Of a stretch of 64,000 bases of DNA, positions 1 to 64,000 are shown piece after piece (position 1 is the first letter of the stretch; every line of letters starts with the position of its first letter). The DNA lies in assembly GCA_039809645.1 (NCBI GenBank), contig JBDHVK010000001.1, positions 32,802 to 96,801 on the forward strand, given 5' to 3'. This DNA is from Gemmatimonas sp. (GTDB taxonomy: Bacteria > Gemmatimonadota > Gemmatimonadetes > Gemmatimonadales > Gemmatimonadaceae). The position numbers were made by a program, and so were the translations under genes. A model generated the notes under the pieces. That model made no database searches. It saw nothing but the letters and a program-made list of their open reading frames with translations, and was not told where the DNA came from.

Positions 1-1
1 C

Positions 2-538
2 AACTGGCCGGGGGGCGTGGCGGTCGACATTGGAACCGGCTCGGGTGCCATCGCGCTCTCGTTGGCAACGGAAGGGCGTTTCGATCGCGTGATCGCGACG
101 GACGTCTCCCTCGACGCCCTGACGGTGGCCCGCGCCAACGCCGCGACCGTCGGTCTCACCGTCCCGCTCGAGTTTCGGGTCGGCAGCGACCTGGCCCCCG
201 TTTCAGAGCTGAAACCCAGCGGCTCACCCGCCCGTGTGATTGTCTCGAACCCACCGTACATTGCCTATACCGAGGCGGCCGCCCTTCCGGCGAGCGTCCG
301 GGCGTGGGAACCCCCGGTGGCGCTGTTTGCCGATCATGACGGGATGGCGCGCTATGAGGCCCTGCTGGCCGGTGCGCCGGCCGTGCTGGAGCCGGGCGGG
401 TGGGTGGTGCTGGAACTCGATGCCACCCGCGCTGAGCGCACCGCCGACCTGGCGCGCGATCAGGGGTATGACGAGGTGCGACTCGTGCAGGACCTCACGG
501 GTCGCAACCGGGTGCTGCTGGCCCGGTGGATATCCTGA
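2..538 (+). CDS. prmC: Release-factor glutamine N5-methyltransferase PrmC/HemK, C-terminal part (5' end outside window)
   Basis: ORF enters from the left edge. It carries the SAM-binding motif VDIGTGSGAIAL and the catalytic NPPY motif (VSNPPYI), followed by the typical GGWVVLE segment. Confidence 0.85.
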   Translation, partial: NWPGGVAVDIGTGSGAIALSLATEGRFDRVIATDVSLDALTVARANAATVGLTVPLEFRVGSDLAPVSELKPSGSPARVIVSNPPYIAYTEAAALPASVRAWEPPVALFADHDGMARYEALLAGAPAVLEPGGWVVLELDATRAERTADLARDQGYDEVRLVQDLTGRNRVLLARWIS

Positions 539-602
539 GCAGTGCCGTCACCGGCTACACCACGCAGGCGATCTCTGACACGGCCGAGGAGGCCGATATC
601 AT

Positions 603-953
603 ATGCTGGAAGACAAGGCGAAGGATCTCGGCCGCACGATCGGCCAGAGCGACGAATACAAGGCCGTGAAGCGCTCGAGTGAAGCGCTCAACAGCGATCG
701 CGAAGCGACGCAGGTGCTCCGCCAGATGGAGGCCATCCGCACCAGTGCGCAGCAGATGATCGACCGCGGCGAAGAGCCCACGCCCGAAATGGAGCAGCAA
801 CTCGACGCGCTCCTGCAGCAGGTCCAGGTCAACCCGGCCTATCAGGCGGCGATCTCGGCCCAGGACAATTTCGACAAGCTCATGCTGCGCGTGAATCAGT
901 GGATCGCCGATGGCATCCGACAGGGCGCCACCAGCCCGATCATCCTCGCCTGA
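603..953 (+). CDS. YlbF/YmcA-family (UPF0342-like) small helical protein
   Basis: 116-aa helical protein. GAGGAGG lies about 12 nt upstream of the ATG. The pattern (SDEYKAVKRS...ATQVLRQ...VQVNPAYQAAISAQDNFDKLM) resembles the YlbF family. Confidence 0.7.
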   Translation: MLEDKAKDLGRTIGQSDEYKAVKRSSEALNSDREATQVLRQMEAIRTSAQQMIDRGEEPTPEMEQQLDALLQQVQVNPAYQAAISAQDNFDKLMLRVNQWIADGIRQGATSPIILA

Positions 954-963
954 CCCGGGCGGT

Positions 964-1674
964 ATGACGGATTCGATGGGGCACCCGCGCCGCGGCCTGT
1001 TTCTCGCTCTCGAAGGCGGGGAAGGTGTCGGCAAGACGACGCAGTGGGAGAAGCTCACGGCCATGCTGCACGCGCTTGGGCATGATGTGGTGCCGGTGCG
1101 CGAGCCAGGGGGCACGTCGGCGGGTGATGCCATTCGGAAGCTGTTGCTCGATCCGCAGTCGCAACTGACGCCGGAATCGGAAGCGCTGCTCTTCGCCGCG
1201 TCGCGTGCGCAACTGGTGCGCGAGGTGATCGAGCCGGCGCTGGCCAGTGGCACCATCGTCCTCGTCGATCGGTTCCTGCTCTCCACCTACGCGTACCAGG
1301 GCGCCGGCCGCGGACTCTCCATCGAGTCCCTTCGCGCCGCGAACGCGGTGGCCACCGGCGGGCTGGTACCCGATCTCACACTGCTCCTGTCGGTCCCGCT
1401 CGACGTCGCCATGGCGCGCATGCAGGCGCGCGGGGAGGCCGACCGGCTCGAGCGGGAAGACGCCGGATTCCACACGCGGGTGCGCGATGCCTTTGCTGCG
1501 GCACTCGCCCCGGCATGGCAGCAGCAGCACCCGGAAATCGGCCCGGTGATGGAAGTGCAGGCGCTCGTGGATCCCGATGCCGTCACCACGCGTTGTCTCG
1601 AGATTCTCGTCAAGCGCTGGCCAGAGCGATTCGCGATGGCCGCCACGGCCCTGTTGGACGATCCCTATGCCTGA
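964..1674 (+). CDS. tmk: Thymidylate kinase
   Basis: P-loop LEGGEGVGKTTQ, then REPGGT and the LLLD motif. The start was taken at the internal ATG 964, because the track ORF from 910 overlaps the upstream gene. Confidence 0.9.
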   Translation: MTDSMGHPRRGLFLALEGGEGVGKTTQWEKLTAMLHALGHDVVPVREPGGTSAGDAIRKLLLDPQSQLTPESEALLFAASRAQLVREVIEPALASGTIVLVDRFLLSTYAYQGAGRGLSIESLRAANAVATGGLVPDLTLLLSVPLDVAMARMQARGEADRLEREDAGFHTRVRDAFAAALAPAWQQQHPEIGPVMEVQALVDPDAVTTRCLEILVKRWPERFAMAATALLDDPYA

Positions 1675-3310
1675 AGTGCTTCCCGACGCGCCCCGCCCGC
1701 CGCGCCGCCGTGTGCGCGGCATCGTGGCCGCGCTGATCTTCGTGGGGCTGTTGTCGCTCGGCGGCTGGTGGGCCGGCCGTGACCTGACGGCGGCCGTGCA
1801 ACCGTCACGCACGCCACTGGGAGGCGCGCGGCTTTTCGACCAGGTCGTGGCGGCGGTCTCGCGCAAATACGTCGATTCCATTGCCCCCGACTCGATCTAC
1901 TCCAAGGCCGTGAGCGGGATGCTGCGTGAATTGCAGGACCCGTACACGACCTTTCTCACCGACGAGCGCATGCGCCGCCTGAACGAGCAGATCAGCGGCA
2001 CGTATGCCGGGATCGGCATTCAGGTCGACATCCGCGACGGGTGGCCGGTGGTGATCGAGCCGCTCATGGGCGGCCCGTCCGAGCAGGCGGGGATCCTCGC
2101 CGGTGACCGCATCGTGATGGTCGGCAAGGAGAGCACGCGCAACTGGACGCGCGACGAGACGTCGCGAGCGCTCCGTGGGGCTCCCGGCAGTGCCGTGACC
2201 TTCACGGTGGAGCGGGGCGATCAGCGGCAGACGTTCACGCTCACGCGCGACAAGGTGCATCTCCGCGCCGTGCAGCGCATCGCGCTGCTGCCCAATGGCG
2301 TGGGCTATCTCGACGTCAATGTCTTCAGCGTGGAGACCGCCGCGGAAGTGAGCCACGCGGTGGATTCGCTCGTGAAGCTGGGCGCGCGGTCGCTCGCGCT
2401 CGATCTGCGCGGCAACCCGGGTGGGCTGCTCGAGCAGGGCGTCGGGGTCGCCGAGCTGTTCCTCGACCGTGGCCAGAGCATCGTGCAGCTCCGCGGGCGC
2501 CCCGGCTCGACGGCACAGGTGTTCACGGACTCGCAGCCACAGCGCTGGCCCACGCTGCCGCTCGCAGTGCTGGTGGATCGCTCCAGCGCAAGCGCGAGCG
2601 AGATCGTCGCTGGCGCGCTGCAGGATCACGACCGCGCCGTGGTGCTGGGCGTGACGAGCTTTGGTAAGGGGAGCGCGCAGAACGTCTATCCGCTCACCTC
2701 GGGTGGCGGGTTGCGCCTCACCATCGCGCGCTGGTACACGCCGGTCGGCCGCAGCATCAATCGCCCGCCGGCCCACGATCGCGACGAAGAGCCGGATACC
2801 GGCAAGCTCATGTTGCCCGACACCATCAAGCCGCGCTTCCGTACCGACAACGGTCGCACCGTATTCGGCGGTGGTGGGATCACGCCCGACGTGATCGTCG
2901 GCGACACCGTCACGCCGACGCCGGTGCAGGCCCTCGCCCGTGCGATGGGCAAGCATGTGGGTGAGTATCGCGATGCGATCTCCACCGAGGCGCAGAAGCT
3001 CAAGCGCACGCTCAAGGGGCCGGGCGATCCGGTCACCCCAGCCATGCTCGATGCGGTCTTCGCCGATCTGACCGCCCGCAAGGTGGCGCCGCCCCGTGCG
3101 GTCTTCGATGCCGCCACGCCGTGGATCTCGCGCTCACTGGGCTACGAGATGACGCGCATCGCCTTTGGCGCCGACGCCGAATTCCTGCGTCGCACCCAGG
3201 ACGACCTGACGCTGCAGCGGGCGGTGCAGGTGCTGCAGGGCGCGCGCACGCCGCGCGATGTCTTCGGCGGGTTGGAGCGTCGTGCGGTGAGTGTACCGGC
3301 TACGCCATAG
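1667..3310 (+). CDS. S41 family carboxy-terminal processing peptidase (N-terminal TM, PDZ, S41 catalytic domain)
   Basis: Internal ATG 1667 gives an N-terminal TM (IVAALIFVGLLSLGGWW) and overlaps the tmk stop by 8 nt. PDZ-like GGPSEQAGILAGDRIV, S41 motifs LDLRGNPGG and SASASEIVAGALQD, and GxxSFGKGS are present. Confidence 0.9.
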   Translation: MPEVLPDAPRPPRRRVRGIVAALIFVGLLSLGGWWAGRDLTAAVQPSRTPLGGARLFDQVVAAVSRKYVDSIAPDSIYSKAVSGMLRELQDPYTTFLTDERMRRLNEQISGTYAGIGIQVDIRDGWPVVIEPLMGGPSEQAGILAGDRIVMVGKESTRNWTRDETSRALRGAPGSAVTFTVERGDQRQTFTLTRDKVHLRAVQRIALLPNGVGYLDVNVFSVETAAEVSHAVDSLVKLGARSLALDLRGNPGGLLEQGVGVAELFLDRGQSIVQLRGRPGSTAQVFTDSQPQRWPTLPLAVLVDRSSASASEIVAGALQDHDRAVVLGVTSFGKGSAQNVYPLTSGGGLRLTIARWYTPVGRSINRPPAHDRDEEPDTGKLMLPDTIKPRFRTDNGRTVFGGGGITPDVIVGDTVTPTPVQALARAMGKHVGEYRDAISTEAQKLKRTLKGPGDPVTPAMLDAVFADLTARKVAPPRAVFDAATPWISRSLGYEMTRIAFGADAEFLRRTQDDLTLQRAVQVLQGARTPRDVFGGLERRAVSVPATP

Positions 3311-3315
3311 CGGCG

Positions 3316-3341
3316 AGCAGCCGTCCGGAAGAACGGCTGCT
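3316..3341. terminator. Hairpin between convergent genes (candidate bidirectional terminator)
   Basis: AGCAGCCGT (3316-3324) pairs with ACGGCTGCT (3333-3341) around an 8-nt loop. It lies between the stop of the S41 peptidase gene and the stop of the LolA-like gene. No clear U-tract. Confidence 0.4.
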
Positions 3342-4021
3342 TACTGCCCTGGCAGCTTCGTCGAGACCTTGGCGCCCTTCGGCACCTTGAACGAGAAGGC
3401 GTTCGCCGGTAGCGACGCATCGGGGGTCCACGACGTGAGCGTGATGGTGCGGTCGATCCCCTGACCGTCGATCACCTGCACGCGCACCGGGCGGGCGCTG
3501 GTATCATCGAGCCAGAGCACGGCTTTGGAGAAGGGCACCGAGCTGGCCGTCTTGGGCACGAGCTGCACGCGCGTGGTGCTCTTGCCATCGATCGGGCTGC
3601 GTTCGCCGCCACTGATCGTGAACGCTTTCTTCGGGGTGTCGAGCAACTGCCCCAGCAGGTCGGCGACGATCGCACCATCGGCCGTACTCGGCAGCTTGAG
3701 CACCTGGCCAGGCGTGCTGCTCGGCAGATACACCCACAGGTTCTTGCCGTCGTCGATGATCTGATCGCCGGCTGGATCGGTGAAGGTGATGGACACCTTG
3801 CCCGGACGCTGCTGCAGGAAACGCCCGCGCGACGTGGCGGTCTTGCCAAGCACCGGGTTCGTGATCTTCTGCTCGAAGTTCGCATCGAGCGTCTTCGTGG
3901 CCGCCCACGCCTTGGCGACCTTCTCGTACGCCGCATCGGCCGCTTGCGCCCGGACGAGCGCGGGCGCCGCGGCCATGGTGAGCGCGATCACCAGCGTGGA
4001 TGGCTTCATCGGAATGGTCAT
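3341..4021 (-). CDS. LolA-like outer-membrane lipoprotein carrier family protein (secreted)
   Basis: Signal peptide (LVIALTMAAAPALVRAQA). LolA-like core FEQKI...GRFLQQRPGKVSITFTDPAGDQIIDDGKNLWVYLP. Confidence 0.75.
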   Translation of the reverse strand: MTIPMKPSTLVIALTMAAAPALVRAQAADAAYEKVAKAWAATKTLDANFEQKITNPVLGKTATSRGRFLQQRPGKVSITFTDPAGDQIIDDGKNLWVYLPSSTPGQVLKLPSTADGAIVADLLGQLLDTPKKAFTISGGERSPIDGKSTTRVQLVPKTASSVPFSKAVLWLDDTSARPVRVQVIDGQGIDRTITLTSWTPDASLPANAFSFKVPKGAKVSTKLPGQ

Positions 4022-4080
4022 GGCTGGTGATACACCGTGCCTATCGCCGCGCGTTCCCTCTGGTGCCGCGCGAATGTTGG

Positions 4081-5106
4081 CTAGAGCGCGGTCACGGAAC
4101 GCCCGATCGCCGACGCAATGGTACGCAGCTGCTTGACGAGCTCGGTGAACTGGTCGGGATACAGCGACTGCGCACCGTCCGAGAGCGCCTTGTCGGGCGT
4201 CGGATGCACTTCGACCAGGATGCCGTCGGCACCGGCCGCCACGGCGGCGCGAGCCATCGGGGTCACCTTGTCGCGCAGCCCGGTGCCGTGGCTCGGATCA
4301 GCCACGATGGGGAGGTGCGACAGCTTCTGCACCACCGGGATCGCCGTCAGATCGAAGAGGTTGCGCGTAGCGCTGTCGAAGGTGCGCACCCCGCGCTCGC
4401 ACAGAATCACGTTCGGATTGCCTTCCGCGAGGATGTACTCGGCGGAGAGCAGCAGATCGTTGATCGTGGCCGCCATGCCGCGCTTGAGGAGCACCGGCTT
4501 GCCGAGTTTGCCCACGTGCCGCAGCAACGAGTAGTTCTGCATGTTGCGCGCGCCGAGCTGGATGCAGTCGGCGTATTCGGCCACCAGATCCGCGCCGCGT
4601 TCGTCCATCGCTTCGGTGACGATCGCGAGCCCGGTTTCCTCTCGCGCGAGCGCCAGCAGCTCGAGTCCCCGCTTGCCAAGCCCCTGGAAGGCGTAGGGAC
4701 TCGAGCGCGGCTTGAAGGCGCCACCGCGCAGCGCGGCCGCGCCCGAGGCACGGACCTGACGGGCAGCGGTCAGGATCTGCTCCTCCGTCTCGACCGAGCA
4801 GGGGCCCGCGACGATCGGCACGTCGTTGCCGCCGAAGCGCACGCCCGGCGCGATCTCCACGATCGTCTGTTCGGTCTTCCACTCGCGTGCCGCCTGACGA
4901 TACGGCTTCTGCACGATGAGCACGCTGGCGACGCCCGGCAGCCCCTCGATGTAGGACCAATCCACCTTGGCGTCGTCGCCAAGGAGACCGATCGCCGTGC
5001 GAACTTCGCCCGGCATGGGGAGCGGCTTGAAGCCCTGACGCACGATCTCGTCGCAGACACGATCGATGTCTGGCTGAGTGGCGTTGGGCGACATCACGAC
5101 CAGCAT
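4081..5106 (-). CDS. aroF: 3-deoxy-7-phosphoheptulonate (DAHP) synthase, class I-beta with N-terminal regulatory domain
   Basis: About 340 aa, with a short ferredoxin-like N-domain followed by [26 protein letters not shown] and SHGTG motifs, as in Thermotoga-type DAHPS. Confidence 0.85.
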
Positions 5107-5127
5107 GAGACGTCCTCGGAAGACTGC

Positions 5128-5883
5128 TTAGAAATCGATGGACCAGCCGTCGTGCGCGAGCACGGTGGGGCCGGCATAGTGCTCCGCGACCTCACCGCGA
5201 ATGTCCACGGTCTCGACCGGCGGATAGAAGTGCGTGAGCACGAGCCGCATGGCGCGGGCGCGGGCTGCCAGACCGCCAGCCTGCCGCGGCGTCAGATGGT
5301 CGCGAATGGCCATGGCATCGGGCAGGGAACACTCGGCGAGCAGCAGGTCGCAGCCAGCGGCCCAGTCGCCAAGCGCCTCGCTCACCCCGGTATCACCGGT
5401 GTAGACGAGGCGGGTTGTTCCCTCACTGATGGAATATGCCACGCTCTCGGCAGTATGCGGTACCGTTGTGGTTGCCAGATCGGCGCCCGGCAGGTGAATC
5501 ACCTCGTCGGGCGCGATTTCGCGAACCGTCAACGGGAATCCGGGCGCCAGGAGCCAGCTCCCATGCACCGCGGCGAGGCGTTCGAACAGGGAGCCGGTGC
5601 CGGGCGGCCCGTAGATCGTCACCGGCTCGCTGCGCGCCGGCAGCTGCCCCCACCGCCAGCCCATGACGAGCAGTGGCAGGTCGCTGATGTGATCCGTGTG
5701 AAAGTGGGTGAGCGCCACGTGCGTGATGCCGCTCCAGTTCACGCCCAGCTGCGCCATGCGGTGCACGGCACCGCTTCCGCAGTCCAGCAGCAGTCGCGTG
5801 TTGCCGGCCTCGATCAGATGCGCCGCCGACACGCGGGACGCGTGCGGGGCTGCCGTACCCGTGCCAATCGTGGTAAGTCGCAT
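5128..5883 (-). CDS. MBL-fold metallo-hydrolase (RNase Z/BN-like)
   Basis: HxHxDH motif (THFHTDHISDL), the N-terminal LLDCGSG segment, and a later TGDTG. Confidence 0.75.
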   Translation of the reverse strand: MRLTTIGTGTAAPHASRVSAAHLIEAGNTRLLLDCGSGAVHRMAQLGVNWSGITHVALTHFHTDHISDLPLLVMGWRWGQLPARSEPVTIYGPPGTGSLFERLAAVHGSWLLAPGFPLTVREIAPDEVIHLPGADLATTTVPHTAESVAYSISEGTTRLVYTGDTGVSEALGDWAAGCDLLLAECSLPDAMAIRDHLTPRQAGGLAARARAMRLVLTHFYPPVETVDIRGEVAEHYAGPTVLAHDGWSIDF

Positions 5884-5910
5884 CAGCCGGTCAGAGAGTC
5901 GCGCAGCCGC

Positions 5911-6939
5911 TCACCGGCCGCGGAACACGATCTTGCGGAACGTGGGTGCCCCGTTGCCGGCACTGAAGCGTGCCAGATAGACGCCCGGGGCGACCGTCCG
6001 ACCGTCGTTCGCGGTGCCGTCCCACACAAAACGGTTGTCGCAATTGCTCGACGCACCCGGCGCCCCGCGACCGTAGCGGCCGGCACTGAACTGCGTGATG
6101 CCGTCGCTGGCCGGCACGATGGTCCGCACCAGATTCCCGCGCATGTCGCGCACCTCGAGACTGACGCGTGCGCCCGGACTGCCCACATCGAACCAGAAGC
6201 AGGTCGAAAACGCCGTTGGCGAGGGGAACGGGTTGGGAAAGTTCTGATACAGTACCGTGTTCGTCGGCAGCGGCGGATCGGTGATGACGATCGAGCCTTG
6301 CCCATTGGCGCGTACCGATTCACCGCCGCGCAGCGTGGCGCGCAGATTCCATCGATACGACGTATTGGCCTGCAGATCGGTCGTCGGCCGGAACGTCGTG
6401 TCTCGCAGTCCGCTCGCCGACACCTCCGTGCCCCCCGACGAGGTGTTGATGATCTCGAGGTCGTAGCTCCAAGGCCCGGACGGTGGCGACACCGGGGCAC
6501 TGCGCCAGACAAAGAGCGGGCGCCGGATATCGAAGCCGTTGCCGCTTGGCGAGTTGGGCGCCACGATGGTGAGCCAGGTGGGCACCGTGCGCGGGCCGCC
6601 AGCCGCCGACTCGACGAGCTGACCATCGCGACCGCGCACCCGCACGCGCCACCACACCGGTGCATCGCTCGGGAGCGGCTTCGAGGTGGTCACGCTGAAG
6701 ACGGTATCCGTCGATGCAAAGGCGCTGTCGACTGCGACGGTGGCGAAGTCCGCCGACAGCCCCACCTGCAACGTCACCTGCAGCGGCAGCTGCGCGCCAA
6801 GCCCGGTGACGCGCACCTGAAACGTGGGCGTCACCGAAGCGAGCACGTTGTTTCCCGCCGGCGCGCCCACCGTGACGGTTTGCGCGCGGCCCACCTGCGC
6901 GCCCACCATCACGAGGACTCCGGCGAGCACGCGCCCCAA
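5911..6939 (-). CDS. Secreted repeat protein with C-terminal FlgD-Ig/T9SS-type sorting-like domain
   Basis: N-terminal signal-like segment. The C-terminus has LYQNFPNPFPSPT...VSLEVRDMRGNLVRTI...GVYLARF, typical of T9SS/FlgD-Ig tails. The start is TTG 6939 or GTG 6930, 5 nt after the smc stop. Confidence 0.7.
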   Translation of the reverse strand: MGRVLAGVLVMVGAQVGRAQTVTVGAPAGNNVLASVTPTFQVRVTGLGAQLPLQVTLQVGLSADFATVAVDSAFASTDTVFSVTTSKPLPSDAPVWWRVRVRGRDGQLVESAAGGPRTVPTWLTIVAPNSPSGNGFDIRRPLFVWRSAPVSPPSGPWSYDLEIINTSSGGTEVSASGLRDTTFRPTTDLQANTSYRWNLRATLRGGESVRANGQGSIVITDPPLPTNTVLYQNFPNPFPSPTAFSTCFWFDVGSPGARVSLEVRDMRGNLVRTIVPASDGITQFSAGRYGRGAPGASSNCDNRFVWDGTANDGRTVAPGVYLARFSAGNGAPTFRKIVFRGR

Positions 6940-6944
6940 TCGGA

Positions 6945-9900
6945 TCAGGAGCTGGCCTCGGCGCTGCCCTCGGCCATCGCCTCGGCGACAGCCTCGGGGT
7001 CCACCGGATCGACGCTGGCCTGCGCATCGCCGCCGCCGCTGGGCTCGTCATCCACCGACGGCCCGTTGCGCAGACGCACACTCACGATGCTCGACACGCC
7101 GGGCTCCTGCATCGTCACACCGTAGACCGCGTCGGCCGCTTCCGACGTCGTGCGCGGATTGTGCGTGATGACGATGAACTGCGTCCGCGACTTGAAGTCG
7201 TTGAGCATCTTCACGAAGCGGCCGATGTTCTGGTCGTCGAGCGGCGCGTCCACTTCGTCCATGAGGCAGAAGGGGCTCGGCTTGGTGAGGAAGATGCCGA
7301 AGAGCAGCGAGAGGGCGACCAGCGCGCGCTCACCGCTGGAGAGCAGGTGAATGCGCTGCGTCTTCTTGCCGCGCGGCGACGCATGCACTTCGATGTCGCA
7401 ATCGAGCGGCGCGTCCGGATTCTCGAGCCGCAAGTCGCACTCGCCACCGCCGAACATGCGCAGGAAGATCTGTCGGAAGTTCTCCCGGACCTGGGCAAAC
7501 GTGGCGAGGAAGAGCTCGCGCGCCGTGCTGTCGATCTCGCGAATGGCCTGGTGCAGCGACTGCTTCGCGTTGACGAGATCGTTCCGCTGACTGGTCAGGA
7601 ACTCGAGGCGACGTTGCTCCTCCTCGTGCTCCTCGATCGCCAGCGGATTCACCGGCCCCAACTCGTCGAGCGATTCCCGCAGCGTCTTCGCTTCGGTGCG
7701 CAGGGCATCGGTCTCGAGGTCGAGCTCCTCGAAACCGGTGAGCAGGTCTTCGAGCGAACGGCGCCACTCGGTCTCGAGGCGCTCGCGAATGGCGGCGCGA
7801 CGACCGGCCAGCTCCGTGTGGCGCAGCTGCGCGCCATGCAACTGTTCGCCGAGCGAGGCGGCCCGTCGGCGTGTCTCGTCGAGCGTACCCTCCACCGCGT
7901 CGTTGGCCGCCGTGGCTGCCGCCACCGCCCGCTCCGCCTCGGCAAGGCGCGCGTCGGCGTCGGCCAGATTCTTCTGTTCCGTCTCGAGTTCGGCGCGCCA
8001 GCCATCGAGCTGCTGCGCGAGCTGCTGATCGGCGTCGGAAAGCGTCGACAGCTCCTTCGCCAGCGACTCGATACGAGCGGCCGCGGTGGAGTCTTCCTCC
8101 TCGAGGCGCTTCTCGCGATCGATCGCCACACTGAGGCGCGCCTGGGCCTGGGCCTGCGCAACCTGCCACGTCGCACGCGCTTCGCGAGCCTGCTCCTGCT
8201 CGCGTTCGGCGATGCTCAACGACTCCCGCGCCATGGTGATATCACCATCGGCCTCGCCCGCACGTGCGTGCAGCGCTTCGGCCTGCTGCGCGAGCTGGCG
8301 CGTACGCTGCTCGAGCTCGTCGAGCCGGCTCACCAGCTTCTCCGCCAGGGCGTTCGACTGCGCGAGTTCACGCTCGGCGCGCTCGCGGCGACGTTCGACT
8401 TCCTGCTGCACTTCACCCGCGCGCCGCGACTCCTGCTGCGCGCGATTGTGAGCCTCCATCGCGGCTTGCTGTGCGCGTTCCGCTTCGCCGAGCGCGAGCC
8501 GCGCCGCTTCCGCGGTGGCGGCTGCGGAATCGCGACGGGCATCGGCGGCCGCGAGGTCGGTTTCGAGCCGGTTCAGCTCGGCGCGTCGCTGCAGCGGTCC
8601 CGGTCCGGTGGCCGTGCCGGGGAGAAACACGGCGCCGCGTTCATCGACGAAGGCTTCGCCACCATCGAGCGCCCGCACCTTGCCGAGCAGCGCACGGACC
8701 CAACGGCTCGCCGCACCACTCGACTGCACGGAGCCGGCAAGCGCATCGGCGTCGGCGCCGAGTTCGGTCACCACGTCGAGCGGCAGGAGCAGCAGCGGGC
8801 CGGGCTGCGTCTCGGTGTGCCAGCGGCGCACGGCGCTCGCGACCTCGGCATCACGCACGACAATCGCGTGCATCGTGGCGCCGAGGTACCGTTCGACCAG
8901 TCGGGCCGCGTCGCCATCGGCCGACAGGAAGTCGGTCAGTGGGCCAAGCACCGCGCCGTCGCCGAACCGTTCCTTCTCGCGCAGGAGCTTTGCACTCGAC
9001 GGTGCCAGCCCGACGCGTTCGCGCTCGAGCGCCGCCAGCGCATTCATCCGCCCTTCGAGCGCCGTCCGTTCCTCCACCGCGCTGGCAAGCGCCGCGCGCG
9101 ACTCCGCATCGGCCGTGCGCGCCGTCGCGGCGGTCAGGCGCGCGCCTTCGAGCGCCTGCATGGCGTCGTGCGCCGCCGCATGGGCCACCGACACGGCTTC
9201 ACGCGCCTGAATCAGCTCGCGTTCGATGACATCGCGCGCATCGGCGAGATTCTGGCGCTCGATCTCGAGCACTTCCATGCGCTGCTGCGTGTCCGCCTGC
9301 TCGCGCGCGGCGCTGTCACGATCCATCTCGATGCGGCGAGCCTGATCGCGATGCTCGCGCACCTGCCGCTCGAGCTGATCGAGCGCGGCGCGCGCCTGCT
9401 GCACCGCCTCACGGGCCGTCTGCTCGGCGGCCAGCCGTTGTTGCAGCGCCTCGCCCGCCTCGCTCAACTCCCGCTCGAGCGTGGTTCGATCGGTGGCGGC
9501 GCGCTCGCGATCTTCGCGCAGGCGACGACCGAACGCTTCATTCTCGATACGCTCCTGTTCCGCCCGCGCCTTGCGTTGCGAGGTGCTGCGCTGGCGCTCT
9601 TCGGCCACCGCCAGCTCGCGTTCGAGCATCTGCGTCCGATGGCGCTGCTCCGCGGCGAGGCGCGCCACTTCCTGACGCGTGGCCTCGGCGGTGGCACGCG
9701 CGGCGTGTGCCTCTTCGCGCTGGGCTTCGGCAGCCGCAATGGCCTCTTCGGCGCCCGGCATGTCCGCCTGCAACTCGGACAGGCGCCCATCGAGCGCCTC
9801 GAGTTCATCCTTCCACGCTGCCATCTCGCGCACCGCCAGCGAGATCTCCACCTGGAAGCGGCGGCTCGTGAGTTCCGCGTGCCGTTCGGCGCGGCGGCGC

Positions 9901-10523
9901 TGACGCGCCAGTGATCGCACCTGGCTCTGCACTTCGTTGATCAGGTCATCGAGACGCGCAAGGTCGGTCGTCGTTTCCTCGAGACGACGCTCCGCACTGC
10001 GGCGACGATCACGATACAGTCCGACGCCTGCCGCCTCCTCGAAGAGCTCCCGGCGCTCGTCCGGGCGGTCGGAGAGCAGGGCATCGATCATCTTCGATTC
10101 GATAACGACGCCCGAGTCGGCGCCAAGACCCGTGCCACGCACGAGATCCTGAATATCGCGCAAACGGCATGGCGCCCGGTTGAGGAGATACTCGCTCTCA
10201 CCGGAACGCAGCAGACGCCGCGTGATCACGACTTCCTTGAATGGAATTGGCAGCTCGCCTTCGGTGTTGTCGAAGTGGAGCGAGACCTCCGCCATGTTGA
10301 CCGGCTTGCGCGCCGAGGAGCCGTGGAAGATGACGTCTTCCATCTTGGCGCCACGCATCGCGCGCGCGCGCTGCTCGCCCAGTACCCAACGCACGGCGTC
10401 GGAGACGTTCGATTTGCCGGACCCGTTGGGGCCGACGATGGCCGTCACGCCCTTCTCGAACACGAACTCGAGATGATCGGCGAAGGCCTTGAAGCCATGA
10501 ACTTCGAGCTTCGTGAGACGCAC
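6945..10523 (-). CDS. smc: Chromosome partition protein SMC
   Basis: 1192 aa. N-terminal Walker A (GPNGSGKSNVSDA), long coiled coils, a hinge, and a C-terminal signature motif and Walker B (LSSGERALVALSLLF...FCLMDEVDAPLD). Confidence 0.97.
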   Translation of the reverse strand: MRLTKLEVHGFKAFADHLEFVFEKGVTAIVGPNGSGKSNVSDAVRWVLGEQRARAMRGAKMEDVIFHGSSARKPVNMAEVSLHFDNTEGELPIPFKEVVITRRLLRSGESEYLLNRAPCRLRDIQDLVRGTGLGADSGVVIESKMIDALLSDRPDERRELFEEAAGVGLYRDRRRSAERRLEETTTDLARLDDLINEVQSQVRSLARQRRRAERHAELTSRRFQVEISLAVREMAAWKDELEALDGRLSELQADMPGAEEAIAAAEAQREEAHAARATAEATRQEVARLAAEQRHRTQMLERELAVAEERQRSTSQRKARAEQERIENEAFGRRLREDRERAATDRTTLERELSEAGEALQQRLAAEQTAREAVQQARAALDQLERQVREHRDQARRIEMDRDSAAREQADTQQRMEVLEIERQNLADARDVIERELIQAREAVSVAHAAAHDAMQALEGARLTAATARTADAESRAALASAVEERTALEGRMNALAALERERVGLAPSSAKLLREKERFGDGAVLGPLTDFLSADGDAARLVERYLGATMHAIVVRDAEVASAVRRWHTETQPGPLLLLPLDVVTELGADADALAGSVQSSGAASRWVRALLGKVRALDGGEAFVDERGAVFLPGTATGPGPLQRRAELNRLETDLAAADARRDSAAATAEAARLALGEAERAQQAAMEAHNRAQQESRRAGEVQQEVERRRERAERELAQSNALAEKLVSRLDELEQRTRQLAQQAEALHARAGEADGDITMARESLSIAEREQEQAREARATWQVAQAQAQARLSVAIDREKRLEEEDSTAAARIESLAKELSTLSDADQQLAQQLDGWRAELETEQKNLADADARLAEAERAVAAATAANDAVEGTLDETRRRAASLGEQLHGAQLRHTELAGRRAAIRERLETEWRRSLEDLLTGFEELDLETDALRTEAKTLRESLDELGPVNPLAIEEHEEEQRRLEFLTSQRNDLVNAKQSLHQAIREIDSTARELFLATFAQVRENFRQIFLRMFGGGECDLRLENPDAPLDCDIEVHASPRGKKTQRIHLLSSGERALVALSLLFGIFLTKPSPFCLMDEVDAPLDDQNIGRFVKMLNDFKSRTQFIVITHNPRTTSEAADAVYGVTMQEPGVSSIVSVRLRNGPSVDDEPSGGGDAQASVDPVDPEAVAEAMAEGSAEASS

Positions 10524-11888
10524 TTAGAACGCTCTCCCCGTTCGATAGACGAGCACGGGCGCCACGCCAGTGGCGCGCAAGGAATCGGCAAGCGGCACCG
10601 CTTGCGCCGGCGTCTCGAAGGCGCCGGTATAGATGTTGGCATTCCCACTGGGCTGGCGCAGCGCGTAGGCCACGATGCCGCGTCCCTTGAGCGCGCCGAG
10701 CCGGACTGGCGCCAGCGCCGTCGTCACATTGCTCTCGAGGCGCAGCGCATAGGGCACCGTCACGATGCTGCCCGCAGAAATCAGCTTCTGGTTCCGCATT
10801 CTCGTGAGCAACGCCTCGGCGTCGCTCTTGGTCGCATGGGCCCCGACCGTCACGCGATACCACAACTCCGTCCCTTCGAGCACTGGTGTCAGCGCCAGGG
10901 CCTCCAGCGCCATCACCTTGTCGTCGGGTAGGGCCGCCGTGCGCGTGTTCGCCGTGGCGAAGTACACCGCATAGCGGGCGGCGGCGAGGGAATCGGCCGG
11001 ATTTTCGACCGGCGGCGCCGCGATGGGCTTCGCCGCGCTGTCGCCTGCGGCCGACGCCGCGCTGTCCACCGGCTTGGTGGAATCCACGCGCGGCACCGAG
11101 TCCATCCTGGTCGGCGGCACCAGCATCGTGGCGCTGTCGGTGGTCGCCTCGGCGCCTCCCAGCAGTCCGGCGGGAATGCGCGCCTTGATCTGCGGCCAGA
11201 ACGCGCCCACGCCCACCGCAATGGCGGCAATGAGCAGCAGCAGGGCGATCAGGTTGCGCGTGCGACTCGACTCGTCCTTCGACGCGCTTTCGCGCGCCTT
11301 CACCGACTGCGGCTTGGGGGTGACGATGCGCTCGGGCGGCGGCTGGGGCGGCGGGGGCGGGGCAATGAGTGGCACCCCCACCGGCGTGGGAAACGCCCAT
11401 TCGCCGACGGGCATCAGCGTGCCGATGTAGCCACAGAGGTCACCGAAGCCACCGGCCGTCGGGCGTGCGACCACCACGAGCAGCGCGCCGACCTGATGAA
11501 AGCCGGCCGCGAGGCGGCGCCAGCGGTCGTTGGCGTACACGCCCTCATGGTCCACCGGCTCGGTGCCGGAGGGCATGAGGAAGATGTTGTCACCGCCGAG
11601 CATGGGGCGCGCGATCTTGTTGAGCGACACGCCGTACAGGAAGCTGTCGGCGATGCCATGCGGATCGTCTCCCGTGAGCAGCGATTCGATGGCGGGCGAC
11701 TCACCAATGAGGTCGGCAATGGCGACGCGCCGGCGGGCACTCTGCATCCGCGCCACCCCAAGCGCGACTTGCGCGGCCACGCGTGGATCGCTGGCGGCGA
11801 TCACCACTGCATACACATTGTCGAGCAGCGGCGCGAGGCGACGCCCCTCGAGCTCCCACGGCTCGGGCGGCAATCCAGGCGCGGTCAT
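10524..11888 (-). CDS. Membrane protein with an N-terminal degenerate P-loop-NTPase-like domain, Pro-rich linker, TM and two C-terminal SPOR repeats
   Basis: The N-terminal approx. 170 aa follow a MinD/ParA/BY-kinase-like layout (VVIAASD...RVAIADLIGESP...IFLMPSG...LLVVVARP) but lack GKS/T. It has a PPPPPQPPP linker and a TM (LIALLLLIAAIAVGVGAFW). SPOR-like repeats: YAVYFATANT...WYRVTVGAHATKSDAEAL and IYTGAFETPAQA. The TAA stop directly abuts the smc GTG. Confidence 0.75.
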   Translation of the reverse strand: MTAPGLPPEPWELEGRRLAPLLDNVYAVVIAASDPRVAAQVALGVARMQSARRRVAIADLIGESPAIESLLTGDDPHGIADSFLYGVSLNKIARPMLGGDNIFLMPSGTEPVDHEGVYANDRWRRLAAGFHQVGALLVVVARPTAGGFGDLCGYIGTLMPVGEWAFPTPVGVPLIAPPPPPQPPPERIVTPKPQSVKARESASKDESSRTRNLIALLLLIAAIAVGVGAFWPQIKARIPAGLLGGAEATTDSATMLVPPTRMDSVPRVDSTKPVDSAASAAGDSAAKPIAAPPVENPADSLAAARYAVYFATANTRTAALPDDKVMALEALALTPVLEGTELWYRVTVGAHATKSDAEALLTRMRNQKLISAGSIVTVPYALRLESNVTTALAPVRLGALKGRGIVAYALRQPSGNANIYTGAFETPAQAVPLADSLRATGVAPVLVYRTGRAF

Positions 11889-13375
11889 GGGGCTCCCTCG
11901 AAGATCCAGTAACTCTGGCCCGATGCTCTTCCCACGCGCTCGGCCTCGGCGCGCGACGGGAAGGGGCCAAGGACGACGCGATACAAGGTCTTCCCGGCGC
12001 GTTCCGAGGTGGTGATGCGCGGGACCTGACCGTCGACCCGAATACGCGCGGCGACCAGCTTCGCCTGCTTCTCATCGAGCACGGCGGCGAAGCTTACGGT
12101 GAACGCGGGCGTACTGGTCGCGCTCGAGTCATGCGGCGGCGCGGGCGCAACCGTGCTGTCGGCGGCCGGCGCAAAGTCCGACGAATCGCGCGGCGCACTG
12201 GTGCGGAATTGCACCGGCTGGTCGAGTCCCGCGGCGCGTGGGCGGAATCCATTCCAGCGCATCGTGTACCAGAAGTCGCGTGCGCCACCGGGGATGGTGC
12301 GCATGTCGGCGAGTGTGCTGGGATGCGCCAGTACCACATCGTCACCGCGTTCGTAGGCGATGCTCGCATCGGCCATCACCAGCGGCAGGTCGTTGCGCCA
12401 CGTCGTACGGAGCACGCCGACCACCGCATCACTGCCCAGGCTGACGACGAACACCGAATCGCCGCCGCCCTGCGCGAGCAGCACACGTCCCATGGGATCC
12501 ATGCGAAGCGCTCGTGCGGGGCCGGGGAGCTTGATCTTACCCTTGATGCCTTCCTCGAAGCGGTCCACGATGCGAATGGCCTCGTCACCATCGAGCGCCA
12601 CGAAGAGCCGGTCACCGCTGGGCGTCGCGGCGATCGCCCGCACCGGGTCGCCCATGTCCACTTCGAGCGCCTTGCCGAGATCTCGTGAGCGCACCGCAAT
12701 CACTTCGTCGTTGCCGCCGAAGAAGACGCGATCACCGACGGCACCGGCCGTGCGCGCGAGCGACGGAGCGAGCGACTTGCTGTCGCCACCAATGTCGAAC
12801 GAGAGGCTATCCGCAACCGCCTGATTGGGCGGGCGTACGCGCCACACCACCGCACGATCGCCCTTGGCACCAGCGACGATCAGCGACCCGTCGGCTTGCG
12901 CGTAGAGCGCATGCGCGGGGAGCGGCGGCGTAAAGCGCCAATCGCCGCCGCTCGGCGTGTAGCGGGTGAGTTCACCGCGCTGCGTCAGTGCGTAGATCGC
13001 CCCGCCGTCGGCGGAGGAAACCGCGACGACCGTGTCGATCCGCGAGGTGGTCACCGATCCGACGCGGAGATCCACGCGCACCGGCGCGCCCGACGTGTCG
13101 AGCGCGGCGAGATACCCATCCTCGGACCCAAAGGCGATGATGCGCGCGAGCGCCGGAACGCGCGACTGCGACCGCCAGACCGTGGAGTCGAGGGCAGGAT
13201 AGCGGGCGGCCGTCAGGACACCGCCCCCCTGCGGAACACGCAGGACGACGGGGTCGGGGCCACCGGGAATCACGGGAGGGGCGCCGGCTCCGGAAGGGTG
13301 TGACGAACGATCGGCACAGCCGACGAGACCGCCGCACGCGAGAGCCAACAGCGCCGACGCGAGGAGCGTGCGCAC
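11885..13375 (-). CDS. Lipoprotein with beta-propeller-like region and C-terminal SPOR domain
   Basis: Lipobox LVGC after the signal peptide. Repeated beta-strand units follow. The C-terminus is SPOR-like (FTVSFAAVLDEKQAKLVAARI...LYRVVLGPFPSRAEAERV). An ATGA overlap couples it to the downstream gene. Confidence 0.75.
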   Translation of the reverse strand: MRTLLASALLALACGGLVGCADRSSHPSGAGAPPVIPGGPDPVVLRVPQGGGVLTAARYPALDSTVWRSQSRVPALARIIAFGSEDGYLAALDTSGAPVRVDLRVGSVTTSRIDTVVAVSSADGGAIYALTQRGELTRYTPSGGDWRFTPPLPAHALYAQADGSLIVAGAKGDRAVVWRVRPPNQAVADSLSFDIGGDSKSLAPSLARTAGAVGDRVFFGGNDEVIAVRSRDLGKALEVDMGDPVRAIAATPSGDRLFVALDGDEAIRIVDRFEEGIKGKIKLPGPARALRMDPMGRVLLAQGGGDSVFVVSLGSDAVVGVLRTTWRNDLPLVMADASIAYERGDDVVLAHPSTLADMRTIPGGARDFWYTMRWNGFRPRAAGLDQPVQFRTSAPRDSSDFAPAADSTVAPAPPHDSSATSTPAFTVSFAAVLDEKQAKLVAARIRVDGQVPRITTSERAGKTLYRVVLGPFPSRAEAERVGRASGQSYWIFEGAP

Positions 13376-13544
13376 GGGGGTAAAGTACCCGCCCCGAGCG
13401 GGGGGAGGGAGGGGTTGCGAAACGTCCGCGGCGTCTGCTCAAGCCTGCGCGGTTACAGCAGTTGAGGTCGCTCACCGAACCGGCTCCAGTGTTCCTAAAA
13501 AGAGAAAAGGTGACGCAAGGTTCACCTCACCACATATTCGGGCC

Positions 13545-14135
13545 GTGAGCCCTCCCGCCCCTGCGCCCGACTCGTCCGGTCCCTCGCTCACCGAGCTCCT
13601 CCGTACCGCGCAGGCGGGAGATCCTGCGGCGCAGGATGCGGCCGCCAGCATGGTCTACGATGAATTGCGGCAACTCGCGTCCGTCTATCTGGAACGGGAG
13701 CGCCACGACCACACGCTGCAGCCCACCGCCCTCGTGAATGAGGCGTACCTCCGGCTGCTCGGACAGGACACCCCCTGGCGCAACCGCTCGCATTTCATCG
13801 GCATTGCCGCGCAGATGATGCGCCGGGTGCTCGTGGACCACGCGCGCCGCAGTGCGGCGGACCGGCGGGACCGCGCCAGCACCGTGCGTCTCGAGGACGT
13901 CGGTCCGCTGCCGCTCGAAGCGCAGGTCGATGCGCAATCGGTCATCGACGTGCACGACGCGCTGGAAGAATTGGAGCGCATGGACGCCCGTCAGGCCAAG
14001 GTCGTCGAGCTCAAGTTCTTCGTTGGTCTGTCGCTCGACGAGATCGCCGACGCCCTTGGCATCAGCGCCGCCACCGCCAGTCGCGAGTGGGCGCTCGCCC
14101 GCCGGTGGCTGCAGCATCGTCTGCGGAGCGAGTGA
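13545..14135 (+). CDS. ECF-type RNA polymerase sigma factor (kinase-associated ECF family)
   Basis: LTELL...AGD...VYDELRQLASVYLERERHDHTLQPTALVNEAYLRL is the hallmark N-terminus of the Sigma70_ECF-type family. The C-terminus has a region 4 HTH (GLSLDEIADALGISAATASREW). Start assigned to GTG 13545, and the track ORF from 13368 is probably too long. Confidence 0.8.
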   Translation: MSPPAPAPDSSGPSLTELLRTAQAGDPAAQDAAASMVYDELRQLASVYLERERHDHTLQPTALVNEAYLRLLGQDTPWRNRSHFIGIAAQMMRRVLVDHARRSAADRRDRASTVRLEDVGPLPLEAQVDAQSVIDVHDALEELERMDARQAKVVELKFFVGLSLDEIADALGISAATASREWALARRWLQHRLRSE

Positions 14136-14196
14136 GGGAGTTTCCAGAGCCTTCACGCGTTGTCGGTATGAACCCGTCCCTCGGAGCCGTGGAGCA

Positions 14197-16800
14197 ATGA
14201 CCGCGACGCTGACGCCGGACGAATGGGCGGCGCTCAAGGCCTGTTGGGAGATTGTGCAGGCCCTGCCGGCTGATCAGCAGGCGACCTATCTCGCGCACGC
14301 GCCACTCTCTCCGGCCGCGCGCGAGACGCTGCGGTCGCTGTGCGAGGTCGACGACACCGCGCCCGCACATGTCGACCGGCCCGCCCACGAACTGCTGGGA
14401 CTCCCGTCGGCCCGACCGGCGCCGGCACCCTCGATGGTGGGCCGGCGGCTGGGCGCCTTTCAGGTCCTTCGCCTGATCGGTCGCGGCGGCATGGGAGCGG
14501 TGTACGAAGCCGAGCGTGTCGACGCGGAGTATCGGCAGCGGGTCGCCATCAAGACGGTCTGGCGGGGAGCGGACAGTGACGTGCTCCTCCAGCGGTTCCG
14601 CTCGGAACGGCAGATTCTCGCCGCACTGCAGCATCCCAACATCGCGCAGCTGCTCGATGGCGGCAGTACCGCCGAAGGGACGCCCTGGCTGGCGATGGAG
14701 TTTGTCGAAGGGACACCCATCGACGAATGGTGCGACGCGCGCCAGCTCGGTCTGTCGGCACGACTCGACCTGTTCCGTCAGGTCTGCGCCGCCGTGCATC
14801 ACGCGCATCAGCGGCTCGTGGTACACCGGGACCTCAAGCCGTCCAACATTCTGGTCAACGCCGAGGGGACGGTAAAACTGCTGGACTTCGGCGTGGCCAA
14901 GCTGCTGGCGCCCGATGCGTCCGACGGCACGCTCACCGGCGCCGGACTCTCGCCGTTCACCGCTGCCTACGCGGCCCCGGAACAACTCGGCAACGCACCC
15001 ATCTCCACGGCGACCGATGTGTACGCGTTGGGGGGCATTCTGACGCTGCTGCTGGCCGGCGCTCCGCCGCGCGCGCTCGCCGGCGGGCTCACGCCGGAGA
15101 AGTTCGCCGCCCGGCATTTGCAGCCGGCCCGCTCTCCCAGCCAGATCGCGCAACAGGCACCATCCGATGTCGCCCGCGCGCGCGGTGTGGCCACGGCTGC
15201 CCGGTTGGCCGCGTCGCTTCGCGGCGAGCTCGATGCGATCGCCGGCATGGCGCTCCGCGCCGAGCCGGTGCGTCGATATGCCAGCGTCGAGGCATTGAGC
15301 GACGACGTGCGGCGCTATCTGCGGCGCGATCGCGTCATCGCCCGTCCCGATGGCACCTGGTATCGGCTGTGGACCTTCGTTCGCCGACGTCGGGCGTTGA
15401 GCGCCGCGGTCGGGGCGACGTCGCTCATGCTGGTGGTCTCCAGTCTCGTCACATGGCGCCAGTCGCAGGCGGCCGTCGCCGAAGCGCGTCGCGCCGAGCG
15501 GGCCGCCACCTTTCTCTCGGGACTCGTCACCGGCTCGAATGCGACCTCGTACGATCCCCTGGTGCGGCTGGCGCCTGGTGGTACCGTGGCGCAGCTGCTC
15601 GACAGTGCGCTGGTGCGCATTCCGCGCGAGTTCCCGAACGATGACCGGATGCGCGCGCGCCTCTACACGGCGATCGGTGCGAACCTGCTGAATCAGGCGC
15701 GCGTGCAACCCGCACTGGCCGTGCTCGACTCGGCGCAGCGACTAGCCGGCGCGGCGTACGGCCGGCGCAGCGTGGAGTACGCGAGGGCGAGTCTGGAGTA
15801 CGCGGCGCTGCTGCTGGATCTCGGTGGGCCACCGGCAACCGAGGCGCTGCTCAACGAGGCGGAAGCCATTGCGCGCGCCAACCCGGCCGAGCAGGATCTG
15901 GCGGCGCGCGTGGCCCTCTTTCGCGCCTCGCGTGCCATGCAGCTCGGTCGGATCAGCGAGGCCGATTCATTGGCCGCGGCCGTGCTGGCCAGCGAACGGG
16001 GGGGCGCGCGCAGCATGCGCTCGTTGCGTGCCGAAGCGGTGCGCATGTATGCCTCGAGCTGGATTCGCCGCGATCCGCGAGACTATCTGCGGCGGGCGCG
16101 TGCGGTGCAGAAGTTGGCCGATTCCCTCGGCCTGTCGGCCACGAACGAAACGATGAGCGCCCGCAGCGCCGAGTTCGAGTCGCTGCTGGTGCTCGGACGG
16201 ACCACGGACGCGGAGGCGGCGCTCAAACGGTTGCGCGCCGGTGTGACGTTGGACGCGGATACGACAGCGTCGGCCCGCGCGCGCTACGCCTATCAGCGCG
16301 CCTACCTGGCGTCGGTGGCTGGCGATTCGGTCGCGCGCCGATCGTCAGCGGACGAACTGCGCGCCGTGCTCGCGACCAACCCCACGCTGGGCGCCGACGT
16401 GCGGCTGCAGTACATGGGGACCATCGTGGATGAGGCGCTGGCGCGGCACGACACCACGGTGGCGCTGGCCGCTGCGCGCGAGTGCCGCCGTCTCTCCCTG
16501 CCCACCGAGTCGCCCATGATACTCTCGTTCGCCGCCTGGTATCTCGGACAGGCGGAGCTGGCCGCCGGGCATGCGCAATCCGCACTCGACGCCGTGCTCG
16601 AGGGGCAGCAGTGGGTGGCGCGTGCGCCGGAACTCGCCAGCATGAACCCACTGCTGCGGCGCGTGCAGGTTGGCGCCCTCACGGCCCTCGGACGTGCCGG
16701 CGAGGCCGATAGCATCCGGGCCAGTGTGCCCAAGCCGGGGGCGATTGCGCCGTGCACGCCGGGCGGGAAGTGGAAGGGGTGTCCGGATCTGCCGCCCTGA
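14197..16800 (+). CDS. Ser/Thr protein kinase with TM and large C-terminal TPR-like helical repeat domain
   Basis: Start at ATG 14197. Kinase motifs GRGGMGAVYEA, VAIK, HRDLKPSNIL, DFG and APE, then a TM (ALSAAVGATSLMLVVSSLV) and about 450 aa of helical repeats. Confidence 0.9.
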   Translation: MTATLTPDEWAALKACWEIVQALPADQQATYLAHAPLSPAARETLRSLCEVDDTAPAHVDRPAHELLGLPSARPAPAPSMVGRRLGAFQVLRLIGRGGMGAVYEAERVDAEYRQRVAIKTVWRGADSDVLLQRFRSERQILAALQHPNIAQLLDGGSTAEGTPWLAMEFVEGTPIDEWCDARQLGLSARLDLFRQVCAAVHHAHQRLVVHRDLKPSNILVNAEGTVKLLDFGVAKLLAPDASDGTLTGAGLSPFTAAYAAPEQLGNAPISTATDVYALGGILTLLLAGAPPRALAGGLTPEKFAARHLQPARSPSQIAQQAPSDVARARGVATAARLAASLRGELDAIAGMALRAEPVRRYASVEALSDDVRRYLRRDRVIARPDGTWYRLWTFVRRRRALSAAVGATSLMLVVSSLVTWRQSQAAVAEARRAERAATFLSGLVTGSNATSYDPLVRLAPGGTVAQLLDSALVRIPREFPNDDRMRARLYTAIGANLLNQARVQPALAVLDSAQRLAGAAYGRRSVEYARASLEYAALLLDLGGPPATEALLNEAEAIARANPAEQDLAARVALFRASRAMQLGRISEADSLAAAVLASERGGARSMRSLRAEAVRMYASSWIRRDPRDYLRRARAVQKLADSLGLSATNETMSARSAEFESLLVLGRTTDAEAALKRLRAGVTLDADTTASARARYAYQRAYLASVAGDSVARRSSADELRAVLATNPTLGADVRLQYMGTIVDEALARHDTTVALAAARECRRLSLPTESPMILSFAAWYLGQAELAAGHAQSALDAVLEGQQWVARAPELASMNPLLRRVQVGALTALGRAGEADSIRASVPKPGAIAPCTPGGKWKGCPDLPP

Positions 16801-16819
16801 CGGCCGCCGACCGTGAACG

Positions 16820-17386
16820 CTACGATGACCAGAGCTTCACGCCTTCCGCGATGCTGACGAGCGCCCGGTGGAACCGGCGCACGAGCTCCACTCGATTTTC
16901 GTAGTTCGCGGCAGTGCGAACCGCCGTCACGTTCGTGTCGGGAGCCTGGAAGGCGAGGCCATATCGGTGCAGCGACTCCCGATGCAGCGACGTGGCGCTC
17001 TTACGGAGTACGTCGGCAGTGCGCGGCGGCTGGCCAGTGGCCTGATCGGCCAGTGTGATCAGCCCGCCCACGACCTCGGCCACGCCGCGGATGTGCTGCT
17101 CGCACTTGTTGCCTTCGCCATTGACGGGCAACAGGCGGTACGCTTGCGTCAGCTGTCGATCAGCGTCGCGAACGGATGCCGCGGGTGATGCAGTCGCTGC
17201 CCCGATATCGATGCGGCAGATCCGCCGCCAGAGTGCAACGGTGGACTCGGTGGCCATGTACAGTCGGTCGACCTGACGATAGAACGGGTCGTCCGCTGAT
17301 TCGATGGAACCGCTCAAATAGTGCCGAACGCGGGCGAGCTCCGGCTGCGCGCCGGCGAACGTGCCGTAGACGAGGCCCCGATCCAT
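16820..17386 (-). CDS. Hypothetical protein (helical, no signal peptide), immediately downstream of the NlpC/P60-like gene
   Basis: 188-aa ORF with genome-typical GC3-rich codons, starting 18 nt after the upstream stop. No motif recognised. Confidence 0.6.
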   Translation of the reverse strand: MDRGLVYGTFAGAQPELARVRHYLSGSIESADDPFYRQVDRLYMATESTVALWRRICRIDIGAATASPAASVRDADRQLTQAYRLLPVNGEGNKCEQHIRGVAEVVGGLITLADQATGQPPRTADVLRKSATSLHRESLHRYGLAFQAPDTNVTAVRTAANYENRVELVRRFHRALVSIAEGVKLWSS

Positions 17387-17404
17387 TAGAGTCGGTTCCC
17401 TGGG

Positions 17405-18367
17405 TCAGTGATCGATGGTCAGTTCGACGGACGCCGGCTTGATGCCGGTGATTTCGTCTTCCACGCGGCCGCGGCGCAGGTTCACGTGCGTGCCCGTACC
17501 GGTCGAACGACCGACTTCCAGCAACCCGTTGGAGAACGAGAACCACAGCGCGGCGACGCCGTCGGTCATCGAGCACGTGCCGTGATGCTTGAACATCTTG
17601 TACGACTTGCCTGTGGTGTCGGTAATGACCGCGCTGATCAGATCCGGTGTGCCGGCCTGCCCGTTCACGACGACCTTGCCGTCGCGACTGATCATCACCG
17701 ACAACGCGCCAACCGCCTTGCCACGGAACTTGACGCTGACGGAGCCATGGCGAAGCACCAGTCGCGTGCACTGATCGGCGACGCGCGTGGGAATCACGTC
17801 CGGGTGGTAGCCGGGCCTGCCGGGAGCGCCGCCCAACGCACGTGGACGGCGCACTTCGACGACCGGTCCCTTGAAGGTGCGATCGATGGAGCGATGATGC
17901 ACGATGCTGCCACTGCCCGCGTCATAGATCATCCCGGGTGACAGAGACGCGATGCCGACGTGGGTGATCGTGCCGTACGGATAGTTCCCGAACGTGTTGC
18001 GATAGAGGACGATGTCCCCGGCCCGCGCCTCGCCGGTCACCAGATCGCCGACGTCGCTCCCCGCGAGTCCATCGGCGGTGTACAGTCCGCCGACGAAGCG
18101 AATGCCGAAACGTCGATAGAACTCCGGGTTGCCGACCACCGGGAGCGCGATCCCGACCCCGTCGAAGCACCAACGCACATAGGCGGCGCAGTAGGCCTCG
18201 AGCGTGCTGCCGTGGTGCACCTCACTGAACGTACGGGCAAACGGCTGGTGGAGCACCGACTGCGCGCGCGCCAGCAGCGCGTGCACGATGGAGCCGCGTG
18301 CCGGCTGTTCCAGCCGCGACACGGGACGATGAGCGTTCATCTGCTTGTCGTATCCGACTGTCGGCAT
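17405..18367 (-). CDS. NlpC/P60 (CHAP-like) papain-fold cysteine peptidase/amidase domain protein with unknown beta-rich C-terminal domain
   Basis: Start at ATG 18367 with GGAG 7 nt upstream. Candidate catalytic Cys in EAYCAAYVRWCF and His in GDIVLY...GTITHVGIA, in NlpC/P60 order. No signal peptide or TM. Confidence 0.65.
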   Translation of the reverse strand: MPTVGYDKQMNAHRPVSRLEQPARGSIVHALLARAQSVLHQPFARTFSEVHHGSTLEAYCAAYVRWCFDGVGIALPVVGNPEFYRRFGIRFVGGLYTADGLAGSDVGDLVTGEARAGDIVLYRNTFGNYPYGTITHVGIASLSPGMIYDAGSGSIVHHRSIDRTFKGPVVEVRRPRALGGAPGRPGYHPDVIPTRVADQCTRLVLRHGSVSVKFRGKAVGALSVMISRDGKVVVNGQAGTPDLISAVITDTTGKSYKMFKHHGTCSMTDGVAALWFSFSNGLLEVGRSTGTGTHVNLRRGRVEDEITGIKPASVELTIDH

Positions 18368-18654
18368 CGTCAGGCTCCGTCGTGGACAGAAATGCGCAGG
18401 TAAGCGCGCGAATACCTCCCAGGAGAACGCGCAAACGGCGGCCAAACTCCGTCATTCAACCGCATTCATTGACGCGCGTCCGACGCGTTGTTGACAGCAT
18501 GAACCGATGCGGCACATGTTTGCCGAAGACGTCGCACGCGATCGCTCCACGTGGAGGCACGACGCGGTTGCATGACACGAATGTCGTGCGCGCACGTCAC
18601 CGTACCGGCGCTCGGGCTCGGTACCACCATTTGCCGTTCGATCCCGGAGGAATC

Positions 18655-19020
18655 ATGGGCGGAGCACTCGGACACATCGGCGCCTCTCTCGCATCGGCCA
18701 CGAAGGGGCTGAACAACATCTCGCCCATCATGCAGCAGGCGCTCTCGCAGATCGCGCAGTCGGGCGATCAGCGCGCGGCGTTCAACGCCATCCTGCTGGC
18801 CACGGCGGCCAACGCCACCAAGAAGCCGAATTTCAATCTCGAGGTCGAGATCAACGATCTCTGGATCCGGCTCGGCAATCTGCGCAGCACCGCGCCGATT
18901 CCCACGGGTGGGGCGTTCGCGCAGGTCGGGCAGGTGACCGCGCAGCTCAGCTCGATTCTCTCGCAAGCCGTCGGCAACATCGACGCGGCCGTCGTGAACA
19001 TCGCCAAGACGGTCAAGTAG
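18655..19020 (+). CDS. Hypothetical small Ala/Gly/Ser-rich helical protein
   Basis: 121-aa ORF. GGAGG lies 5 nt upstream of ATG 18655. Third-position GC is strong. No recognisable family. The longer track ORF from 18298 was rejected. Confidence 0.6.
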   Translation: MGGALGHIGASLASATKGLNNISPIMQQALSQIAQSGDQRAAFNAILLATAANATKKPNFNLEVEINDLWIRLGNLRSTAPIPTGGAFAQVGQVTAQLSSILSQAVGNIDAAVVNIAKTVK

Positions 19021-19027
19021 CCGCGAT

Positions 19028-19471
19028 TCACAGCTGGTGACGATACACCATCAGGGGCATGCGTACCGCCACCTGATCGTACAATCCCTGCGATACGGTG
19101 TTGGTCACGAGTGTGGTGCCGTACACATGGTCGGCACCCAGGACGGCGGCACGCGCGAAGACGGCCTCCACGAGCGCGCGCGCGACACCGCTGCGTCGGA
19201 CATCCCACGCGGTGAACACGTCGGAGAGCAGGCAGACCGGTTTCGTCCACCACGGGTGCGGATGCAGGAGGTAGTGGGCAATCCCCACCAGTCGTTCGCC
19301 CGCAAAGGCGCCGAGGCCGTGCATCGCGACCGTGTCCTGCATGAGCCGGTCCCAGGTGTCGGCAGGCGCATCCTCCGGCCACATGCCGTGATAGCCGAGG
19401 TACTCCAGCCAGAGCGGGCGCCACGCCTCGTGATCGGCGGGCCCGAGGGGCCGAATCGCGACCGCGGTCAC
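19028..19471 (-). CDS. GNAT family N-acetyltransferase
   Basis: 147 aa. The acetyl-CoA binding segment (VRRSGVARALVEAVFARA) sits in a typical GNAT layout. The GTG start overlaps the kinase stop (GTGA). Confidence 0.8.
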   Translation of the reverse strand: MTAVAIRPLGPADHEAWRPLWLEYLGYHGMWPEDAPADTWDRLMQDTVAMHGLGAFAGERLVGIAHYLLHPHPWWTKPVCLLSDVFTAWDVRRSGVARALVEAVFARAAVLGADHVYGTTLVTNTVSQGLYDQVAVRMPLMVYRHQL

Positions 19472-21522
19472 GGCTCGCAGCGCAGCTTCTTCTCGAGGGC
19501 GGTGCGGTTCTCCCGCAGGGTCGCCGGCGTCGCGGCGCCGGCGGTCGCCTGGGCGAGCAGCGTGCAGGCCTTCGACTTGTCGCCGAGAATGGCGTACGAC
19601 GTGCCCAGATAGAGCGAGGCCCAGCCAAGCTCCACGCCATTGTGCAAGCGCGGCAGCAGCGCCTGCACGTCGCGAATGAGCGACCTGGCGCGCGCACGGC
19701 GCGTGCTTTCATTGCGGCTCGTCAGGTCGGCCTGCGCATCGCTGATGACCGTGGTGAGCGCGATCGACGCCTCGGCCTCGGCCGACAGGCGCGGCGCGCG
19801 AGCCGAGTCGCGCTCGTCGCGCGCCGTCGCCGCCTTTGGACGCGTGGTCGAATCGGCGGCACGACGGACGCGGGATTTGGTGTCACCGGTGTCGCGGGAG
19901 ACGGCGACTGGCGCTGACGTCGGCGAGCGAACCGGAGCCGTGGCCATCGTTCCCCCACTGGCCCGTGCCCGCGCCATCGTGCTGTCCGGCTTCTTCGTGA
20001 GCGGACGGGTCGTGTCCATGGCATCGGTCTGCGCGGGCGTGCCCGGACGCGCGGCCGTTGGTGACGCCACGAAGGCAGTGTCCGCGACGCTCGCCGCCGG
20101 TGCTGCCGCACTCGGGTCGGCGTTGGTCGCGGCCACGCGCGGCGCGGCCGGCTCGCGCCTGGCGAGAACCACGGCGATGAGCAGGATGGCGGCGATGGCG
20201 CCGACGAGCACGAACAGCGGAATGCGACGTCCCTTGTGCGCGAGCGCGAGCTCCACGGTGGTTTGGACCGCGTCGTCGGAGCGCGCCGCCGGAGCCGCGG
20301 TGCTGAACGCCGACGTCGACGTCTCGAGGAGCCGCGCTCCGCTGCCGACGGTTGTTTCACCCAGCAGCGTGGAGCGGGTAACCGAGCGCGTCGTGGAGTC
20401 GGCCGCGTCAGGCTGATCCGCGAGTGAGGTGTCAGGAGGTAGGGTGCCTTCGTCGTCCAGTGACGGCACGGCCGCCGGAGTAGGTTCCGTCTGCGCGAGC
20501 AAGACCGGTTCCTCCGTCTGCGCCAACAGCGCGGACGCAAGGGTGGGCGGCGTGAAGGCCATCGTCGCCGATGGACCGTCGATGATCCGTCGGAGTTCGC
20601 GCGCGAAGGCGACCGCTGACTCCGGACGGACGGCAGGATCGCGCACCAACGTGCGGGAGAAGAGCGCCTGCAGCGGCGCCGGCCACGCGATATCCGGTCG
20701 GACCTCGATGAACTCTCGCGCCGGCGCCGACAGGCGTGCGAGCATCTCTTCCTGCTCGGAGCTGCCCACGAAGGCGCGCGCGCCCGTGAGCATACTGAAC
20801 GCCAGCAGCGCCAGCGAGTACACATCGCTGCGGGCGTCGAGTGCCTGACCCAGCAGCTGCTCGGGACTCATCCACTTGGGGGTTCCGATTGCAAACCCGG
20901 GGGCGGTCTTGCCTTCGGCGTCGGAATCCTCGAGCAGCTTGGCGATGCCGAAGTCGAGAACCTTCACCCGTACGCTTCCATCGTCTTCTTCGACGACCAT
21001 CACGTTCTCAGGTTTGAGATCGCGGTGGACGATGCCCAACCGATGCGCGGCGTTCAGGCCCTCGGCGATCATGTGCACGATCGCCGCCGTCTCGCTGAAA
21101 GACAGGGTGCCACGCGCATCGAGCAGCTGGCGCAGCGTTCGGCCGTTCACGTACTCCATCACCAGAAACGCCCGCCCGTCGGTCATGAAGCCGAAGTCCG
21201 TGACGCGGGCGACCCGATCATGATTGATACGGCTCGCGGCCTCCGCTTCATGGCGGAAGCGCCGCACGACCGATGGATCCGTCGTACCGGCATCACGGAG
21301 CACCTTGATGGCAACCTGTTGCGGAAGACGGACATCGCGCGCGAGGTAGACGGCGGCCATGCCCCCTTCGCCGAGCAGATCGGTAGCGACGTACCGTTCA
21401 CAAAACAGTTCGCCGATCAGATCGTCGCCCGTCACGGTCGCACGAAGCGCCGACCCGTCGCGCGGGCAGAACGTGGCCGCGTCGGGAAACGTCTCGCCAC
21501 AGAGCAGGCAGGTCTTGGACAC
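19468..21522 (-). CDS. Ser/Thr protein kinase (PpkA-like by position) with N-terminal zinc ribbon, TM and C-terminal helical periplasmic domain
   Basis: Zinc ribbon CLLCGETFPDAATFCPRDG. Kinase motifs GEGGMAAVYLA, VAIKVL, HRDLKPENV, DFGIAK and SPEQ. TM IPLFVLVGAIAAILLIAVVLA. The ATG directly abuts the tssM stop codon. Confidence 0.9.
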   Translation of the reverse strand: MSKTCLLCGETFPDAATFCPRDGSALRATVTGDDLIGELFCERYVATDLLGEGGMAAVYLARDVRLPQQVAIKVLRDAGTTDPSVVRRFRHEAEAASRINHDRVARVTDFGFMTDGRAFLVMEYVNGRTLRQLLDARGTLSFSETAAIVHMIAEGLNAAHRLGIVHRDLKPENVMVVEEDDGSVRVKVLDFGIAKLLEDSDAEGKTAPGFAIGTPKWMSPEQLLGQALDARSDVYSLALLAFSMLTGARAFVGSSEQEEMLARLSAPAREFIEVRPDIAWPAPLQALFSRTLVRDPAVRPESAVAFARELRRIIDGPSATMAFTPPTLASALLAQTEEPVLLAQTEPTPAAVPSLDDEGTLPPDTSLADQPDAADSTTRSVTRSTLLGETTVGSGARLLETSTSAFSTAAPAARSDDAVQTTVELALAHKGRRIPLFVLVGAIAAILLIAVVLARREPAAPRVAATNADPSAAAPAASVADTAFVASPTAARPGTPAQTDAMDTTRPLTKKPDSTMARARASGGTMATAPVRSPTSAPVAVSRDTGDTKSRVRRAADSTTRPKAATARDERDSARAPRLSAEAEASIALTTVISDAQADLTSRNESTRRARARSLIRDVQALLPRLHNGVELGWASLYLGTSYAILGDKSKACTLLAQATAGAATPATLRENRTALEKKLRCEP

Positions 21523-24500
21523 CTACTGCGCGACCTGTGGTGCACAGGTGAACCCGCCCAGCCATCCCCGCTTGAGGACTGGGGCGCCCGACGCATCGAG
21601 GAACTCGAAGTCGATGACGATGGGGACCCCGTTGCGCTTGTTGGCCGGCGCGGGCCAGGTCACGTGCACGATGCGTCCACTCGACTCGCTTGCACCCTTG
21701 GCCACCAGACGGAACAGCGCCCACTCACCGGTAGCCGACGCGATCAGCGTGGGTCGCTCGTTGCCGAAGCGCGCCTCGATGGAGGCGGAATTGCCCTCGG
21801 GCAGTTGGGGCCAGGTGACCACGTTCTGCGGGCTCTTGCTGTCGAAGCGCGACTCCTTCGGCCCGTGCTTGAAGATCACCAGCGGCGTTTCCGCACTGGT
21901 CTGGGCGATGGCCGTCCAGCGCAAGCGCGGCGTTGGATTGATGTCGTTGTAGAGCGCGTTCGACACGATGGCCGCGCGATTGAAGAACTCCACGAAGCCG
22001 GGAAGCAGTGAGACACCGCGTACCGAACGCGCGACCCAGCGGCCATCGCGCTTGACGAGATATGGCGCGAGTTGCTCTCGATAGAATTGCCACAGCTTCC
22101 CAGTCCCGGGTGCGAGCAGCGCGTTCACGTCGGCCATCGAGGCCTCGGCCGTCGCGTTCGGGTTGAAGGGATACTTGTTGAGCATGGGTGCCATCTCGGT
22201 GCAGAGGCGCGCATTGCGATCGTTGAGCGCCTGGGCCGCGGGGCTCGAAGCCGGCTGTACGTCGGCCACGCGCGTGCCCCGCGGACGCTGCGCTGCCGCA
22301 GTGCGCAGCACGCCGTCAGCGCCGTTGATCGGCTCGAGCAGCAGGCGCTCCACCGGCTGCGCCATGGAGGGGACGGTCGTGAGGATGAACGCTTGCGAGA
22401 CCCGCTTGGTCGCGGCACGCGCGTTCGTCACGCTGCCCCCGGCCGCCAGCGCGGCGCGATTGAGCTCCTCGGTGGAGGCACTGTCACCAGTGTACGGCAC
22501 GTTCGCCACCTGGGCGATGGCCCCCTGCAATCCGAGCAGGCCGTCCACGTAGGGCTGATTCTTCTCCGACACGATGCGCCCGACGACCTCCGGTGGCGTG
22601 ACCGCGTGCACCGGTTGGAAACGGGTCCGCGAGAGCGAGTCGAAGTTGGTGTTGAACGCCGTGACCTGCAGCAGTTCGAGCAGCGGCGAGTTGTTGTTCG
22701 ACAGCACCTCCAGCTTGTACGCGGCGTCCTTGAGGGACGACGGGCGCACCACCACTGCGGACTGTACGACCTGACGCCAGATGCGCGCGTAGTCGTCGGC
22801 ATAGCGCAACTGCAGCATGGACTTGTCGACCGACTGGCTCTTGGGATACTCGCCCAGCACCCAGAGCTCGCCATCGTAAGTGCTGTCGCTGACGAGTCGG
22901 GCCCGCATCAGCGCCGCGCCTCGGGCGGTGAATGATCCCGGCACCTCGGTCATCGACGTGAAGACCCCAGGCGTCTGCCGCAGCTTGAGCGCCGGCACTT
23001 CCTTGTCCGTACGCGTCAGCATGTTGCGATAGATCTGCTCGCCACCGGCGAATCGGTGCAGGAAGTCGCGCGTGCGATTTCGTAGCGGAAGATCAGGATT
23101 GCGCGGCCAGGGGTTGTACCAGGGCAACTCGCTGGAGTAGAAGTCGAACTGCCGCATGGACAGCTCGGTCACGTCCGCTTCCAGCGTCTGACCGCGTCGC
23201 CCGCTCTCGTACAACACCGGGGACAGGAACTCCTTGGTGCTGCGTGCCGACTCCGACGTGGTGATCAGGTACGCCTTGAGCCAGTTGTAGGACTTGGCGT
23301 AGTCGTTGGTCGGGCCGGGAAGTTCGGGGAGGGCCTTGAGCGAGTCGACAAGGGTATTGAATCCGGTCTGGAACAGCGCGAGCCGGAAGCCTTCATACCA
23401 GATCGGGCGCGCAGCATCGAAGAGCGCCGGGCCCCGCCAGAGCCCGAAGCGCATGAGGAGCGGCGGCCCCTCCTGCATGACGGCGCGAATGGTATCCAGG
23501 CGTGCGCGCAGCAGATCAAGGCTGCGCAGCGCCTGTGCACTCGGATAGGTAATCGTTCCCGGCGTATTGGGGATAACCGGCAACGACGCCACCGCGCGGG
23601 CAGCGTCTGCCACGCGCGCTGACAGCGCCCGGTTGCGCGCCCAGGACGTCGTGATGCTCGCGAGCAGCAATGCGGTGAGACCGATCGCGCCGCTCAGCAG
23701 CAGGCGACGCGTGGCCTGCACCTTGACGCCGCCTCGGGCCACAAGCGCCGCGCTGGCGTCCGCGAGGACGACGTCGCGCAGGAAGCGATCGAGAAACACC
23801 CACTCCGGCACCTTGCGGGACACCGCGTGCGACAGCGCCGCCTGCGCCGCGACCTCGCGCTCGTTCAGGATGCGTGTGGCGTTCGCCGCGACGGCGGTGG
23901 CCGGCACGACCGGCTTGGCCACGTCGCTCACCACGACCGGCCGCGCCCCAGTGAAGTAGAAGCCGCGCAGCTGCGGACTCGAGCCAAGCGCGGTGGGGCG
24001 GCACAGATCCACGAGAAACGACGTGACGGCCGGCGCCAGCTTGCGCAGCTCGCGCGGCAATTCATACGCCTGGTACCGCCGCTCCTGCCGTTGCTCGCGA
24101 CCGAGAACGTTCACCCGCCGAAGCGCGATCGTGTCGGCGACCTGTCGGAACGCCAGGTCGATGCGCGGCGCGAGGCGATCGGCGTAGTTGCCGGGGTTCG
24201 CGTCGGCGTCGAAGGGCAGGGTTGCACCCAGCGGCGCCTTCAGCTCGTCGCGCGTGAACACCGAGATCCACGGCTCGAACTGCGGCACCTTGTCCATGCG
24301 CGTGAACATCACATAGACCGGGAGCCCAAGCCCCAGCTCGAGCGAGGCTTCGGCCAGGCGCTGACGGAGGGTGTGCTGGAGTTCCTCCAGCTGCTGGCCA
24401 CCGGCTCCGGCGTAGAACAGGTCGATGGGCACGCAGACGACGGCCGAGCGCGCGGCCGGCTCTCCGCGTCCGAGCGCGGCGCGCAACCGCGGCGCGCGCA

Positions 24501-25023
24501 GGGCGCGGACCACCTTGGCCCAGCGCGCCACGTCAACCAACAGCGGTCCGCCCAGTTCCGTGATCACCGCTTGCTGCATGACCCAGACGTTCACCGTGCG
24601 CGTCGGTTGCGGTGATTCGTTGGGCGCGGTGGGCGCGAGCCCGGCGAGCAGTTCGGGCGCGCCCCCCGAGCGCGCCACCACCGAGGTCTTCGCGCTTCCC
24701 TGCGCGCCCAGCACGAGAACCATTGGACGCTGCAGGAACGTGCCATGCGGGAGTCGCGTGCTCGCGCCGTGAATGGCGAGCAGGACATCGTCGCCCGTAT
24801 CCATCGGCACATCCTCCTGGGGCCGCAGATACCAGAGCAACGCGCCGGCGGCAATCGCACCGAGCACCACGAGGCCCACTCGCATGGTCCAGCGGCCGGT
24901 GGCATCCAGCGTCAGCGTCCGATCCAGAATGATCAGCAGCAGCAGAAAGGCCGCGAACGTGACGCCGGCCAGGAGCCAGCGCGTCGACCGCTTTTGTGCG
25001 ACGACCGCACCCTGGGGAGTCAT
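21523..25023 (-). CDS. tssM: Type VI secretion membrane subunit TssM (IcmF)
   Basis: About 1166 aa. N-terminal TMs, Walker A VLGAQGSAKTS, and the long IcmF-like periplasmic region. Start chosen at ATG 25023, which forms an ATGA overlap with the tssL stop. Confidence 0.9.
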   Translation of the reverse strand: MTPQGAVVAQKRSTRWLLAGVTFAAFLLLLIILDRTLTLDATGRWTMRVGLVVLGAIAAGALLWYLRPQEDVPMDTGDDVLLAIHGASTRLPHGTFLQRPMVLVLGAQGSAKTSVVARSGGAPELLAGLAPTAPNESPQPTRTVNVWVMQQAVITELGGPLLVDVARWAKVVRALRAPRLRAALGRGEPAARSAVVCVPIDLFYAGAGGQQLEELQHTLRQRLAEASLELGLGLPVYVMFTRMDKVPQFEPWISVFTRDELKAPLGATLPFDADANPGNYADRLAPRIDLAFRQVADTIALRRVNVLGREQRQERRYQAYELPRELRKLAPAVTSFLVDLCRPTALGSSPQLRGFYFTGARPVVVSDVAKPVVPATAVAANATRILNEREVAAQAALSHAVSRKVPEWVFLDRFLRDVVLADASAALVARGGVKVQATRRLLLSGAIGLTALLLASITTSWARNRALSARVADAARAVASLPVIPNTPGTITYPSAQALRSLDLLRARLDTIRAVMQEGPPLLMRFGLWRGPALFDAARPIWYEGFRLALFQTGFNTLVDSLKALPELPGPTNDYAKSYNWLKAYLITTSESARSTKEFLSPVLYESGRRGQTLEADVTELSMRQFDFYSSELPWYNPWPRNPDLPLRNRTRDFLHRFAGGEQIYRNMLTRTDKEVPALKLRQTPGVFTSMTEVPGSFTARGAALMRARLVSDSTYDGELWVLGEYPKSQSVDKSMLQLRYADDYARIWRQVVQSAVVVRPSSLKDAAYKLEVLSNNNSPLLELLQVTAFNTNFDSLSRTRFQPVHAVTPPEVVGRIVSEKNQPYVDGLLGLQGAIAQVANVPYTGDSASTEELNRAALAAGGSVTNARAATKRVSQAFILTTVPSMAQPVERLLLEPINGADGVLRTAAAQRPRGTRVADVQPASSPAAQALNDRNARLCTEMAPMLNKYPFNPNATAEASMADVNALLAPGTGKLWQFYREQLAPYLVKRDGRWVARSVRGVSLLPGFVEFFNRAAIVSNALYNDINPTPRLRWTAIAQTSAETPLVIFKHGPKESRFDSKSPQNVVTWPQLPEGNSASIEARFGNERPTLIASATGEWALFRLVAKGASESSGRIVHVTWPAPANKRNGVPIVIDFEFLDASGAPVLKRGWLGGFTCAPQVAQ

Positions 25024-25748
25024 CGGGGCGTCGGCGCCGCGATCGGCGACGTGATCGCCGACGCGGGCAGGAGGCGTCGAATACCTTCGGACATGCTGCG
25101 CAGGGCGACGCCGTACGACACCCACAGCACCAGCAGCAGCGCCGCGCCGCCGATGGCCGCGTAGGAGAGCCGCACCATCCACGGATCGCGATGATTCACC
25201 CGATCCTGCGGTGGCATCCACGACGGCGCGAGATCACCCAGCGGCCCGCGCAGGCGTCCCAGACGCTCGTCGATCCGCGCCGTGATCGCGTGCAGCTGCC
25301 CGTTCTCCATCGAGCCGTACTTGCCGTGAAACCCCAGCAGGAGGCACAGCTGATGCACCTCGAGCAGCTCGGCCAGTTCAGCCGAGTCGCCCCGGGCCAG
25401 CAGCTGTTCGATGTGCTGAAAGACCCATTCCCCACCCATGTGCGCGCCGAACAGCTCGTCCTGCAACGGACGACGCGCCCAGTCGGCGAACGCCGGACTG
25501 CGAAGGTTGAGCACGGACTCGTCGAGGAACGACACCACGGCAAAGATCGCGATCCGCGCATCCTGCGCCGTGAAGCCGAACGCGATGGCGTCCTGCTCGG
25601 CTCGGGCCAGGAGACTCGTGACATGACCGCGGAATGCGAGCGCGTCGGAGATCGGCTGTTCGTTGGCGCGCAGCCGCACCACGGCCGTCAGAAACTCCTG
25701 GAGGGCAATGGCGAGGCGCCCGGGAGCTGCGTGTGTTACCGCCGTCAC
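25020..25748 (-). CDS. tssL: Type VI secretion membrane subunit TssL (DotU family), no OmpA/PG-binding extension
   Basis: DotU-like core (ARIAIFAVVSFLDESVLN...HQLCLLLGFHGKY) and a single C-terminal TM. Start assigned to GTG 25748, 19 nt after the tssK stop. The track ORF start at 25865 overlaps tssK. Confidence 0.85.
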   Translation of the reverse strand: MTAVTHAAPGRLAIALQEFLTAVVRLRANEQPISDALAFRGHVTSLLARAEQDAIAFGFTAQDARIAIFAVVSFLDESVLNLRSPAFADWARRPLQDELFGAHMGGEWVFQHIEQLLARGDSAELAELLEVHQLCLLLGFHGKYGSMENGQLHAITARIDERLGRLRGPLGDLAPSWMPPQDRVNHRDPWMVRLSYAAIGGAALLLVLWVSYGVALRSMSEGIRRLLPASAITSPIAAPTPR

Positions 25749-25767
25749 GAGCCGGTGGGAGTGAGAG

Positions 25768-27171
25768 TCATTCGGGGAGCAGGACCGCCACTTCGAGGTA
25801 CGCGCCCGGAATGCCCTGTGGCACGTAGACGCCGAGTTCCTGCGTCTTGGTGAGCGACGTGGCACAGCCGCCGGTCATGGTGAACTCGAAGTAGGTGAGA
25901 TCGACCTTGGGCGCGATCGCCGATGGCGGCACGGGGATGTGGATCGTCGGCAATCCATTCCATGCACGGTTCACGAGCTCCAGCACGTACGCACTGGCGC
26001 ACGACTTGGTGAGCCGTTGCACCCGATCGATCAGGTCCGCACGCGGAAGATCGGCGCGCACCGCGAGGAACCAGCGCGTGCCGGGCAGGAACGCGCGCGG
26101 ATCGGCGATGCGGGCCGTATGCAGAATGTCCGTCGACTGCTGCAGCGGAACGATGAGTGCCCGCGTGGACACGACGGCCTCGAGTTGCGCCTGAATCCGG
26201 TGCTCGAGCGCGGCGAATACTTCGGTCAGGTCGTCGTGGTCGTAGGCGGGCAGCGTGCGGGCGGTCGCGCCGATGGCGAACGTCGACAGTGCACCGGCCA
26301 GACGCGAGAGCTCGAGAAAGAGCTGCTCGGGATGGGCTGTGCGCATCAGTAACTGATGTCGCAGCGGGGCCTCCGCCGAGCGGATGGCGTGCAAGAGCCA
26401 GTGCGTGGCGAGTTCGTTCCCCGCATACGCCGCCGCGCCGCCGACGGCGCCGATCGGCGCCTGCGACAGCGAGGCGGCGAGCGCACCGCCCTTGCTTTCC
26501 ACGAGCGTGACCGTCCGACGTGCGAGCTCCATCAGCCGCGCACTCGACCCGATCTGCAGCGTGGGTGGCACGAACGCCGCATCCGGCACGAAATGCCCGC
26601 GCCCGTCGCGTCGGACACGCGCCACGGGCATCGAGATGACATCATCGGTGACTTCTTCATCGAGCAGGAGATGGAGATTGCGCGCGGCAAACCGCACGTC
26701 GAGTGGATCGCGACCCGTCGCTTCATCCACCACACGCGCTTCTACCACCTGATAACGCGCAAAAGCCGGCCGAATCATGTCATCGGTGTGTTCGGATCCG
26801 GGGATTTCGGTCACGTTGGCCGCGTCTGAACGCCAGCGCGGGATCGCGAGATGCACGGTGTGCATGTCGCGTGTGGGGGAGAAGCGCTCGGCGAGTGCGA
26901 TCGGTGCGGGGAGGCCGTCGCCGCCTGGCGCATGGACCACTGTGCCGTCGGGAAGTACGCCGCGCAGCAGGACGAGGGCGAACGTCCCATTGCGCAGGGC
27001 ATCGCTGTCGACGGCGATCGCCGAGAGGCCGTAGGCGTACGCGATCAGCAGATCCAGTGTCCGGGTCGTCTGCTCTTCCTGATAGCGGCGCTGCGCCTGA
27101 AAGTGTTGCGGGGTCAGGTGCATGCCGTCTTCCCAGACGACGCGACGCGAGGGAACGGCGGGGAGTTGCAT
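25768..27171 (-). CDS. tssK: Type VI secretion baseplate subunit TssK (paralog 1)
   Basis: N-terminal VVWEDGMHLTPQHFQAQRRY signature, about 467 aa, with a C-terminal LGVYVP...LEVAVLL. Confidence 0.9.
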   Translation of the reverse strand: MQLPAVPSRRVVWEDGMHLTPQHFQAQRRYQEEQTTRTLDLLIAYAYGLSAIAVDSDALRNGTFALVLLRGVLPDGTVVHAPGGDGLPAPIALAERFSPTRDMHTVHLAIPRWRSDAANVTEIPGSEHTDDMIRPAFARYQVVEARVVDEATGRDPLDVRFAARNLHLLLDEEVTDDVISMPVARVRRDGRGHFVPDAAFVPPTLQIGSSARLMELARRTVTLVESKGGALAASLSQAPIGAVGGAAAYAGNELATHWLLHAIRSAEAPLRHQLLMRTAHPEQLFLELSRLAGALSTFAIGATARTLPAYDHDDLTEVFAALEHRIQAQLEAVVSTRALIVPLQQSTDILHTARIADPRAFLPGTRWFLAVRADLPRADLIDRVQRLTKSCASAYVLELVNRAWNGLPTIHIPVPPSAIAPKVDLTYFEFTMTGGCATSLTKTQELGVYVPQGIPGAYLEVAVLLPE

Positions 27172-27198
27172 GAGATTCTCCGCTGCGGCAAAAAGAGG

Positions 27199-27218
27199 GA
27201 TGCGTGCTGCAACGCATC
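27199..27218. promoter_or_regulatory. Inverted repeat in the divergent tssK1 / pseudokinase intergenic region (candidate operator)
   Basis: GATGCGT-gctgca-ACGCATC lies 28 nt upstream of the tssK1 start. Two further GATGCG hexamers occur near 27240 and 27302. Confidence 0.25.
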
Positions 27219-27343
27219 ACGTGCGCATTGCGTTCGCGACGATGCGCGTGAACAATTGTGGGCGACGCGCGCGGATAACACCAGCGGTCCGATCCGCACA
27301 CCGATGCGTTCGTGATCGGGTCCTTTCATCAGAGACCACGGCA

Positions 27344-28642
27344 ATGCATGACGACTTCAGTGCCCGCTATCGCCTGCTGAAATGCGTGTTGGTGGCGGAT
27401 GGCATTCGTTCGCACAACGCGCAGGAGTGTGCAAGCGGACGAGTGGTGATGGTGCACATCTCCGATGCGGCCGGCCCCGAGGAGGTCGAATCGCTGCGCG
27501 CACAACTGGCGGCGTTGCCACTCGACGATCGGAACCGTGTGCTGGAAGCGGTCACGCTCCCCTACGGATTCGCGATCGTCACCGAGTTCTTGCCGGCGCC
27601 GTTGACGTTTCGTGAATTCCTGTCGCGGGCGGCGGATGCGGCCCCGCCCCTCACATCGCCGGCTTCGCCCGTGCCAACGGCGGCCACCGCCGATTCCTTC
27701 ACGGCGGTGTTCGGCAGGCCGACACCCGCTGAACTGCCGCCGATCTTTGCTCCGCCAGTCGTCGAGCAGGTGACCGTGCGGCTCGACGACGAGCCCGTCG
27801 CAGCGCCAAACGCGGCGATCGAACCACCATCCGCCCCCGCCCCCGCCCCCGCCCCCGCACCACCACCGGAGGTGGCAACGCCCGCGCGCATGGAACCGGG
27901 TGAGTTCACGCGCCTCTTCGGCGCACCGGAAACGGCCGCACCGCTCCCTGAGGCGATGCGCCCTTCACCGATGCACGAAGCGCCCCCGCCCGCCTTCTCG
28001 CCGTTCACGCCGGAGCGTCAGCTCGAATCGCCGCCGGTCGAGCCACGCCATCGCGTGATGAGCAGTCAGCCGCAGTATCTCACCGGCGTCCAGCAGGACG
28101 GGCCATCACCCATCGCGCCCAACGTCGTGAGCGGCGGATTGCATACGAGCCTGTCACCGCTCACGCCACTCGCACCCACACCAGCGCCGCCGCCGCCACA
28201 TGCCTCGCCGCTCTTCGCGGCGGCCGGCCCGCCGCCAGCAGTGAGCGGCACGCCCTCCCTCACGCCTGGCATTCTGCCGCCGCCGGTGTTCAACAGTGGC
28301 ACGGCGACACCACTCTCGGCGCTTGGCGGCGCTGCGCCGCTGGTGAATGCGAGTGCCGGGCCCAGCGAGTTCACGCGACTCATTTCGGGTGCGGCCGAAC
28401 CGGTCGTTCCACCGCTCGCGCCGACCGCCCCCCTCACACCGGGGCGCGCAACGGCGCCGAACACACGCCGCTTACCCAACGGCTTGATCGTCACGATCAA
28501 TGCGGTCCTGCTCATCGCGGCGCTGCTGATGTGGTTCGTCCTCCGCCGCCCGGTGCCCACGGTCAATACAGTCCTGCCCGGTCGTCCGCGAGTCCCCACG
28601 ATGCCGAACGCTCCGCAGATCCCGACCACGCCGGCGCGGTAA
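27344..28642 (+). CDS. Membrane-anchored proline-rich protein with N-terminal kinase-N-lobe-like (pseudokinase) domain
   Basis: Start at ATG 27344. The first approx. 95 aa parallel a kinase N-lobe up to the hinge, but lack the Gly loop and the VAIK lysine. No catalytic or activation loop motifs. About 300 aa are Pro/Ala-rich, including APAPAPAPAPPP. Three xFT(R/A)(L/V)(F/I)(G/S) motifs are present. C-terminal TM LIVTINAVLLIAALLMWFVL. Confidence 0.75.
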   Translation: MHDDFSARYRLLKCVLVADGIRSHNAQECASGRVVMVHISDAAGPEEVESLRAQLAALPLDDRNRVLEAVTLPYGFAIVTEFLPAPLTFREFLSRAADAAPPLTSPASPVPTAATADSFTAVFGRPTPAELPPIFAPPVVEQVTVRLDDEPVAAPNAAIEPPSAPAPAPAPAPPPEVATPARMEPGEFTRLFGAPETAAPLPEAMRPSPMHEAPPPAFSPFTPERQLESPPVEPRHRVMSSQPQYLTGVQQDGPSPIAPNVVSGGLHTSLSPLTPLAPTPAPPPPHASPLFAAAGPPPAVSGTPSLTPGILPPPVFNSGTATPLSALGGAAPLVNASAGPSEFTRLISGAAEPVVPPLAPTAPLTPGRATAPNTRRLPNGLIVTINAVLLIAALLMWFVLRRPVPTVNTVLPGRPRVPTMPNAPQIPTTPAR

Positions 28643-28683
28643 CGTCCGCGCCGGTGTGCCACCGGCATCCCGCTTGACGCGCG

Positions 28684-30030
28684 CTACTTGAGCAGCATCA
28701 CCAGTTCGAAGCGCGCGTCGGCCAGACCCTCCGGCACGTAGACGGCGAGGTTGCGCGCCAGAACGATCGCCTCCCACGCCGCGCCCGTTTTGGCCACCGC
28801 GAAGTACTGAAAGTCGAGCTGCACCGGCACGGCACCGGGCGGCGACGCGACATGCGTAAGCTCCATGCCGGGCAGTGCCTGCCGCACCAGCGTCTCCACC
28901 ACGTCGGCTGCGCCAACCTTGCACCCCTGCAGCACGCGCGCGATAAGGTCGTGCTGACGACCGGCCCCCGAGACGGCGAGGAACCACTGTGGCGCGTCCA
29001 GCCATGTCGGCTGCTCGATGGCCACCGCATGCAGCGTCGGCCGCACCACCTTGAGTGGCAGCGAGACGACCGTATCCACGATCGCGCCATCGAGCAGCTG
29101 GTACAGCAGTCGTTCGAGATCGGCGAAGCACTCACCGAGGCGCAGATGATCGTAGGTGGGCATCACACGCGCTTCGAGGCTCGTGCTGAACGAGCCGAGC
29201 GCCCCCACCAGCTGCAGCATGGCTTCCCACAGTGCCGACGGATGGCCCTGTCGCGTTTCGGCGAGGTGACGCAGGCCGGGGAAGTGCGTGTTGACGGTGT
29301 AGAGCAGCCAGAACGCGCCCACGTCGGCCACCGAGAAGTCGGTGAGACCGAGATTCCGCTGGCGCCGGCTGCCGGACAGCGCCGCCGCACGTGCGGCCAG
29401 CCGCTCGACGAGCCGACGGGCCATCTGCTGCAGGGCGTCGCTCACGGCAAAGTTCACGACCGGGGGAACGAACGTGTGGTCGAACGCGTAGGCGCCGAGT
29501 GCTGTGCGCTGCAGCCGGGCCACGGGCAGCGTGGTGTAACCATCGCTGTTCTCGCCCTCGAGCAGGATCTTGAGGCTCGGTGGCGCGACCTGAATGGGTC
29601 GTTCGGCGAGCCCTGTCGTCTCATCGCGGACCAGTTGCTCGTCGATCTGCCATCGCGCCGCCGCGGGCTCGCCAGGTCGCGTGATGTTGCGGGCGCCGGG
29701 CCGATACTCGGGGATGGCGAGATACGCCATCACGGAGCGCTGGTCGGCACCGAAGGCATCGGCAATCAGCTTGGGCGCTGGGGTGGGGCCCGCCGCCGGC
29801 GCATCGAACAGCAGACCATCGGGAAAGCGGCCACTCGCGCTGTTGATTACGAGCGTGCCCGCTTCCAATGCCGCATGATCGAAGGTCAGCTCGGCGAAGC
29901 CCCACGGACAGAAGAGCAACGCGCCGATCTGAAAGGCGAGGGTGTCCTCGTGATGGCGGTCCTGCGCCTGCAGATGCTGCGGCGTGAGGAGTACGCCCTT
30001 GGTCCAGAGCACGGGTTGGAGTTGGCGCAT
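28684..30030 (-). CDS. tssK: Type VI secretion baseplate subunit TssK (paralog 2, divergent)
   Basis: N-terminal VLWTKGVLLTPQHLQAQDRH signature, 448 aa, with a C-terminal LAVYVPEGL...FELVMLL. Clearly homologous to paralog 1 but strongly diverged. Confidence 0.85.
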   Translation of the reverse strand: MRQLQPVLWTKGVLLTPQHLQAQDRHHEDTLAFQIGALLFCPWGFAELTFDHAALEAGTLVINSASGRFPDGLLFDAPAAGPTPAPKLIADAFGADQRSVMAYLAIPEYRPGARNITRPGEPAAARWQIDEQLVRDETTGLAERPIQVAPPSLKILLEGENSDGYTTLPVARLQRTALGAYAFDHTFVPPVVNFAVSDALQQMARRLVERLAARAAALSGSRRQRNLGLTDFSVADVGAFWLLYTVNTHFPGLRHLAETRQGHPSALWEAMLQLVGALGSFSTSLEARVMPTYDHLRLGECFADLERLLYQLLDGAIVDTVVSLPLKVVRPTLHAVAIEQPTWLDAPQWFLAVSGAGRQHDLIARVLQGCKVGAADVVETLVRQALPGMELTHVASPPGAVPVQLDFQYFAVAKTGAAWEAIVLARNLAVYVPEGLADARFELVMLLK

Positions 30031-30060
30031 GGCGATAACCTATCGCCGCACCGACGGAGT

Positions 30061-30163
30061 TGTCATGCGCACGCGGTGCCGACGGGGCCATGACATGATT
30101 TGCCGGCCTTTTGCGCGTTACGGGGTGAGGGGCAGGGTCTGGCTCCTCCGCTCTCCTCACCCC
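30061..30163. promoter_or_regulatory. Two inverted repeats in the divergent tssK2 / tssB intergenic region
   Basis: TGTCATG (30061-67) pairs with CATGACA (30089-95). GGGGTGAGG (30122-30) pairs with CCTCACCCC (30155-63), just upstream of the tssB ATG at 30191. Confidence 0.25.
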
Positions 30164-30190
30164 TACGCGTCCCGAGCCGGAGTCGCCCGC

Positions 30191-30697
30191 ATGGCCGAAA
30201 GCACGCAGAAGAAACTCGAACGGATCCGCCCCCCTCGCATTCAGATCTCGTACGAAGTCGAGACCGGCGGGGCCATCGAAATGAAGGAACTGCCGTTCCT
30301 CATGGGCGTGCTGGGCGACTTCAGCGGCAAGCAGGTCGAGTCGCTACCGCGCCTGAAGGATCGCAAGTTCATCGAGCTGTCGCCGGAAAACTTCGACGAG
30401 ACGTTGGCCAGCATGAAGCCGCGCCTGCAGTTCCACGTCGAAAACAAGCTCAGTGACGACGGCAATGCCGGCAAGCTGAATGTGGAACTGAATTTCCGGA
30501 GCATGGACGACTTCTCTCCCGACGCCGTCGCGCGCCAGGTCGGGCCGTTGCGCGAACTGCTCGAGTTGCGGACGGAGCTCGCCAATCTGCGGGCCAACCT
30601 GCAGACCAACGAGAAGCTGGACGACGTGCTGCAACAGACGCTGGGCGACAAGGAGAAGATGGCGAAGCTGAAGGAAGAACTCGGACTGGAGAGCTGA
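30191..30697 (+). CDS. tssB: Type VI secretion sheath small subunit TssB (VipA)
   Basis: Start at ATG 30191. Hallmark RIQISYEVETGGAIEMKELPFLMGVLGDFSG. Confidence 0.95.
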   Translation: MAESTQKKLERIRPPRIQISYEVETGGAIEMKELPFLMGVLGDFSGKQVESLPRLKDRKFIELSPENFDETLASMKPRLQFHVENKLSDDGNAGKLNVELNFRSMDDFSPDAVARQVGPLRELLELRTELANLRANLQTNEKLDDVLQQTLGDKEKMAKLKEELGLES

Positions 30698-30699
30698 CG

Positions 30700-32181
30700 A
30701 TGGCCAAGGCAGAGAAGGCCGGTGCCGCCACCGCGGTCAGCACCACGGACGACCTCTCGCTGCTCGACCAGATCGTCGAGCAGGGGCGGCTGGGCAAGGA
30801 CGCCGAGTCGAAGAGCCGCGGCAAGGATCTGGTCAAGCGCTTCGTCTCCGAGGTGCTCGACGGCACGATCTCGATCAACCGCGATACGGAAACGATGATC
30901 AATGCGCGCATCGCGCAGATCGATCACCTGCTGTCGATCCAGATCAACGAAATCCTGCATCACCCGGAGTTTCAGGCGCTCGAGGCCTCGTGGCGAGGGC
31001 TCAAGTTCCTCATGAACCAGAGCGAAACGGGTCCGATGCTGAAGGTGAAGGTGCTGGACGTCTCCAAGAAGGACCTGCTGCGGGACCTGCAGCGGGCGCC
31101 CGACTTCGATCAGAGCGCGCTGTTCAAGAAGGTGTACGAGGAAGAGTACGGGGTGTTCGGCGGAACGCCGTTCGGCGCGCTCGTCGGGGACTACTTCTTC
31201 GACAAGACGGGGCAGGACATCGAGCTGCTCACCAAGGTGTCGAACGTGGCAGCGGCTGCCCACGCGCCGTTCCTCACGGCCGCGGCGCCGGAGATGCTGA
31301 ACATGGAGAGCTTCACGGAGCTCGACACGCCCCGCGATCTGGCGAAGATCTTCGACAGCACCGAGTACGGGAAGTGGAAGGTGTTCCGCAACAGCGAGGA
31401 CTCGCGCTACGTGGCGCTCACGGCACCGCGCTTCCTGCTGCGTGAGCCGTACGGCAAGGCGACGGTCCCGGTCGAGGCGTTCCACTACGAGGAGCGCGTC
31501 GACGGGACGGATCACTCCAAGTACCTCTGGGGCAATTCGGCGTATGCCCTGGCGGCGAACGTGAACCGGGCCTTCAGCACGTACGGCTGGACGGCGGCCA
31601 TTCGCGGCGTCGAAAGCGGTGGGCTCGTGGAGCAACTGCCGACCCACAGCTTCCGGACCGAGTCGGGCGAGATCGCCATGAAGTGCCCGACGGAAGTCCA
31701 GATCACCGACCGCCGCGAGAAGGAGTTGGCCGACCTTGGCTTTGCGCCGCTGGTGCATCAGAAGAACACGGCGAACGCCGCCTTCTTCTCGGTGCAGAGC
31801 GCGCAGAAGGCGAAGATGTACGATGACCCGAGTGCCAGCGCGAGCGCGCGACTATCGGCCCAGCTGCCGTACATCTTCAGCACCTCCCGCTTCGCGCACT
31901 ATCTCAAGGTGATGATGCGCGACAAGATCGGCGGCTACACGTCGCGTGGGGAAGCGGAAGCATTCCTCAACCGGTGGATCCAGAACTACGTGGCGCCCAC
32001 CAACGCGAACGCGGCCATGAAGTCCAAGCATCCGCTCGCCGAAGCCCGCATCGACGTGATGGAGGTAGCGGGCAAGCCCGGCGTGTACCGGGCCATTGCG
32101 TTCCTCAAGCCGCACTTCCAGCTCGACGAGATGAGCATCTCGATGCGGCTGGTGGCCGATCTGCCGGCCGCCGTGAAGTAG
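30700..32181 (+). CDS. tssC: Type VI secretion sheath large subunit TssC (VipB)
   Basis: 493 aa. Motifs FQALEASWRGLKFL, AAAAHAPFLTAA and LTAPRFLLREPYG. Starts 2 nt after the tssB stop. Confidence 0.95.
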   Translation: MAKAEKAGAATAVSTTDDLSLLDQIVEQGRLGKDAESKSRGKDLVKRFVSEVLDGTISINRDTETMINARIAQIDHLLSIQINEILHHPEFQALEASWRGLKFLMNQSETGPMLKVKVLDVSKKDLLRDLQRAPDFDQSALFKKVYEEEYGVFGGTPFGALVGDYFFDKTGQDIELLTKVSNVAAAAHAPFLTAAAPEMLNMESFTELDTPRDLAKIFDSTEYGKWKVFRNSEDSRYVALTAPRFLLREPYGKATVPVEAFHYEERVDGTDHSKYLWGNSAYALAANVNRAFSTYGWTAAIRGVESGGLVEQLPTHSFRTESGEIAMKCPTEVQITDRREKELADLGFAPLVHQKNTANAAFFSVQSAQKAKMYDDPSASASARLSAQLPYIFSTSRFAHYLKVMMRDKIGGYTSRGEAEAFLNRWIQNYVAPTNANAAMKSKHPLAEARIDVMEVAGKPGVYRAIAFLKPHFQLDEMSISMRLVADLPAAVK

Positions 32182-32250
32182 CGGCCGTCACGCGGGCCTG
32201 GCGCCCCCGTCACGCACCTGATCTCTCACCTCATTCTCTCGGAGTGATCC

Positions 32251-32766
32251 ATGGCTTTTGATACGTTCCTCTTCCTCACGGACATCCAGGGCGAGTCGAC
32301 CGCGGTGATTCGCGAGGACAATCTGCCCTCGCAGCATCCCTTCGAGCTGTTCAGCTGGAGCTTCGGCGCGAGCAATCCGTCCACGGTGGGGTCGGGCAAG
32401 GCGGGCCTGTCGGCGGGCAAGGTGCAGGTCAGCTCCTTCAACGTGATGAAGAAGACGGAGGATGCGAGCCCGCAGCTGTTCATGAACTGCTGCACGGGCC
32501 AGCACATTCCCAAGGCGACGATCCTGATGCGCAAGGCCACCGGCAAGGACACCAAGCAGCAGACGTTCCTGCGCTACGACTTCGACGACGTGATGGTCGA
32601 CAGCATCCAGTGGTCCGGCGCCGCCGGCGGAGACGACACGCCGATGGAGTCGATCTCCTTCGCCTTCGCCAAGGTGTCGATCACCAACTTCAAGCAGGAT
32701 CCGGCCAAGGGCGCCATGTCGAAGGGCTCCGGCGCGACGTGGGATCTCACGAAGGTCACGGCGTAG
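32251..32766 (+). CDS. hcp: Type VI secretion tube protein Hcp (TssD)
   Basis: 171 aa. MAFDTFLFLTDIQGES...FELFSWSFGASN...FNVMKKTEDASPQLF is the typical Hcp1 pattern. GGAG lies upstream. Confidence 0.93.
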   Translation: MAFDTFLFLTDIQGESTAVIREDNLPSQHPFELFSWSFGASNPSTVGSGKAGLSAGKVQVSSFNVMKKTEDASPQLFMNCCTGQHIPKATILMRKATGKDTKQQTFLRYDFDDVMVDSIQWSGAAGGDDTPMESISFAFAKVSITNFKQDPAKGAMSKGSGATWDLTKVTA

Positions 32767-32786
32767 GCGGTTCGGTGGCCTCCTCC

Positions 32787-33494
32787 ATGGCGTCCGCGGA
32801 AGCCCTCTTCGCCAGCGGGCGTCTGGAGGAGGCGATCGCGCAGCTGTCCGACGCGCTGCGCAGCCAGCCCACCGATCGCGCGCTCCGCACGTTTCTCTTC
32901 GAGCTGCTCAGCTTCGCGGGAGAGTACGAGCGCGCCGATCGGCAACTCGCGGCACTGGCCGCCGACAGCCCCACGGTCGAAGCGGCAGTCGCGACCTACC
33001 GGGCGGCGCTCCAGGCCGAGCGCGTCCGGGAGCACATGTTCGACACCGGTGATCTCCCCGCCCCCCACGCGCCGCCCGCGGTGCGTGGCTCGCTGGACGG
33101 CGTCGCCTTCACCAGCATCACCGATGGCGACGACCGACTCGGACCGCGCCTCGAAGTCATCGCGGGTGGTCGCTACCTCTGGATTCCCTTCGCCCATCTC
33201 GCGTCGATCGTGGTGCAGCCGCCCACCCGGCTCCGCGACCTGCGCTGGCTGACGGCCCGCATCACGACCAACACCACGATCAAGGATCTCGAATTGGGCG
33301 AGGTGTTGCTACCCGCGCTCACGCCCGCGTGCTGGCGAAGCCCGGACATGGAGCTGCGGCTCGGACGCGCCACCGACTGGTCTGAACAGGCGGACGGTGC
33401 GTACCGGCCGGAAGGGCAGAAGGTGCTCCGCATCGATGACCGCGACGTCCCGCTCGTCGATGTGCGGACGCTCGTCCTGTCCGCTCCCTCGTAA
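32787..33494 (+). CDS. tagJ: Type VI secretion accessory protein TagJ (ImpE family)
   Basis: N-terminal TPR-like GRLEEAIAQLSDALRSQPTDRALRTFLFELL, and a C-terminal GGRYLWIPF...LRDLRWL as in ImpE. The start is ATG 32787 or GTG 32775. Confidence 0.85.
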   Translation: MASAEALFASGRLEEAIAQLSDALRSQPTDRALRTFLFELLSFAGEYERADRQLAALAADSPTVEAAVATYRAALQAERVREHMFDTGDLPAPHAPPAVRGSLDGVAFTSITDGDDRLGPRLEVIAGGRYLWIPFAHLASIVVQPPTRLRDLRWLTARITTNTTIKDLELGEVLLPALTPACWRSPDMELRLGRATDWSEQADGAYRPEGQKVLRIDDRDVPLVDVRTLVLSAPS

Positions 33495-33541
33495 CTCCCC
33501 CCGACGCGTGCCGGCGTCTGTCCCCGTCCCGACCCCCTGAG

Positions 33542-35434
33542 ATGCCTGTCGACAGCGAACTTGTCGCGCGATTGCAGCGCCCCATTCGTGACGAGGCGCC
33601 GGCGGGCGACGATCTGCGCTACGATCCGCGCGTCGATCTGATCAGGGAGGCGCGCCGCGAAGAGCTCGATCTGCCCGGCAACAATGCCGAGGTCAAGCGC
33701 AAGCTTGCCGACTGGCCGCAGGTCATCGACCTCACCGCCACCTTGCTGGCCGAGGAGACGAAGGACCTGCAGCTGGCCGCCTGGCTCACCGAAGCGCTCC
33801 TGCATCGTGACAGCTACGCCGGACTGGCCACCGGGCTGCGGATTGTGGCCGGTTTGCTCGAGCACTTCTGGGAACCGCTGCATCCGCAACCGGAGGACGA
33901 CGAGGACGACGTGCGGGTCGGCCCGATCGAGTGGATCGGCGCGAAGTTGCCGATTCCGCTGCGCATGGCACCCTTCGGGCCCTCGCGTCTGTCGTTTCTG
34001 CAACTCGACGAAGCCCGCTCGATTCCCGGCGAACGAGAGGCCGAACAGCAGTCGGACAAGCGGGAGCAGCGCGAACAGGCAGTCGCTGACGGGAAGATCG
34101 TTCCGGAGGTGGCCACGGCGGCGCTGGACGCGCTGAACAAGGGGGCGCTCCGTGCGATTCTCGCCGATCTCGACGCCGCGCAGCAGGCCATCGGCTCGGT
34201 GGACGCGATCGCCGATCGCCGATTCGGTGCGATGGCGCCGTCGCTGCTGCCACTCCGCAATGGCATCGACGATATCAAGCGCTTCGTCGCGCCGATTCTG
34301 GCATCGCGGTTGGAGACCGATCCGGATCCCATCGTCGACACCGAGGGCGAGGAGAGCGCGACGGCGCCGACAGCGGTCGACGAAGCGGGCGGGATCACCT
34401 CGGAACCGGTGAACCGCGCCGACGCCATGCAGCGCATCGGGATCGTCGCGCGCTGGTTGCGCGCCAACGATCCGGGCAGTCCGGCGCCCTACCTGCTGCT
34501 GCGTGGCGCGCGATGGGGTGAGCTGCGCGCGAGCGCGCCTGACGTGGATCCGCGCCTGCTGGAAGCGCCGGCGACTGCGCTTCGCTCGCGTCTCAAGTCG
34601 CTCCTGCTCGACGGACGATGGGCCGATCTGCTCGAGCAGGCCGAGCAGCTGATGGCCATGCCGGCGGGACGGGGCTGGTTGGATCTGCAGCGCTATGTGC
34701 TCACGGCGTGTGGCAACCTTGGTGGCCTGTACGATCCCGTGGCCATGGCGGTGCGCAGCGAGCTGCGCGCCCTGCTGGTCGCGCTTCCCACGCTTTCCCG
34801 CATGACGCTCATGGACGACACCCCCACGGCGAACGAGGAGACGCGCGTCTGGCTCAAGGCGGAAGGGCTCGAGCCGGAACCCGAAGCCGCTGGCCAGCCC
34901 GACCCCGCCAACTCCATGGATATGCCGAGCGACGCGCCGGACGTGGTCGACGACACGGAGACTGCCACGGTGCTCGCCGAGGCGCTCGAAGACGATGCCT
35001 CAAGCGCGCAGCAGGGGGGATTCTCGCGCGCACGTCCGGTGCGTCGGGCGGGGCCGCGCCCACGCGATGCGTTCGACCTGGCGTGCGCCGAACTCGCGCA
35101 GAACAAGCCGCACGCCGCCGTCGAGCGACTGATGGCGGAGCTCGCGCGCGAACAGTCACCACGCGGACGCGTCGTACGGCAGGTCCAGATCGCGTACGTC
35201 ATGGTGGAAGCCGGGCTGGACGCGGTCGCGCAACCCATCCTGCAGCGTGTGATCGAGACGATCGACGAGCGGCAACTGGAGCAGTGGGAATCGGGACCGT
35301 TGGTCGCGCAGCCGCTGGCCCTGATGTGCCGGGTGCTGGATCGCACCGACGGAGATCTCGATCTGCGACAGCAGCTGTACCTACGGGTGTGCCGCCTCGA
35401 TCCGCTGCAGGCGCTCGCCCTGCGCCCGCGATGA
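33542..35434 (+). CDS. tssA: Type VI secretion protein TssA (ImpA N-terminal domain, long form)
   Basis: ImpA_N signature (GDDLRYDPRVDLIREARREE...WPQVIDLTATLLAEETKDLQLAAWLTEAL). 630 aa. Confidence 0.85.
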   Translation: MPVDSELVARLQRPIRDEAPAGDDLRYDPRVDLIREARREELDLPGNNAEVKRKLADWPQVIDLTATLLAEETKDLQLAAWLTEALLHRDSYAGLATGLRIVAGLLEHFWEPLHPQPEDDEDDVRVGPIEWIGAKLPIPLRMAPFGPSRLSFLQLDEARSIPGEREAEQQSDKREQREQAVADGKIVPEVATAALDALNKGALRAILADLDAAQQAIGSVDAIADRRFGAMAPSLLPLRNGIDDIKRFVAPILASRLETDPDPIVDTEGEESATAPTAVDEAGGITSEPVNRADAMQRIGIVARWLRANDPGSPAPYLLLRGARWGELRASAPDVDPRLLEAPATALRSRLKSLLLDGRWADLLEQAEQLMAMPAGRGWLDLQRYVLTACGNLGGLYDPVAMAVRSELRALLVALPTLSRMTLMDDTPTANEETRVWLKAEGLEPEPEAAGQPDPANSMDMPSDAPDVVDDTETATVLAEALEDDASSAQQGGFSRARPVRRAGPRPRDAFDLACAELAQNKPHAAVERLMAELAREQSPRGRVVRQVQIAYVMVEAGLDAVAQPILQRVIETIDERQLEQWESGPLVAQPLALMCRVLDRTDGDLDLRQQLYLRVCRLDPLQALALRPR

Positions 35435-35451
35435 CTGGACGTCGCTGATCA

Positions 35452-35943
35452 ATGGCGCGCACCGAACTCGAACGCACCGTTCAGCCGTCGCTTCTCGACC
35501 GCCTCACGGACGAGGAACCGCGGGTGCCCGCCGACCGCGCAACCACGCGCGACGCATCGGCGCGGGCGTTCCGCACGTCGGTCCAGCGTGACGTCGAGTA
35601 TCTGCTCAACACGCGCCGCACGATCGTCCAGCCCGCTGAACGCCAGGTGCAGCTCATGCGTTCGGTGCACCAGTACGGCTTGCCGGACATGACCGGACTC
35701 TCGTTCAGCTCACCGGAGGGACGCGAGCAGTTGGCGGAGGCGATCCTGGATACACTGCGCCGCTTCGAGCCGCGCCTGTCCGACGTATCGCTCACGCTCA
35801 AGGAGTCGGAGGACGGGGACACGTCACAGGTCCGCTTCGCGATTGCCGCGACGCTGCTCATGGACCCGAGTCCCGAGCAGGTGTTGTTCGACACCGTCCT
35901 GGACGTGGCGACCGGCAACTATGCGCTGGGTGACCGCTCCTGA
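35452..35943 (+). CDS. tssE: Type VI secretion baseplate subunit TssE (gp25-like)
   Basis: 163 aa. SLLDRLTDEEP...VQRDVEYLLNTRR is the typical TssE/GPW-gp25 pattern. Its stop overlaps the tssF ATG by 1 nt. Confidence 0.9.
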   Translation: MARTELERTVQPSLLDRLTDEEPRVPADRATTRDASARAFRTSVQRDVEYLLNTRRTIVQPAERQVQLMRSVHQYGLPDMTGLSFSSPEGREQLAEAILDTLRRFEPRLSDVSLTLKESEDGDTSQVRFAIAATLLMDPSPEQVLFDTVLDVATGNYALGDRS

Positions 35944-37787
35944 TGTCGAACGACCTGCTGCAGTACTATGAGCGCGAGTTGACCTATCTGCGCAAGCTCG
36001 GCGGGGAGTTTGCGCAGCGCTATCCGAAGGTGGCCGCTCGGCTGCAACTCGAGGCCGGCAAGACGGAAGATCCGCACGTTGAACGACTGCTGGAGGGCTT
36101 TGCGTTCCTCGCCGCCCGTATCCATCGGCGACTCGACGACGACTTTCCGGAGATCTCCGAGGGGTTGCTCGAGATGCTGCATCCGCAGCTTGTGCGGCCG
36201 GTGCCGTCGATGTGCATCGTGGACATGCCGCTCGATCCGACGCAGGGCCGGCTCCCCGAGGGATTCAGGGTGCGCCGCGGCAGTGTCCTGCATTCCCGGC
36301 CGGTGCAGGGCGTGCCGTGCATCTTCCGCACGGCGTACGACACCACCCTGTGGCCGCTGCGGATCACGGGCGCCGAGCTCACCTCCATCGATCGCGCCAC
36401 GCCCGGCGTTCGGCTGCGCGACGGCGTCGGAGCCATTCGGATCCAACTTCAGGCGTACGACGGTGTCAAGCTGCACGAGTTGGCGCTTGACGCACTGCGT
36501 TTGCATCTCGCCGGTGACAGCACGGTAACGGACACGCTGTACGAGCTGCTGCTCAACAACAGCGCGCAGGTTGCAGTGCGCAATCCCGAGCGTCCATCAC
36601 AGGCCCCGGTGCTGCTCGGCGGCGGCAGGATCACGCCGGTCGGCTTTTCGCCCGATGAGTTGCTGCTTCCCTATCCGACCCGGGCCTTTGCCGGATTCAG
36701 TCTGCTGCTCGAGCTGTTCACGTTTCCCGAGAAGTTTCACTTCGTGGACGTGCACGGAGTGGGAGCGGCGCTGCGCACGCTCGGGGTGACGCACCGGGCA
36801 GAGGTGACGGTGCTGCTGTCGCCGTTCGAGCGTGCCGATCGGCGGCAGGCACTCGAACTCGGAATGTCGGCAAGCACCTTCCGCCCGGCCGCGGTCCCCG
36901 CGGTGAATCTGTTCGAAGAGACCGCCGAGCCGATTCTCCTGACCGAGCGGTCGTTCGAGCATCTCGTCGTCGCCGATGCTCGTCGCCGCCTCGAGACCGA
37001 GGTGTGGGCGATCGACACGGTGAAACTGGTGGAGCAGGGCGCCGGCAAGGTTCGCGAGGTCGCGCCGCTCTACTCGCAGAAGCACGGGGCTCGGGGTGCG
37101 GAGACGCAGCTGTTCTGGCATGCGGCGCGCAAGCCGTCCACCTGGCGCACCGATCATGGCACCGAACTGCATCTGTCGTTCATGGATTTGTCGGGGACCG
37201 TGCGCGTGCCCGACGTGGATGTCGCCTCGCTGCAGGTGACGTGCTTCAACGGCGATCTCCCCAGTCGCCTCCCGTTCGGTGTCGATGAACGGGGCGACTT
37301 CGATCTGATCGGTGGCGGACCGGTCCCGAATATCCGCTGTCTGCTCGCGCCGACCAAGGCCCTGCAGCCGGCGCTCGGAAGTGCGCTGCTCTGGCGCATG
37401 ATCTCGTCGTTGTCCCTGAATCATCTGTCGCTCGCGGAGGGCGGCCCCGAGGCGCTGCAGGAGCTGCTCCGATTGCACAACGTCGGCAACACACTCAGTG
37501 CGGACCAGCGAATCGATGGCCTGGTGGGCGTCCGCGGAACACCATCCTTCGCGCGTGTGAGCAGCGAACACGGTATCGCCTTCGTGCGGGGTCGGAAGAT
37601 CGAACTCGAGTTCGACGAAGAGAAGTATCCCGGCGGCGGCCTCTATCTGTTCGCAAGCGTGATGGAACGCTTTCTCGCGCTCTACGCCTCGATGAACAGC
37701 TTCACGCAGGTATCGGTACGTTCACGGCAGCGACGCAAGCAGGTCACCGAATGGCCGCCGCGCGCCGGCTGGCGCGCCCTGCTGTGA
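35943..37787 (+). CDS. tssF: Type VI secretion baseplate subunit TssF
   Basis: 614 aa. N-terminal LLQYYERELTYLRKLGGEFAQRYPKVAARL...DPHVERLLEGFAFLAARI. Confidence 0.93.
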   Translation: MSNDLLQYYERELTYLRKLGGEFAQRYPKVAARLQLEAGKTEDPHVERLLEGFAFLAARIHRRLDDDFPEISEGLLEMLHPQLVRPVPSMCIVDMPLDPTQGRLPEGFRVRRGSVLHSRPVQGVPCIFRTAYDTTLWPLRITGAELTSIDRATPGVRLRDGVGAIRIQLQAYDGVKLHELALDALRLHLAGDSTVTDTLYELLLNNSAQVAVRNPERPSQAPVLLGGGRITPVGFSPDELLLPYPTRAFAGFSLLLELFTFPEKFHFVDVHGVGAALRTLGVTHRAEVTVLLSPFERADRRQALELGMSASTFRPAAVPAVNLFEETAEPILLTERSFEHLVVADARRRLETEVWAIDTVKLVEQGAGKVREVAPLYSQKHGARGAETQLFWHAARKPSTWRTDHGTELHLSFMDLSGTVRVPDVDVASLQVTCFNGDLPSRLPFGVDERGDFDLIGGGPVPNIRCLLAPTKALQPALGSALLWRMISSLSLNHLSLAEGGPEALQELLRLHNVGNTLSADQRIDGLVGVRGTPSFARVSSEHGIAFVRGRKIELEFDEEKYPGGGLYLFASVMERFLALYASMNSFTQVSVRSRQRRKQVTEWPPRAGWRALL

Positions 37788-38863
37788 CCGCCACCGTGTC
37801 GGCCGCCGCGACGCCTCCGGACGGGGCGGAGACGCTCAAGCGCGTCCTCGAGCGCGACGGCACCAGCTTCGAGTTCGTGCAGGTCATGCGGCTGCTCATG
37901 CGGCTCTATCCGGATGCCACGCCAGTGGGCGGTTGGGACGACCCCTCACGTGAGGTCGCGCGAGTCAGTGTGCCGCCCGCACTGGCGTTCCCGCCAGCCG
38001 AACTATCGCGTCTCGACCTGCCGGACGAGGCGGACGAGGCCCCGGATGACGATCCGCGGTCATTCGGCCGTCGCCGACGGACGCAGGCGGCCATCGGCGT
38101 CCGCTTCTTCGGGTTGACGGGGCCTCAGGCGGTGCTGCCGCATGTCTACACCGAGCACGCCGCCCACCGCGCGCGGGCACGCGATACCGCCTTCCGGGAT
38201 TTCGTCGATCTCTTTCACCATCGCGCAATCTCGCTCTTCTATCGTGCGTGGGAGCGTCATCATACGATCGTGCCCGCCGAACGGGGCGCAGACGATCGCA
38301 TTCAGCACCATCTGCTCGATCTCGTCGGCGTGGGGACTCAGGCGACGCGACAACGCCTTGCCATTCCCACCGGCGCGCTCGCGTACTACGCGGGCCTGCT
38401 CGCCATGCGCACGCGACCGGCCATCGGACTGGGACAGGTCATCAGCGACTACTTCGGTGTGACGGTCACGGTCGAGCAGTTCGTTGGCGAGTGGCAGCCG
38501 ATACGTGGCGGTGGACAGGTCTGCGTTGGTTCCGATGATCTCGACGGTCGCCTCGGCGCGGGCGTGATCGGGGACGCCGTCTTCGACCCGATGGCGCTGG
38601 TCAAGCTGCGGATCGGACCGCTCAGCCGTGTCCAGTTCGATCGGTTTCTTCCCGGCGGTGCGGATCATGACGCGCTGGGGCAACTGACCCGCTTCTACGC
38701 GGACGACCAGGTCGGCGCCTGCATCCAGCTGGTCCTCGCGCGCGATGAGGTGCCGGGCGCGCAGCTCAGCGCGGCCGGCGCGCCGACGCTTGGATTCGGC
38801 ACGTGGCTGCGGGCGAAGCCGCGTGCCACCGATGCCGACGATGTGCAGTTCACTCTCCGCTGA
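37751..38863 (+). CDS. tssG: Type VI secretion baseplate subunit TssG
   Basis: FEFVQVMRLLMRLYP and FFGLTGPQAVLPHVYTE...FHHRAISLFYRAW motifs. The true start may be GTG 37784 (GTGA overlap with the tssF stop) rather than 37751. Confidence 0.9.
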   Translation: MAAARRLARPAVTATVSAAATPPDGAETLKRVLERDGTSFEFVQVMRLLMRLYPDATPVGGWDDPSREVARVSVPPALAFPPAELSRLDLPDEADEAPDDDPRSFGRRRRTQAAIGVRFFGLTGPQAVLPHVYTEHAAHRARARDTAFRDFVDLFHHRAISLFYRAWERHHTIVPAERGADDRIQHHLLDLVGVGTQATRQRLAIPTGALAYYAGLLAMRTRPAIGLGQVISDYFGVTVTVEQFVGEWQPIRGGGQVCVGSDDLDGRLGAGVIGDAVFDPMALVKLRIGPLSRVQFDRFLPGGADHDALGQLTRFYADDQVGACIQLVLARDEVPGAQLSAAGAPTLGFGTWLRAKPRATDADDVQFTLR

Positions 38864-38901
38864 CGCCCCCGCCACTCGCTTCCCTTCGTCCTGGATACGT
38901 C

Positions 38902-41595
<2,694 letters not shown>

Positions 41596-41598
41596 GCC

Positions 41599-43812
41599 GT
41601 GGCCAACCCGTCGCAGCGCACACAGGACTGGTCGCAGGAGCATCGCCCGTTTCGCATCTACACGCCGCTGGGGAAGGACGTCCTCATGCTCACGGCGTTT
41701 CAGGGTGAAGAGCGGATCTCGCAGCTCTATAAGTACACGGTGTCGGCCATCAGCAAGCGGCCCGATATCGAGGCCAAGGATCTCCTGCTCAAGCCGGTGC
41801 GATTGGCCCTGCGGCTGTCCGACAAGAACGATCGCGACATTCACGGCATCGTGAGTCGGTTGACCCGCGGGAGTCGCGCGCCCCTTGGATACACCGCGTA
41901 CGAGATCGACGTGGTGCCGCAGCATTGGCAGATGACGCTCGACACCGGATTCGCGATCTATCAGAACAAGAGTGTGCGCGAGATCTGCGACGAGGTGCTC
42001 AAGGGGACGTCGCACGAATGGAAGATGCTGCGCACGCTCGAGCCGCGACCCTACACGTTCCGGTATCGCGAGAGCCGCTGGAACTTCGTCGCCCGCCTGC
42101 TCGAGCAGGAGGGGATCTGGTTCCGTTTCGAGCACAAGGGCAGTGACGACAAGCTGGTCCTCGCCGACTCGGTCGCGTCGGCGCAGGCGCAGTGGGGCGT
42201 GACGAAGCTTCACTACACGGGCCCGAACGTAAAAGAGCACCGGCTCACCGATCTCCGCATGGACGCGGTCCCGTACGTGGCCGAGAGTCGCGTGCGGACG
42301 GCCAGCGAGTTTCTGCCGTCGCAGAACATCAATGCCGTGACCCCGTCGCAAGGCGCCTTCAAGCCTCCCGCCGAGGTGAAGGCGTATCACTTCGAGCAGC
42401 AGATGACGGCACACCGCACGGGGATCGACCACCACGGCGGCCTCACCCCGGCGGACGCGGCCAAACTGCCCCCCGATACCAAGGTGTACGCGCGGCTCCG
42501 CCAGGAGGCGGCCGAAGCGGGCGCCGTGCGCTTCAGTGGGGACTCGCGCTACGTCGGCATGGAAGTGGGCGCGCGAGTGGAGGTGACGGATCACCCGAAC
42601 CCGACGCTCAACGCCGCCCTCTTCCTCACCGCCGTCTTCCATAGCGGCAGCAACGGCTCGTACGACGCCGGAGACGAAGGAGCACCGACCTACAAGAACA
42701 GCTTCGAAGCCATTATCGCCGGCACGCCGTACCGACCGCCGCGCGTCACGCCCTGGCCGGTCGTGGGGGGCGCGCACACGGGGGTGGTGGTTGGCCCCGA
42801 AGGCGAGGAGATCTACACCGACAAGCACGGACGCGTGCAGGTGGTGATGAAGTGGGACCGGGACAATGATCGCACGCTCGAGCACTCCTGCTGGATGCGG
42901 GTGGCGCAGTCGCTCGCCGGCAACCGCTTTGGCGCGGTCTTTCTCCCCCGGGTTGGACACGAGGTGATGGTCGAGTTCCTCGATGGGAACCCCGACAACC
43001 CGATCGTGGTCGGGAGTCTCTACAACGCCGACAACCTGCCGCCGTGGGAGCTGCCGAAGCACAAGACGCAGTCCGGCGTGCGGACGCAGAGCACACTCAA
43101 GGGGACCACGCTCGAGACGTACAACGAGCTGCGCTTCGAGGACAGGATCAAGGAGGAGCAGATCTATGTCCAGGCCGAGAAGGACCTCGACACCCTCGTC
43201 AAGCACAATGAAACGCGCATGGTGCGGAACAATCGCACCACCACCATTCACGTGAATGACGAGAAGACCGTCGAGAAAGGTCACGACTACACGACGGTCG
43301 AGGAGGGCGAGCAGGAGATCAAGGTGCTGAAGAATCAGCGCTCGCTCTACGTGAACAAGAACAACAACATCACCGTGGACGGCAGCGAAATCATCCACGT
43401 AAAGCAGGACCGTCAGCTCCAGGTTGGCGGGAACCAGCAGCACCAGGTGCAGGGAAACAACAGCACCGCAGTACAGGGGTCGCAGGACTGCACGGTGCAG
43501 GGCGATGACACCACCACGGTGGCCGGTGGCAATTCGTCGCTCACGGTGAACCAGGGCAACCTCGCCATGGGCGCGACGGTTGGCAGTGTCTCGATCCGAT
43601 CGGGAGGCGGTTCGGTCTCCATCGAGGGCATGCAACAGATCGAGCTCAAGGTGGGCGGCAGTTCCATCGTCATCGCGCCGGGCGGGATCACCATTCGGGC
43701 GCCGTCGGTCACCGTCGAGGCGGCGGGCGCCGCGCAGATCAACAGCGCGGTCACCCAGATCAACGGCAGCGGCATGGTCCGCATCAACGGCGGCATCACG
43801 CTCATCAACTGA
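41599..43812 (+). CDS. vgrG: Type VI secretion spike protein VgrG (TssI), no recognisable C-terminal toxin extension
   Basis: 737 aa. gp27-like N-terminus, gp5 OB-fold region (GHEVMVEFLDGNPDNPIVVGSLYN), and a C-terminal beta-helix repeat region ending without an extra domain. GTG start. Confidence 0.93.
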   Translation: MANPSQRTQDWSQEHRPFRIYTPLGKDVLMLTAFQGEERISQLYKYTVSAISKRPDIEAKDLLLKPVRLALRLSDKNDRDIHGIVSRLTRGSRAPLGYTAYEIDVVPQHWQMTLDTGFAIYQNKSVREICDEVLKGTSHEWKMLRTLEPRPYTFRYRESRWNFVARLLEQEGIWFRFEHKGSDDKLVLADSVASAQAQWGVTKLHYTGPNVKEHRLTDLRMDAVPYVAESRVRTASEFLPSQNINAVTPSQGAFKPPAEVKAYHFEQQMTAHRTGIDHHGGLTPADAAKLPPDTKVYARLRQEAAEAGAVRFSGDSRYVGMEVGARVEVTDHPNPTLNAALFLTAVFHSGSNGSYDAGDEGAPTYKNSFEAIIAGTPYRPPRVTPWPVVGGAHTGVVVGPEGEEIYTDKHGRVQVVMKWDRDNDRTLEHSCWMRVAQSLAGNRFGAVFLPRVGHEVMVEFLDGNPDNPIVVGSLYNADNLPPWELPKHKTQSGVRTQSTLKGTTLETYNELRFEDRIKEEQIYVQAEKDLDTLVKHNETRMVRNNRTTTIHVNDEKTVEKGHDYTTVEEGEQEIKVLKNQRSLYVNKNNNITVDGSEIIHVKQDRQLQVGGNQQHQVQGNNSTAVQGSQDCTVQGDDTTTVAGGNSSLTVNQGNLAMGATVGSVSIRSGGGSVSIEGMQQIELKVGGSSIVIAPGGITIRAPSVTVEAAGAAQINSAVTQINGSGMVRINGGITLIN

Positions 43813-43821
43813 CGACGGACC

Positions 43822-44517
43822 ATGACCACCCCTCCCGTGATCGCCCCTGATCCGCTGGCGGCGCTGCCGCCGCTCGCGCGATGGCTGCTCGAGCGCTGCA
43901 AGCCGGACAACGACGCCCTCGCGCTGGTGACGCCGACCGTGACCATCGAGGCGCTCTATGCCCAGTGGATGGAGCGCAAATACTTCCCGTCGGCCATCCG
44001 TCTCATCGCGGCCGTGCTCCCAGCGCGCGAGAGCATCTGGTGGGCATGGGTGTCCGTGCGGCACAGCACGCAGGCCGTCGGCGGGACGCCTCCCACCGCC
44101 GCGCAGCACGCCACGCTCGGGCATGTCGAGCGATGGATCGTTCGACCCGATGATCCCACGCGACGCGAAGTCTGGGAGTCAGCCAACAAGGCCGGTCTCA
44201 ACTCGGCCGTCGGCATGGTCGGTGCGGCGGTCTTCCTGAGTGGCGTCACGGTGGGCCCGAGCGACGCGCCGGTGGTCCCGCCACCGCCCGGCGCGATTGT
44301 CCCGATCATTCCCGGCGCGATCCTCGTGGCAGCGGCCACCAACAGCGACCCCGCGCGCATCGAGCCGACGACTGTCGCGTTTGCCGCGCAGGGGCTGGAG
44401 GTGGTCAAGCGCCTGGGCGGGTGGGATGTCGCCGCTCGCCAGGCATACGACACACATCAGCGCGCCGAGCAAGAGTATGCGCAACTCCTTGGATCCTCCA
44501 ACGCGGCCACGAGCTGA
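43822..44517 (+). CDS. Hypothetical VgrG/PAAR-associated protein (possible adaptor, with two hydrophobic segments)
   Basis: 231-aa ORF, 9 nt after vgrG and 6 nt before the PAAR gene. Hydrophobic stretches SAVGMVGAAVFLSGVTV and AIVPIIPGAILVAAAT. No family recognised with certainty. Confidence 0.65.
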   Translation: MTTPPVIAPDPLAALPPLARWLLERCKPDNDALALVTPTVTIEALYAQWMERKYFPSAIRLIAAVLPARESIWWAWVSVRHSTQAVGGTPPTAAQHATLGHVERWIVRPDDPTRREVWESANKAGLNSAVGMVGAAVFLSGVTVGPSDAPVVPPPPGAIVPIIPGAILVAAATNSDPARIEPTTVAFAAQGLEVVKRLGGWDVAARQAYDTHQRAEQEYAQLLGSSNAATS

Positions 44518-44523
44518 TCATCC

Positions 44524-44808
44524 ATGAGCAAGGCATCCGCACGAATCGGTGATGACCACGTGTGCCCGCGCGCGGGCCATGTCGGCGGACCGATCATCAC
44601 CTCGGCCGCGCCCACCGTTGTCATTGTCGGCCAGCAGGCGGGGACGGTGACCAGCACCTGCAAGTGCCGGGGAGGCGCCAATGACAAAGTCGTACAAGGG
44701 TCGGCCACCGTGCTGTTGAGCGGCCACAGCGCCGCGCGCATCGGTGATCGAACGGAACACGGCGGGAAGATCGTGACCGGTGCCGCGAACGTGGTCATCG
44801 GCGGATGA
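44524..44808 (+). CDS. PAAR-domain protein (stand-alone spike tip)
   Basis: 94 aa. ARIGDDHVCP...AARIGDRTEHGGKIVTGAANVVIGG are the typical PAAR repeats. Confidence 0.9.
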   Translation: MSKASARIGDDHVCPRAGHVGGPIITSAAPTVVIVGQQAGTVTSTCKCRGGANDKVVQGSATVLLSGHSAARIGDRTEHGGKIVTGAANVVIGG

Positions 44809-44901
44809 GGTCACGTGCGGTCATGACGTTCCCCACGGGCCGGCACGCGGTGCCGGACGCTCAAGGGTCAATGGCAACTCTCAACCGACGCGGAGACGCG
44901 C

Positions 44902-45609
44902 ATGAGTCACGCTTCCGATTTCACATCACCGGCTTCCCACGCCGATCCCAGCCTGGGTATCGGCTTCGGTCCGGAGCAATTCGTCCGCTGCGAGATCGGA
45001 CATTTCGTCATGGGCTCTGAACTCGATGCTGACAATCCACCGCACGACGTCACGCTCCGACGCAGCTTTCTGTTGCAACGCACGCCGGTGACACAGGCGC
45101 AGTGGGAAGCGGTGATGGGGAGCAATCCGAGCGACTTCAGCGGCGACGTCTTGCGACCCGTCGAGAGCGTGTCGTGGACCGACACGCAGGCGTTTCTCGC
45201 GGCGCTGGAATCGAGGAGCGGCGTGAAACACCGACTCCCGACCGACGCCGAGTGGGAGTATGCGTGCCGAGCCGGTGGCAGCGGCAACATCAGCGGTGAT
45301 CTCGATCCCCACGCGTGGTTTCGCGCGAACAGTCAGGGGACGACGCATCCGGTGGCGACGCGCACGCCCAATGCCTGGGGACTCTACGACATGCACGGCA
45401 ACGTGTGCGAATGGGTCAACGACTACTACAGCCCGATCAGCACCGACCGTGTCGTTGATCCCACGGGGAGCGCCTACTCGACCACGCGCGTGATACGGGG
45501 TGGCTCCTGGTTCAACCAGGCTATCGTGGCGCGTGGCATGCCACGTGGGAGTCTGGACGACGAGGCGCGGAACAACATGACGGGCTTCCGGCTGGTGCGC
45601 CTCGGATAA
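44902..45609 (+). CDS. FGE-sulfatase/SUMF1-domain protein lacking the catalytic cysteine pair (TagR-like candidate)
   Basis: FGE-family motifs RTPVTQAQWEAVMG, ESVSWTDTQAFL, RLPTDAEWEYACRAG, WGLYDMHGNVCEWVND and RVIRGGSW. The segment after GGSW (FNQAIVARGMPRG) has no Cys-x4-Cys. No N-terminal signal peptide. Confidence 0.8.
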   Translation: MSHASDFTSPASHADPSLGIGFGPEQFVRCEIGHFVMGSELDADNPPHDVTLRRSFLLQRTPVTQAQWEAVMGSNPSDFSGDVLRPVESVSWTDTQAFLAALESRSGVKHRLPTDAEWEYACRAGGSGNISGDLDPHAWFRANSQGTTHPVATRTPNAWGLYDMHGNVCEWVNDYYSPISTDRVVDPTGSAYSTTRVIRGGSWFNQAIVARGMPRGSLDDEARNNMTGFRLVRLG

Positions 45610-45613
45610 GTCG

Positions 45614-48600
45614 CTAGTAGCTATACCCGAAGAACCACGTCCCGAACCCCTTCGTCCCCGGACGGCTCACCGGCACCGCCCAGTCCCAGCGCACGATGGC
45701 CACGTTGAACAGATTGAGCCGCAGGCCGAACCCGTAGCTCTTGAGGACCTGTCGCTTGCTGGTGAAGTTGTAGTCGGCGGGTTCACTCCAGCTCACCTTC
45801 TGCCCCTGCGACCAGGCCACACCGGCGTCGTAGAAGAACAGACCGTCGAGCGGCGGGAACCCGCCCAGCAGATTCGTCCGCGATCCGTAGCGCCGAATGA
45901 TGGGGAAGCGCAGTTCGGCGTTGGCGACCGCCACTCGGCTGCCGATCGTCTCCACCGAGTTGCAGCTCTGCGTGTCCGAGCCCGGGAGCCCCGAGCAGCT
46001 GAAGTAGCCGAAGTTGTCGCGGTTGTAGCCGCGGATATAGTCCGGCCGGCCGATCCACTTCGGGAAGCGCAGTTCATCGCGACCCGACGAAATGCTCGTC
46101 ATGAAGCGCGTCGCGAACGTGACGTAGTTGAAGAGGATCGGGATGTAATTGCGACCGTCCACGAGGTAGTCCATGTACTTCCAGGACCCCATGTTGCTGG
46201 TCGTCTCGAGGCGCCACCGCTTGCCCGAGATCGGACCGGTGTAGCCCATCAGCGAGTTGTCGGTCACGAACGCGAGGTACGGCGAGTACGTGTTGGCCGA
46301 CGCGATGTTGCGCGTATCGCCGCGCGTGTAGCCCGTCGCGGCCTGATAGGTGAGATCGAGCAGACGGGAGAACGAGAACACCTGCTGATCCACATTCTGA
46401 AAGCGCGCGCCCAGCTCGAATCGCGTGAAGCGGTTGAGTGGGTACAGTCCCGCGGCGAACACCTGTCGGATCACCAGACGCGTGATCTCCTGCGACTGCT
46501 GATACTGGTTGTTCCCGAGATCGGTGAGCGACGAATTCGAGTAGAGATAGAGCGGCTGCTGAATCACGCCCGTGGTGTACTGCAGCCGTCGTCCGAGGCT
46601 CGTGTAGCCGGCGAAGACCTGAGCATCACTGAGCTGCCCGTTGATCGATCCCGAAAGCGCGAGACGGCTGTTGCCCAGCAGATCGCTCAGTACGATCGTG
46701 GTGCCACCATATGTGCCCTGACCCCAGCCACCCTGCTGGTAACCGATCTGCGGCTGCGCCACGTACTCCGGCGTCAGCCGGGTCCGGTAGCGATACTCCT
46801 TGAAGCGCGTGGTGTCCGGCAGATTGAAATCGAAGCTGTCCATCAGCGCCTTCACACTGACCGCTTCCGCCATGCGCTGCACGCTGCTCACCGGCAGGTC
46901 ACTCGAGACGCGCGCGGGCGCGCCGGTCGCCGGGCGGTAGAAGCTCTGACGAGCGGCGGCCGTGTCCTGAAGTGCGGCCTTGGCGAGATGCGCGCCGGGT
47001 TCGCTCACCACGGCCGGTTGTGCCGGCGCCCCCGTGGTCCGGCCGGGCACCTGGGCCACCACGGTGCGCTCCTCGAACGGCTGCTTCTTGAGTTTGCGCG
47101 GATTCTTGATGGTCCAGATGGCGTGGTCGGTCTTCTCGTAATACACGAACGCCATGATGTCCGCGTCGCGCGCCCACGTGATCGACGGCGACTGCTCGGC
47201 CACGGCGGTGACCGCACCCAGGACATTGGTCAGCTGGTAGTGCTTCTGATCGGTCAGATCGTAGAGGAAGATGTTCGCGATGCCCGTACGATCGCTGACG
47301 AACGCGATGGACTTGCCGTCCGGTGCCCACTGCGGGTTCGTGTTGCGCCCACCCTGAGCCGGGATCTGCGTGATCTTCTGCGTCTCGACATCCATCAGGT
47401 TCAGGCGCCACGGCCCGATCTTGAGGATATCCATGTCGGTGTCCGGGCCGCGCTCGGAAACGAACGCGATCGTCTTGCCGTCGGGCGACCAGGCCGGCAT
47501 CAGATCGCCGTACGTGTCCTTGGTGAGCTGCGTGTACCCCGGGGCGTCCATCTGCACGACGTAGAGATCACTGGTGCCGTGCCGCATCCCGCTGAAGACG
47601 ATCTTCTGCCCGTCGGGCGAGAAGCTTGGACTCAGCACCTGGTCGAGCATGAGGTCGAACCGCTTGACCACCTTGCGGCGCGCCACGTCCATGACGTAGA
47701 GCACATCGCGCCCGCCTCGCTGGCCGGTGAACGCCAGGAACTGCCCGTCGGGCGAGAAGGACGGCTGCGAATAGATGAACCGCAGCTGCTCGAAGTCGGG
47801 GTTCGTGGTGGTCTTCACGAGGCGCGTGATGCGCTTGCCCGTGCGACCGTCGGCGAGATAGAGCTCCGGGAACACCTCGCCCCGCAGCAGGCTGCCGTAG
47901 CCGACGTAGGTGATGTACTTGCCATCGCTCGACAGGGCCGGCGCCACGAACATGTTCGCGATCGAGCCCGTGCGCTTCTGCGAGAGCAGCGGCTCGGCGA
48001 ACGACCGCGGCCGGTCGAGCTGCGACACCGTCGGCAGATACTTCGTCTGCATCGCCTGCTTCCACTCGGCACTCAGCTCGTGGAGCGAGATGCCAATCTC
48101 GCGACGGAACGCGCGATCGATGCCGAGGCTCGGCGTGGCATTCATGATTTCGCCGATCGCTTCATCACCCCACCGGGCACCCACGTACTGCCAGAGCGCG
48201 AGCCCGTAGCGATACGGGAAGTACTTGTCCGGGCGCTCCGTCATCTGCGCGATGCTCGGGAGCGTGTTGTTCACCACGGCGTCGCGCACCCAGGTGTCCG
48301 TCCACGGATGACTGGGGCCGATCGAGAAATACTCGGCCAACCCTTCCATGTACCAGAGTGGCGGATTTACCATCGACAGATTCTGCAGTCCCGCGCCGGC
48401 CCGGCCGCGCGAGAAGATGTCGAAGGTGAAGACGTGCACCATTTCGTGGGTGAGCACGTGTTCGAAGCTCGCCCAGTCGCCGCTGAAGAACTGCGCCATG
48501 CGCTGGCGCAGCGGATCGGTCACACCGCCGGTGCCTTCGCCGAGATCGCCAAAGACGTTGCTCTGCGCGAAATCGCCGCTCGATCCGTAGATGAGCACCG

Positions 48601-48895
48601 GCTTCTTCTCGCGGAACTGATGCGCCGTGAGGCGGGACAGGCGTGCGTAGGACCGCTCGGCCATGCGCGCCGCATCGGGCGCGACATCGGCGAGCTCAGG
48701 ATAGTAGTGGACGAGGAAGTGCTCGGTCTCGACCACACGCCAGCGCAGGTTGTCGTACTGGACCTGGTTCTGCCCGAAGTATCCCTGGGCGGCCAGAGGA
48801 GCGGCCGAGAGCGCCGCGCCCACCGCCATCGCTGCTGCAGCGACGCCGAGGGACTGCACCACCTGCCACCACGACGTGCGCTGCTTCCTGATCAT
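45614..48895 (-). CDS. Omp85/BamA-superfamily outer membrane protein fused to an N-terminal gluzincin-like peptidase domain and PD40 (TolB-like) beta-propeller repeats
   Basis: Start at ATG 48895 gives the signal peptide (VAAAAMAVGAALSAAPLAAQ). A HExxH site (LTHEMVHVF), at least five PD40 repeats (SPDGK/Q..AF.S.R.G) and a C-terminal beta-barrel ending FGYSY are present. Confidence 0.8.
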   Translation of the reverse strand: MIRKQRTSWWQVVQSLGVAAAAMAVGAALSAAPLAAQGYFGQNQVQYDNLRWRVVETEHFLVHYYPELADVAPDAARMAERSYARLSRLTAHQFREKKPVLIYGSSGDFAQSNVFGDLGEGTGGVTDPLRQRMAQFFSGDWASFEHVLTHEMVHVFTFDIFSRGRAGAGLQNLSMVNPPLWYMEGLAEYFSIGPSHPWTDTWVRDAVVNNTLPSIAQMTERPDKYFPYRYGLALWQYVGARWGDEAIGEIMNATPSLGIDRAFRREIGISLHELSAEWKQAMQTKYLPTVSQLDRPRSFAEPLLSQKRTGSIANMFVAPALSSDGKYITYVGYGSLLRGEVFPELYLADGRTGKRITRLVKTTTNPDFEQLRFIYSQPSFSPDGQFLAFTGQRGGRDVLYVMDVARRKVVKRFDLMLDQVLSPSFSPDGQKIVFSGMRHGTSDLYVVQMDAPGYTQLTKDTYGDLMPAWSPDGKTIAFVSERGPDTDMDILKIGPWRLNLMDVETQKITQIPAQGGRNTNPQWAPDGKSIAFVSDRTGIANIFLYDLTDQKHYQLTNVLGAVTAVAEQSPSITWARDADIMAFVYYEKTDHAIWTIKNPRKLKKQPFEERTVVAQVPGRTTGAPAQPAVVSEPGAHLAKAALQDTAAARQSFYRPATGAPARVSSDLPVSSVQRMAEAVSVKALMDSFDFNLPDTTRFKEYRYRTRLTPEYVAQPQIGYQQGGWGQGTYGGTTIVLSDLLGNSRLALSGSINGQLSDAQVFAGYTSLGRRLQYTTGVIQQPLYLYSNSSLTDLGNNQYQQSQEITRLVIRQVFAAGLYPLNRFTRFELGARFQNVDQQVFSFSRLLDLTYQAATGYTRGDTRNIASANTYSPYLAFVTDNSLMGYTGPISGKRWRLETTSNMGSWKYMDYLVDGRNYIPILFNYVTFATRFMTSISSGRDELRFPKWIGRPDYIRGYNRDNFGYFSCSGLPGSDTQSCNSVETIGSRVAVANAELRFPIIRRYGSRTNLLGGFPPLDGLFFYDAGVAWSQGQKVSWSEPADYNFTSKRQVLKSYGFGLRLNLFNVAIVRWDWAVPVSRPGTKGFGTWFFGYSY

Positions 48896-49278
48896 TACCG
48901 GGCTCCCTGCCTGACTTCGGTGTCTACGGAGACGCGGGTCGCGTCGCTCCACAGCCGTTCGAGCTGATAGTACTGACGCAAGGTGGGATGGAAGACGTGG
49001 ACCACGCAGTCGGCATAGTCGAGCAGCGCCCACCGACCTTGCGTGAGGCCTTCGGTCATGCTGGTAGACACGCCACCCGCCTTCAACCCTGCCTGGATGT
49101 GCTCAGCGACCGCCCGGACGTGCGTGTCCGAGGTCCCCGAGGCGATAACAAAGAAATCGGTCATGTCCGTCACTCCTCGCAAATCGAGGACGACGATATC
49201 GGAGGCCTTGAGTTCGCTGGCCAGCGCAGCGGCGCGGCGGGCGATCGGTTCTCCGGGACTGGCTTTGCGTTCGGCCAT
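48895..49278 (-). CDS. rsfS: Ribosome silencing factor RsfS (Iojap family)
   Basis: 127 aa. DIVVLDLRGVTDMTDFFVIASGTSDTHVRA...WALLDYADCVVHVFHP...YYQLERLW. Confidence 0.92.
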   Translation of the reverse strand: MAERKASPGEPIARRAAALASELKASDIVVLDLRGVTDMTDFFVIASGTSDTHVRAVAEHIQAGLKAGGVSTSMTEGLTQGRWALLDYADCVVHVFHPTLRQYYQLERLWSDATRVSVDTEVRQGAR

Positions 49279-49409
49279 CTACACCTGATCAGGGAAGGGA
49301 CGGTTCGCGGTGGTACCCCGCGGGGTGCTCCCCGCGGGTTTTCCCAGCGGGTACCCGGCCGTCCGGGGAAGGTTCAGAGAAGCTTGCGCTCGCGGAGGGC
49401 TGAAACGCA

Positions 49410-49442
49410 ACGAGGGGAACCCGTTTGGCGGGCTCCCCTCGT
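49410..49442 (-). terminator. Candidate intrinsic terminator downstream of rplI
   Basis: ACGAGGGGA pairs with TCCCCTCGT (9 bp), plus an inner 4-bp CCCG/CGGG stem and a 5-nt loop. It lies 43 nt after the rplI stop. On the minus strand it is followed by TGCGTTTCA, a weak U-tract. Confidence 0.5.
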
Positions 49443-49484
49443 GACACCCGGTACCCGATTGGGCGCCCGGGAATAAACGCGCAC

Positions 49485-49928
49485 TTACTGCTTGATGATC
49501 CAGACCTTGATCTCGGGGTGCACATCGGCGTGGAGCCGGACGCCCACCTTGTACATGCCGAGCGCCTTGATCGGCTCGTTGAGCTCGATCTGACGCTTTT
49601 CCACCTTGAAGCCCTGGGCTTCGAGCTGGTGCGCAATGTCCGACGCCGTGACGGAGCCGAAGAGCTTGCCCTCTTCACCCACACGCGCGGCGAAGGTCAC
49701 GGAGACCTCGGCGAGCTTGTCGGCGACGGCCTGCGCGGCCGCGATCTTTTCCTGCTCGAGCGCCTCGAGGCGGCTCTTCTCGAGCGCGATGCGCTTGCGG
49801 TTGCCCGGCGTCGCCTCATAGGCGAAGCCGCGCGGCAGGAGGAAGTTGCGGGCATAGCCCGGCGACACGGAGACGATGTCACCAGGATGTCCGAGCTTGT
49901 CCACGGCACTGCGAAGAATGACTTCCAT
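49485..49928 (-). CDS. rplI: 50S ribosomal protein L9
   Basis: MEVILRSAVDKLGHPGDIVSVSPGYARNFLLPRGFA is the canonical L9 N-terminus. 147 aa. Confidence 0.97.
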   Translation of the reverse strand: MEVILRSAVDKLGHPGDIVSVSPGYARNFLLPRGFAYEATPGNRKRIALEKSRLEALEQEKIAAAQAVADKLAEVSVTFAARVGEEGKLFGSVTASDIAHQLEAQGFKVEKRQIELNEPIKALGMYKVGVRLHADVHPEIKVWIIKQ

Positions 49929-49969
49929 GGGAACTCCGGTCGAACGGATGAAAGGAATCGAGAACGTTG

Positions 49970-51136
49970 TCAGGGCGACGACGGCCGGCGCGAGGAAGCG
50001 CCCGCCCGGAAGTCGCGCCAGGTGTCACCCAGCCCGAGCGTGAAGGTGACCGCCGCCAGCGCGACGAGCACCCACACCGGCCCGAGAACCGGGACCAGCA
50101 CCGCCAACGCGAGCAGCACCCACAGCGCCGCCCGGTCGGGGATCCACCAGGTCAGGACACCGGCGCCCCGCAGGGCGTACAACGTCCCGAAGAAACAGGT
50201 CAGGTTGAGCCCGATGTCACGCCACTCCACCAAGGTGGGCAGCAGCAGAATCGTCGTGCCCGTGACCAGGCCCCACACCAGCTGATCGTTGAAGCGGAGG
50301 TTCCGCAGCTCGCCGAGCGGCGGACCAATCCGCGCCCGCGCCAGCCGATGGTACGCCGCCCATCCGAGCGCGAGCGCTACCAGCGATTCCAGCGCCAGCA
50401 GCGTCGGCGCGAGTCGAACCAACGCGCCCGGCTGCAGGCCACCAACCGCCTCGATCGCGGCGACCGGCTCCCCCAACTGCACCAGCATGGTTTCCAACCG
50501 CGTGGCCCGATCGGCCGCCTCGGGGAAGCGGGACGTGAACCGCTGCCACGACTCGGAGCCGGCCCGGCCATGCCACTCCTGCAGCGCCTCACCGAGGCGC
50601 TGCTGATACTCCCGGGTGAGCATCCGGGCGGGGCCATCGAAGGCACCGACGCCGGACGGCGCTCGCAGCGCGAGGCTGAGACTGGTCACCAGACCGGCCA
50701 CCGCCACGGCTCCAAGTGCCCGGGTGAGAAACGCCCGAGCCGGCGACGCCAGGCACACCAGCCCGAAGGCGGCACCCAGCGACACGGCCCATCCGCGGAC
50801 GAAGGCACCGTATCCCGCCATGGGGAGCGGCACCTTCCAGAGCACATAGGCCGCCGCAGCAGCCCACGTCAGTCCCATGAGAGACCGGCCCCCGGCCCAC
50901 CAGCCGACCACCGCGCAGGACGCGATGCCGACCAGCACCAGCAGGGCGAACTGTTCCACCGGAAGCAGGAGCCGCACCGTTCCGGCAAGCAGCGCGAGGG
51001 CAGGGGGCCAGGCCGGCGCTGCGGTCACGAGCACCATCAGCACCATGCCCAGCACGAACCACCGCCATCCACGCTCCTGCGGGGCCGCTCCTGACGGAGC
51101 GGTCGCGGCGGGTCCCGGCGCGACCGCTCCGGGCAT
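49970..51136 (-). CDS. Polytopic membrane protein (DUF2232/YybS-like by position between rpsR and rplI)
   Basis: 388-aa ORF with many hydrophobic helices, starting 2 nt after the rpsR stop. The family assignment rests on context only. Confidence 0.6.
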   Translation of the reverse strand: MPGAVAPGPAATAPSGAAPQERGWRWFVLGMVLMVLVTAAPAWPPALALLAGTVRLLLPVEQFALLVLVGIASCAVVGWWAGGRSLMGLTWAAAAAYVLWKVPLPMAGYGAFVRGWAVSLGAAFGLVCLASPARAFLTRALGAVAVAGLVTSLSLALRAPSGVGAFDGPARMLTREYQQRLGEALQEWHGRAGSESWQRFTSRFPEAADRATRLETMLVQLGEPVAAIEAVGGLQPGALVRLAPTLLALESLVALALGWAAYHRLARARIGPPLGELRNLRFNDQLVWGLVTGTTILLLPTLVEWRDIGLNLTCFFGTLYALRGAGVLTWWIPDRAALWVLLALAVLVPVLGPVWVLVALAAVTFTLGLGDTWRDFRAGASSRRPSSP

Positions 51137-51138
51137 AC

Positions 51139-51360
51139 TCAGCCCGTCTGCCCCTTCACGTACGGCAGCAGCGCGAGGTAGCGCGCCTTCTTCACAGCCT
51201 TCGAGAGCTGACGCTGATGGCGCGCGTCAACACCGCTCAGACGGCTCGGCAGGATCTTGCCGTAGTCCGTGATGAAGCGGGCGAGCAGGCGATCATCCTT
51301 GTAATCGACGTAGCGGATACCCGCTTCCGTGATCGGGCAGGGCTTCTTCTGGCGGCGCAT
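51139..51360 (-). CDS. rpsR: 30S ribosomal protein S18
   Basis: [60 protein letters not shown]. Confidence 0.97.
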
Positions 51361-51363
51361 GGG

Positions 51364-51756
51364 TTAATCCTCGTCGTCGTCGTCGTCATCGCCCGCGCGA
51401 CGGCGCGAGGCGAGTTCTTCATCGCTGAGCTTCGGCGCACCGAGCTCGTGCTCATACAGCGTCACCATGTAGCGCACGACGCTGTCGTCGAGCTTGAGCG
51501 CACGCTCGAACTCGGGGAGCACCGCGGGCGCGCAGGTGAACAGGCTGATGACGTAGTAGCCGCTCTCGTGGCGGCCAATCTTGTACGCGAGCTGACGACG
51601 GCCCCAGTGCTCGATGGTCGCCGGTTCGGCGAGCGAGAGCAGGCCCTGCAGCTTCTCGAGCTTGTCGACAATCGCCTGGTCTTCCAGTGCGCTGTCGAAG
51701 ATGTACACGGCTTCGTACCGCCGCGTAGGATTACGGCGGATCTTGAGCTTTGCCAC
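51364..51756 (-). CDS. rpsF: 30S ribosomal protein S6 with poly-Asp C-terminal tail
   Basis: Start at GTG 51756 with GGGAGG upstream. RRYEAVYIFDSAL...WGRRQLAYKI. The C-terminus is DDDDDDED. There is no ssb gene between rpsF and rpsR. Confidence 0.9.
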   Translation of the reverse strand: MAKLKIRRNPTRRYEAVYIFDSALEDQAIVDKLEKLQGLLSLAEPATIEHWGRRQLAYKIGRHESGYYVISLFTCAPAVLPEFERALKLDDSVVRYMVTLYEHELGAPKLSDEELASRRRAGDDDDDDED

Positions 51757-51883
51757 TCGGCAATCCTCCCTATGGTCTGAGATGCCACCCGCAGTGCCGA
51801 TCCGCGGGCGGAGGGTCAGGGGATCGGCGAGCCGATCCGGATGAGCCTTGAAACGTATCAGGGCCGGGGTCCCGCGCCAACCC

Positions 51884-51965
51884 CACCCAGAACCCACGAC
51901 CTAAAGCCCGAAACCCTGAACCGATCGGTTCTGGGTTTCGGGTTCTTGGTGGTGGGTTTTGGGTA
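51884..51965. repeat. Imperfect palindromic element, copy A (about 82 bp, GGGTTTCGGGTT core)
   Basis: Centred on GAACCGATCGGTTC (51918-51931). About 33 of 41 arm positions are complementary. Located between divergent rpsF and the SRAP gene. Confidence 0.8.
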
Positions 51966-51974
51966 GAATTCGGT

Positions 51975-52658
51975 ATGTGCGGCCGCTACGGTTTCGGTAA
52001 CCCCGCCCGTCTGGGCACCCTCCCGTTGGGGATCCCCCTTGGGGTCGAGCTTCCGGCGCTCGGCGCCCGGTACAATGTGGCCCCCTCGCAGGCGGTCCCC
52101 TTCGTGCTGCAGGACCGGGAGGGACGACGGGCGGAGCTCGTGAAGTGGGGGCTCGTACCGTTCTGGGCGGATGATCCCTCGATCGGCAACCGGCTGGCCA
52201 ATGCCCGATCGGACTCGGTGGCCGCGAAGCCCTCGTTCCGGAACGCCTTCAAGAGCCGGCGAGGCCTCATGCTGGCCGACCTGTTCTACGAATGGCAGCT
52301 GCTCCCGGGGCAGAAGGTCAAGCAGCCGTGGTGCATCCGGTTGGCGGAGGACGCCCCGTTTGCGATGGCGGCGCTCTGGGAGCGATGGACGCCCAAGGCC
52401 ACGCCGGAGGTTGAGCCGCTGACCACCTGCTGCGTCATCACCACCGACGCGAATGCCGTCATGGCACCCATTCACGACCGCATGCCGGTCATCCTGCACG
52501 AGGCCGACTACGACGCGTGGCTCGACCCGAAGACCCCGCCGGCCGTGGCGCAGGCGCTGCTCAAACCCTTCGACGGCGCGATGCGCGCGTACGCGGTGAG
52601 CACGGTGGTGAACAAGCCGGGCAACGACGGCCCCGGATGCATCGAGCCCCTGGCGTAG
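51975..52658 (+). CDS. SOS response-associated peptidase (SRAP/YedK family, abasic-site crosslinking)
   Basis: N-terminal MCGRY catalytic Cys2 hallmark, followed by RYNVAPSQ, WGLVPFW and PMPVIL-type (DRMPVIL) motifs. Confidence 0.9.
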   Translation: MCGRYGFGNPARLGTLPLGIPLGVELPALGARYNVAPSQAVPFVLQDREGRRAELVKWGLVPFWADDPSIGNRLANARSDSVAAKPSFRNAFKSRRGLMLADLFYEWQLLPGQKVKQPWCIRLAEDAPFAMAALWERWTPKATPEVEPLTTCCVITTDANAVMAPIHDRMPVILHEADYDAWLDPKTPPAVAQALLKPFDGAMRAYAVSTVVNKPGNDGPGCIEPLA

Positions 52659-52661
52659 GGC

Positions 52662-53465
52662 CTACTTCGTGCCCTTCGCGCCCTTGAGGTAGAGGTTGAG
52701 GCTCCCGATCGAGAGCTTCGACTTCATCTGCACCATGAGATGCCGGTCGTCGTCGGTGATCCAGACTTCGGCCTTCCCGTTCTGCGAGAAGATCCCCTTC
52801 GACTGAAAGGTCGGCTGCAGCACGACCGTCTGGAACGTGCCGGCCGGAACGGAAATCGTTTCGCGGCGCAGCACCCGGATGCGCACGGGATTGCCGTCCT
52901 TCTTGAAGTAGCGCTCGTACTCGTACGTCTGCCCCACCTCGAGCGGAATCGTCCGCACGAAGTACAGGAACGACCCTTCGTCGAGCGGGCTCGTGACGGT
53001 GGGCTCCTCGGGCTTGTCGCCGTCCCGGAGCACCCCACGCTCGGGGAAGATCTCATAGCGCCGCTTCCGCTCGTAGCTCCCCTCGTCGATATCCTGATGG
53101 TAGCGCAGCGAGTTGAGCGTCACGACGTCGAACCACGACTCGTACGTGTCGTTCACGCGATACAGCGGAATGCCGCCGTTGATGCGGAACATCGTGTGCC
53201 AGGTCGTCTTGCCCCGCACGTCGGTGATTTCCTTCACCTCCATGCTGCCATTGCCGACCTTGATCGACCCGAACTTGACGTCGTAGTCGAGCCGCTCGCC
53301 CACCGTGAACGGCACCTTGGCGGCGTCGGCGGGGAGGCGCACTTCGGTGGCCTGCGCGTTCGCGAGTGCCTGGGCCTGCAAGCCGCGGATGGCCGTCGCG
53401 CCCGTCAGAGGGGCGGCCGCCAGCACGCCAACGAGCAGGCGACGCAACAGGGTGAGGGGACGCAT
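52662..53465 (-). CDS. Secreted DUF3108-like protein
   Basis: Signal peptide, then GERLDYDVKFGSIKVGNGSMEV..., a beta-rich pattern resembling DUF3108. Family assignment is tentative. Confidence 0.6.
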   Translation of the reverse strand: MRPLTLLRRLLVGVLAAAPLTGATAIRGLQAQALANAQATEVRLPADAAKVPFTVGERLDYDVKFGSIKVGNGSMEVKEITDVRGKTTWHTMFRINGGIPLYRVNDTYESWFDVVTLNSLRYHQDIDEGSYERKRRYEIFPERGVLRDGDKPEEPTVTSPLDEGSFLYFVRTIPLEVGQTYEYERYFKKDGNPVRIRVLRRETISVPAGTFQTVVLQPTFQSKGIFSQNGKAEVWITDDDRHLMVQMKSKLSIGSLNLYLKGAKGTK

Positions 53466-53520
53466 GCGCCAATCTTACCCGGCGGATGCCAAAAAGATCA
53501 TCAGCCGGGTGGGCCTCAGC

Positions 53521-54621
53521 TCAGACGTTGAACCGGAAGAGCAGCACGTCGCCGTCCTGCACCACGTATTCCTTGCCCTCCGACCGGACCACGCCCTTCT
53601 CCTTGGCCCCCTTCCAGCCGCCGTGCGTCACGAAATCGCCGTAGGCCACGGTCTCGGCACGGATGAACCCCTTCTCGAAGTCGGTGTGGATCACACCGGC
53701 TGCCTTCGGGGCCGTGTCGCCATGATGGATGGTCCAGGCGCGCACTTCCTGCTCGCCGGCCGTGAAGTAGGTCTCGAGGCCGAGCAGGTGGTAACCCGCA
53801 CGGATCAGACGATCGAGCCCGGCGCTTTCGATGCCGAGCGACGCGAGGAATTCCTTACGCTCCTCAGGGGGCAGCTCGGCGAGCTCCGACTCGATCTTGG
53901 CCGAGAAGGGCACTACCTCCGCATGCTCGCCACCGGCCGCCACCGCCGCGCGGAGCGCCGTGAGGTACGCCCCCTCGTCGCCCGACAGCTCGGCATCGGT
54001 CACGTTCGCCGCGTACAGCACCGGCTTGGCGGTGAGCAGCTGCAGGCCGGCAAGCTTCTCGAGCTGGTCGGCCGCGAGCCCCGCGCGCCAGAGTGGCTTC
54101 CCCTCGGAGAGCGCCGCATTGGCCGCCTCGAGCGCCGGCAACTCGGCCAGCGCCTCCTTGTCGTTTGCCTTCGCCGCGCGACGCGCCTTGTCGAGGCGCT
54201 TCTCCACCTGCGCGAGATCGGAGAGCGCGAGTTCGAGCTCGATGATCTCCTTGTCGCGCGCCGGATCGGGCTGCCCCATCACATGCGTCACGTCGTCATC
54301 CGCAAAGCAGCGGATCACGTGCACGATGGCGTCCGTCTCGCGGATGTTCTGCAGGAACTTGTTCCCGAGCCCTTCGCCCTGCGACGCGCCCTTCACGAGT
54401 CCCGCGATGTCCACGAACTGCACCACCGCCGGCACCGTGCGCTTCGGCTGCACGATCGCCGCGAGCGCTTCCATGCGCGGATCCGGCACCTCCACCATGC
54501 CGACGTTCGGCTCCACCGTGCAGAACGGATAGTTCGCCGCCTCCGCCTTGGCCGCGGTGAGCGCATTGAACAGCGTGGACTTGCCAACGTTGGGGAGGCC
54601 TACGATGCCGAGACGGAGCAT
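53521..54621 (-). CDS. ychF: Ribosome-binding ATPase YchF
   Basis: MLRLGIVGLPNVGKSTLFNALT, a C-terminal TGS-like region (RAWTI..GDTAPKAAGVIHTDFEKGFIRAE), and an ending of DGDVLLFRFNV. Confidence 0.97.
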   Translation of the reverse strand: MLRLGIVGLPNVGKSTLFNALTAAKAEAANYPFCTVEPNVGMVEVPDPRMEALAAIVQPKRTVPAVVQFVDIAGLVKGASQGEGLGNKFLQNIRETDAIVHVIRCFADDDVTHVMGQPDPARDKEIIELELALSDLAQVEKRLDKARRAAKANDKEALAELPALEAANAALSEGKPLWRAGLAADQLEKLAGLQLLTAKPVLYAANVTDAELSGDEGAYLTALRAAVAAGGEHAEVVPFSAKIESELAELPPEERKEFLASLGIESAGLDRLIRAGYHLLGLETYFTAGEQEVRAWTIHHGDTAPKAAGVIHTDFEKGFIRAETVAYGDFVTHGGWKGAKEKGVVRSEGKEYVVQDGDVLLFRFNV

Positions 54622-54656
54622 GACGAGACTATGAGAAGCCCTGACGGTCGTGGACA

Positions 54657-54704
54657 GAACCGATCAGTTCAGGGTTTCGGGTTTTTGGTCTTGGGTGGTG
54701 GGTG
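54657..54704. repeat. Palindromic element family, copy B (right arm only)
   Basis: GAACCGATCAGTTCAGGGTTTCGGGTTTTTGGTCTTGGGTGGTGGGTG matches the right arms of copies A and C. The left arm is not conserved. Located between divergent ychF and the four-helix-bundle gene. Confidence 0.7.
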
Positions 54705-54782
54705 CCCACCGAGCGCGTTGAAATGTAACGGGTTGCGTCGAAAGGATGACACCTCGTCGGACGAGGGATCCTATCCTGCGGT

Positions 54783-55181
54783 ATGCAAGACTTCAGGAAG
54801 CTTGAGGTGTGGCAGGAGGCGCAGGATTTCTCGGTAGCCATTCACGGCGCCACGAGTCGACTGCGCGGGGCCGAAGGGGCCGCGCTGCGAGGACAGCTGC
54901 GCCGTGCCGCCCTATCGATTGGCGCCAATATCGCCGAGGGTACGGGTACTGAGTCGCCAAGGCGATTCGCCGCGTTTCTGCAGAACGCGATTGCGTCCGC
55001 ATCCGAGGTTGAGAGCCACCTCGATGCGCTCGGGCGATTGGGCATGATACCCACGAGGCAGCTCGCCCAGCTGGCGACGGATGTCGTGCGCATACGCCGC
55101 CGGACTATCGCGCTGCGCAAGCGCGTCCTCGACGCAGGCAAACCCAATACCCAGGACCAAAAACCCGAAACCCAAGACTGA
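54783..55181 (+). CDS. Four-helix-bundle protein (TIGR02436-type, formerly called 23S rRNA intervening-sequence protein)
   Basis: FRKLEVWQEAQDFSVAI...QLRRAALSIGANIAEG...FLQNAIASASEVESHLD is the family hallmark. The last approx. 14 codons lie inside the left arm of repeat copy C. Confidence 0.85.
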   Translation: MQDFRKLEVWQEAQDFSVAIHGATSRLRGAEGAALRGQLRRAALSIGANIAEGTGTESPRRFAAFLQNAIASASEVESHLDALGRLGMIPTRQLAQLATDVVRIRRRTIALRKRVLDAGKPNTQDQKPETQD

Positions 55182-55222
55182 TCAGTTCTGGGTTCCGGGC
55201 TCTTGGTTGTGGGTTGTGGGCT
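55141..55222. repeat. Imperfect palindromic element, copy C (about 82 bp)
   Basis: Centred on CTGATCAG (55178-55185). The arms carry CCCGAAACCC and GGGTTCCGGG. It spans the 3' end of the four-helix-bundle gene and the gap to the convergent M28 peptidase stop. Confidence 0.8.
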
Positions 55223-55225
55223 TTC

Positions 55226-56962
55226 CTACTGCTTGCAGCTCCCCTTCGGGTCCATCCTCGCCCCGTCCACCTTCGGTCGCGTCGCCGAGTTGCCGAGCGT
55301 CAGCGCAACGTCCGCGACCAGCTTCGTCACCTTCGTCATGTGCGCGTAATCGATATACTGCGGCTCATCCGTCAACTGATGGTACGCCGAGTGCCCACCG
55401 GTGGTGAAGAAGGTCACCGGGATGTTGTAGCGCGCGTACTCGTAGTGGTCGGAGCGGCAGTAGATGTTCATCGGATGGCCGTTCGCGTCCATGCCGTAGT
55501 CGAACGTCAGATTGTGCCCCTTCTCCCTGTTGACCTTCTCCACGAGATCGCCGAGTTCCGTGGACAGGCGACGCGAGCCGACGAGCTGCACGTAGTTCGG
55601 GCCACCGTGCAGCGACGCACCGTCCTTGCTCTTGCCGGTTTCGTCGCTGGCGGCGCCGCGGCCGACCATGTCCATGTTGAGCTGCGCGATGATCGAGTCG
55701 CGCGGGACCGTCGGATGATCGGTGAAGTACGCGGATCCCCAGAGGCCCTTCTCTTCGCCGACGTGCCAGACGAACAGGATCGAGCGCTTGGGCTTCGTGC
55801 CCAGCGACGACAGATACTCGGCGATCTCCTGCACCGCCACGGAACCGGAGCCGTCATCGTCGGCGCCGTTGAAGATCGAGTCGCGACGCGGCGCCTTCGT
55901 CTTGCGGATGGTGGCGAGCTCCTGATTGATCTGCGCCCACTGTTCGGCGGTGGGCATCTTCCCCTGATCTTCGGCGCCACCCGGACGGGCGACACGGTTG
56001 AGCACCAGGATCGAGTCGTGGTCCGCCGCGCGTCGTGCGACGCCGACGTGATCGCTGTGTGCGCCGATGGCGACGTAGCTGTTGCGCAGCGCCGGATCGC
56101 TCCCCGGCAGAATCGCCACCACGTTGCGCGCCTGGAAGGGCGACGGCGAGACGGCGACCTTCGCGTTCACCGTCAGGGCATTGCCGACCGCACCGACGGT
56201 GAGCTCGTTGACCTGCTTGCCAAAGAGCTTGGGCATCGCGGCCGCGAGCACGAAGACGCGTGATTCGTCGCCCGAGGCGTTGTCATCGACGAACGCGCCA
56301 CTGCCCATGATGAAGCCGAAGACGCCGACGGCCTGCGGCGGCAGGATGACGATCATGCCCTTTGCTCCGGCGGGGAGCAGGTTCTTGCCCTGCAGGGCAA
56401 GCTCCAACCCGGCCTGCGAGAGTGGCATCGTGAATGCCACCACCTTGCCGGCCGCCTGGTCGGCGCTGAGCGCATGCTTGCCGAGTTCACCGCCGAAGAC
56501 CATCGGCGCACTGCTCCAGGCGATGTTCTTCGCGCCGCTGAAGCCCCACTCGGTGCGCAGCTTGAGCGACTCGGTGCCGACCAGGAAGGTGGACGTGGAG
56601 TCGACCGCCTTGTTCTTGAGCGGCAGCACCTGGAAGTACGTGCCATTCTCGCCAGCGGGCTTGAGCCCGAGGCGCTCGGCCTCGCGCGCGAGCAACGCCG
56701 TGGCTTTGTAGCTCCCTTCGGTGCCGGCGTCGCGCCCCATCAGCGAGTCATCGGCAAAGACGTACAGGCGCGACATGAGGTCGCCGGCCGAGATCGCGCC
56801 GCTGGTGGGCTTGGGCGCGTACTTGAGCGGCAGCGCGCCGGGCGCCGGCACGTCGGAGGCCGTCTTGGCGCCCGTGGCACCGGAGGCGCAGGCCGCCAGC
56901 ACGGCGGGCAGCGCGAGAAGCAGCGCGCGATCGGTCGCGCGACGAACCGGGAAGCGAAGCAT
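55226..56962 (-). CDS. M28 family aminopeptidase lipoprotein with PA domain
   Basis: Start at ATG 56962 gives the lipobox LAAC. Zinc-ligand motifs IGAHSDHVG, GADDDGSGS, HVGEEKGLWGS and a late CRSDHY. Confidence 0.85.
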   Translation of the reverse strand: MLRFPVRRATDRALLLALPAVLAACASGATGAKTASDVPAPGALPLKYAPKPTSGAISAGDLMSRLYVFADDSLMGRDAGTEGSYKATALLAREAERLGLKPAGENGTYFQVLPLKNKAVDSTSTFLVGTESLKLRTEWGFSGAKNIAWSSAPMVFGGELGKHALSADQAAGKVVAFTMPLSQAGLELALQGKNLLPAGAKGMIVILPPQAVGVFGFIMGSGAFVDDNASGDESRVFVLAAAMPKLFGKQVNELTVGAVGNALTVNAKVAVSPSPFQARNVVAILPGSDPALRNSYVAIGAHSDHVGVARRAADHDSILVLNRVARPGGAEDQGKMPTAEQWAQINQELATIRKTKAPRRDSIFNGADDDGSGSVAVQEIAEYLSSLGTKPKRSILFVWHVGEEKGLWGSAYFTDHPTVPRDSIIAQLNMDMVGRGAASDETGKSKDGASLHGGPNYVQLVGSRRLSTELGDLVEKVNREKGHNLTFDYGMDANGHPMNIYCRSDHYEYARYNIPVTFFTTGGHSAYHQLTDEPQYIDYAHMTKVTKLVADVALTLGNSATRPKVDGARMDPKGSCKQ

Positions 56963-57003
56963 TGATGTCGGTAGCGAAGTGAAGAACGAGTGGAGCAGGC
57001 AGG

Positions 57004-58236
57004 TCAGTACAGCGTGAGCCGCCCGACGTGCACGGCGAGTGACGGCGTGGTGGTGGTCCACGCCGCGTACAGCGTGTCCGCCACCCGCGCGAGGCGCGGA
57101 AAGCCGCTCGGACGGGCTCCCGACGTCTGCGCGAGCACGTGGGTTTCACGGGCCGTGAGTTGCGCGCCCTTGGGGCGAATGCGACGGGCCAACACCTCGG
57201 CCACCTGATTGGTGCGCTGCTCGAGCCAGGCCACGATGGGATGCCCCTTGGCGTCCAGTACCAGCGACACCCGTCCGAGCGGCGTCCCTTCATCGACACG
57301 CAGCGGCGGGCCGAAGGTTGCCCCGCCGTCGGTGGATCGCGCGAGATTGACGCGATTCGTGTCGCGCGCACCGGTGAACCACGCGACGTACACCGTGTCA
57401 CCAATCGCCGCGACCTGCGGGCCGTTCACCGGACAGCCCGGGTAGTGCCAGCCGTCGTCGTGCACCTTCACGGGGGCACTCCAGCCGGTCGCCGTTTCGC
57501 GCACCACGGCGATGTCCCGGATCTCTTCTGGACTGCGATCACGGTAGACGATGACGCGACCGCTCGCCGCCGAGGCCGTGCCCGTCTGGCAGCAGTCGCA
57601 GCTGCGGGCATCGAGCACCGCCTCGCGTTCGAGCGTGCCGTTCGCCCGCAGTCGCGCGGTGCGAATGGTCATCTCCTTCGCGGAGTCCTGCATCGCACTC
57701 TTGCGGCCGTCGAGCCACACGAGCCCGAGACCATCGGTCCCATCGGGCCAAAGCGACACGAAGCCATGCTCGGCGGCGAGCCCGTCGGTGTGGGGCACGA
57801 TCGGCGCGCTCCAGCTGCGGCCGCCATCGGCCGAGCGCACCACGCGCACGCCGTACGCGTACTTCCCGTCACCATCGCGCTCGAGCCAGTGCGCGGCGAG
57901 ATCGCCGTTGGCGAGCGAGGTGATGGCGGGGAAGTCGGCCCAATTCACGAAGAACGGCCGCGCGTGGGCGATCGTGCGCGTGGAATCCCACGCGGTGCCG
58001 TTCCACACGGCGGCGTGAATCGCGACCGTGGAGTCGGGGCGACGCTGCGTCCAGGAGAGCAGCAGTTCGCGATCGTTGCGCACGGCCACGAACGGCGTGC
58101 TGCTGCCGGGCTGCGCCGGCACCGTGAGTTCGGTCAGCGGGCCCATCGACGCCGTTGCGCGAACATCCCCGCCGGTCGAGCAGGCGGACGTCGCCACGAT
58201 GGTACCCAACAGCAATGCCACACCAGCCTGCGTCAT
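57004..58236 (-). CDS. BNR/sialidase-like beta-propeller lipoprotein
   Basis: Lipobox TSAC. BNR (Asp-box) repeats SADGGRSW and STDGGATF. Repeated propeller-like strands. Confidence 0.65.
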   Translation of the reverse strand: MTQAGVALLLGTIVATSACSTGGDVRATASMGPLTELTVPAQPGSSTPFVAVRNDRELLLSWTQRRPDSTVAIHAAVWNGTAWDSTRTIAHARPFFVNWADFPAITSLANGDLAAHWLERDGDGKYAYGVRVVRSADGGRSWSAPIVPHTDGLAAEHGFVSLWPDGTDGLGLVWLDGRKSAMQDSAKEMTIRTARLRANGTLEREAVLDARSCDCCQTGTASAASGRVIVYRDRSPEEIRDIAVVRETATGWSAPVKVHDDGWHYPGCPVNGPQVAAIGDTVYVAWFTGARDTNRVNLARSTDGGATFGPPLRVDEGTPLGRVSLVLDAKGHPIVAWLEQRTNQVAEVLARRIRPKGAQLTARETHVLAQTSGARPSGFPRLARVADTLYAAWTTTTPSLAVHVGRLTLY

Positions 58237-58238
58237 GA

Positions 58239-58811
58239 TCAGCGCCCCATGGAGCTCACGGCTTTGTCGGTGCCTTCAGCGATCCACAATTCAACCGCCG
58301 CGGTCATGCGGTCGTACAGCCCCTCGACCAGATCCCGTTCGTCCCTGGGCATGGCGTGGAGGACAAAATCGGCGAGGTCACCGATCTGCCGACGCTCGTC
58401 CACTGGCTTGATGCCAATGCGAAGCCGCGGGTACTGCGGGCTCTTGAGGTGGGCCTCGATGCTCTTGAGGCCGTTGTGGCCGCCAGGGCTGCCGTGCGGC
58501 TTGAAGCGGTACTCGCCGCAGGGCACGGCGACTTCGTCCACCAGCACGAGCAGGTCCTGCGCCGCGGCCCACCCCTCGCGCTTGAGGTAGGGGCGGAGCA
58601 CCTGACCGCTCAGGTTCATGTACGTCTGCGGCTTGACGAGCTTGACCTTCTTCGTGCCCACGAGGCCGGTGCAGGTGAGGGCGTCGCCGTCCTTCTTCCA
58701 CCCGTCAAACTGCCAGCGGCGGTGCAGGTGATCGAGCAACCACCAGCCGACGTTGTGCCGCGTGTGCTCATACTCGCGACCCGGGTTGCCGAGTCCGACA
58801 ATGACTTTCAT
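58239..58811 (-). CDS. pth: Peptidyl-tRNA hydrolase
   Basis: Start at ATG 58811. MKVIVGLGNPGREYEHTRHNVGW...GGHNGLKS. Confidence 0.95.
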   Translation of the reverse strand: MKVIVGLGNPGREYEHTRHNVGWWLLDHLHRRWQFDGWKKDGDALTCTGLVGTKKVKLVKPQTYMNLSGQVLRPYLKREGWAAAQDLLVLVDEVAVPCGEYRFKPHGSPGGHNGLKSIEAHLKSPQYPRLRIGIKPVDERRQIGDLADFVLHAMPRDERDLVEGLYDRMTAAVELWIAEGTDKAVSSMGR

Positions 58812-58879
58812 ACGCAGGGGAAGGCGCGCGGGGCGCGGAACGCGCCAGCGTGGGGTGACCATAGGGCCAAAGCGATCAA

Positions 58880-58924
58880 GGGGTCAGAGTCGTTGAAACC
58901 GCCGGTTTCAACGACTCTGACCCC
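58880..58924. repeat. Perfect 21-bp-stem hairpin between ctc and pth
   Basis: GGGGTCAGAGTCGTTGAAACC (58880-58900), a 3-nt loop, then GGTTTCAACGACTCTGACCCC (58904-58924). It lies 16 nt after the ctc stop. There is no U-tract on the minus strand. Confidence 0.85.
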
Positions 58925-58940
58925 TTGAGTGCGCCGACGA

Positions 58941-59576
58941 TTACTTCTCGTCTTCCGGCTTCGGCTTGCGGATGAGCTCCGGCTCCGCCGCCGTGCCTTC
59001 GGCGGGCGCATCGGCATGCACCTTCGGCGCCGAGCAGACGCAGACCGTCGCGCCGGCGTCGTCCTTGATCGTGATGCCCGCAGGCACCTTGATGTCGGCG
59101 ACGTGCATCGACTTGCCGAGCTTGAGGCTCGAGACGTCGACGTCGATGTGGTTCGGAATGTTCGACGGATCGACTTCGATCGTGAGCTCGTGCATGACCT
59201 GGTCGAGCAGGCCGCCCTCGAGGCGGACGCCCTCCGGCGTACCGACGTACACGATCGGGCACTTCACCGTCACCGTCTCACCGGCCACCAGCTCCTGGAA
59301 GTCGATGTGGAGCACGTGACGCTTGAACGGGTGGCGCTGGATCTCACGAATCAGGGTGCGCGCCGACTTGCCGTCGATCGAGAGCTCGATCACGGTGCTG
59401 GACGTCGCGATGCCCTTGAGCAGCTTCTCCGTCTCGCGCGCATTCACGGTGAGCGACTGCGGCTCACGGCCATGGCCGTAGATGACGCACGGAATGTTGC
59501 CGGCCTGACGAATCTTGCGCGCGGCGCCCTTGCCGGTTTCGGCACGGGACGACGCAGTGAGCGTGGCGGAAGCCAT
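58941..59576 (-). CDS. ctc: 50S ribosomal protein L25 / general stress protein Ctc (long form)
   Basis: Start at ATG 59576. GKGAARKIRQAGNIPCVIYGHG...IQRHPFKRHVLHIDF, with an acidic/Lys C-terminal tail. Confidence 0.92.
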   Translation of the reverse strand: MASATLTASSRAETGKGAARKIRQAGNIPCVIYGHGREPQSLTVNARETEKLLKGIATSSTVIELSIDGKSARTLIREIQRHPFKRHVLHIDFQELVAGETVTVKCPIVYVGTPEGVRLEGGLLDQVMHELTIEVDPSNIPNHIDVDVSSLKLGKSMHVADIKVPAGITIKDDAGATVCVCSAPKVHADAPAEGTAAEPELIRKPKPEDEK

Positions 59577-59647
59577 GGGAAAACCTCGGTCGAAAAAAGG
59601 TGGTTCGGGAGTAACCGGAAATGGTCGTCCCGGCCAAGGCCCAACTG

Positions 59648-59807
59648 CAGTACTGCTACTGCGGATGGGGTACTGCAACTACAGCTTGGGTACTGCAACT
59701 ACAGCTTGGGTACTGCAACTACAGCTTGGGTACTGCAACTACAGCTTGGGTACTGCAACTACAGCTTAGGCACTGCTAATACAGTCGGGGTACTGCTACT
59801 ACAGTCA
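59648..59807. repeat. 20-bp tandem direct repeat array (5 perfect plus 3 degenerate units)
   Basis: The unit GGGTACTGCAACTACAGCTT is repeated perfectly at 59668, 59688, 59708, 59728 and 59748. Degenerate units sit at 59648 (13/20), 59768 (13/20) and 59788 (16/20). Located in the prs-ctc intergenic region. Confidence 0.95.
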
Positions 59808-59888
59808 CGGCTTCGGCTGTTGTTGCAGTGCCATGACTGTCGTGGCAGCGCCCCAACTGTTGTTGTTGTGCCCAGACCGTCGTTGCTG

Positions 59889-60854
59889 TTACTCGAAAAG
59901 CACGCTGACCGACTGATCCGCATGCGTGAAGCGAATCGCCTTCGCGAGCAGTTCGCCCACACTCAGCACCGTGAGCGACGGGAAACGACGCTCGGGGGGG
60001 AGATTGATCGAGTCGGTGACCACGACTTCCTTGATCGGCGCGGTCGACAACCGCTCCACGGCGGGGCCGCTGAGCAGGGCGTGCGTGGCGCAGACGTAGA
60101 TGTCCTTGGCCCCGAGCTTCTTGAGGGCGCGTGCAGCCTCGGAGACCGTGCCAGCCGTATCGATCATGTCGTCGGGGATGAGACAGTCCCGCCCCTCGAC
60201 TTCACCGACGACGTTCATCACCTCGGCGACATTCGCCTTGGGGCGGCGCTTGTCGATGATGGCAAACGTGGCGTCGAGTCGCTTGGCGAAGCCGCGCGCC
60301 ATCTTGGCCGAGCCGACGTCGGGCGCGACCACGACCAGATCCTTGAGCTCCTTCTTGCGGAAGTAGCTCGTGAACACCGGCGCCGCGTACAGGTGGTCGA
60401 CGGGTACGTCGAAGAACCCCTGCAGCTGGTGTGCATGAAAGTCGAGACCGAGGACGCGGGAGGCGCCTGCGGTCTCGATGAGATTCGCCATGAGCTTCGC
60501 CCCGATGGCGACGCGCGGCTGGTCTTTGCGATCCTGACGGGCGTACCCGGTGTAGGGCAGCACCGCCGTGACGCGGGCGGCCGATGCGCGGCGCGCGGCG
60601 TCGATCAGGAGCAGCAGCTCCAGCATGTTCTCGCCCGGCGGATTCGTCGGCTGCACGACAAAGACATCCGCGCCGCGGATGTTCTCGTCGATGCGCACGA
60701 ACACCTCACCGTCGGCAAAGCGCGAACAGGTGACCTTGCACAACTCAGCGCCCAGTGACTTCGCCACTTCCTCAGCCAATGGCTGGTTGGCGGTGCCACA
60801 GAGGATTTTGAATCCGCGATTGGAGGCTGAGGGCGCTTCCGAAGCCGCGTGCAT
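59889..60854 (-). CDS. prs: Ribose-phosphate pyrophosphokinase
   Basis: FKILCGTANQPLAEEVA...RFADGEVFVRI...VLPYTGYARQDRK...DLVVVAPDVGS...IPDDMIDTAGT. Confidence 0.96.
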   Translation of the reverse strand: MHAASEAPSASNRGFKILCGTANQPLAEEVAKSLGAELCKVTCSRFADGEVFVRIDENIRGADVFVVQPTNPPGENMLELLLLIDAARRASAARVTAVLPYTGYARQDRKDQPRVAIGAKLMANLIETAGASRVLGLDFHAHQLQGFFDVPVDHLYAAPVFTSYFRKKELKDLVVVAPDVGSAKMARGFAKRLDATFAIIDKRRPKANVAEVMNVVGEVEGRDCLIPDDMIDTAGTVSEAARALKKLGAKDIYVCATHALLSGPAVERLSTAPIKEVVVTDSINLPPERRFPSLTVLSVGELLAKAIRFTHADQSVSVLFE

Positions 60855-61027
60855 GGAGGTCTCGAAGGGGCGAAAAGGGGATTTCCGGCAAAGCCCCTAA
60901 AGCTATACGGGCTCGGCCCCGTTTCCAACCGGTGCCGAGCCCGTCTGTGAGTCTTTCTGTAACCTATTGCTGAGCTTTGGTTTACGTGGGCTCACGGCCC
61001 ACTGTCCCAGCACCCGAACCGCTTCCA

Positions 61028-61099
61028 TAGGCCCACTTGGAATCGAACCAAGATCTTCGGCTCCAAAGGCCGAGGTAATAGCCGTTATACGATGGGCCA
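61028..61099 (-). tRNA. tRNA-Gln (anticodon TTG), CCA not encoded
   Basis: Manual cloverleaf fold. Acceptor TGGCCCA/TGGGCCT, D-arm GTAT..TTAC, anticodon stem TCGGC/GCCGA with loop CTTTGGA, and T-arm CTTGG-TTCGATT-CCAAG. 72 nt. Position 1:72 is a U-U mismatch. Confidence 0.8.
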
Positions 61100-61114
61100 C
61101 CAGCAGGGCGGAGT

Positions 61115-62599
61115 TTATCGGGCTCCGGGAACAGCGGCAACAGTGCGCGGGGCAACCGTCCGTTCCCAGTCGTGAACCGGCAGGGCATCCCGCGCCCGGA
61201 TCCCCTCGGCGAACGGGCCCAGCAGGTGCACGATGCTGTTGGCGTAATAGGTGATCAGCGGTCGGCCGCGCGGCAGGATCACATACCCCTCGCCGGCCCG
61301 CGCCACCATGCGCCGCAGGCGCAGCATACGGTAGGCGCGGTCGAAGGTCTCGGCGATGTCCCGGTCGGCTCGGATCACCCGTCCGCTCAGCTCCTGCAGC
61401 ACGTCACGCATGGCGGCCATGCGCGCCAACAGCGCCGCCCGCGGGACAAACTCGGCGTCAAAGCTCTGTAGCGCCGCGCACGCCAGGGGGACGGGGGTCA
61501 CGGGGATGATGGCGCCGATCCGGGCGAGCAGATCGTCACAGAATGTCTGGACATGGGGCAGGCGTGCCTCGCGCGGGAGCGCGAAGAGATCGACGCCATT
61601 GCCGGCGAGTTCATCCAGCCACGATCGCACCGGCACCGGCGTGCCGATCGTGACGGCCGCGCGACCATAGCGCTTCCAGCGTCCGGTAAGCAGGCGCCCG
61701 AGGTTCCACAACAGAAAGCGCCCGATGGACGCCATCTGCGAGACGCGCGACAGCGCGGCGGCGGGTGCGTGCGTCTCGAGTTCACGCAGCAGCGTGCGGT
61801 CTTCCAATACCCGATCGTAGTTGATGCCGACCGGCACCACGTACAGCCGATCGCGCATCGCGGGGTCCCGCGCCACGCCAAGCGCGTAATCGAGCAGGCC
61901 GATCTTGGCGGGGCGCAGCGCGCCGTCGCGGGTGAGGCCACCCTCGGGGAAGATTCCCTGCGTCACCGCGTTGCGCGTGATGAGCTGCACGTACGCCTGC
62001 AGCACGGCGTGATAGAGCGGCTCACGATACCGGCGGCGAATGAAGTACGATCCGAAGCTCTTGAAGAGGTACTCGAGCGGGAACGCGCGGGCCCACTCGC
62101 CGACCGCGTACGAAATCGACACCTGACCCATCATCACGTACGCCACGAGTACATAGTCGGCGTTCGATCGATGGTTCATGAGATAGATCACGATCGAATC
62201 GCGGGGCAGTCCCTTGAAGGGGTCCGCGCGTTCGACCTCCACGCTGACCTTGTAGAACAGCGACAGCGCCGCGCGTGACACCCAATAGCCGAGCCGATAG
62301 TACGCGAGCACGTTGAAGAACGGCACGATCTCATCGAGATAGCGACGGACGCGGTGCCAGACGTCGTGTGCGGACTCGCCCTGCTCGGCCGCGAATCGCG
62401 CGACCGCCCCCGTGACCTGCGGATCCGCGAGCACGTGCTCGATCACGTATTGCTTGCGGGTGAACTTGTAGCGGTCCACCCGGGCGCGCATGCGGAGCAG
62501 GGTGCGACGTCCGGCGCGCCGGGCCACCCGATGCGCGGCCAGCCAGGCCAGCGCACCGAGGAGAACGAGCGCGAGTCCGAGGATCAGCTCGCGGGCCAC
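61115..62599 (-). CDS. PlsB-like glycerol-3-phosphate/lysophospholipid acyltransferase
   Basis: HX4D motif (NHRSNADY), FPEGGLTRDG, and an N-terminal TM. Start assigned to GTG 62599 (or 62605), overlapping the ROK kinase 3' end by 16-22 nt. The track ORF start at 62683 is less likely. Confidence 0.75.
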   Translation of the reverse strand: MARELILGLALVLLGALAWLAAHRVARRAGRRTLLRMRARVDRYKFTRKQYVIEHVLADPQVTGAVARFAAEQGESAHDVWHRVRRYLDEIVPFFNVLAYYRLGYWVSRAALSLFYKVSVEVERADPFKGLPRDSIVIYLMNHRSNADYVLVAYVMMGQVSISYAVGEWARAFPLEYLFKSFGSYFIRRRYREPLYHAVLQAYVQLITRNAVTQGIFPEGGLTRDGALRPAKIGLLDYALGVARDPAMRDRLYVVPVGINYDRVLEDRTLLRELETHAPAAALSRVSQMASIGRFLLWNLGRLLTGRWKRYGRAAVTIGTPVPVRSWLDELAGNGVDLFALPREARLPHVQTFCDDLLARIGAIIPVTPVPLACAALQSFDAEFVPRAALLARMAAMRDVLQELSGRVIRADRDIAETFDRAYRMLRLRRMVARAGEGYVILPRGRPLITYYANSIVHLLGPFAEGIRARDALPVHDWERTVAPRTVAAVPGAR

Positions 62600-63504
62600 A
62601 GCCACGCAGCGCCCCGCACGCCGCTGGAATCGCCGTGTCGGTGTCGCACGACGCGGGTCGCGACCGTGTCCGAGAACACCCACGGCGGCAGCGCCGATTG
62701 CACCTCATCCGCGAGGCCGCTGATGTTCGACACGCCGCCGCCGAGGACGATGACGTCGGGATCGAGCACGTTGATGACGCTCGCGAGTCCACGCGCCGTG
62801 CGCTGCACGAGACGCGCGCGCGTCGCACGCGCGTCGGCATCACCCGCGGCCGCCCGGGCGATGATCTCCGGCGTCGTGAGCGCTTCACCGGTCACGCGCG
62901 CATGATCGGCGGCGATCGCCGGTCCCGAGATCCACGTCTCGATGCAGCCCCGTCGGCCACAGTAGCAGGGAGGGCCGGGAATCTCGTCGTGCGTGGGCCA
63001 CGGGAGTCCGTTGTGCCCCCATTCGCCGCCAATGAGGTTGCGGCCGGTGAGCACCCGGCCACGCACGACAATGCCGCCGCCGACACCGGTGCCCATGATC
63101 ACGCCGAAGACCACGTCGGCCCCCGCCGCCGCGCCATCGGTGGCTTCGGAGAGCGCGAAGCAGTTGGCGTCATTCTGCATGCGGATGTCGCGATGCAGCG
63201 CCGTCGCGAGATCATGTTGCAGCGGCTGCCCATTGAGCCAGGTCGAATTGGCGTTCTTCACCAGGCCCGTCTCCGGCACCACGACGCCCGGTATGCCGAC
63301 GCCGACCGTGGCGCGGTCGCCCACCGCGACCTCCAGACGAAGTACCAGTTCCGTGATCGCGTGCACGGTCGCGTCGTACTCGCGCGGCGTGGCGATGCGC
63401 TCCTGCGCGCGGACCGCGCCCTGCGCGTCGAGAACGACGCCCTCGATCTTGGTGCCACCCAGATCGATGCCGATTCGCAGTGTGGCATGTGAATGCGCGG
63501 TCAT
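62584..63504 (-). CDS. ROK family sugar kinase (NagK/glucokinase-like)
   Basis: Start at ATG 63504. IGIDLGGTKIEG, the ROK signature GTGVGGGIV...GEWGH, and the zinc motif CYCGRRGC. Confidence 0.88.
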   Translation of the reverse strand: MTAHSHATLRIGIDLGGTKIEGVVLDAQGAVRAQERIATPREYDATVHAITELVLRLEVAVGDRATVGVGIPGVVVPETGLVKNANSTWLNGQPLQHDLATALHRDIRMQNDANCFALSEATDGAAAGADVVFGVIMGTGVGGGIVVRGRVLTGRNLIGGEWGHNGLPWPTHDEIPGPPCYCGRRGCIETWISGPAIAADHARVTGEALTTPEIIARAAAGDADARATRARLVQRTARGLASVINVLDPDVIVLGGGVSNISGLADEVQSALPPWVFSDTVATRVVRHRHGDSSGVRGAAWLWPAS

Positions 63505-63596
63505 GCGGCGATTGTCGCCTCCGGAGGCAAGTGTGGCAAGTGCCGGGCAGTGCATTGTCGAATTGCCGGCCGCAGCGCGGCGTCGTAACCTTGAGC

Positions 63597-64000
63597 ATGT
63601 CGACTGCGCCGACGCCCGGATATACGAGCCAGACGGAAGAAATGGCGGTCTCCGGGGAGCATCTGGCCGCGGTGGAAGCCCAACTCGCGTCATACACCAG
63701 TCCCGCAACGCGTCGTCGCTGGTATCTCGCTGCGGTTCTCTCGGCGCTGTTCGGCACCCTGATCTCGGTGGCATTTCACCGCGCGACGGGCGCGACGCCG
63801 ATGTTCCTGACCGGCTTCGCGGCGCTACCGATGATCCTCGGCGGATTCGGTCCGATGCTGCTCGCCACCTGGGGCAGCCTGTTCGGCTCACTGGCCGTCG
63901 AAGGCACGGTGCTGGTGGGCAGCAAGCTGGAGCTCGTTCGCTACTTCTCCGGACTGCTGCTTGCGCTGGTGTCGGCGGTGTTCTGTGAAGTGGCTCGCCG
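63597..64000 (+). CDS. Hypothetical membrane protein, N-terminal part (runs off the right edge)
   Basis: Open frame from ATG 63597 to the window end, with GC3-rich codons and at least three hydrophobic helices (e.g. YLAAVLSALFGTLISVAF). It is absent from the ORF track because no stop lies in the window. Confidence 0.5.
   Translation, partial: MSTAPTPGYTSQTEEMAVSGEHLAAVEAQLASYTSPATRRRWYLAAVLSALFGTLISVAFHRATGATPMFLTGFAALPMILGGFGPMLLATWGSLFGSLAVEGTVLVGSKLELVRYFSGLLLALVSAVFCEVAR

Follow-up and report, generated by a model that had tools for sequence, protein, structure and literature searches.

Gene Content of the Locus

The T6SS locus described here lies at positions 19028–45609 of the window, that is, of the whole 64,000-nucleotide stretch analysed, and belongs to a wastewater Gemmatimonas with a genome assembly of 342 contigs that is 93% complete. 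Twelve of the 13 core T6SS genes, encoding TssA, TssB, TssC, Hcp, TssE, TssF, TssG, ClpV, VgrG, TssK, TssL and TssM, are present and intact by Pfam and NCBIfam, with unbroken reading frames and near end-to-end model coverage. The locus further encodes TagJ, a PAAR protein, a transmembrane Ser/Thr kinase whose gene abuts tssM, and another TssK. The inventory of core genes, tagJ and PAAR given by an earlier model-made reading of the letters (hereafter the sequence-only reading) is confirmed by these searches.

The plus strand carries the sheath genes tssB (29984–30697; VipA, E 6.5e-58; true start probably near 30160) and tssC (30700–32181; VipB, E 3e-137), followed by hcp (32251–32766; Pfam/NCBIfam), tagJ (32610–33494; ImpE plus TPR) and tssA (33542–35434; ImpA_N plus VasJ), a stretch over which TIGR03363 scores above its cut-off. 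Downstream are the baseplate wedge genes tssE (35452–35943; GPW_gp25), tssF (35943–37787; T6SS_TssF covered over 1–608 of 608) and tssG (37751–38863; T6SS_TssG), then clpV (tssH; 38803–41595; AAA_2 and AAA_lid_9) and vgrG (tssI; 41599–43812; Phage_GPD, Gp5_trimer_C and DUF2345). The genes for a DUF6931 protein (43822–44517; PF22011, E 1.2e-33) and the PAAR spike tip (44524–44808; PAAR_motif, E 2e-16) come next, and both are kept 3′ of vgrG in the complete same-genus genome G090, with orthologs in L061. The last plus-strand gene encodes an FGE-sulfatase-like protein (44902–45609; PF03781, E 1.3e-40) in which a signal peptide is not evident on reading the sequence; G090 has no ortholog downstream of PAAR, and the gene is an accessory of this genome, outside the conserved system.

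On the minus strand, TssK paralog 1 (25768–27171; PF05936, E 3e-113; TIGR03353, 319 bits) opens an operon that continues with tssL (DotU; 25020–25865; PF09850, E 1.1e-43), tssM (21523–25221) and a Hanks-type kinase gene, STK (P0001; 19468–21522; Pkinase, E 1.1e-43). In this genome only, the operon ends with a GNAT acetyltransferase gene (19028–19471, minus strand; PF00583, E 1.3e-9), for which G090 has no homolog at the same position. TssK paralog 2 (28684–30030, minus strand; PF05936, E 5e-128) is a single gene divergent from tssB. Between the two tssK, on the strand opposite to both, lies the gene that we call PsK (P0002; 27344–28642, plus strand). The PF05936 match of paralog 2 and the kinase N-lobe fold of PsK (see below) uphold the sequence-only reading, which had placed a second tssK and a pseudokinase-like gene where the P. 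aeruginosa H1-T6SS carries fha1-tssJ.

A Membrane Complex without TssJ

Profile searches and a scan for lipobox ORFs agree with the sequence-only reading that no TssJ, FHA protein, PP2C or TagF is encoded in or next to the locus, and no lipobox ORF with coding composition occurs within it. Across the 93%-complete genome the best PF12790 hit has an E value of 0.8 and TIGR03352 gives no match; since the assembly is incomplete and in 342 contigs, this genome-wide absence of TssJ means “not found” and is not proof. Among 151 Gemmatimonadaceae genomes none has a TssJ above the cut-off, against 38 with TssK, and TssJ is likewise absent from three Acidobacteriota genomes carrying the system. The absence of TssJ alone is ordinary and common, the gene being missing from 27.5% of 1096 non-Acinetobacter genomes with tssM and tssB (PMC10564176).

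The membrane complex is thus predicted from the gene content to consist of TssL and TssM only, the locus holding neither TssJ nor a lipoprotein gene. TssM matches IcmF-related_N, IcmF-related and IcmF_helical and covers positions 115–1166 of 1168 in TIGR03348; its IcmF_C match is weak (26.2 bits against a cut-off of 26.7). By reading of the sequence, TssM contains three TM helices, its C-terminal end is canonical and free of a Gly-Ser linker, and TssL has one C-terminal TM helix and no peptidoglycan-binding domain. The true starts are probably near 25023 (TssM) and 25760 (TssL).

Two Ancient TssK Paralogs

The two TssK proteins share 34% identity over their full length. Two tssK genes were found in 36 of the 38 TssK-positive Gemmatimonadaceae genomes, which as related genomes are non-independent samples, and in about 16 of 20 TssK-positive Terriglobia genomes. 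In a tree rooted with a Burkholderiales outgroup, paralog 1 joins the Terriglobia copy preceding tssL (SH-aLRT 98) and paralog 2 the Terriglobia copy adjoining tssB (SH-aLRT 95). Each paralog groups across phyla, and the duplication is older than the split between the Gemmatimonadota and Acidobacteriota versions of the system, and the baseplate is predicted to draw on two anciently diverged, full-length TssK paralogs. In the T6SS baseplate each wedge holds two TssK trimers, and the paralogs would probably occupy these two non-equivalent positions.

PsK, a Kinase-derived Protein between the Two tssK

The PsK reading frame has GC3 of coding type, and the protein matches no Pfam or NCBIfam model, Pkinase included. 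Residues 1–95 are its sole folded part (beta1-3, alphaC, beta4-5; AF2, pLDDT 82), and the best 50 matches of the AF2 model in the PDB are all kinase N-lobes; the ESM Atlas model agrees with this fold and has a MurJ-kinase cluster among its matches. The fold match of highest identity is the M. tuberculosis MviN pseudokinase Rv3910 (27%, TMq 0.63). Sequence similarity to kinases is marginal (E about 0.1 against the PDB), and hhalign relates PsK to STK with a probability of 1.4%. PsK has no bilobal catalytic domain: an invariant His, kept in both phyla, replaces the catalytic Lys of VAIK, and the C-lobe is absent. The modelled fold thus indicates a kinase-derived protein that is not itself a kinase, its N-lobe being predicted to be catalytically dead.

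Beyond the N-lobe, a Pro/Ala-rich disordered region leads to a C-terminal TM anchor. Three G/S-x-F-T-x-[LMV]-[FI] motifs occur here, at residues 117, 186 and 341, and PsK is the only ORF of the genome with at least two copies. Homologs carry 3–12 copies of G-x-F-T-(Q/R)-(M/L)-F, giving 103 instances across 21 PsK homologs, a count in which the Thr is imposed by the search pattern; conservation of this Thr may mark a binding motif rather than a phospho-site. A profile of the N-lobe matched 33 of 36 two-TssK genomes, at sites between both tssK, the other three giving no match, and none of 113 TssK-negative genomes. In Terriglobia the architecture of PsK is alike and it again sits between two tssK; the Granulicella homolog retains repeats and anchor and has no N-lobe, which means that some lineages can do without the head. 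PsK is a conserved, T6SS-specific gene; at E <= 1e-10 it has about 326 cluster representatives, none of them annotated.

Kinase, Phosphatase and Fha

At its N-terminus STK carries a Cys-pair ribbon; the kinase domain spans residues 46–301 and retains VAIK, HRDLKPEN and DFG. Near residue 435 a TM helix leads into a periplasmic part of about 230 aa, in which Pfam detects no VWA domain. Its orthologs flank tssM in L010, L013, L016 and G090 (50–54% identity) and converge on it; STK also flanks tssM in L022. The sequence-only reading had regarded the kinase as fused into the tssM operon: here it does abut tssM on the same strand, but in this genome only, and the arrangement is not conserved, kinase orientation differing among genomes. 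In Granulicella pACIX901 a PP2C gene lies directly 3′ of tssM, and no kinase was seen beside tssM in the Terriglobia MAG loci examined, where flanks are short.

Genome-wide, the profile check proposed in the sequence-only reading detected no tssJ (above), no TagF (best E 0.3) and no TagH-type Fha; TIGR03354 found only a generic FHA stretch on contig C144 (42 bits against a 120-bit cut-off). The genome does hold two FHA genes and five PP2C genes, all on other contigs. The FHA gene on C144 is present in 5 of 10 T6SS-positive and 8 of 14 T6SS-negative congeners and does not track the T6SS, and the second FHA protein is an FHA-GAF-cyclase. As to an H1-type pathway, a PpkA-like transmembrane Hanks kinase is present at the locus, the Fha1/TagH scaffold was not found, and PppA and TagF are neither in nor beside the locus. 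Given that Fha1, PppA, TagF and TssJ are absent as a set and that a kinase and a pseudokinase-like gene are present, the differently wired threonine-phosphorylation circuit suggested earlier may stand as a reasonable reading of the gene complement; that complement is, on the other hand, the norm of the lineage, and the fusion of kinase and tssM is not conserved.

Lineage Distribution and Subtype

Among Gemmatimonadaceae the two-tssK, TssJ-less complement is the norm, and Terriglobia (Acidobacteriota) have it as well; many genera of the two phyla share both complement and gene order, at 50–80% protein identity. The architecture is thus a lineage-specific form of T6SS-i common to these two groups, and the present locus is a complete, probably functional T6SS-i. 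The earlier reading had allowed that the complement might prove an already catalogued norm: a conserved norm it is, but no paper describing this T6SS composition was found.

Identity of TssC to that of plasmid-borne systems is 58% in Ralstonia (i4b), 52% in E. coli (i2), 48–51% in Rhizobium (i3) and 38% in Campylobacter (i1), each subtype label being the type that prevails in the family according to PMC9113992; the TssC1 of P. aeruginosa H1 matches our TssC with 530 bits. The TssB proteins of the orthologous Gemmatirosa and Granulicella systems fall in a branch of subtype i4b in the same study, which gives the TssB clade and not the composition (PMC9113992).

Proposed Mechanism and Alternatives

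The explanation that we hold to be the best, and somewhat probable, is a TssJ-less, two-TssK T6SS-i in which PsK would act as an Fha-like phospho-scaffold, or as a substrate, through which a Hanks kinase or PP2C is connected with baseplate docking. Anchored by its tail in the inner membrane, next to TssL and TssM, it would be the functional counterpart of Fha1/TagH, with a kinase-docking head and a disordered scaffold. The N-lobe of PsK might dock onto the N-lobe of a Hanks kinase, here the transmembrane STK adjoining tssM, which would phosphorylate the invariant Thr of the repeats, and a PP2C, such as the one whose gene adjoins tssM in Granulicella, would reverse this. The phospho-state of the repeats would then control recruitment of the baseplate to TssL/TssM via one or both TssK paralogs. 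In a known precedent, the Fha disordered region together with the FHA domain drives T6SS assembly (bioRxiv 10.1101/2023.12.21.572528).

PsK could instead be purely a structural adaptor, its F-T-x-M-F repeats binding TssK, TssL or TssM multivalently, perhaps as a condensate, the N-lobe serving only as a protein-protein module and the neighbouring kinase or phosphatase regulating a different target, such as TssL in Agrobacterium. This we consider unlikely, if deserving of serious attention. In its favour, PsK strictly co-occurs with, and sits between, both tssK, the Granulicella homolog keeps repeats and anchor but no N-lobe, several Terriglobia loci have no kinase beside tssM, and phase separation by the Fha disordered region is known to recruit T6SS parts (bioRxiv 10.1101/2023.12.21.572528). 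A mere adaptor, however, sits less easily with a kinase-derived head whose invariant His is kept across two phyla, with a motif that has an invariant Thr at its centre and, at +3, a hydrophobic residue, or with the Hanks kinase or PP2C that the best-assembled loci carry at the tssM end.

There are two further explanations. A divergent lipoprotein or outer-membrane equivalent of TssJ might be encoded elsewhere, or in the unassembled 7% of the genome, which would make the membrane complex conventional. TssJ is small and fast-diverging, the genome is incomplete and fragmented, and the weak IcmF_C match shows that the tip of TssM has diverged. Yet none of the 151 family genomes exceeds the cut-off, including the complete or near-complete carriers G090, G079 and G111, the three Acidobacteriota genomes agree, the locus has no lipobox ORF, and TssJ-less T6SSs work in Acinetobacter and Agrobacterium, so we regard a hidden TssJ as improbable. 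That this T6SS is silent or in decay, its odd complement a product of ongoing gene loss, is suggested by the missing TssJ but is very hard to credit when all 12 core ORFs are intact with their models fully covered, both TssK paralogs are conserved and the complement and its order persist at 50–80% protein identity in many genera of two phyla.

Returning to the phospho-scaffold reading, we tentatively extend it, with considerable doubt, to a distinct architecture shared by Gemmatimonadota and Acidobacteriota: a heteromeric baseplate with two specialised TssK paralogs would be coupled to a TssJ-less TssL-TssM complex by a tail-anchored N-lobe pseudokinase. Hanks kinases would phosphorylate the multi-site Thr scaffold of this protein and PP2C would remove the marks, making it an FHA-independent, possibly condensate-forming phospho-switch.

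Models of T6SS assembly are almost wholly based on Proteobacteria, in which the baseplate is docked to TssJLM by one TssK and assembly is gated by Fha, PpkA and PppA. The solution kept by two phyla that abound in soil and wastewater is another one: TssK is present twice, TssJ and Fha are missing, and a new conserved membrane protein descends from half a kinase. Nature thereby offers an experiment on the true need for TssJ and Fha, and the system has a bearing on the competition of both phyla in soil and activated sludge. PsK is a candidate for a new class of T6SS component, whether accessory or core-like. The system is tractable because cultured strains carry it, among them Granulicella tundricola MP5ACTX9; a complete 4,636,964-bp Gemmatimonas genome with the system is, we presume, that of G. 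aurantiaca T-27.

Comparison with Known Systems

Orthologous systems lie on plasmid pACIX901 of Granulicella tundricola (TssC 64%, TssK2 45% identity) and plasmid 1 of Gemmatirosa kalamazoonensis (TssC 78%, TssK2 60%). The former likewise has tssB...vgrG, tssK, a repeat protein and tssK-tssL-tssM, with no annotated tssJ or fha, but its repeat protein has ten motifs and no N-lobe, a PP2C gene replaces the kinase gene after tssM, and behind tssK2 there is an inserted amidohydrolase gene. In Gemmatirosa, tssK1-tssL-tssM is not within 12 kb of tssK2.

The resemblance to the H1-T6SS of P. aeruginosa, proposed in the sequence-only reading, holds for the plus-strand order tssB tssC hcp tagJ ... tssE tssF tssG clpV vgrG and for tssK-tssL-tssM on the other strand, closing with a transmembrane Hanks kinase. 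TagJ is shared, and H1 TssC1 (5n8n) is the second-best PDB match of the sheath, after 9n4v. It does not extend to tssA, here between tagJ and tssE and in H1 before tssB, nor to the two TssK, the absence of Fha1, PppA, TagF and TssJ from the locus, or STK, which by Pfam has no VWA-type periplasmic domain. Like Fha1, PsK has a small kinase-interacting head, as we read it, followed by a long disordered region; the head is a kinase N-lobe instead of an FHA domain, and PsK is membrane-anchored. TagR, a periplasmic FGE-domain activator, acts with TagQST in the H1 threonine phosphorylation pathway; in the product of the TagR-like FGE gene here a signal peptide is not evident, and G090 has no ortholog of it at this place.

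Ralstonia solanacearum, whose megaplasmid T6SS has the closest proteobacterial TssC among plasmids (58%), also has divergent operons, one side reading tssB tssC hcp tssE tssF tssG clpV vgrG; the other side is tssJ-tssK-tssL, so that TssJ is present and TssK occurs once, and the stretch has neither tagJ nor PsK nor a kinase. Functional TssJ-less T6SSs are known from Acinetobacter and Agrobacterium tumefaciens (PMC10564176, PMC3702570). In Acinetobacter TssJ is replaced by the system's own membrane-associated accessory proteins (TsmK, TslA, TagX; TssM Gly-Ser linker), whereas among our locus proteins Pfam and NCBIfam reveal no ketoacyl-synthase-like TsmK, and the C-terminus of our TssM has no Gly-Ser run. 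Agrobacterium, unlike our locus, retains Fha, a TagF-PppA fusion and a PpkA acting on TssL. We know of no second TssK or N-lobe protein in either T6SS.

The intracellular pseudokinase domain of M. tuberculosis MviN (Rv3910) is phosphorylated by PknB and bound by FhaA. Both kinase lobes are retained in it and it forms part of a flippase fusion, and its FHA partner has no counterpart linked to our T6SS, whereas PsK is a tail-anchored N-lobe with Thr-motif repeats; common to both would be a membrane-attached, inactive kinase-homology module that serves as the regulatory docking site of an envelope machine.

Gene Content of the Locus

Every gene named in the sequence-only reading was recovered with Pfam and NCBIfam models. 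The minus strand carries tssK (TssK1, 25768-27171), tssL, tssM, a Hanks-type kinase gene (19468-21522) and, behind the kinase, a GNAT gene (19028-19471), as well as a second tssK (TssK2, 28684-30030) that is divergent from tssB; the plus strand carries tssB, tssC, hcp, tagJ, tssA, tssE, tssF, tssG, clpV, vgrG, a DUF6931 gene, PAAR and an FGE-like gene (44902-45609). The T6SS genes (locus 19028-45609) cover their family models almost end to end and all reading frames are unbroken. TssM has the usual three transmembrane (TM) helices and a canonical C-terminus and lacks a Gly-Ser linker, TssL, which has a single TM helix, lacks a peptidoglycan-binding domain, and the best PDB match of TssC is 9n4v. 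The 1.5 kb separating the two tssK genes hold one plus-strand gene with coding-type third-position GC (27344-28642), called PsK here. The window belongs to contig C1 (JBDHVK010000001.1) of a 4.65 Mb genome in 342 contigs that is 93% complete, and 11 metagenome studies of activated sludge and wastewater also contain the same stretch.

Several neighboring genes deserve mention. At the GNAT end, the T6SS is adjoined by a minus-strand pair (16820-18445) consisting of a 346-aa protein with weak CHAP (E 1.5e-3) and NlpC/P60 (E 6.8e-3) matches, followed by a 188-aa ORF without a family; the two may encode an orphan amidase effector and the matching immunity protein. At a distance of 2 kb from the T6SS is the gene of a further large Ser/Thr kinase (13852-16800, plus strand), a protein of 982 aa whose kinase domain spans residues 203-408. 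Convergent with the other operon end is a gene (45614-49033, minus strand) for a protein of 1139 aa in which PD40 repeats and a weak match to Peptidase_MA_2 were recognized; it adjoins housekeeping genes, among them that of ribosomal protein L9, and nothing ties it to the T6SS.

Conservation Across the Lineage

Searches with the window proteins (tblastn) revealed the same order in 13 Gemmatimonadaceae loci, with tssB to clpV on one side and tssK2, PsK, tssK1, tssL and tssM on the other; a congener whose genome is complete in one contig (G090, 4,636,964 bp) has this locus as well. TssK is carried by 38 of the 151 sampled family genomes, 36 of them with precisely two genes separated by a few kb, and the complement that had been called atypical is in this respect the norm of the lineage, although no publication describing its composition was found. 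In another family genome, G103, five TssK matches over two contigs (C309, C434) suggest two copies of the T6SS. In Terriglobia (Acidobacteriota), loci of metagenome-assembled genomes encode an ortholog of TssK2 (46-49% identity) together with another TssK whose gene precedes tssL-tssM, and two copies occur in approximately 16 of the 20 strongly TssK-positive genomes of a 151-genome class sample. Note that the family counts of TssK, TssJ and the PsK N-lobe, all on 151 genomes, take in one unpublished genome (G174) and the Terriglobia TssK count another (G290); the conclusions are independent of both.

Plasmid pACIX901 of Granulicella tundricola (L058) is annotated with tssB to vgrG, tssK, an opposite-strand 'hypothetical protein', tssK, DotU, an ImcF-related gene and a PP2C phosphatase, and neither tssJ nor fha is annotated in this locus. 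The phosphatase (WP_013572720, L058 31777-32553) stands directly behind tssM, where the window has the kinase, and tssK2 is separated from the repeat protein by an inserted amidohydrolase gene. On plasmid 1 of Gemmatirosa kalamazoonensis (L059, 962115-987467), tssK2 adjoins tssB as usual, and PsK, tssK1, tssL and tssM were not found in the next 12 kb; the second operon is located elsewhere.

The flanks of the system are less constant. The sequence-only reading noted a kinase fused into the tssM operon; the kinase abuts tssM on the same strand in the window genome alone, and is convergent on tssM in G090 and in the loci L010, L013 and L016. G090 has no counterparts of the GNAT and FGE-like genes at those places, and both were rejected as conserved system parts for Gemmatimonas. 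One Terriglobia locus (L040) has a weak GNAT match (20740-21339, minus strand, E 5e-5) just downstream of tssM, a likeness to the window's GNAT gene behind the kinase that may be a coincidence.

The TssK Pair

TssK1 and TssK2 share 34% identity over their full length. Domain-specific divergence was considered and rejected, with 31-36% identity in shoulder, neck and head alike. In a maximum-likelihood phylogeny of 35 TssK, with four from Burkholderiales as the root, Gemmatimonadaceae TssK1 groups with the Terriglobia copy preceding tssL (SH-aLRT 98) and TssK2 with the copy adjoining tssB (SH-aLRT 95), all Gemmatimonadaceae and Terriglobia sequences being separated from the outgroup with an SH-aLRT of 100. 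Since each paralog groups across phyla, the duplication would be older than the separation of the system between the phyla, or its transfer, with both copies retained since; the rooting on which this order of events depends is provisional, given the narrow outgroup and the quick search method.

PsK, a Kinase N-Lobe Head With Repeats

PsK matches no family in Pfam or NCBIfam, and its database relatives are all labelled 'hypothetical protein.' From 19 aligned N-terminal domains, a fold was predicted (pLDDT 82) with the succession beta1-beta3, helix, beta4-beta5, helix, and every one of the top 50 Foldseek matches of this model in the PDB is a protein-kinase N-lobe, including MARK2 (E 7e-4, TMq about 0.6) and, with the highest identity (27%), the MviN pseudokinase Rv3910. 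The ESM Atlas's own model of PsK independently matches kinases and a MurJ-kinase cluster, and a PsK profile run against PDB sequences aligns MARK and SnRK2 kinases over the stretch between the beginning of the kinase domain and the hinge, slightly under significance. Comparison with the neighboring kinase gave no BLASTP match and an in-register but insignificant hhalign alignment (probability 1.4%), and for this reason the assignment of the head as a kinase N-lobe is based on predicted structure rather than on sequence. The pseudokinase-like gene and second tssK noted at the locus are thus borne out by the predicted fold and by a TssK family match, respectively. In a 22-sequence alignment spanning both phyla, the position of the VAIK lysine is an invariant His.

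Beyond residue ~95, PsK is rich in Pro and Ala and carries the motif G-x-F-T-(Q/R)-(M/L)-F-(G/S)-A in 3-10 copies per protein (21 homologs scanned; about 12 by eye in that of locus L027), with a final variant, S-(D/E)-F-T-x-(M/L)-I-S, close to the C-terminal TM helix. PsK is the only ORF of its genome with at least two motif copies, and nothing relevant to the motif was found in open-access papers and preprints. The N-lobe profile matches 33 of the 151 family genomes, all 33 within the 36 two-TssK genomes, where the matches sit between both tssK, and none of the 113 TssK-negative ones; in the family genome G165, a PsK-type N-lobe is encoded a second time, outside the T6SS (G165:C7:276770-277069). 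In Terriglobia, a PsK-type head is found next to the TssK2 ortholog at 12 loci, and tblastn connects it with the heads of the Gemmatimonadaceae proteins at E values as low as 9e-9. The Granulicella homolog (WP_013572716, 'hypothetical'; L058 23536-25986, minus strand) contains the F-T-Q-M-F-type motif ten times and retains a TM helix at its C-terminus, and lacks the N-lobe head. Among 1.84 billion cluster representatives, a profile search recognized 1077 relatives at E ≤ 1e-3, of which 326 reach E ≤ 1e-10; the domain nearly always lies at the N-terminus, and at least two motifs are present in 82 of 110 long matches. PsK is a T6SS-specific, tail-anchored protein made of a dead kinase N-lobe and Thr-centered repeats.

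Components Not Found

As claimed earlier, TssJ, an FHA scaffold, PP2C and TagF are not encoded in the locus. Neither TssJ (PF12790 best E 0.8; TIGR03352 no match) nor TagF was found in the 93% complete genome, no lipobox ORF with coding composition lies within the T6SS locus, TssJ above the cut-off occurs in 0 of the 151 Gemmatimonadaceae genomes, and it is also absent from three Acidobacteriota genomes that carry the system. The TagH model matches just a generic FHA stretch, far under its cut-off. Two FHA and five PP2C genes are present in the genome, all on other contigs than the T6SS. One FHA protein is an FHA-GAF-cyclase adjoining anthranilate synthase; the other, a small protein on contig C144, is followed by a kinase gene. 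A conserved satellite locus had been raised as a possible source of the missing parts, and the C144 gene was rejected as such because it does not track the T6SS, being found in 5 of 10 T6SS-positive and 8 of 14 T6SS-negative congeners.

A Possible Phospho-Switch

The descriptive part, namely a TssL-TssM set lacking TssJ, a conserved pair of TssK paralogs, a T6SS-specific, tail-anchored PsK and a kinase or PP2C near tssM, is given high confidence; in the loci with the best assembly, a Hanks kinase or PP2C is encoded at the end where tssM lies. By analogy, we infer that PsK would fill the part of proteobacterial Fha1/TagH. Fha has a small kinase-interacting head and a long disordered region, and is reported to nucleate the assembly of both the membrane complex and the baseplate (bioRxiv 10.1101/2023.12.21.572528).

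The PsK N-lobe might dock onto the N-lobe of the Hanks kinase, and the repeat threonines would be phosphorylated and later dephosphorylated by PP2C, their state gating the recruitment of TssK to TssL and TssM. Back-to-back N-lobe dimerization is a known activation mode of PknB-type kinases. Each wedge of the T6SS baseplate contains two non-equivalent TssK trimers, and the two paralogs may each occupy one of these positions. The phospho-switch is a tentative proposal, to which we give somewhat less than an even chance.

Comparison With Known Systems

The sequence-only reading is confirmed in its observation and partly supported in its interpretation. The likeness of the locus to the Pseudomonas aeruginosa H1-T6SS is real in gene order and TagJ, but tssA is placed differently and the likeness fails for Fha1, PppA, TagF and TssJ. 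The absence of TssJ alone is unremarkable, because the T6SS of Acinetobacter and Agrobacterium likewise lack it, as do 27.5% of 1096 other (non-Acinetobacter) tssM+tssB genomes (Kandolo et al., PMC10564176); the window locus has neither TsmK nor the Gly-Ser linker, the substitutes of Acinetobacter. No paper describing two TssK, PsK, the repeat motif or a Gemmatimonas T6SS was found among open-access papers and preprints, and in a published tree the TssB of Gemmatirosa and Granulicella stand together in a branch of subtype i4b, gene content not being described (PMC9113992). By TssC identity (58%), Ralstonia has the nearest plasmid-borne proteobacterial system; there, tssJ-tssK-tssL are divergent from tssB and TssK is single. 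A better statement of the finding is that Gemmatimonadaceae and Terriglobia share a conserved and undescribed T6SS variant, distinguished from known systems by the TssK pair and PsK, and not by the absence of TssJ or the kinase position in one genome.

Follow-up and report, generated by a model that had tools for sequence, protein, structure and literature searches.

A tail-anchored protein with a predicted kinase N-lobe belongs to a T6SS clade of Gemmatimonadota

Between two tssK genes of a T6SS locus in Gemmatimonas sp. we identified a gene, here called X, whose product is a tail-anchored inner-membrane protein belonging to this T6SS clade. It combines a catalytically dead kinase N-lobe, as judged from profile comparisons and structural models, with a Pro-rich tether carrying a repeated Thr motif and a C-terminal TM anchor, and probably represents a new component of the secretion system with a regulatory or scaffolding role. 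We infer that X most likely works as a tail-anchored scaffold or switch. All positions refer to the window, the whole stretch of 64,000 nucleotides (64 kb) that was analyzed.

Results

Gene X and its surroundings

Gene X encodes a protein of 432 aa. The open-reading-frame listing of the window extends the frame from 27122 to 28642 on the plus strand. However, the longer version with a start at 27122 was rejected, because the homologues begin at 27344: the ATG at this position matches the start M-[SHQ]-D-D-F, with which all homologues in the alignment begin. The first-pass annotation had placed the gene at 27344-28642, and was right to do so. Searches of Pfam and NCBIfam gave no match for X, and its 54 homologues are all unnamed or 'hypothetical'. 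The parts of the protein and the neighboring T6SS genes are listed in Table 1. The Hanks kinase that follows tssM occupies 19471-21522 on the minus strand, a strand that the first-pass annotation did not give.

Table 1. Gene X, the parts of its product and the neighboring T6SS genes (positions in the window)
Feature	Position	Strand	Evidence
Gene X: N-lobe-only kinase remnant, Pro-rich tether with Thr motifs, C-terminal TM anchor	27344..28642	+	ORF including stop codon; start from homologue alignment
Residues 1-94: predicted kinase N-lobe, β1-β2-β3-αC-β4-β5-hinge-αD	27344..27625	+	hhalign, AF2, Foldseek, column frequencies
Residues 95-378: Pro/Ala-rich region, predicted disordered	27626..28477	+	Composition, AF2 pLDDT, indel-rich alignment
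Motif copy 1, ADSFTAVF, Thr120	27692..27712	+	Regex scan; aligned with GxFTxxF of homologues
Motif copy 2, PGEFTRLF, Thr189	27899..27919	+	Regex scan, alignment, AF2
Motif copy 3, PSEFTRLI, Thr344, membrane-proximal variant	28364..28384	+	Regex scan, AF2
Residues 379-401: single TM helix (tail anchor)	28478..28546	+	AF2 helix, pLDDT ~90; hydropathy scan
Residues 402-432: short Pro-rich tail past the membrane	28547..28639	+	Sequence
tssK paralogue 1, divergent from X, first gene of tssK1-tssL-tssM-kinase	25768..27171	-	PF05936, E=3.2e-113
tssK paralogue 2, convergent with X, divergent from tssB	28684..30030	-	PF05936, E=4.8e-128
tssM (21523-25221) and tssL (25020-25865), membrane-complex genes, one unit with tssK1	21523..25865	-	IcmF and DotU Pfam domains
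Hanks-type Ser/Thr kinase, directly downstream of tssM	19468..21522	-	PF00069, E=1e-43

The N-terminal domain is a predicted kinase N-lobe

Residues 1-94 of X are a protein-kinase N-lobe according to sequence profiles and predicted structure. In hhalign, this region aligned with the local Ser/Thr kinases at E=2.1e-5 using a 27-sequence profile, and at E=1.6e-6 (probability 90%, 94 columns) using a 67-sequence profile. ARYRLLKCV... of X is paired with ERYVATDLLGEGGM... of the kinase, VVMVH with the kinase VAIK, and FAIVTEFLPAPLTFREFL with FLVMEYVNGRTLRQLL; an alignment to the neighboring kinase that had earlier been drawn by eye was thereby reproduced in the same register. Pairwise BLASTP between X and this kinase found no N-terminal alignment and returned a weak TM-to-TM match (E=0.16), so that the resemblance is significant only at the profile or structure level.

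AF2 modelled the domain with a pLDDT of 87 when taken alone and of ~95 within the full-length model, with secondary-structure elements in the order β1-β2-β3-αC-β4-β5-αD. The best 50 PDB matches listed by Foldseek were all kinases (TMq 0.57-0.71), with E-values of only ~1e-3, and among the listed matches was the MviN pseudokinase 3uqc (23% identity to X). An FHA-like or other fold at the N-terminus was rejected, as the Foldseek matches listed were kinases throughout. AF2, Foldseek and hhalign thus place X within the N-lobe fold of the Hanks-type kinase superfamily, and the assignment made in the first-pass annotation agrees with the profile-profile, structure-prediction and fold checks alike.

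Other searches gave little or no signal. X itself was not matched by PF00069 (Pkinase), and a Pfam search with 67 diverse N-lobes, even at E<10, yielded scattered noise but no Pkinase match. When the family HMM was run against PDB sequences, the leading matches, to designed armadillo-repeat proteins and to a small hypothetical protein aligned along a short helical stretch, were spurious and the kinase matches were marginal (E=0.02-1.6); taken alone, these matches carry no weight as evidence. Among 4,532 local ORFs, the best non-family match of the same HMM was a genuine kinase. The failure of every single family member to match Pfam Pkinase, the marginal PDB matches, the modest Foldseek E-values and a possible leaning of AF2 toward a common fold would suit a spurious resemblance, with a different α/β fold in reality, or a decayed kinase pseudogene. 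We consider such an explanation very improbable: HMM-vs-PDB, Foldseek and hhalign are three independent lines that agree on one register, the best 50 listed fold matches are kinases without exception, and a genuine kinase leads the non-family matches of the HMM. A pseudogene is excluded because the architecture is kept across hundreds of clusters with invariant His38 and Ala26, and a frameshifted or decayed kinase gene was rejected on the same family-wide conservation.

The N-lobe has lost all catalytic features

The N-lobe is catalytically dead, and X cannot phosphorylate anything because it is without C-lobe, Gly-loop and catalytic Lys. Instead of GxGxxG, the degenerate Gly-loop reads V-x-V-x-D-G. 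The position of the catalytic Lys is occupied by His38, which column frequencies show to be invariant (67/67 diverse members), and the αC Glu is lost, with Leu, Arg or Gln at the aligned position. None of the ATP-binding elements of an N-lobe (Gly-loop, VAIK Lys, αC Glu) is therefore present in X; in the ATP pocket, conserved Met36 and His38 stand where kinases have Ala and Lys. The sequence contains no HRD, DFG or APE motif and no C-lobe, and past residue 99 the full-length AF2 model consists of disorder, two helices of 6-7 residues and the TM helix, with no other fold. The substitution of Gly-loop and catalytic Lys and the absence of everything from the catalytic loop onward, both proposed from the sequence at the outset, are borne out by these results. 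The word 'pseudokinase' used at that time is a loose term for a protein with only half of the kinase fold.

A Pro-rich tether with Thr motifs leads to the membrane

Pro makes up 24% and Ala 17% of residues 95-378, a region that contains APAPAPAPAPPP, in line with the Pro/Ala-rich remainder of about 300 residues that had been described for this protein. The AF2 pLDDT of this tether is mostly <60, its length is highly variable among homologues and the alignment is rich in indels. A short motif with the consensus P-G-E-F-T-x-[LM]-F is repeated here. The three copies noticed on first inspection were recovered at Thr120, Thr189 and Thr344, and these are the only three places at which the motif regex matches when the window is translated in all six frames. 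Extended to the window and 55 related loci, it matches 53/54 family ORFs and none of ~4,480 other ORFs. Because no ORF outside the family matched, we rejected the idea that the motif is a general trait shared with local kinases or further T6SS proteins.

In copy 2, G186, F188, T189 and F192 are invariant family columns. AF2 predicts short helices at copy 2 (187-192) and copy 3 (342-348) with a pLDDT of ~70. Family proteins typically contain 3-4 motifs, in which the central residue is Thr in 96-99% of the copies and Ser in at most 3%; Glu or Asp stands two residues before this Thr in ~78% of the copies, and position Thr+3 is Phe or Ile. Copy 3 of X lies 35 residues ahead of the TM helix, and in ~110 of 132 family members the last motif lies 26-46 aa from it. 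A tail of 31 aa follows the TM helix (379-401), which makes the first estimate of its position, 40 aa from the C-terminus, approximately right. Across the family this tail is short (median 8 aa).

The architecture is conserved in a large family

At E<1e-3, the X family comprises 935 clusters at 50% identity. At least two motifs were found in 119 of 130 full-length members and a single C-terminal TM helix in 120 of 130 by hydropathy scan, so X shares with its family a membrane association by a TM helix C-terminal to the kinase-like domain. The family of N-lobe, tether and TM helix is real and selected. Its distant members from metagenomic clusters are all annotated as 'hypothetical protein'.

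Gene X lies between two tssK genes in Gemmatimonadota T6SS loci

As first noted, X (plus strand) is opposite in strand to both flanking tssK genes (minus strand), whose products TssK1 and TssK2 are 34% identical. In a genome survey, whose query was the closer alignment set and which is hence biased toward Gemmatimonadota, tssK1 was located upstream of X in 42 of 43 loci, the exception being a truncated contig, and tssK2 was located downstream wherever the contig extended far enough. The order tssL-tssK1 / X / tssK2 was present in all 33 informative Gemmatimonadota genome loci with both tssK genes, with no counter-example, and the 10 further loci cut by contig ends do not contradict it. The same order is shared by nine distinct metagenomic loci, among them relatives with an N-lobe identity of only 30-40%, down to ~30%. 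Cultured carriers of the locus include Gemmatimonas isolates and Roseisolibacter sp. H3M3-2 (L020). Conservation together with T6SS loci had been set as one test of the initial proposal; it holds in the 33 informative genome loci and the nine metagenomic ones, and X is thus syntenic with T6SS core genes across species.

The linkage to a kinase is looser. A Hanks kinase is encoded in the locus of the window and in L001/2, L003, L005, L053 and L055, while L054 has X and both tssK genes without a kinase within 10 kb; kinase genes are common in X loci without being universal. The residue at DFG+1 of the locus kinases is Ile or Val, i.e. β-branched. No FHA, PP2C or TagF gene was found in the T6SS locus of the window, and an FHA protein is encoded nearby only in L005 among the loci examined. 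One divergent homologue, L004, is located outside any T6SS: no T6SS genes occur within 10 kb of it. Its N-lobe and TM anchor are retained, along with about eight motifs.

Two rival functions may be considered for X. The first, possible but somewhat unlikely in our judgement, is that X serves as a phosphorylation-independent membrane-tethered adaptor between TssL/TssM and a baseplate of two specialised TssK paralogues, with the N-lobe as a generic binding domain and the motifs as multivalent TssK-, TssL- or TssM-binding peptides. The two tssK genes and tssL/tssM are the only universal neighbors of T6SS-linked X, L054 has no locus kinase, FHA and PP2C genes are absent from the locus, and there are typically 3-4 motifs in each protein. 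According to PMC6300606, each baseplate wedge contains two non-equivalent TssK trimers, a pairing that would give a rationale for an extra adaptor, and EssB/YukC shows that a secretion machine can employ a kinase fold as a non-catalytic scaffold. This stands in contrast to the L004 homologue, which retains all parts without T6SS genes nearby and makes TssK itself an unlikely partner of the motifs. Moreover, X is transcribed separately from, and opposite to, the structural genes, and the strong preference for Thr over Ser is left unexplained by an adaptor.

The second, which we regard as improbable, is a self-associating multivalent scaffold: the orphan N-lobe face that normally meets C-lobe and ATP would bind amphipathic E-F-T-x-L-F helices, either its own or those of a neighboring X, and the resulting membrane clusters would mark T6SS assembly sites. 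N-lobe, motifs and TM helix travel together even outside T6SS, as seen in L004 and in the architecture counts of the family. The exclusiveness of the motifs to the family, the short helices with raised confidence (~70) that AF2 places at two of them, and the conserved Met36 and His38 in the former ATP pocket point in the same direction. Against it weighs that the whole case is purely inferential.

Discussion

A proposed phospho-switch at the membrane as the best explanation

Pairing through the N-lobe together with a phospho-switch in the Thr-bearing tether, which would control baseplate recruitment, is the best explanation for X, and we assign it a probability of roughly 0.38. The N-lobe would act as a protein-protein interaction module through the 'back-to-back' N-lobe/N-lobe face by which bacterial Hanks kinases are allosterically activated, and its partner may be X itself and/or a Ser/Thr kinase of the receptor type, for example the product of the gene beside tssM. 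The near-invariant Thr of the tether motifs (three or more copies) would be a phospho-acceptor or a docking site for the kinase. Phosphorylation of the tether would then act as the switch by which the TssK1/TssK2 baseplate is brought to the membrane complex of TssL and TssM, and X would take the part that Fha1 or phospho-TssL has in the threonine-phosphorylation pathways of proteobacterial T6SSs.

Several properties of the motif are consistent with such a switch. The use of Thr over Ser, the acidic residue before the Thr and the Phe/Ile at Thr+3 fit a phosphosite, and a last motif at a fixed distance from the membrane is expected of a site that is presented to a membrane-bound enzyme. The Hanks kinases of several X loci, the constant place of X among T6SS genes and the precedents of MviN and EssB/YukC also speak for the model. 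A β-branched DFG+1 residue predicts a preference of a kinase for Thr (PMC3898841), and the Ile or Val of the locus kinases therefore predicts such a preference here. The agreement with the motif Thr is weak, as both features are generic for bacterial Hanks kinases. Against the phospho-switch, the T6SS locus of the window has no FHA, PP2C or TagF gene, so that a phospho-reader and an eraser are missing, and L054 has no kinase within 10 kb. The motif Thr could also be structural within a short amphipathic helix, as the modelled helices suggest.

The tssM-linked Hanks kinase is a candidate partner of X. Its AIK, HRDLKPEN and DFGI motifs are intact, and it has one TM helix and a C-terminal extracytoplasmic region. 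That X is a docking or allosteric partner of this kinase, as suggested in the first-pass annotation, is plausible; a strict form of the idea is weakened by L054, where no kinase is within 10 kb, and by L004, where the same architecture lies outside T6SS.

Within the putative pairing surface, position 8 is Arg or Lys in 59 of 67 family members and aligns with PknB Arg10, which we take to pair with Asp76; position 68, aligned with this Asp76, is Glu or Asp in 54 of 67. The back-to-back surface is only partly kept, since PknB Leu33 aligns with Thr/Ser31. Asp76 and Leu33 are interface residues that were mutated to break the back-to-back dimer of PknB (PMC13434768).

The same residues could also serve inhibition, although we find it improbable that X is a brake or decoy. 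Its N-lobe would cap the back-to-back surface of the Hanks kinase, or its motifs would be pseudo-substrates, and the kinase would be silenced at the membrane until a signal is received, in the manner of TagF-type repression. An N-lobe that lacks every catalytic requirement yet keeps R/K8 and E/D68 would suit this role, half-domains are classic dominant-negative partners, and a separate transcription unit on the opposite strand would allow independent dosage. On the other hand, the strict conservation of X inside the structural gene block in all loci points to a required component more than to an optional brake, and the kinase is not always part of the locus (L054).

Returning to the phospho-switch, a bolder version, speculative and on balance unlikely, makes X the founding member of an undescribed 'half-kinase' class: an autonomous, membrane-tethered N-lobe with a signalling role, obligatory in a distinct T6SS clade with two specialised TssK paralogues. 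Such a module would stand in for the Fha/PppA arm of the threonine-phosphorylation pathway; its N-lobe would form allosteric pairs with receptor Hanks kinases, and its multi-Thr tether would be the phospho-switch behind the licensing of baseplate docking.

Significance

What is known of T6SS regulation and architecture comes almost wholly from Proteobacteria and Bacteroidota. The Gemmatimonadota, a phylum abundant in soil, add a T6SS clade in which tssK is duplicated and a further gene is conserved, and which no database annotates. Our literature searches, which covered the motif, T6SS pseudokinases, tssK duplications, Gemmatimonas T6SS and N-lobe-only kinases, found no description of X, and a 2025 review of bacterial pseudokinase families contains none that is N-lobe-only, T6SS-linked or from Gemmatimonadota. 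This is consistent with the early remark that described T6SSs have no such component. If X is required, it would be a component new to T6SS, either accessory or core, and would couple Ser/Thr signalling to T6SS assembly in a new way. It would also be a natural isolated N-lobe under selection in hundreds of lineages, and thus a clean system for the role of N-lobe/N-lobe contacts without catalysis. The family of 935 clusters and the P-G-E-F-T-x-[LM]-F motif merit definition as a domain and a motif.

Comparison with known systems

X does not have the complete bilobal fold of the bacterial pseudokinase families (EssB/YukC, ActPs1-3 including MviN, GLW, CP1, DYD, DLHK). EssB/YukC is a bitopic protein with a dead kinase-fold cytoplasmic domain that is encoded in the T7SSb locus and acts as a dimerising scaffold (PMC12599244; bioRxiv 10.1101/2020.05.09.085852). 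Like X, EssB/YukC of the Firmicutes T7SSb is thus a membrane protein with a dead kinase-fold domain and a gene in a secretion locus. In contrast, EssB has both lobes and a sizeable extracellular domain, whereas X has the N-lobe only, almost no extracytoplasmic part and a disordered Pro-rich tether of ~280 residues with Thr motifs. The two occur in different secretion systems (T7SSb and T6SS) and in different phyla, and the NCBIfam model T7_EssB does not match X.

The pseudokinase domain of MviN is attached to a membrane protein and forms a back-to-back N-lobe dimer (PMC12599244). MviN of M. tuberculosis resembles X as a membrane-attached pseudokinase, and its structure is among the fold matches of X mentioned above, but its full kinase-homology domain is fused to a flippase-type polytopic membrane protein. 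Gee et al. reportedly found in 2012 that MviN (Rv3910) is phosphorylated on Thr by PknB and then recruits FhaA. The reader of MviN is an FHA protein, of which none is encoded in the T6SS locus of X, and MviN acts in cell-wall synthesis and not in secretion.

In PknB-type dimers, the N-lobe/N-lobe contact allosterically positions helix αC (PMC13434768). X shares with them the residues aligned to Arg10 and Asp76, and its pairing is putative; unlike PknB, it has Thr/Ser at the Leu33 position and no C-lobe that could be activated.

Half a kinase fold as an autonomous non-catalytic module is also represented by the KIND domain (Spir, PTPN13, VKIND), a soluble eukaryotic interaction module that corresponds to the kinase C-lobe. 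X, in contrast, is a bacterial, membrane-tethered N-lobe, and the two have no homology beyond the kinase superfamily.

In Fha1 of H1-type loci, a long Pro-rich region with Thr comes after a small signalling domain, and the Fha1 gene is near the divergent junction of tssK-L-M and tssB-C. The locus of X resembles those of P. aeruginosa H1 (PpkA/PppA, Fha1) and A. tumefaciens (phospho-TssL and Fha) in having a Hanks kinase beside tssM/tssL; it differs in having no PppA-type phosphatase, TagF or FHA gene, and its kinase linkage is not universal. For the PpkA/PppA-Fha1 type of pathway, PMC3953482 describes phospho-Thr switching of T6SS assembly as established. X has no N-terminal FHA domain of the Fha1/TagH kind, with no Pfam FHA match and a kinase N-lobe fold in the models. 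Where Fha1 has its FHA domain, X has a kinase N-lobe together with a membrane anchor; like Fha1, it is a non-enzymatic protein of the locus in which a small domain precedes a long Pro-rich, Thr-bearing region, and its gene is near the divergent junction of the tssK-L-M and tssB-C units.

Gene X and its T6SS locus

In the window, gene X lies in a T6SS locus between the genes tssK1 and tssK2 and is transcribed in the opposite direction to both. The ORF listing of the window has the call at 27122-28642 (+), and the homologue alignment places the start at the ATG at position 27344: all 54 homologues from a 5.8-billion-protein collection begin with M-[SHQ]-D-D-F. Therefore, the gene coordinates of the first-pass annotation and the 432-aa product are correct, and its placement of X between two tssK genes of the other strand also holds, as both flanks match PF05936.

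Features of the window around gene X
Feature	Position	Strand	Match or remark
Gene X	27344-28642	+	432 aa
tssK1	25768-27171	-	PF05936, E=3e-113
tssK2	28684-30030	-	PF05936, E=5e-128
tssK1-tssL-tssM, then Hanks kinase		-	unit assigned by Pfam
tssB, tssC, hcp, tagJ/impE, tssA, tssE, tssF, tssG, clpV, vgrG		+	unit past tssK2
Hanks-type Ser/Thr kinase (locus kinase)	19471-21522	-	PF00069, E=1e-43; intact, directly after tssM
GNAT acetyltransferase	19028-19471	-	PF00583, E=1.3e-9; abuts locus kinase stop codon
346-aa ORF	17408-18445	-	weak, sub-threshold: CHAP (E=0.0015), NlpC/P60 (E=0.0068)
188-aa ORF	16823-17386	-	no match; follows 346-aa ORF
Second Hanks kinase	13852-16800	+	PF00069, E=1e-39; long C-terminal region; ~3 kb from T6SS block
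DUF6931 protein	43822-44517	+	E=1.2e-33; immediately after vgrG
FGE-sulfatase-domain protein	44902-45609	+	E=1.3e-40; after DUF6931 gene

Both tssK paralogues are full-length and kept in every related locus, with only 34% identity to each other, and tssK2 is consistently better conserved (58-78% identity versus 47-73% for tssK1 in related genome loci). Since a wedge of the baseplate contains two trimers of TssK (PMC6300606), the products of tssK1 and tssK2 may be adapted to one position each. Among the ORFs scanned in the T6SS block 19468-45609 (small ORFs in part), no gene for an FHA, PP2C or TagF protein was recognised, nor one for a TssJ-like lipoprotein despite the presence of tssL and tssM.

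Judged by sequence, the 346-aa and 188-aa ORFs just outside the block may form a peptidoglycan-hydrolase effector/immunity pair, and the DUF6931 and FGE-sulfatase-domain proteins may be VgrG-associated adaptors or cargo. Unusual fusion genes were called in two related loci: L003 (18670-19929) has a 419-aa Hcp-ImpE/TagJ fusion, and L050 (7565-8950) an extra gene of 461 aa with VipA and VipB domains together.

The N-terminal domain derives from a kinase N-lobe

The first-pass annotation had aligned the N-terminus of X by eye with the N-lobe of the locus kinase. This relationship is visible only at the profile and structure level: pairwise BLASTP gave no alignment with the neighbouring kinase in the N-terminus, and Pfam and NCBIfam returned zero matches for X. 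A profile of residues 1-94 (27 sequences) found dozens of marginal matches among PDB sequences (E=0.02-1.6), with MARK, MNK, PAK and PknA kinases hit on their N-lobes in the same register. Profile-profile comparison with six Ser/Thr kinases from the window and related loci gave E=2.1e-5 for the same profile and E=1.6e-6 (probability 90%, 94 columns) for 67 sequences of at most 60% identity taken from an exhaustive search. The resulting pairing (RY...; VVMVH with VAIK; VTEFLPG...L with VMEYVNG...L) is the one proposed by eye. AlphaFold2, with a possible bias toward a common fold, gave a confident model whose elements follow the order β1-β2-β3-αC-β4-β5-αD; the pLDDT is 87 for the domain alone and about 95 when the whole protein is modelled. 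The best 50 Foldseek matches listed from the PDB are protein kinases only (query-normalised TM-scores 0.57-0.71), including the Mycobacterium tuberculosis MviN (Rv3910) pseudokinase with 23% identity; E-values reach only ~1e-3, the domain being small. Because all three lines agree on a kinase N-lobe, a chance resemblance is unlikely, and we regard it as very improbable that the similarity is spurious or X a pseudogene.

As claimed earlier, glycine loop and catalytic lysine are substituted. The loop of the family reads V-x-V-x-D-G, the β3 Lys is replaced by His38 in all 67 diverse members, Met/Leu36 takes the place of the Ala of VAIK in the column frequencies of the same set, and the αC Glu position holds Leu, Arg or Gln. 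Everything from the catalytic loop onward is indeed missing: the full-length model contains no C-lobe and folds past residue 99 only two short helices (motifs 2 and 3) and the TM helix. X thus has the N-lobe fold, but neither C-lobe, ATP site nor Pfam match of the kinase superfamily, and is therefore a kinase-derived domain, neither kinase nor canonical pseudokinase. An assignment as FHA protein was rejected, the N-terminal domain being a kinase N-lobe.

Tether, threonine motifs and membrane anchor

Residues 95-378 consist of 24% Pro and 17% Ala and contain APAPAPAPAPPP, in line with the Pro/Ala-rich remainder described before. In a six-frame translation of the whole window, the motif expression matched exactly the three copies noted at first, at Thr120, Thr189 and Thr344. 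The family logo is P-G-E-F-T-[RQ]-[LM]-F-G for internal copies and G-P-S-E-[FY]-T-R-[ILM]-I for the last one; most members carry 2-4 copies, with Thr at the central position in 96-99% and Ser in 3% or less. In about 110 of 132 members, 26-46 residues separate the last Thr from the TM helix, whereas the remaining spacings differ strongly. The predicted single TM helix was recovered at 379-401 in the model, followed by a tail of 31 aa (family median 8 aa). As X lacks a signal peptide and has its TM at the C-terminus, the simplest reading is that of a tail-anchored protein of the inner membrane whose functional parts are all cytoplasmic. Profile, model and family conservation thus support the proposed layout of N-lobe, Pro-rich tether and C-terminal TM: X is a kinase N-lobe incapable of catalysis, borne on a long, disordered and membrane-anchored tether with conserved Thr motifs.

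X represents a T6SS-embedded protein family

HMMER, run exhaustively against 1.84 billion representatives, yielded 935 clusters with E<1e-3, of which 408 have E<1e-10, and the N-lobe domain is N-terminal in every one. Two or more motifs occur in 119, and a single C-terminal TM in 120, of the 130 members with 300 aa or more; names are absent or 'hypothetical protein' throughout. In a scan of GTDB species genomes, 43 loci were recovered, and almost all of them belong to MAGs and isolates of Gemmatimonadota. By tblastn, 33/33 loci whose contig reaches both sides have the order tssL-tssK1(-)/X(+)/tssK2(-), in most cases with tssB(+) next; the other ten are ended by contig limits, with nothing contradicting it. 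X also lies between two tssK in metagenomic relatives with 30-40% N-lobe identity (L005, L049-L053) and in L001-L003, L054 and L055. The gene is hence kept with T6SS loci, contrary to what could have spoken against its relevance. X is under selection and fixed between two tssK paralogues in this T6SS clade, and represents an undescribed, widespread, T6SS-embedded protein family. Two loci with typical Gemmatimonadota-like X/tssK synteny (L023, L024) are assigned to MAGs that bear the names Actinomycetospora and Candidatus Kuenenia stuttgartiensis, probably through binning contamination.

Within the ORF set taken from the window plus 55 related loci (4,532 ORFs), the motif is confined to the X family, and the top non-family match of the family HMM is a genuine kinase. 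One divergent homologue, P0054 (L004, 10001-11902), combines N-lobe, about eight motifs and TM anchor, yet has no T6SS genes within 10 kb; its neighbours are TonB-receptor, sulfatase and glycosidase genes. Therefore, the module is not exclusive to T6SS.

Possible function of X

That X would act as a docking or allosteric partner of the tssM-linked kinase, as first proposed, is a plausible hypothesis. We assign a probability of about 0.4 to a reading in which the N-lobe would be an interaction module, the motifs would be phospho-acceptor or docking sites, and X an analogue of Fha1 or phospho-TssL. Four features suggest the role of the motifs: Thr is strongly preferred to Ser, position -2 relative to Thr is acidic, position +3 is occupied by a bulky hydrophobic side chain, and all locus kinases have Ile/Val at DFG+1. 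The hydrophobic +3 residue fits substrate preferences of mycobacterial Hanks kinases as well as the FHA pT+3 rules. Ile/Val at DFG+1 predicts Thr preference (PMC3898841), although this argument is generic. The pathway in question would be the T6SS threonine-phosphorylation pathway of Fha1 and phospho-TssL (PMC3953482).

The window locus encodes a Hanks kinase, as do L001/2, L005 and L055, and L003 and L053 have two each. Against a phospho-switch stand the X locus L054, with no Hanks kinase within 10 kb, and the window locus, with neither reader (FHA) nor eraser (PP2C) among the ORFs scanned; among the related loci examined, an FHA-domain protein is nearby in L005 only. Two kinases around the T6SS, as in the window, are also present in L003 and L053. 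The locus kinase itself has a zinc-ribbon-like segment (Cys-x2-Cys...Cys-P-x-D-G, residues 1-30) ahead of its kinase domain and a ~230-residue extracytoplasmic C-terminal region without Pfam match.

The N-lobe may use the back-to-back surface that activates PknB-type kinases (PMC13434768): R/K8 (59/67 members) and E/D68 (54/67) align with PknB Arg10 and Asp76, and the Leu33 equivalent is Thr/Ser. That X serves as a kinase brake or decoy seems unlikely to us, and we hold equally little of a self-associating multivalent scaffold whose motifs bind the orphan N-lobe. The strongest rival, a little less probable to us than the reading with phospho-acceptor or docking sites, is a phosphorylation-independent adaptor that would join the membrane complex to a baseplate with two specialised TssK paralogues; the two TssK trimers in each wedge speak for it, but the L004 homologue outside T6SS argues that the motif partner is not TssK.

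Comparison with known systems

No description of X emerged from literature searches on N-lobe-only kinases, T6SS pseudokinases, the motif, duplicated tssK and the T6SS of Gemmatimonas. The 2025 catalogue of bacterial pseudokinase families (ActPs1-3, GLW, CP1, DYD, DLHK; PMC12599244) has no N-lobe-only, T6SS-linked or Gemmatimonadota entry, consistent with the initial statement that such a T6SS component is undescribed. X is best placed with two known kinds, secretion-system pseudokinase scaffolds and T6SS Thr-phosphorylation switches. The nearest signalling precedent is MviN-FhaA-PknB. The nearest functional one is EssB/YukC of the T7SSb, a pseudokinase in the membrane that serves as scaffold for a secretion machine; in contrast to the N-lobe-only X, it has both lobes of the kinase fold as well as an extracellular domain.
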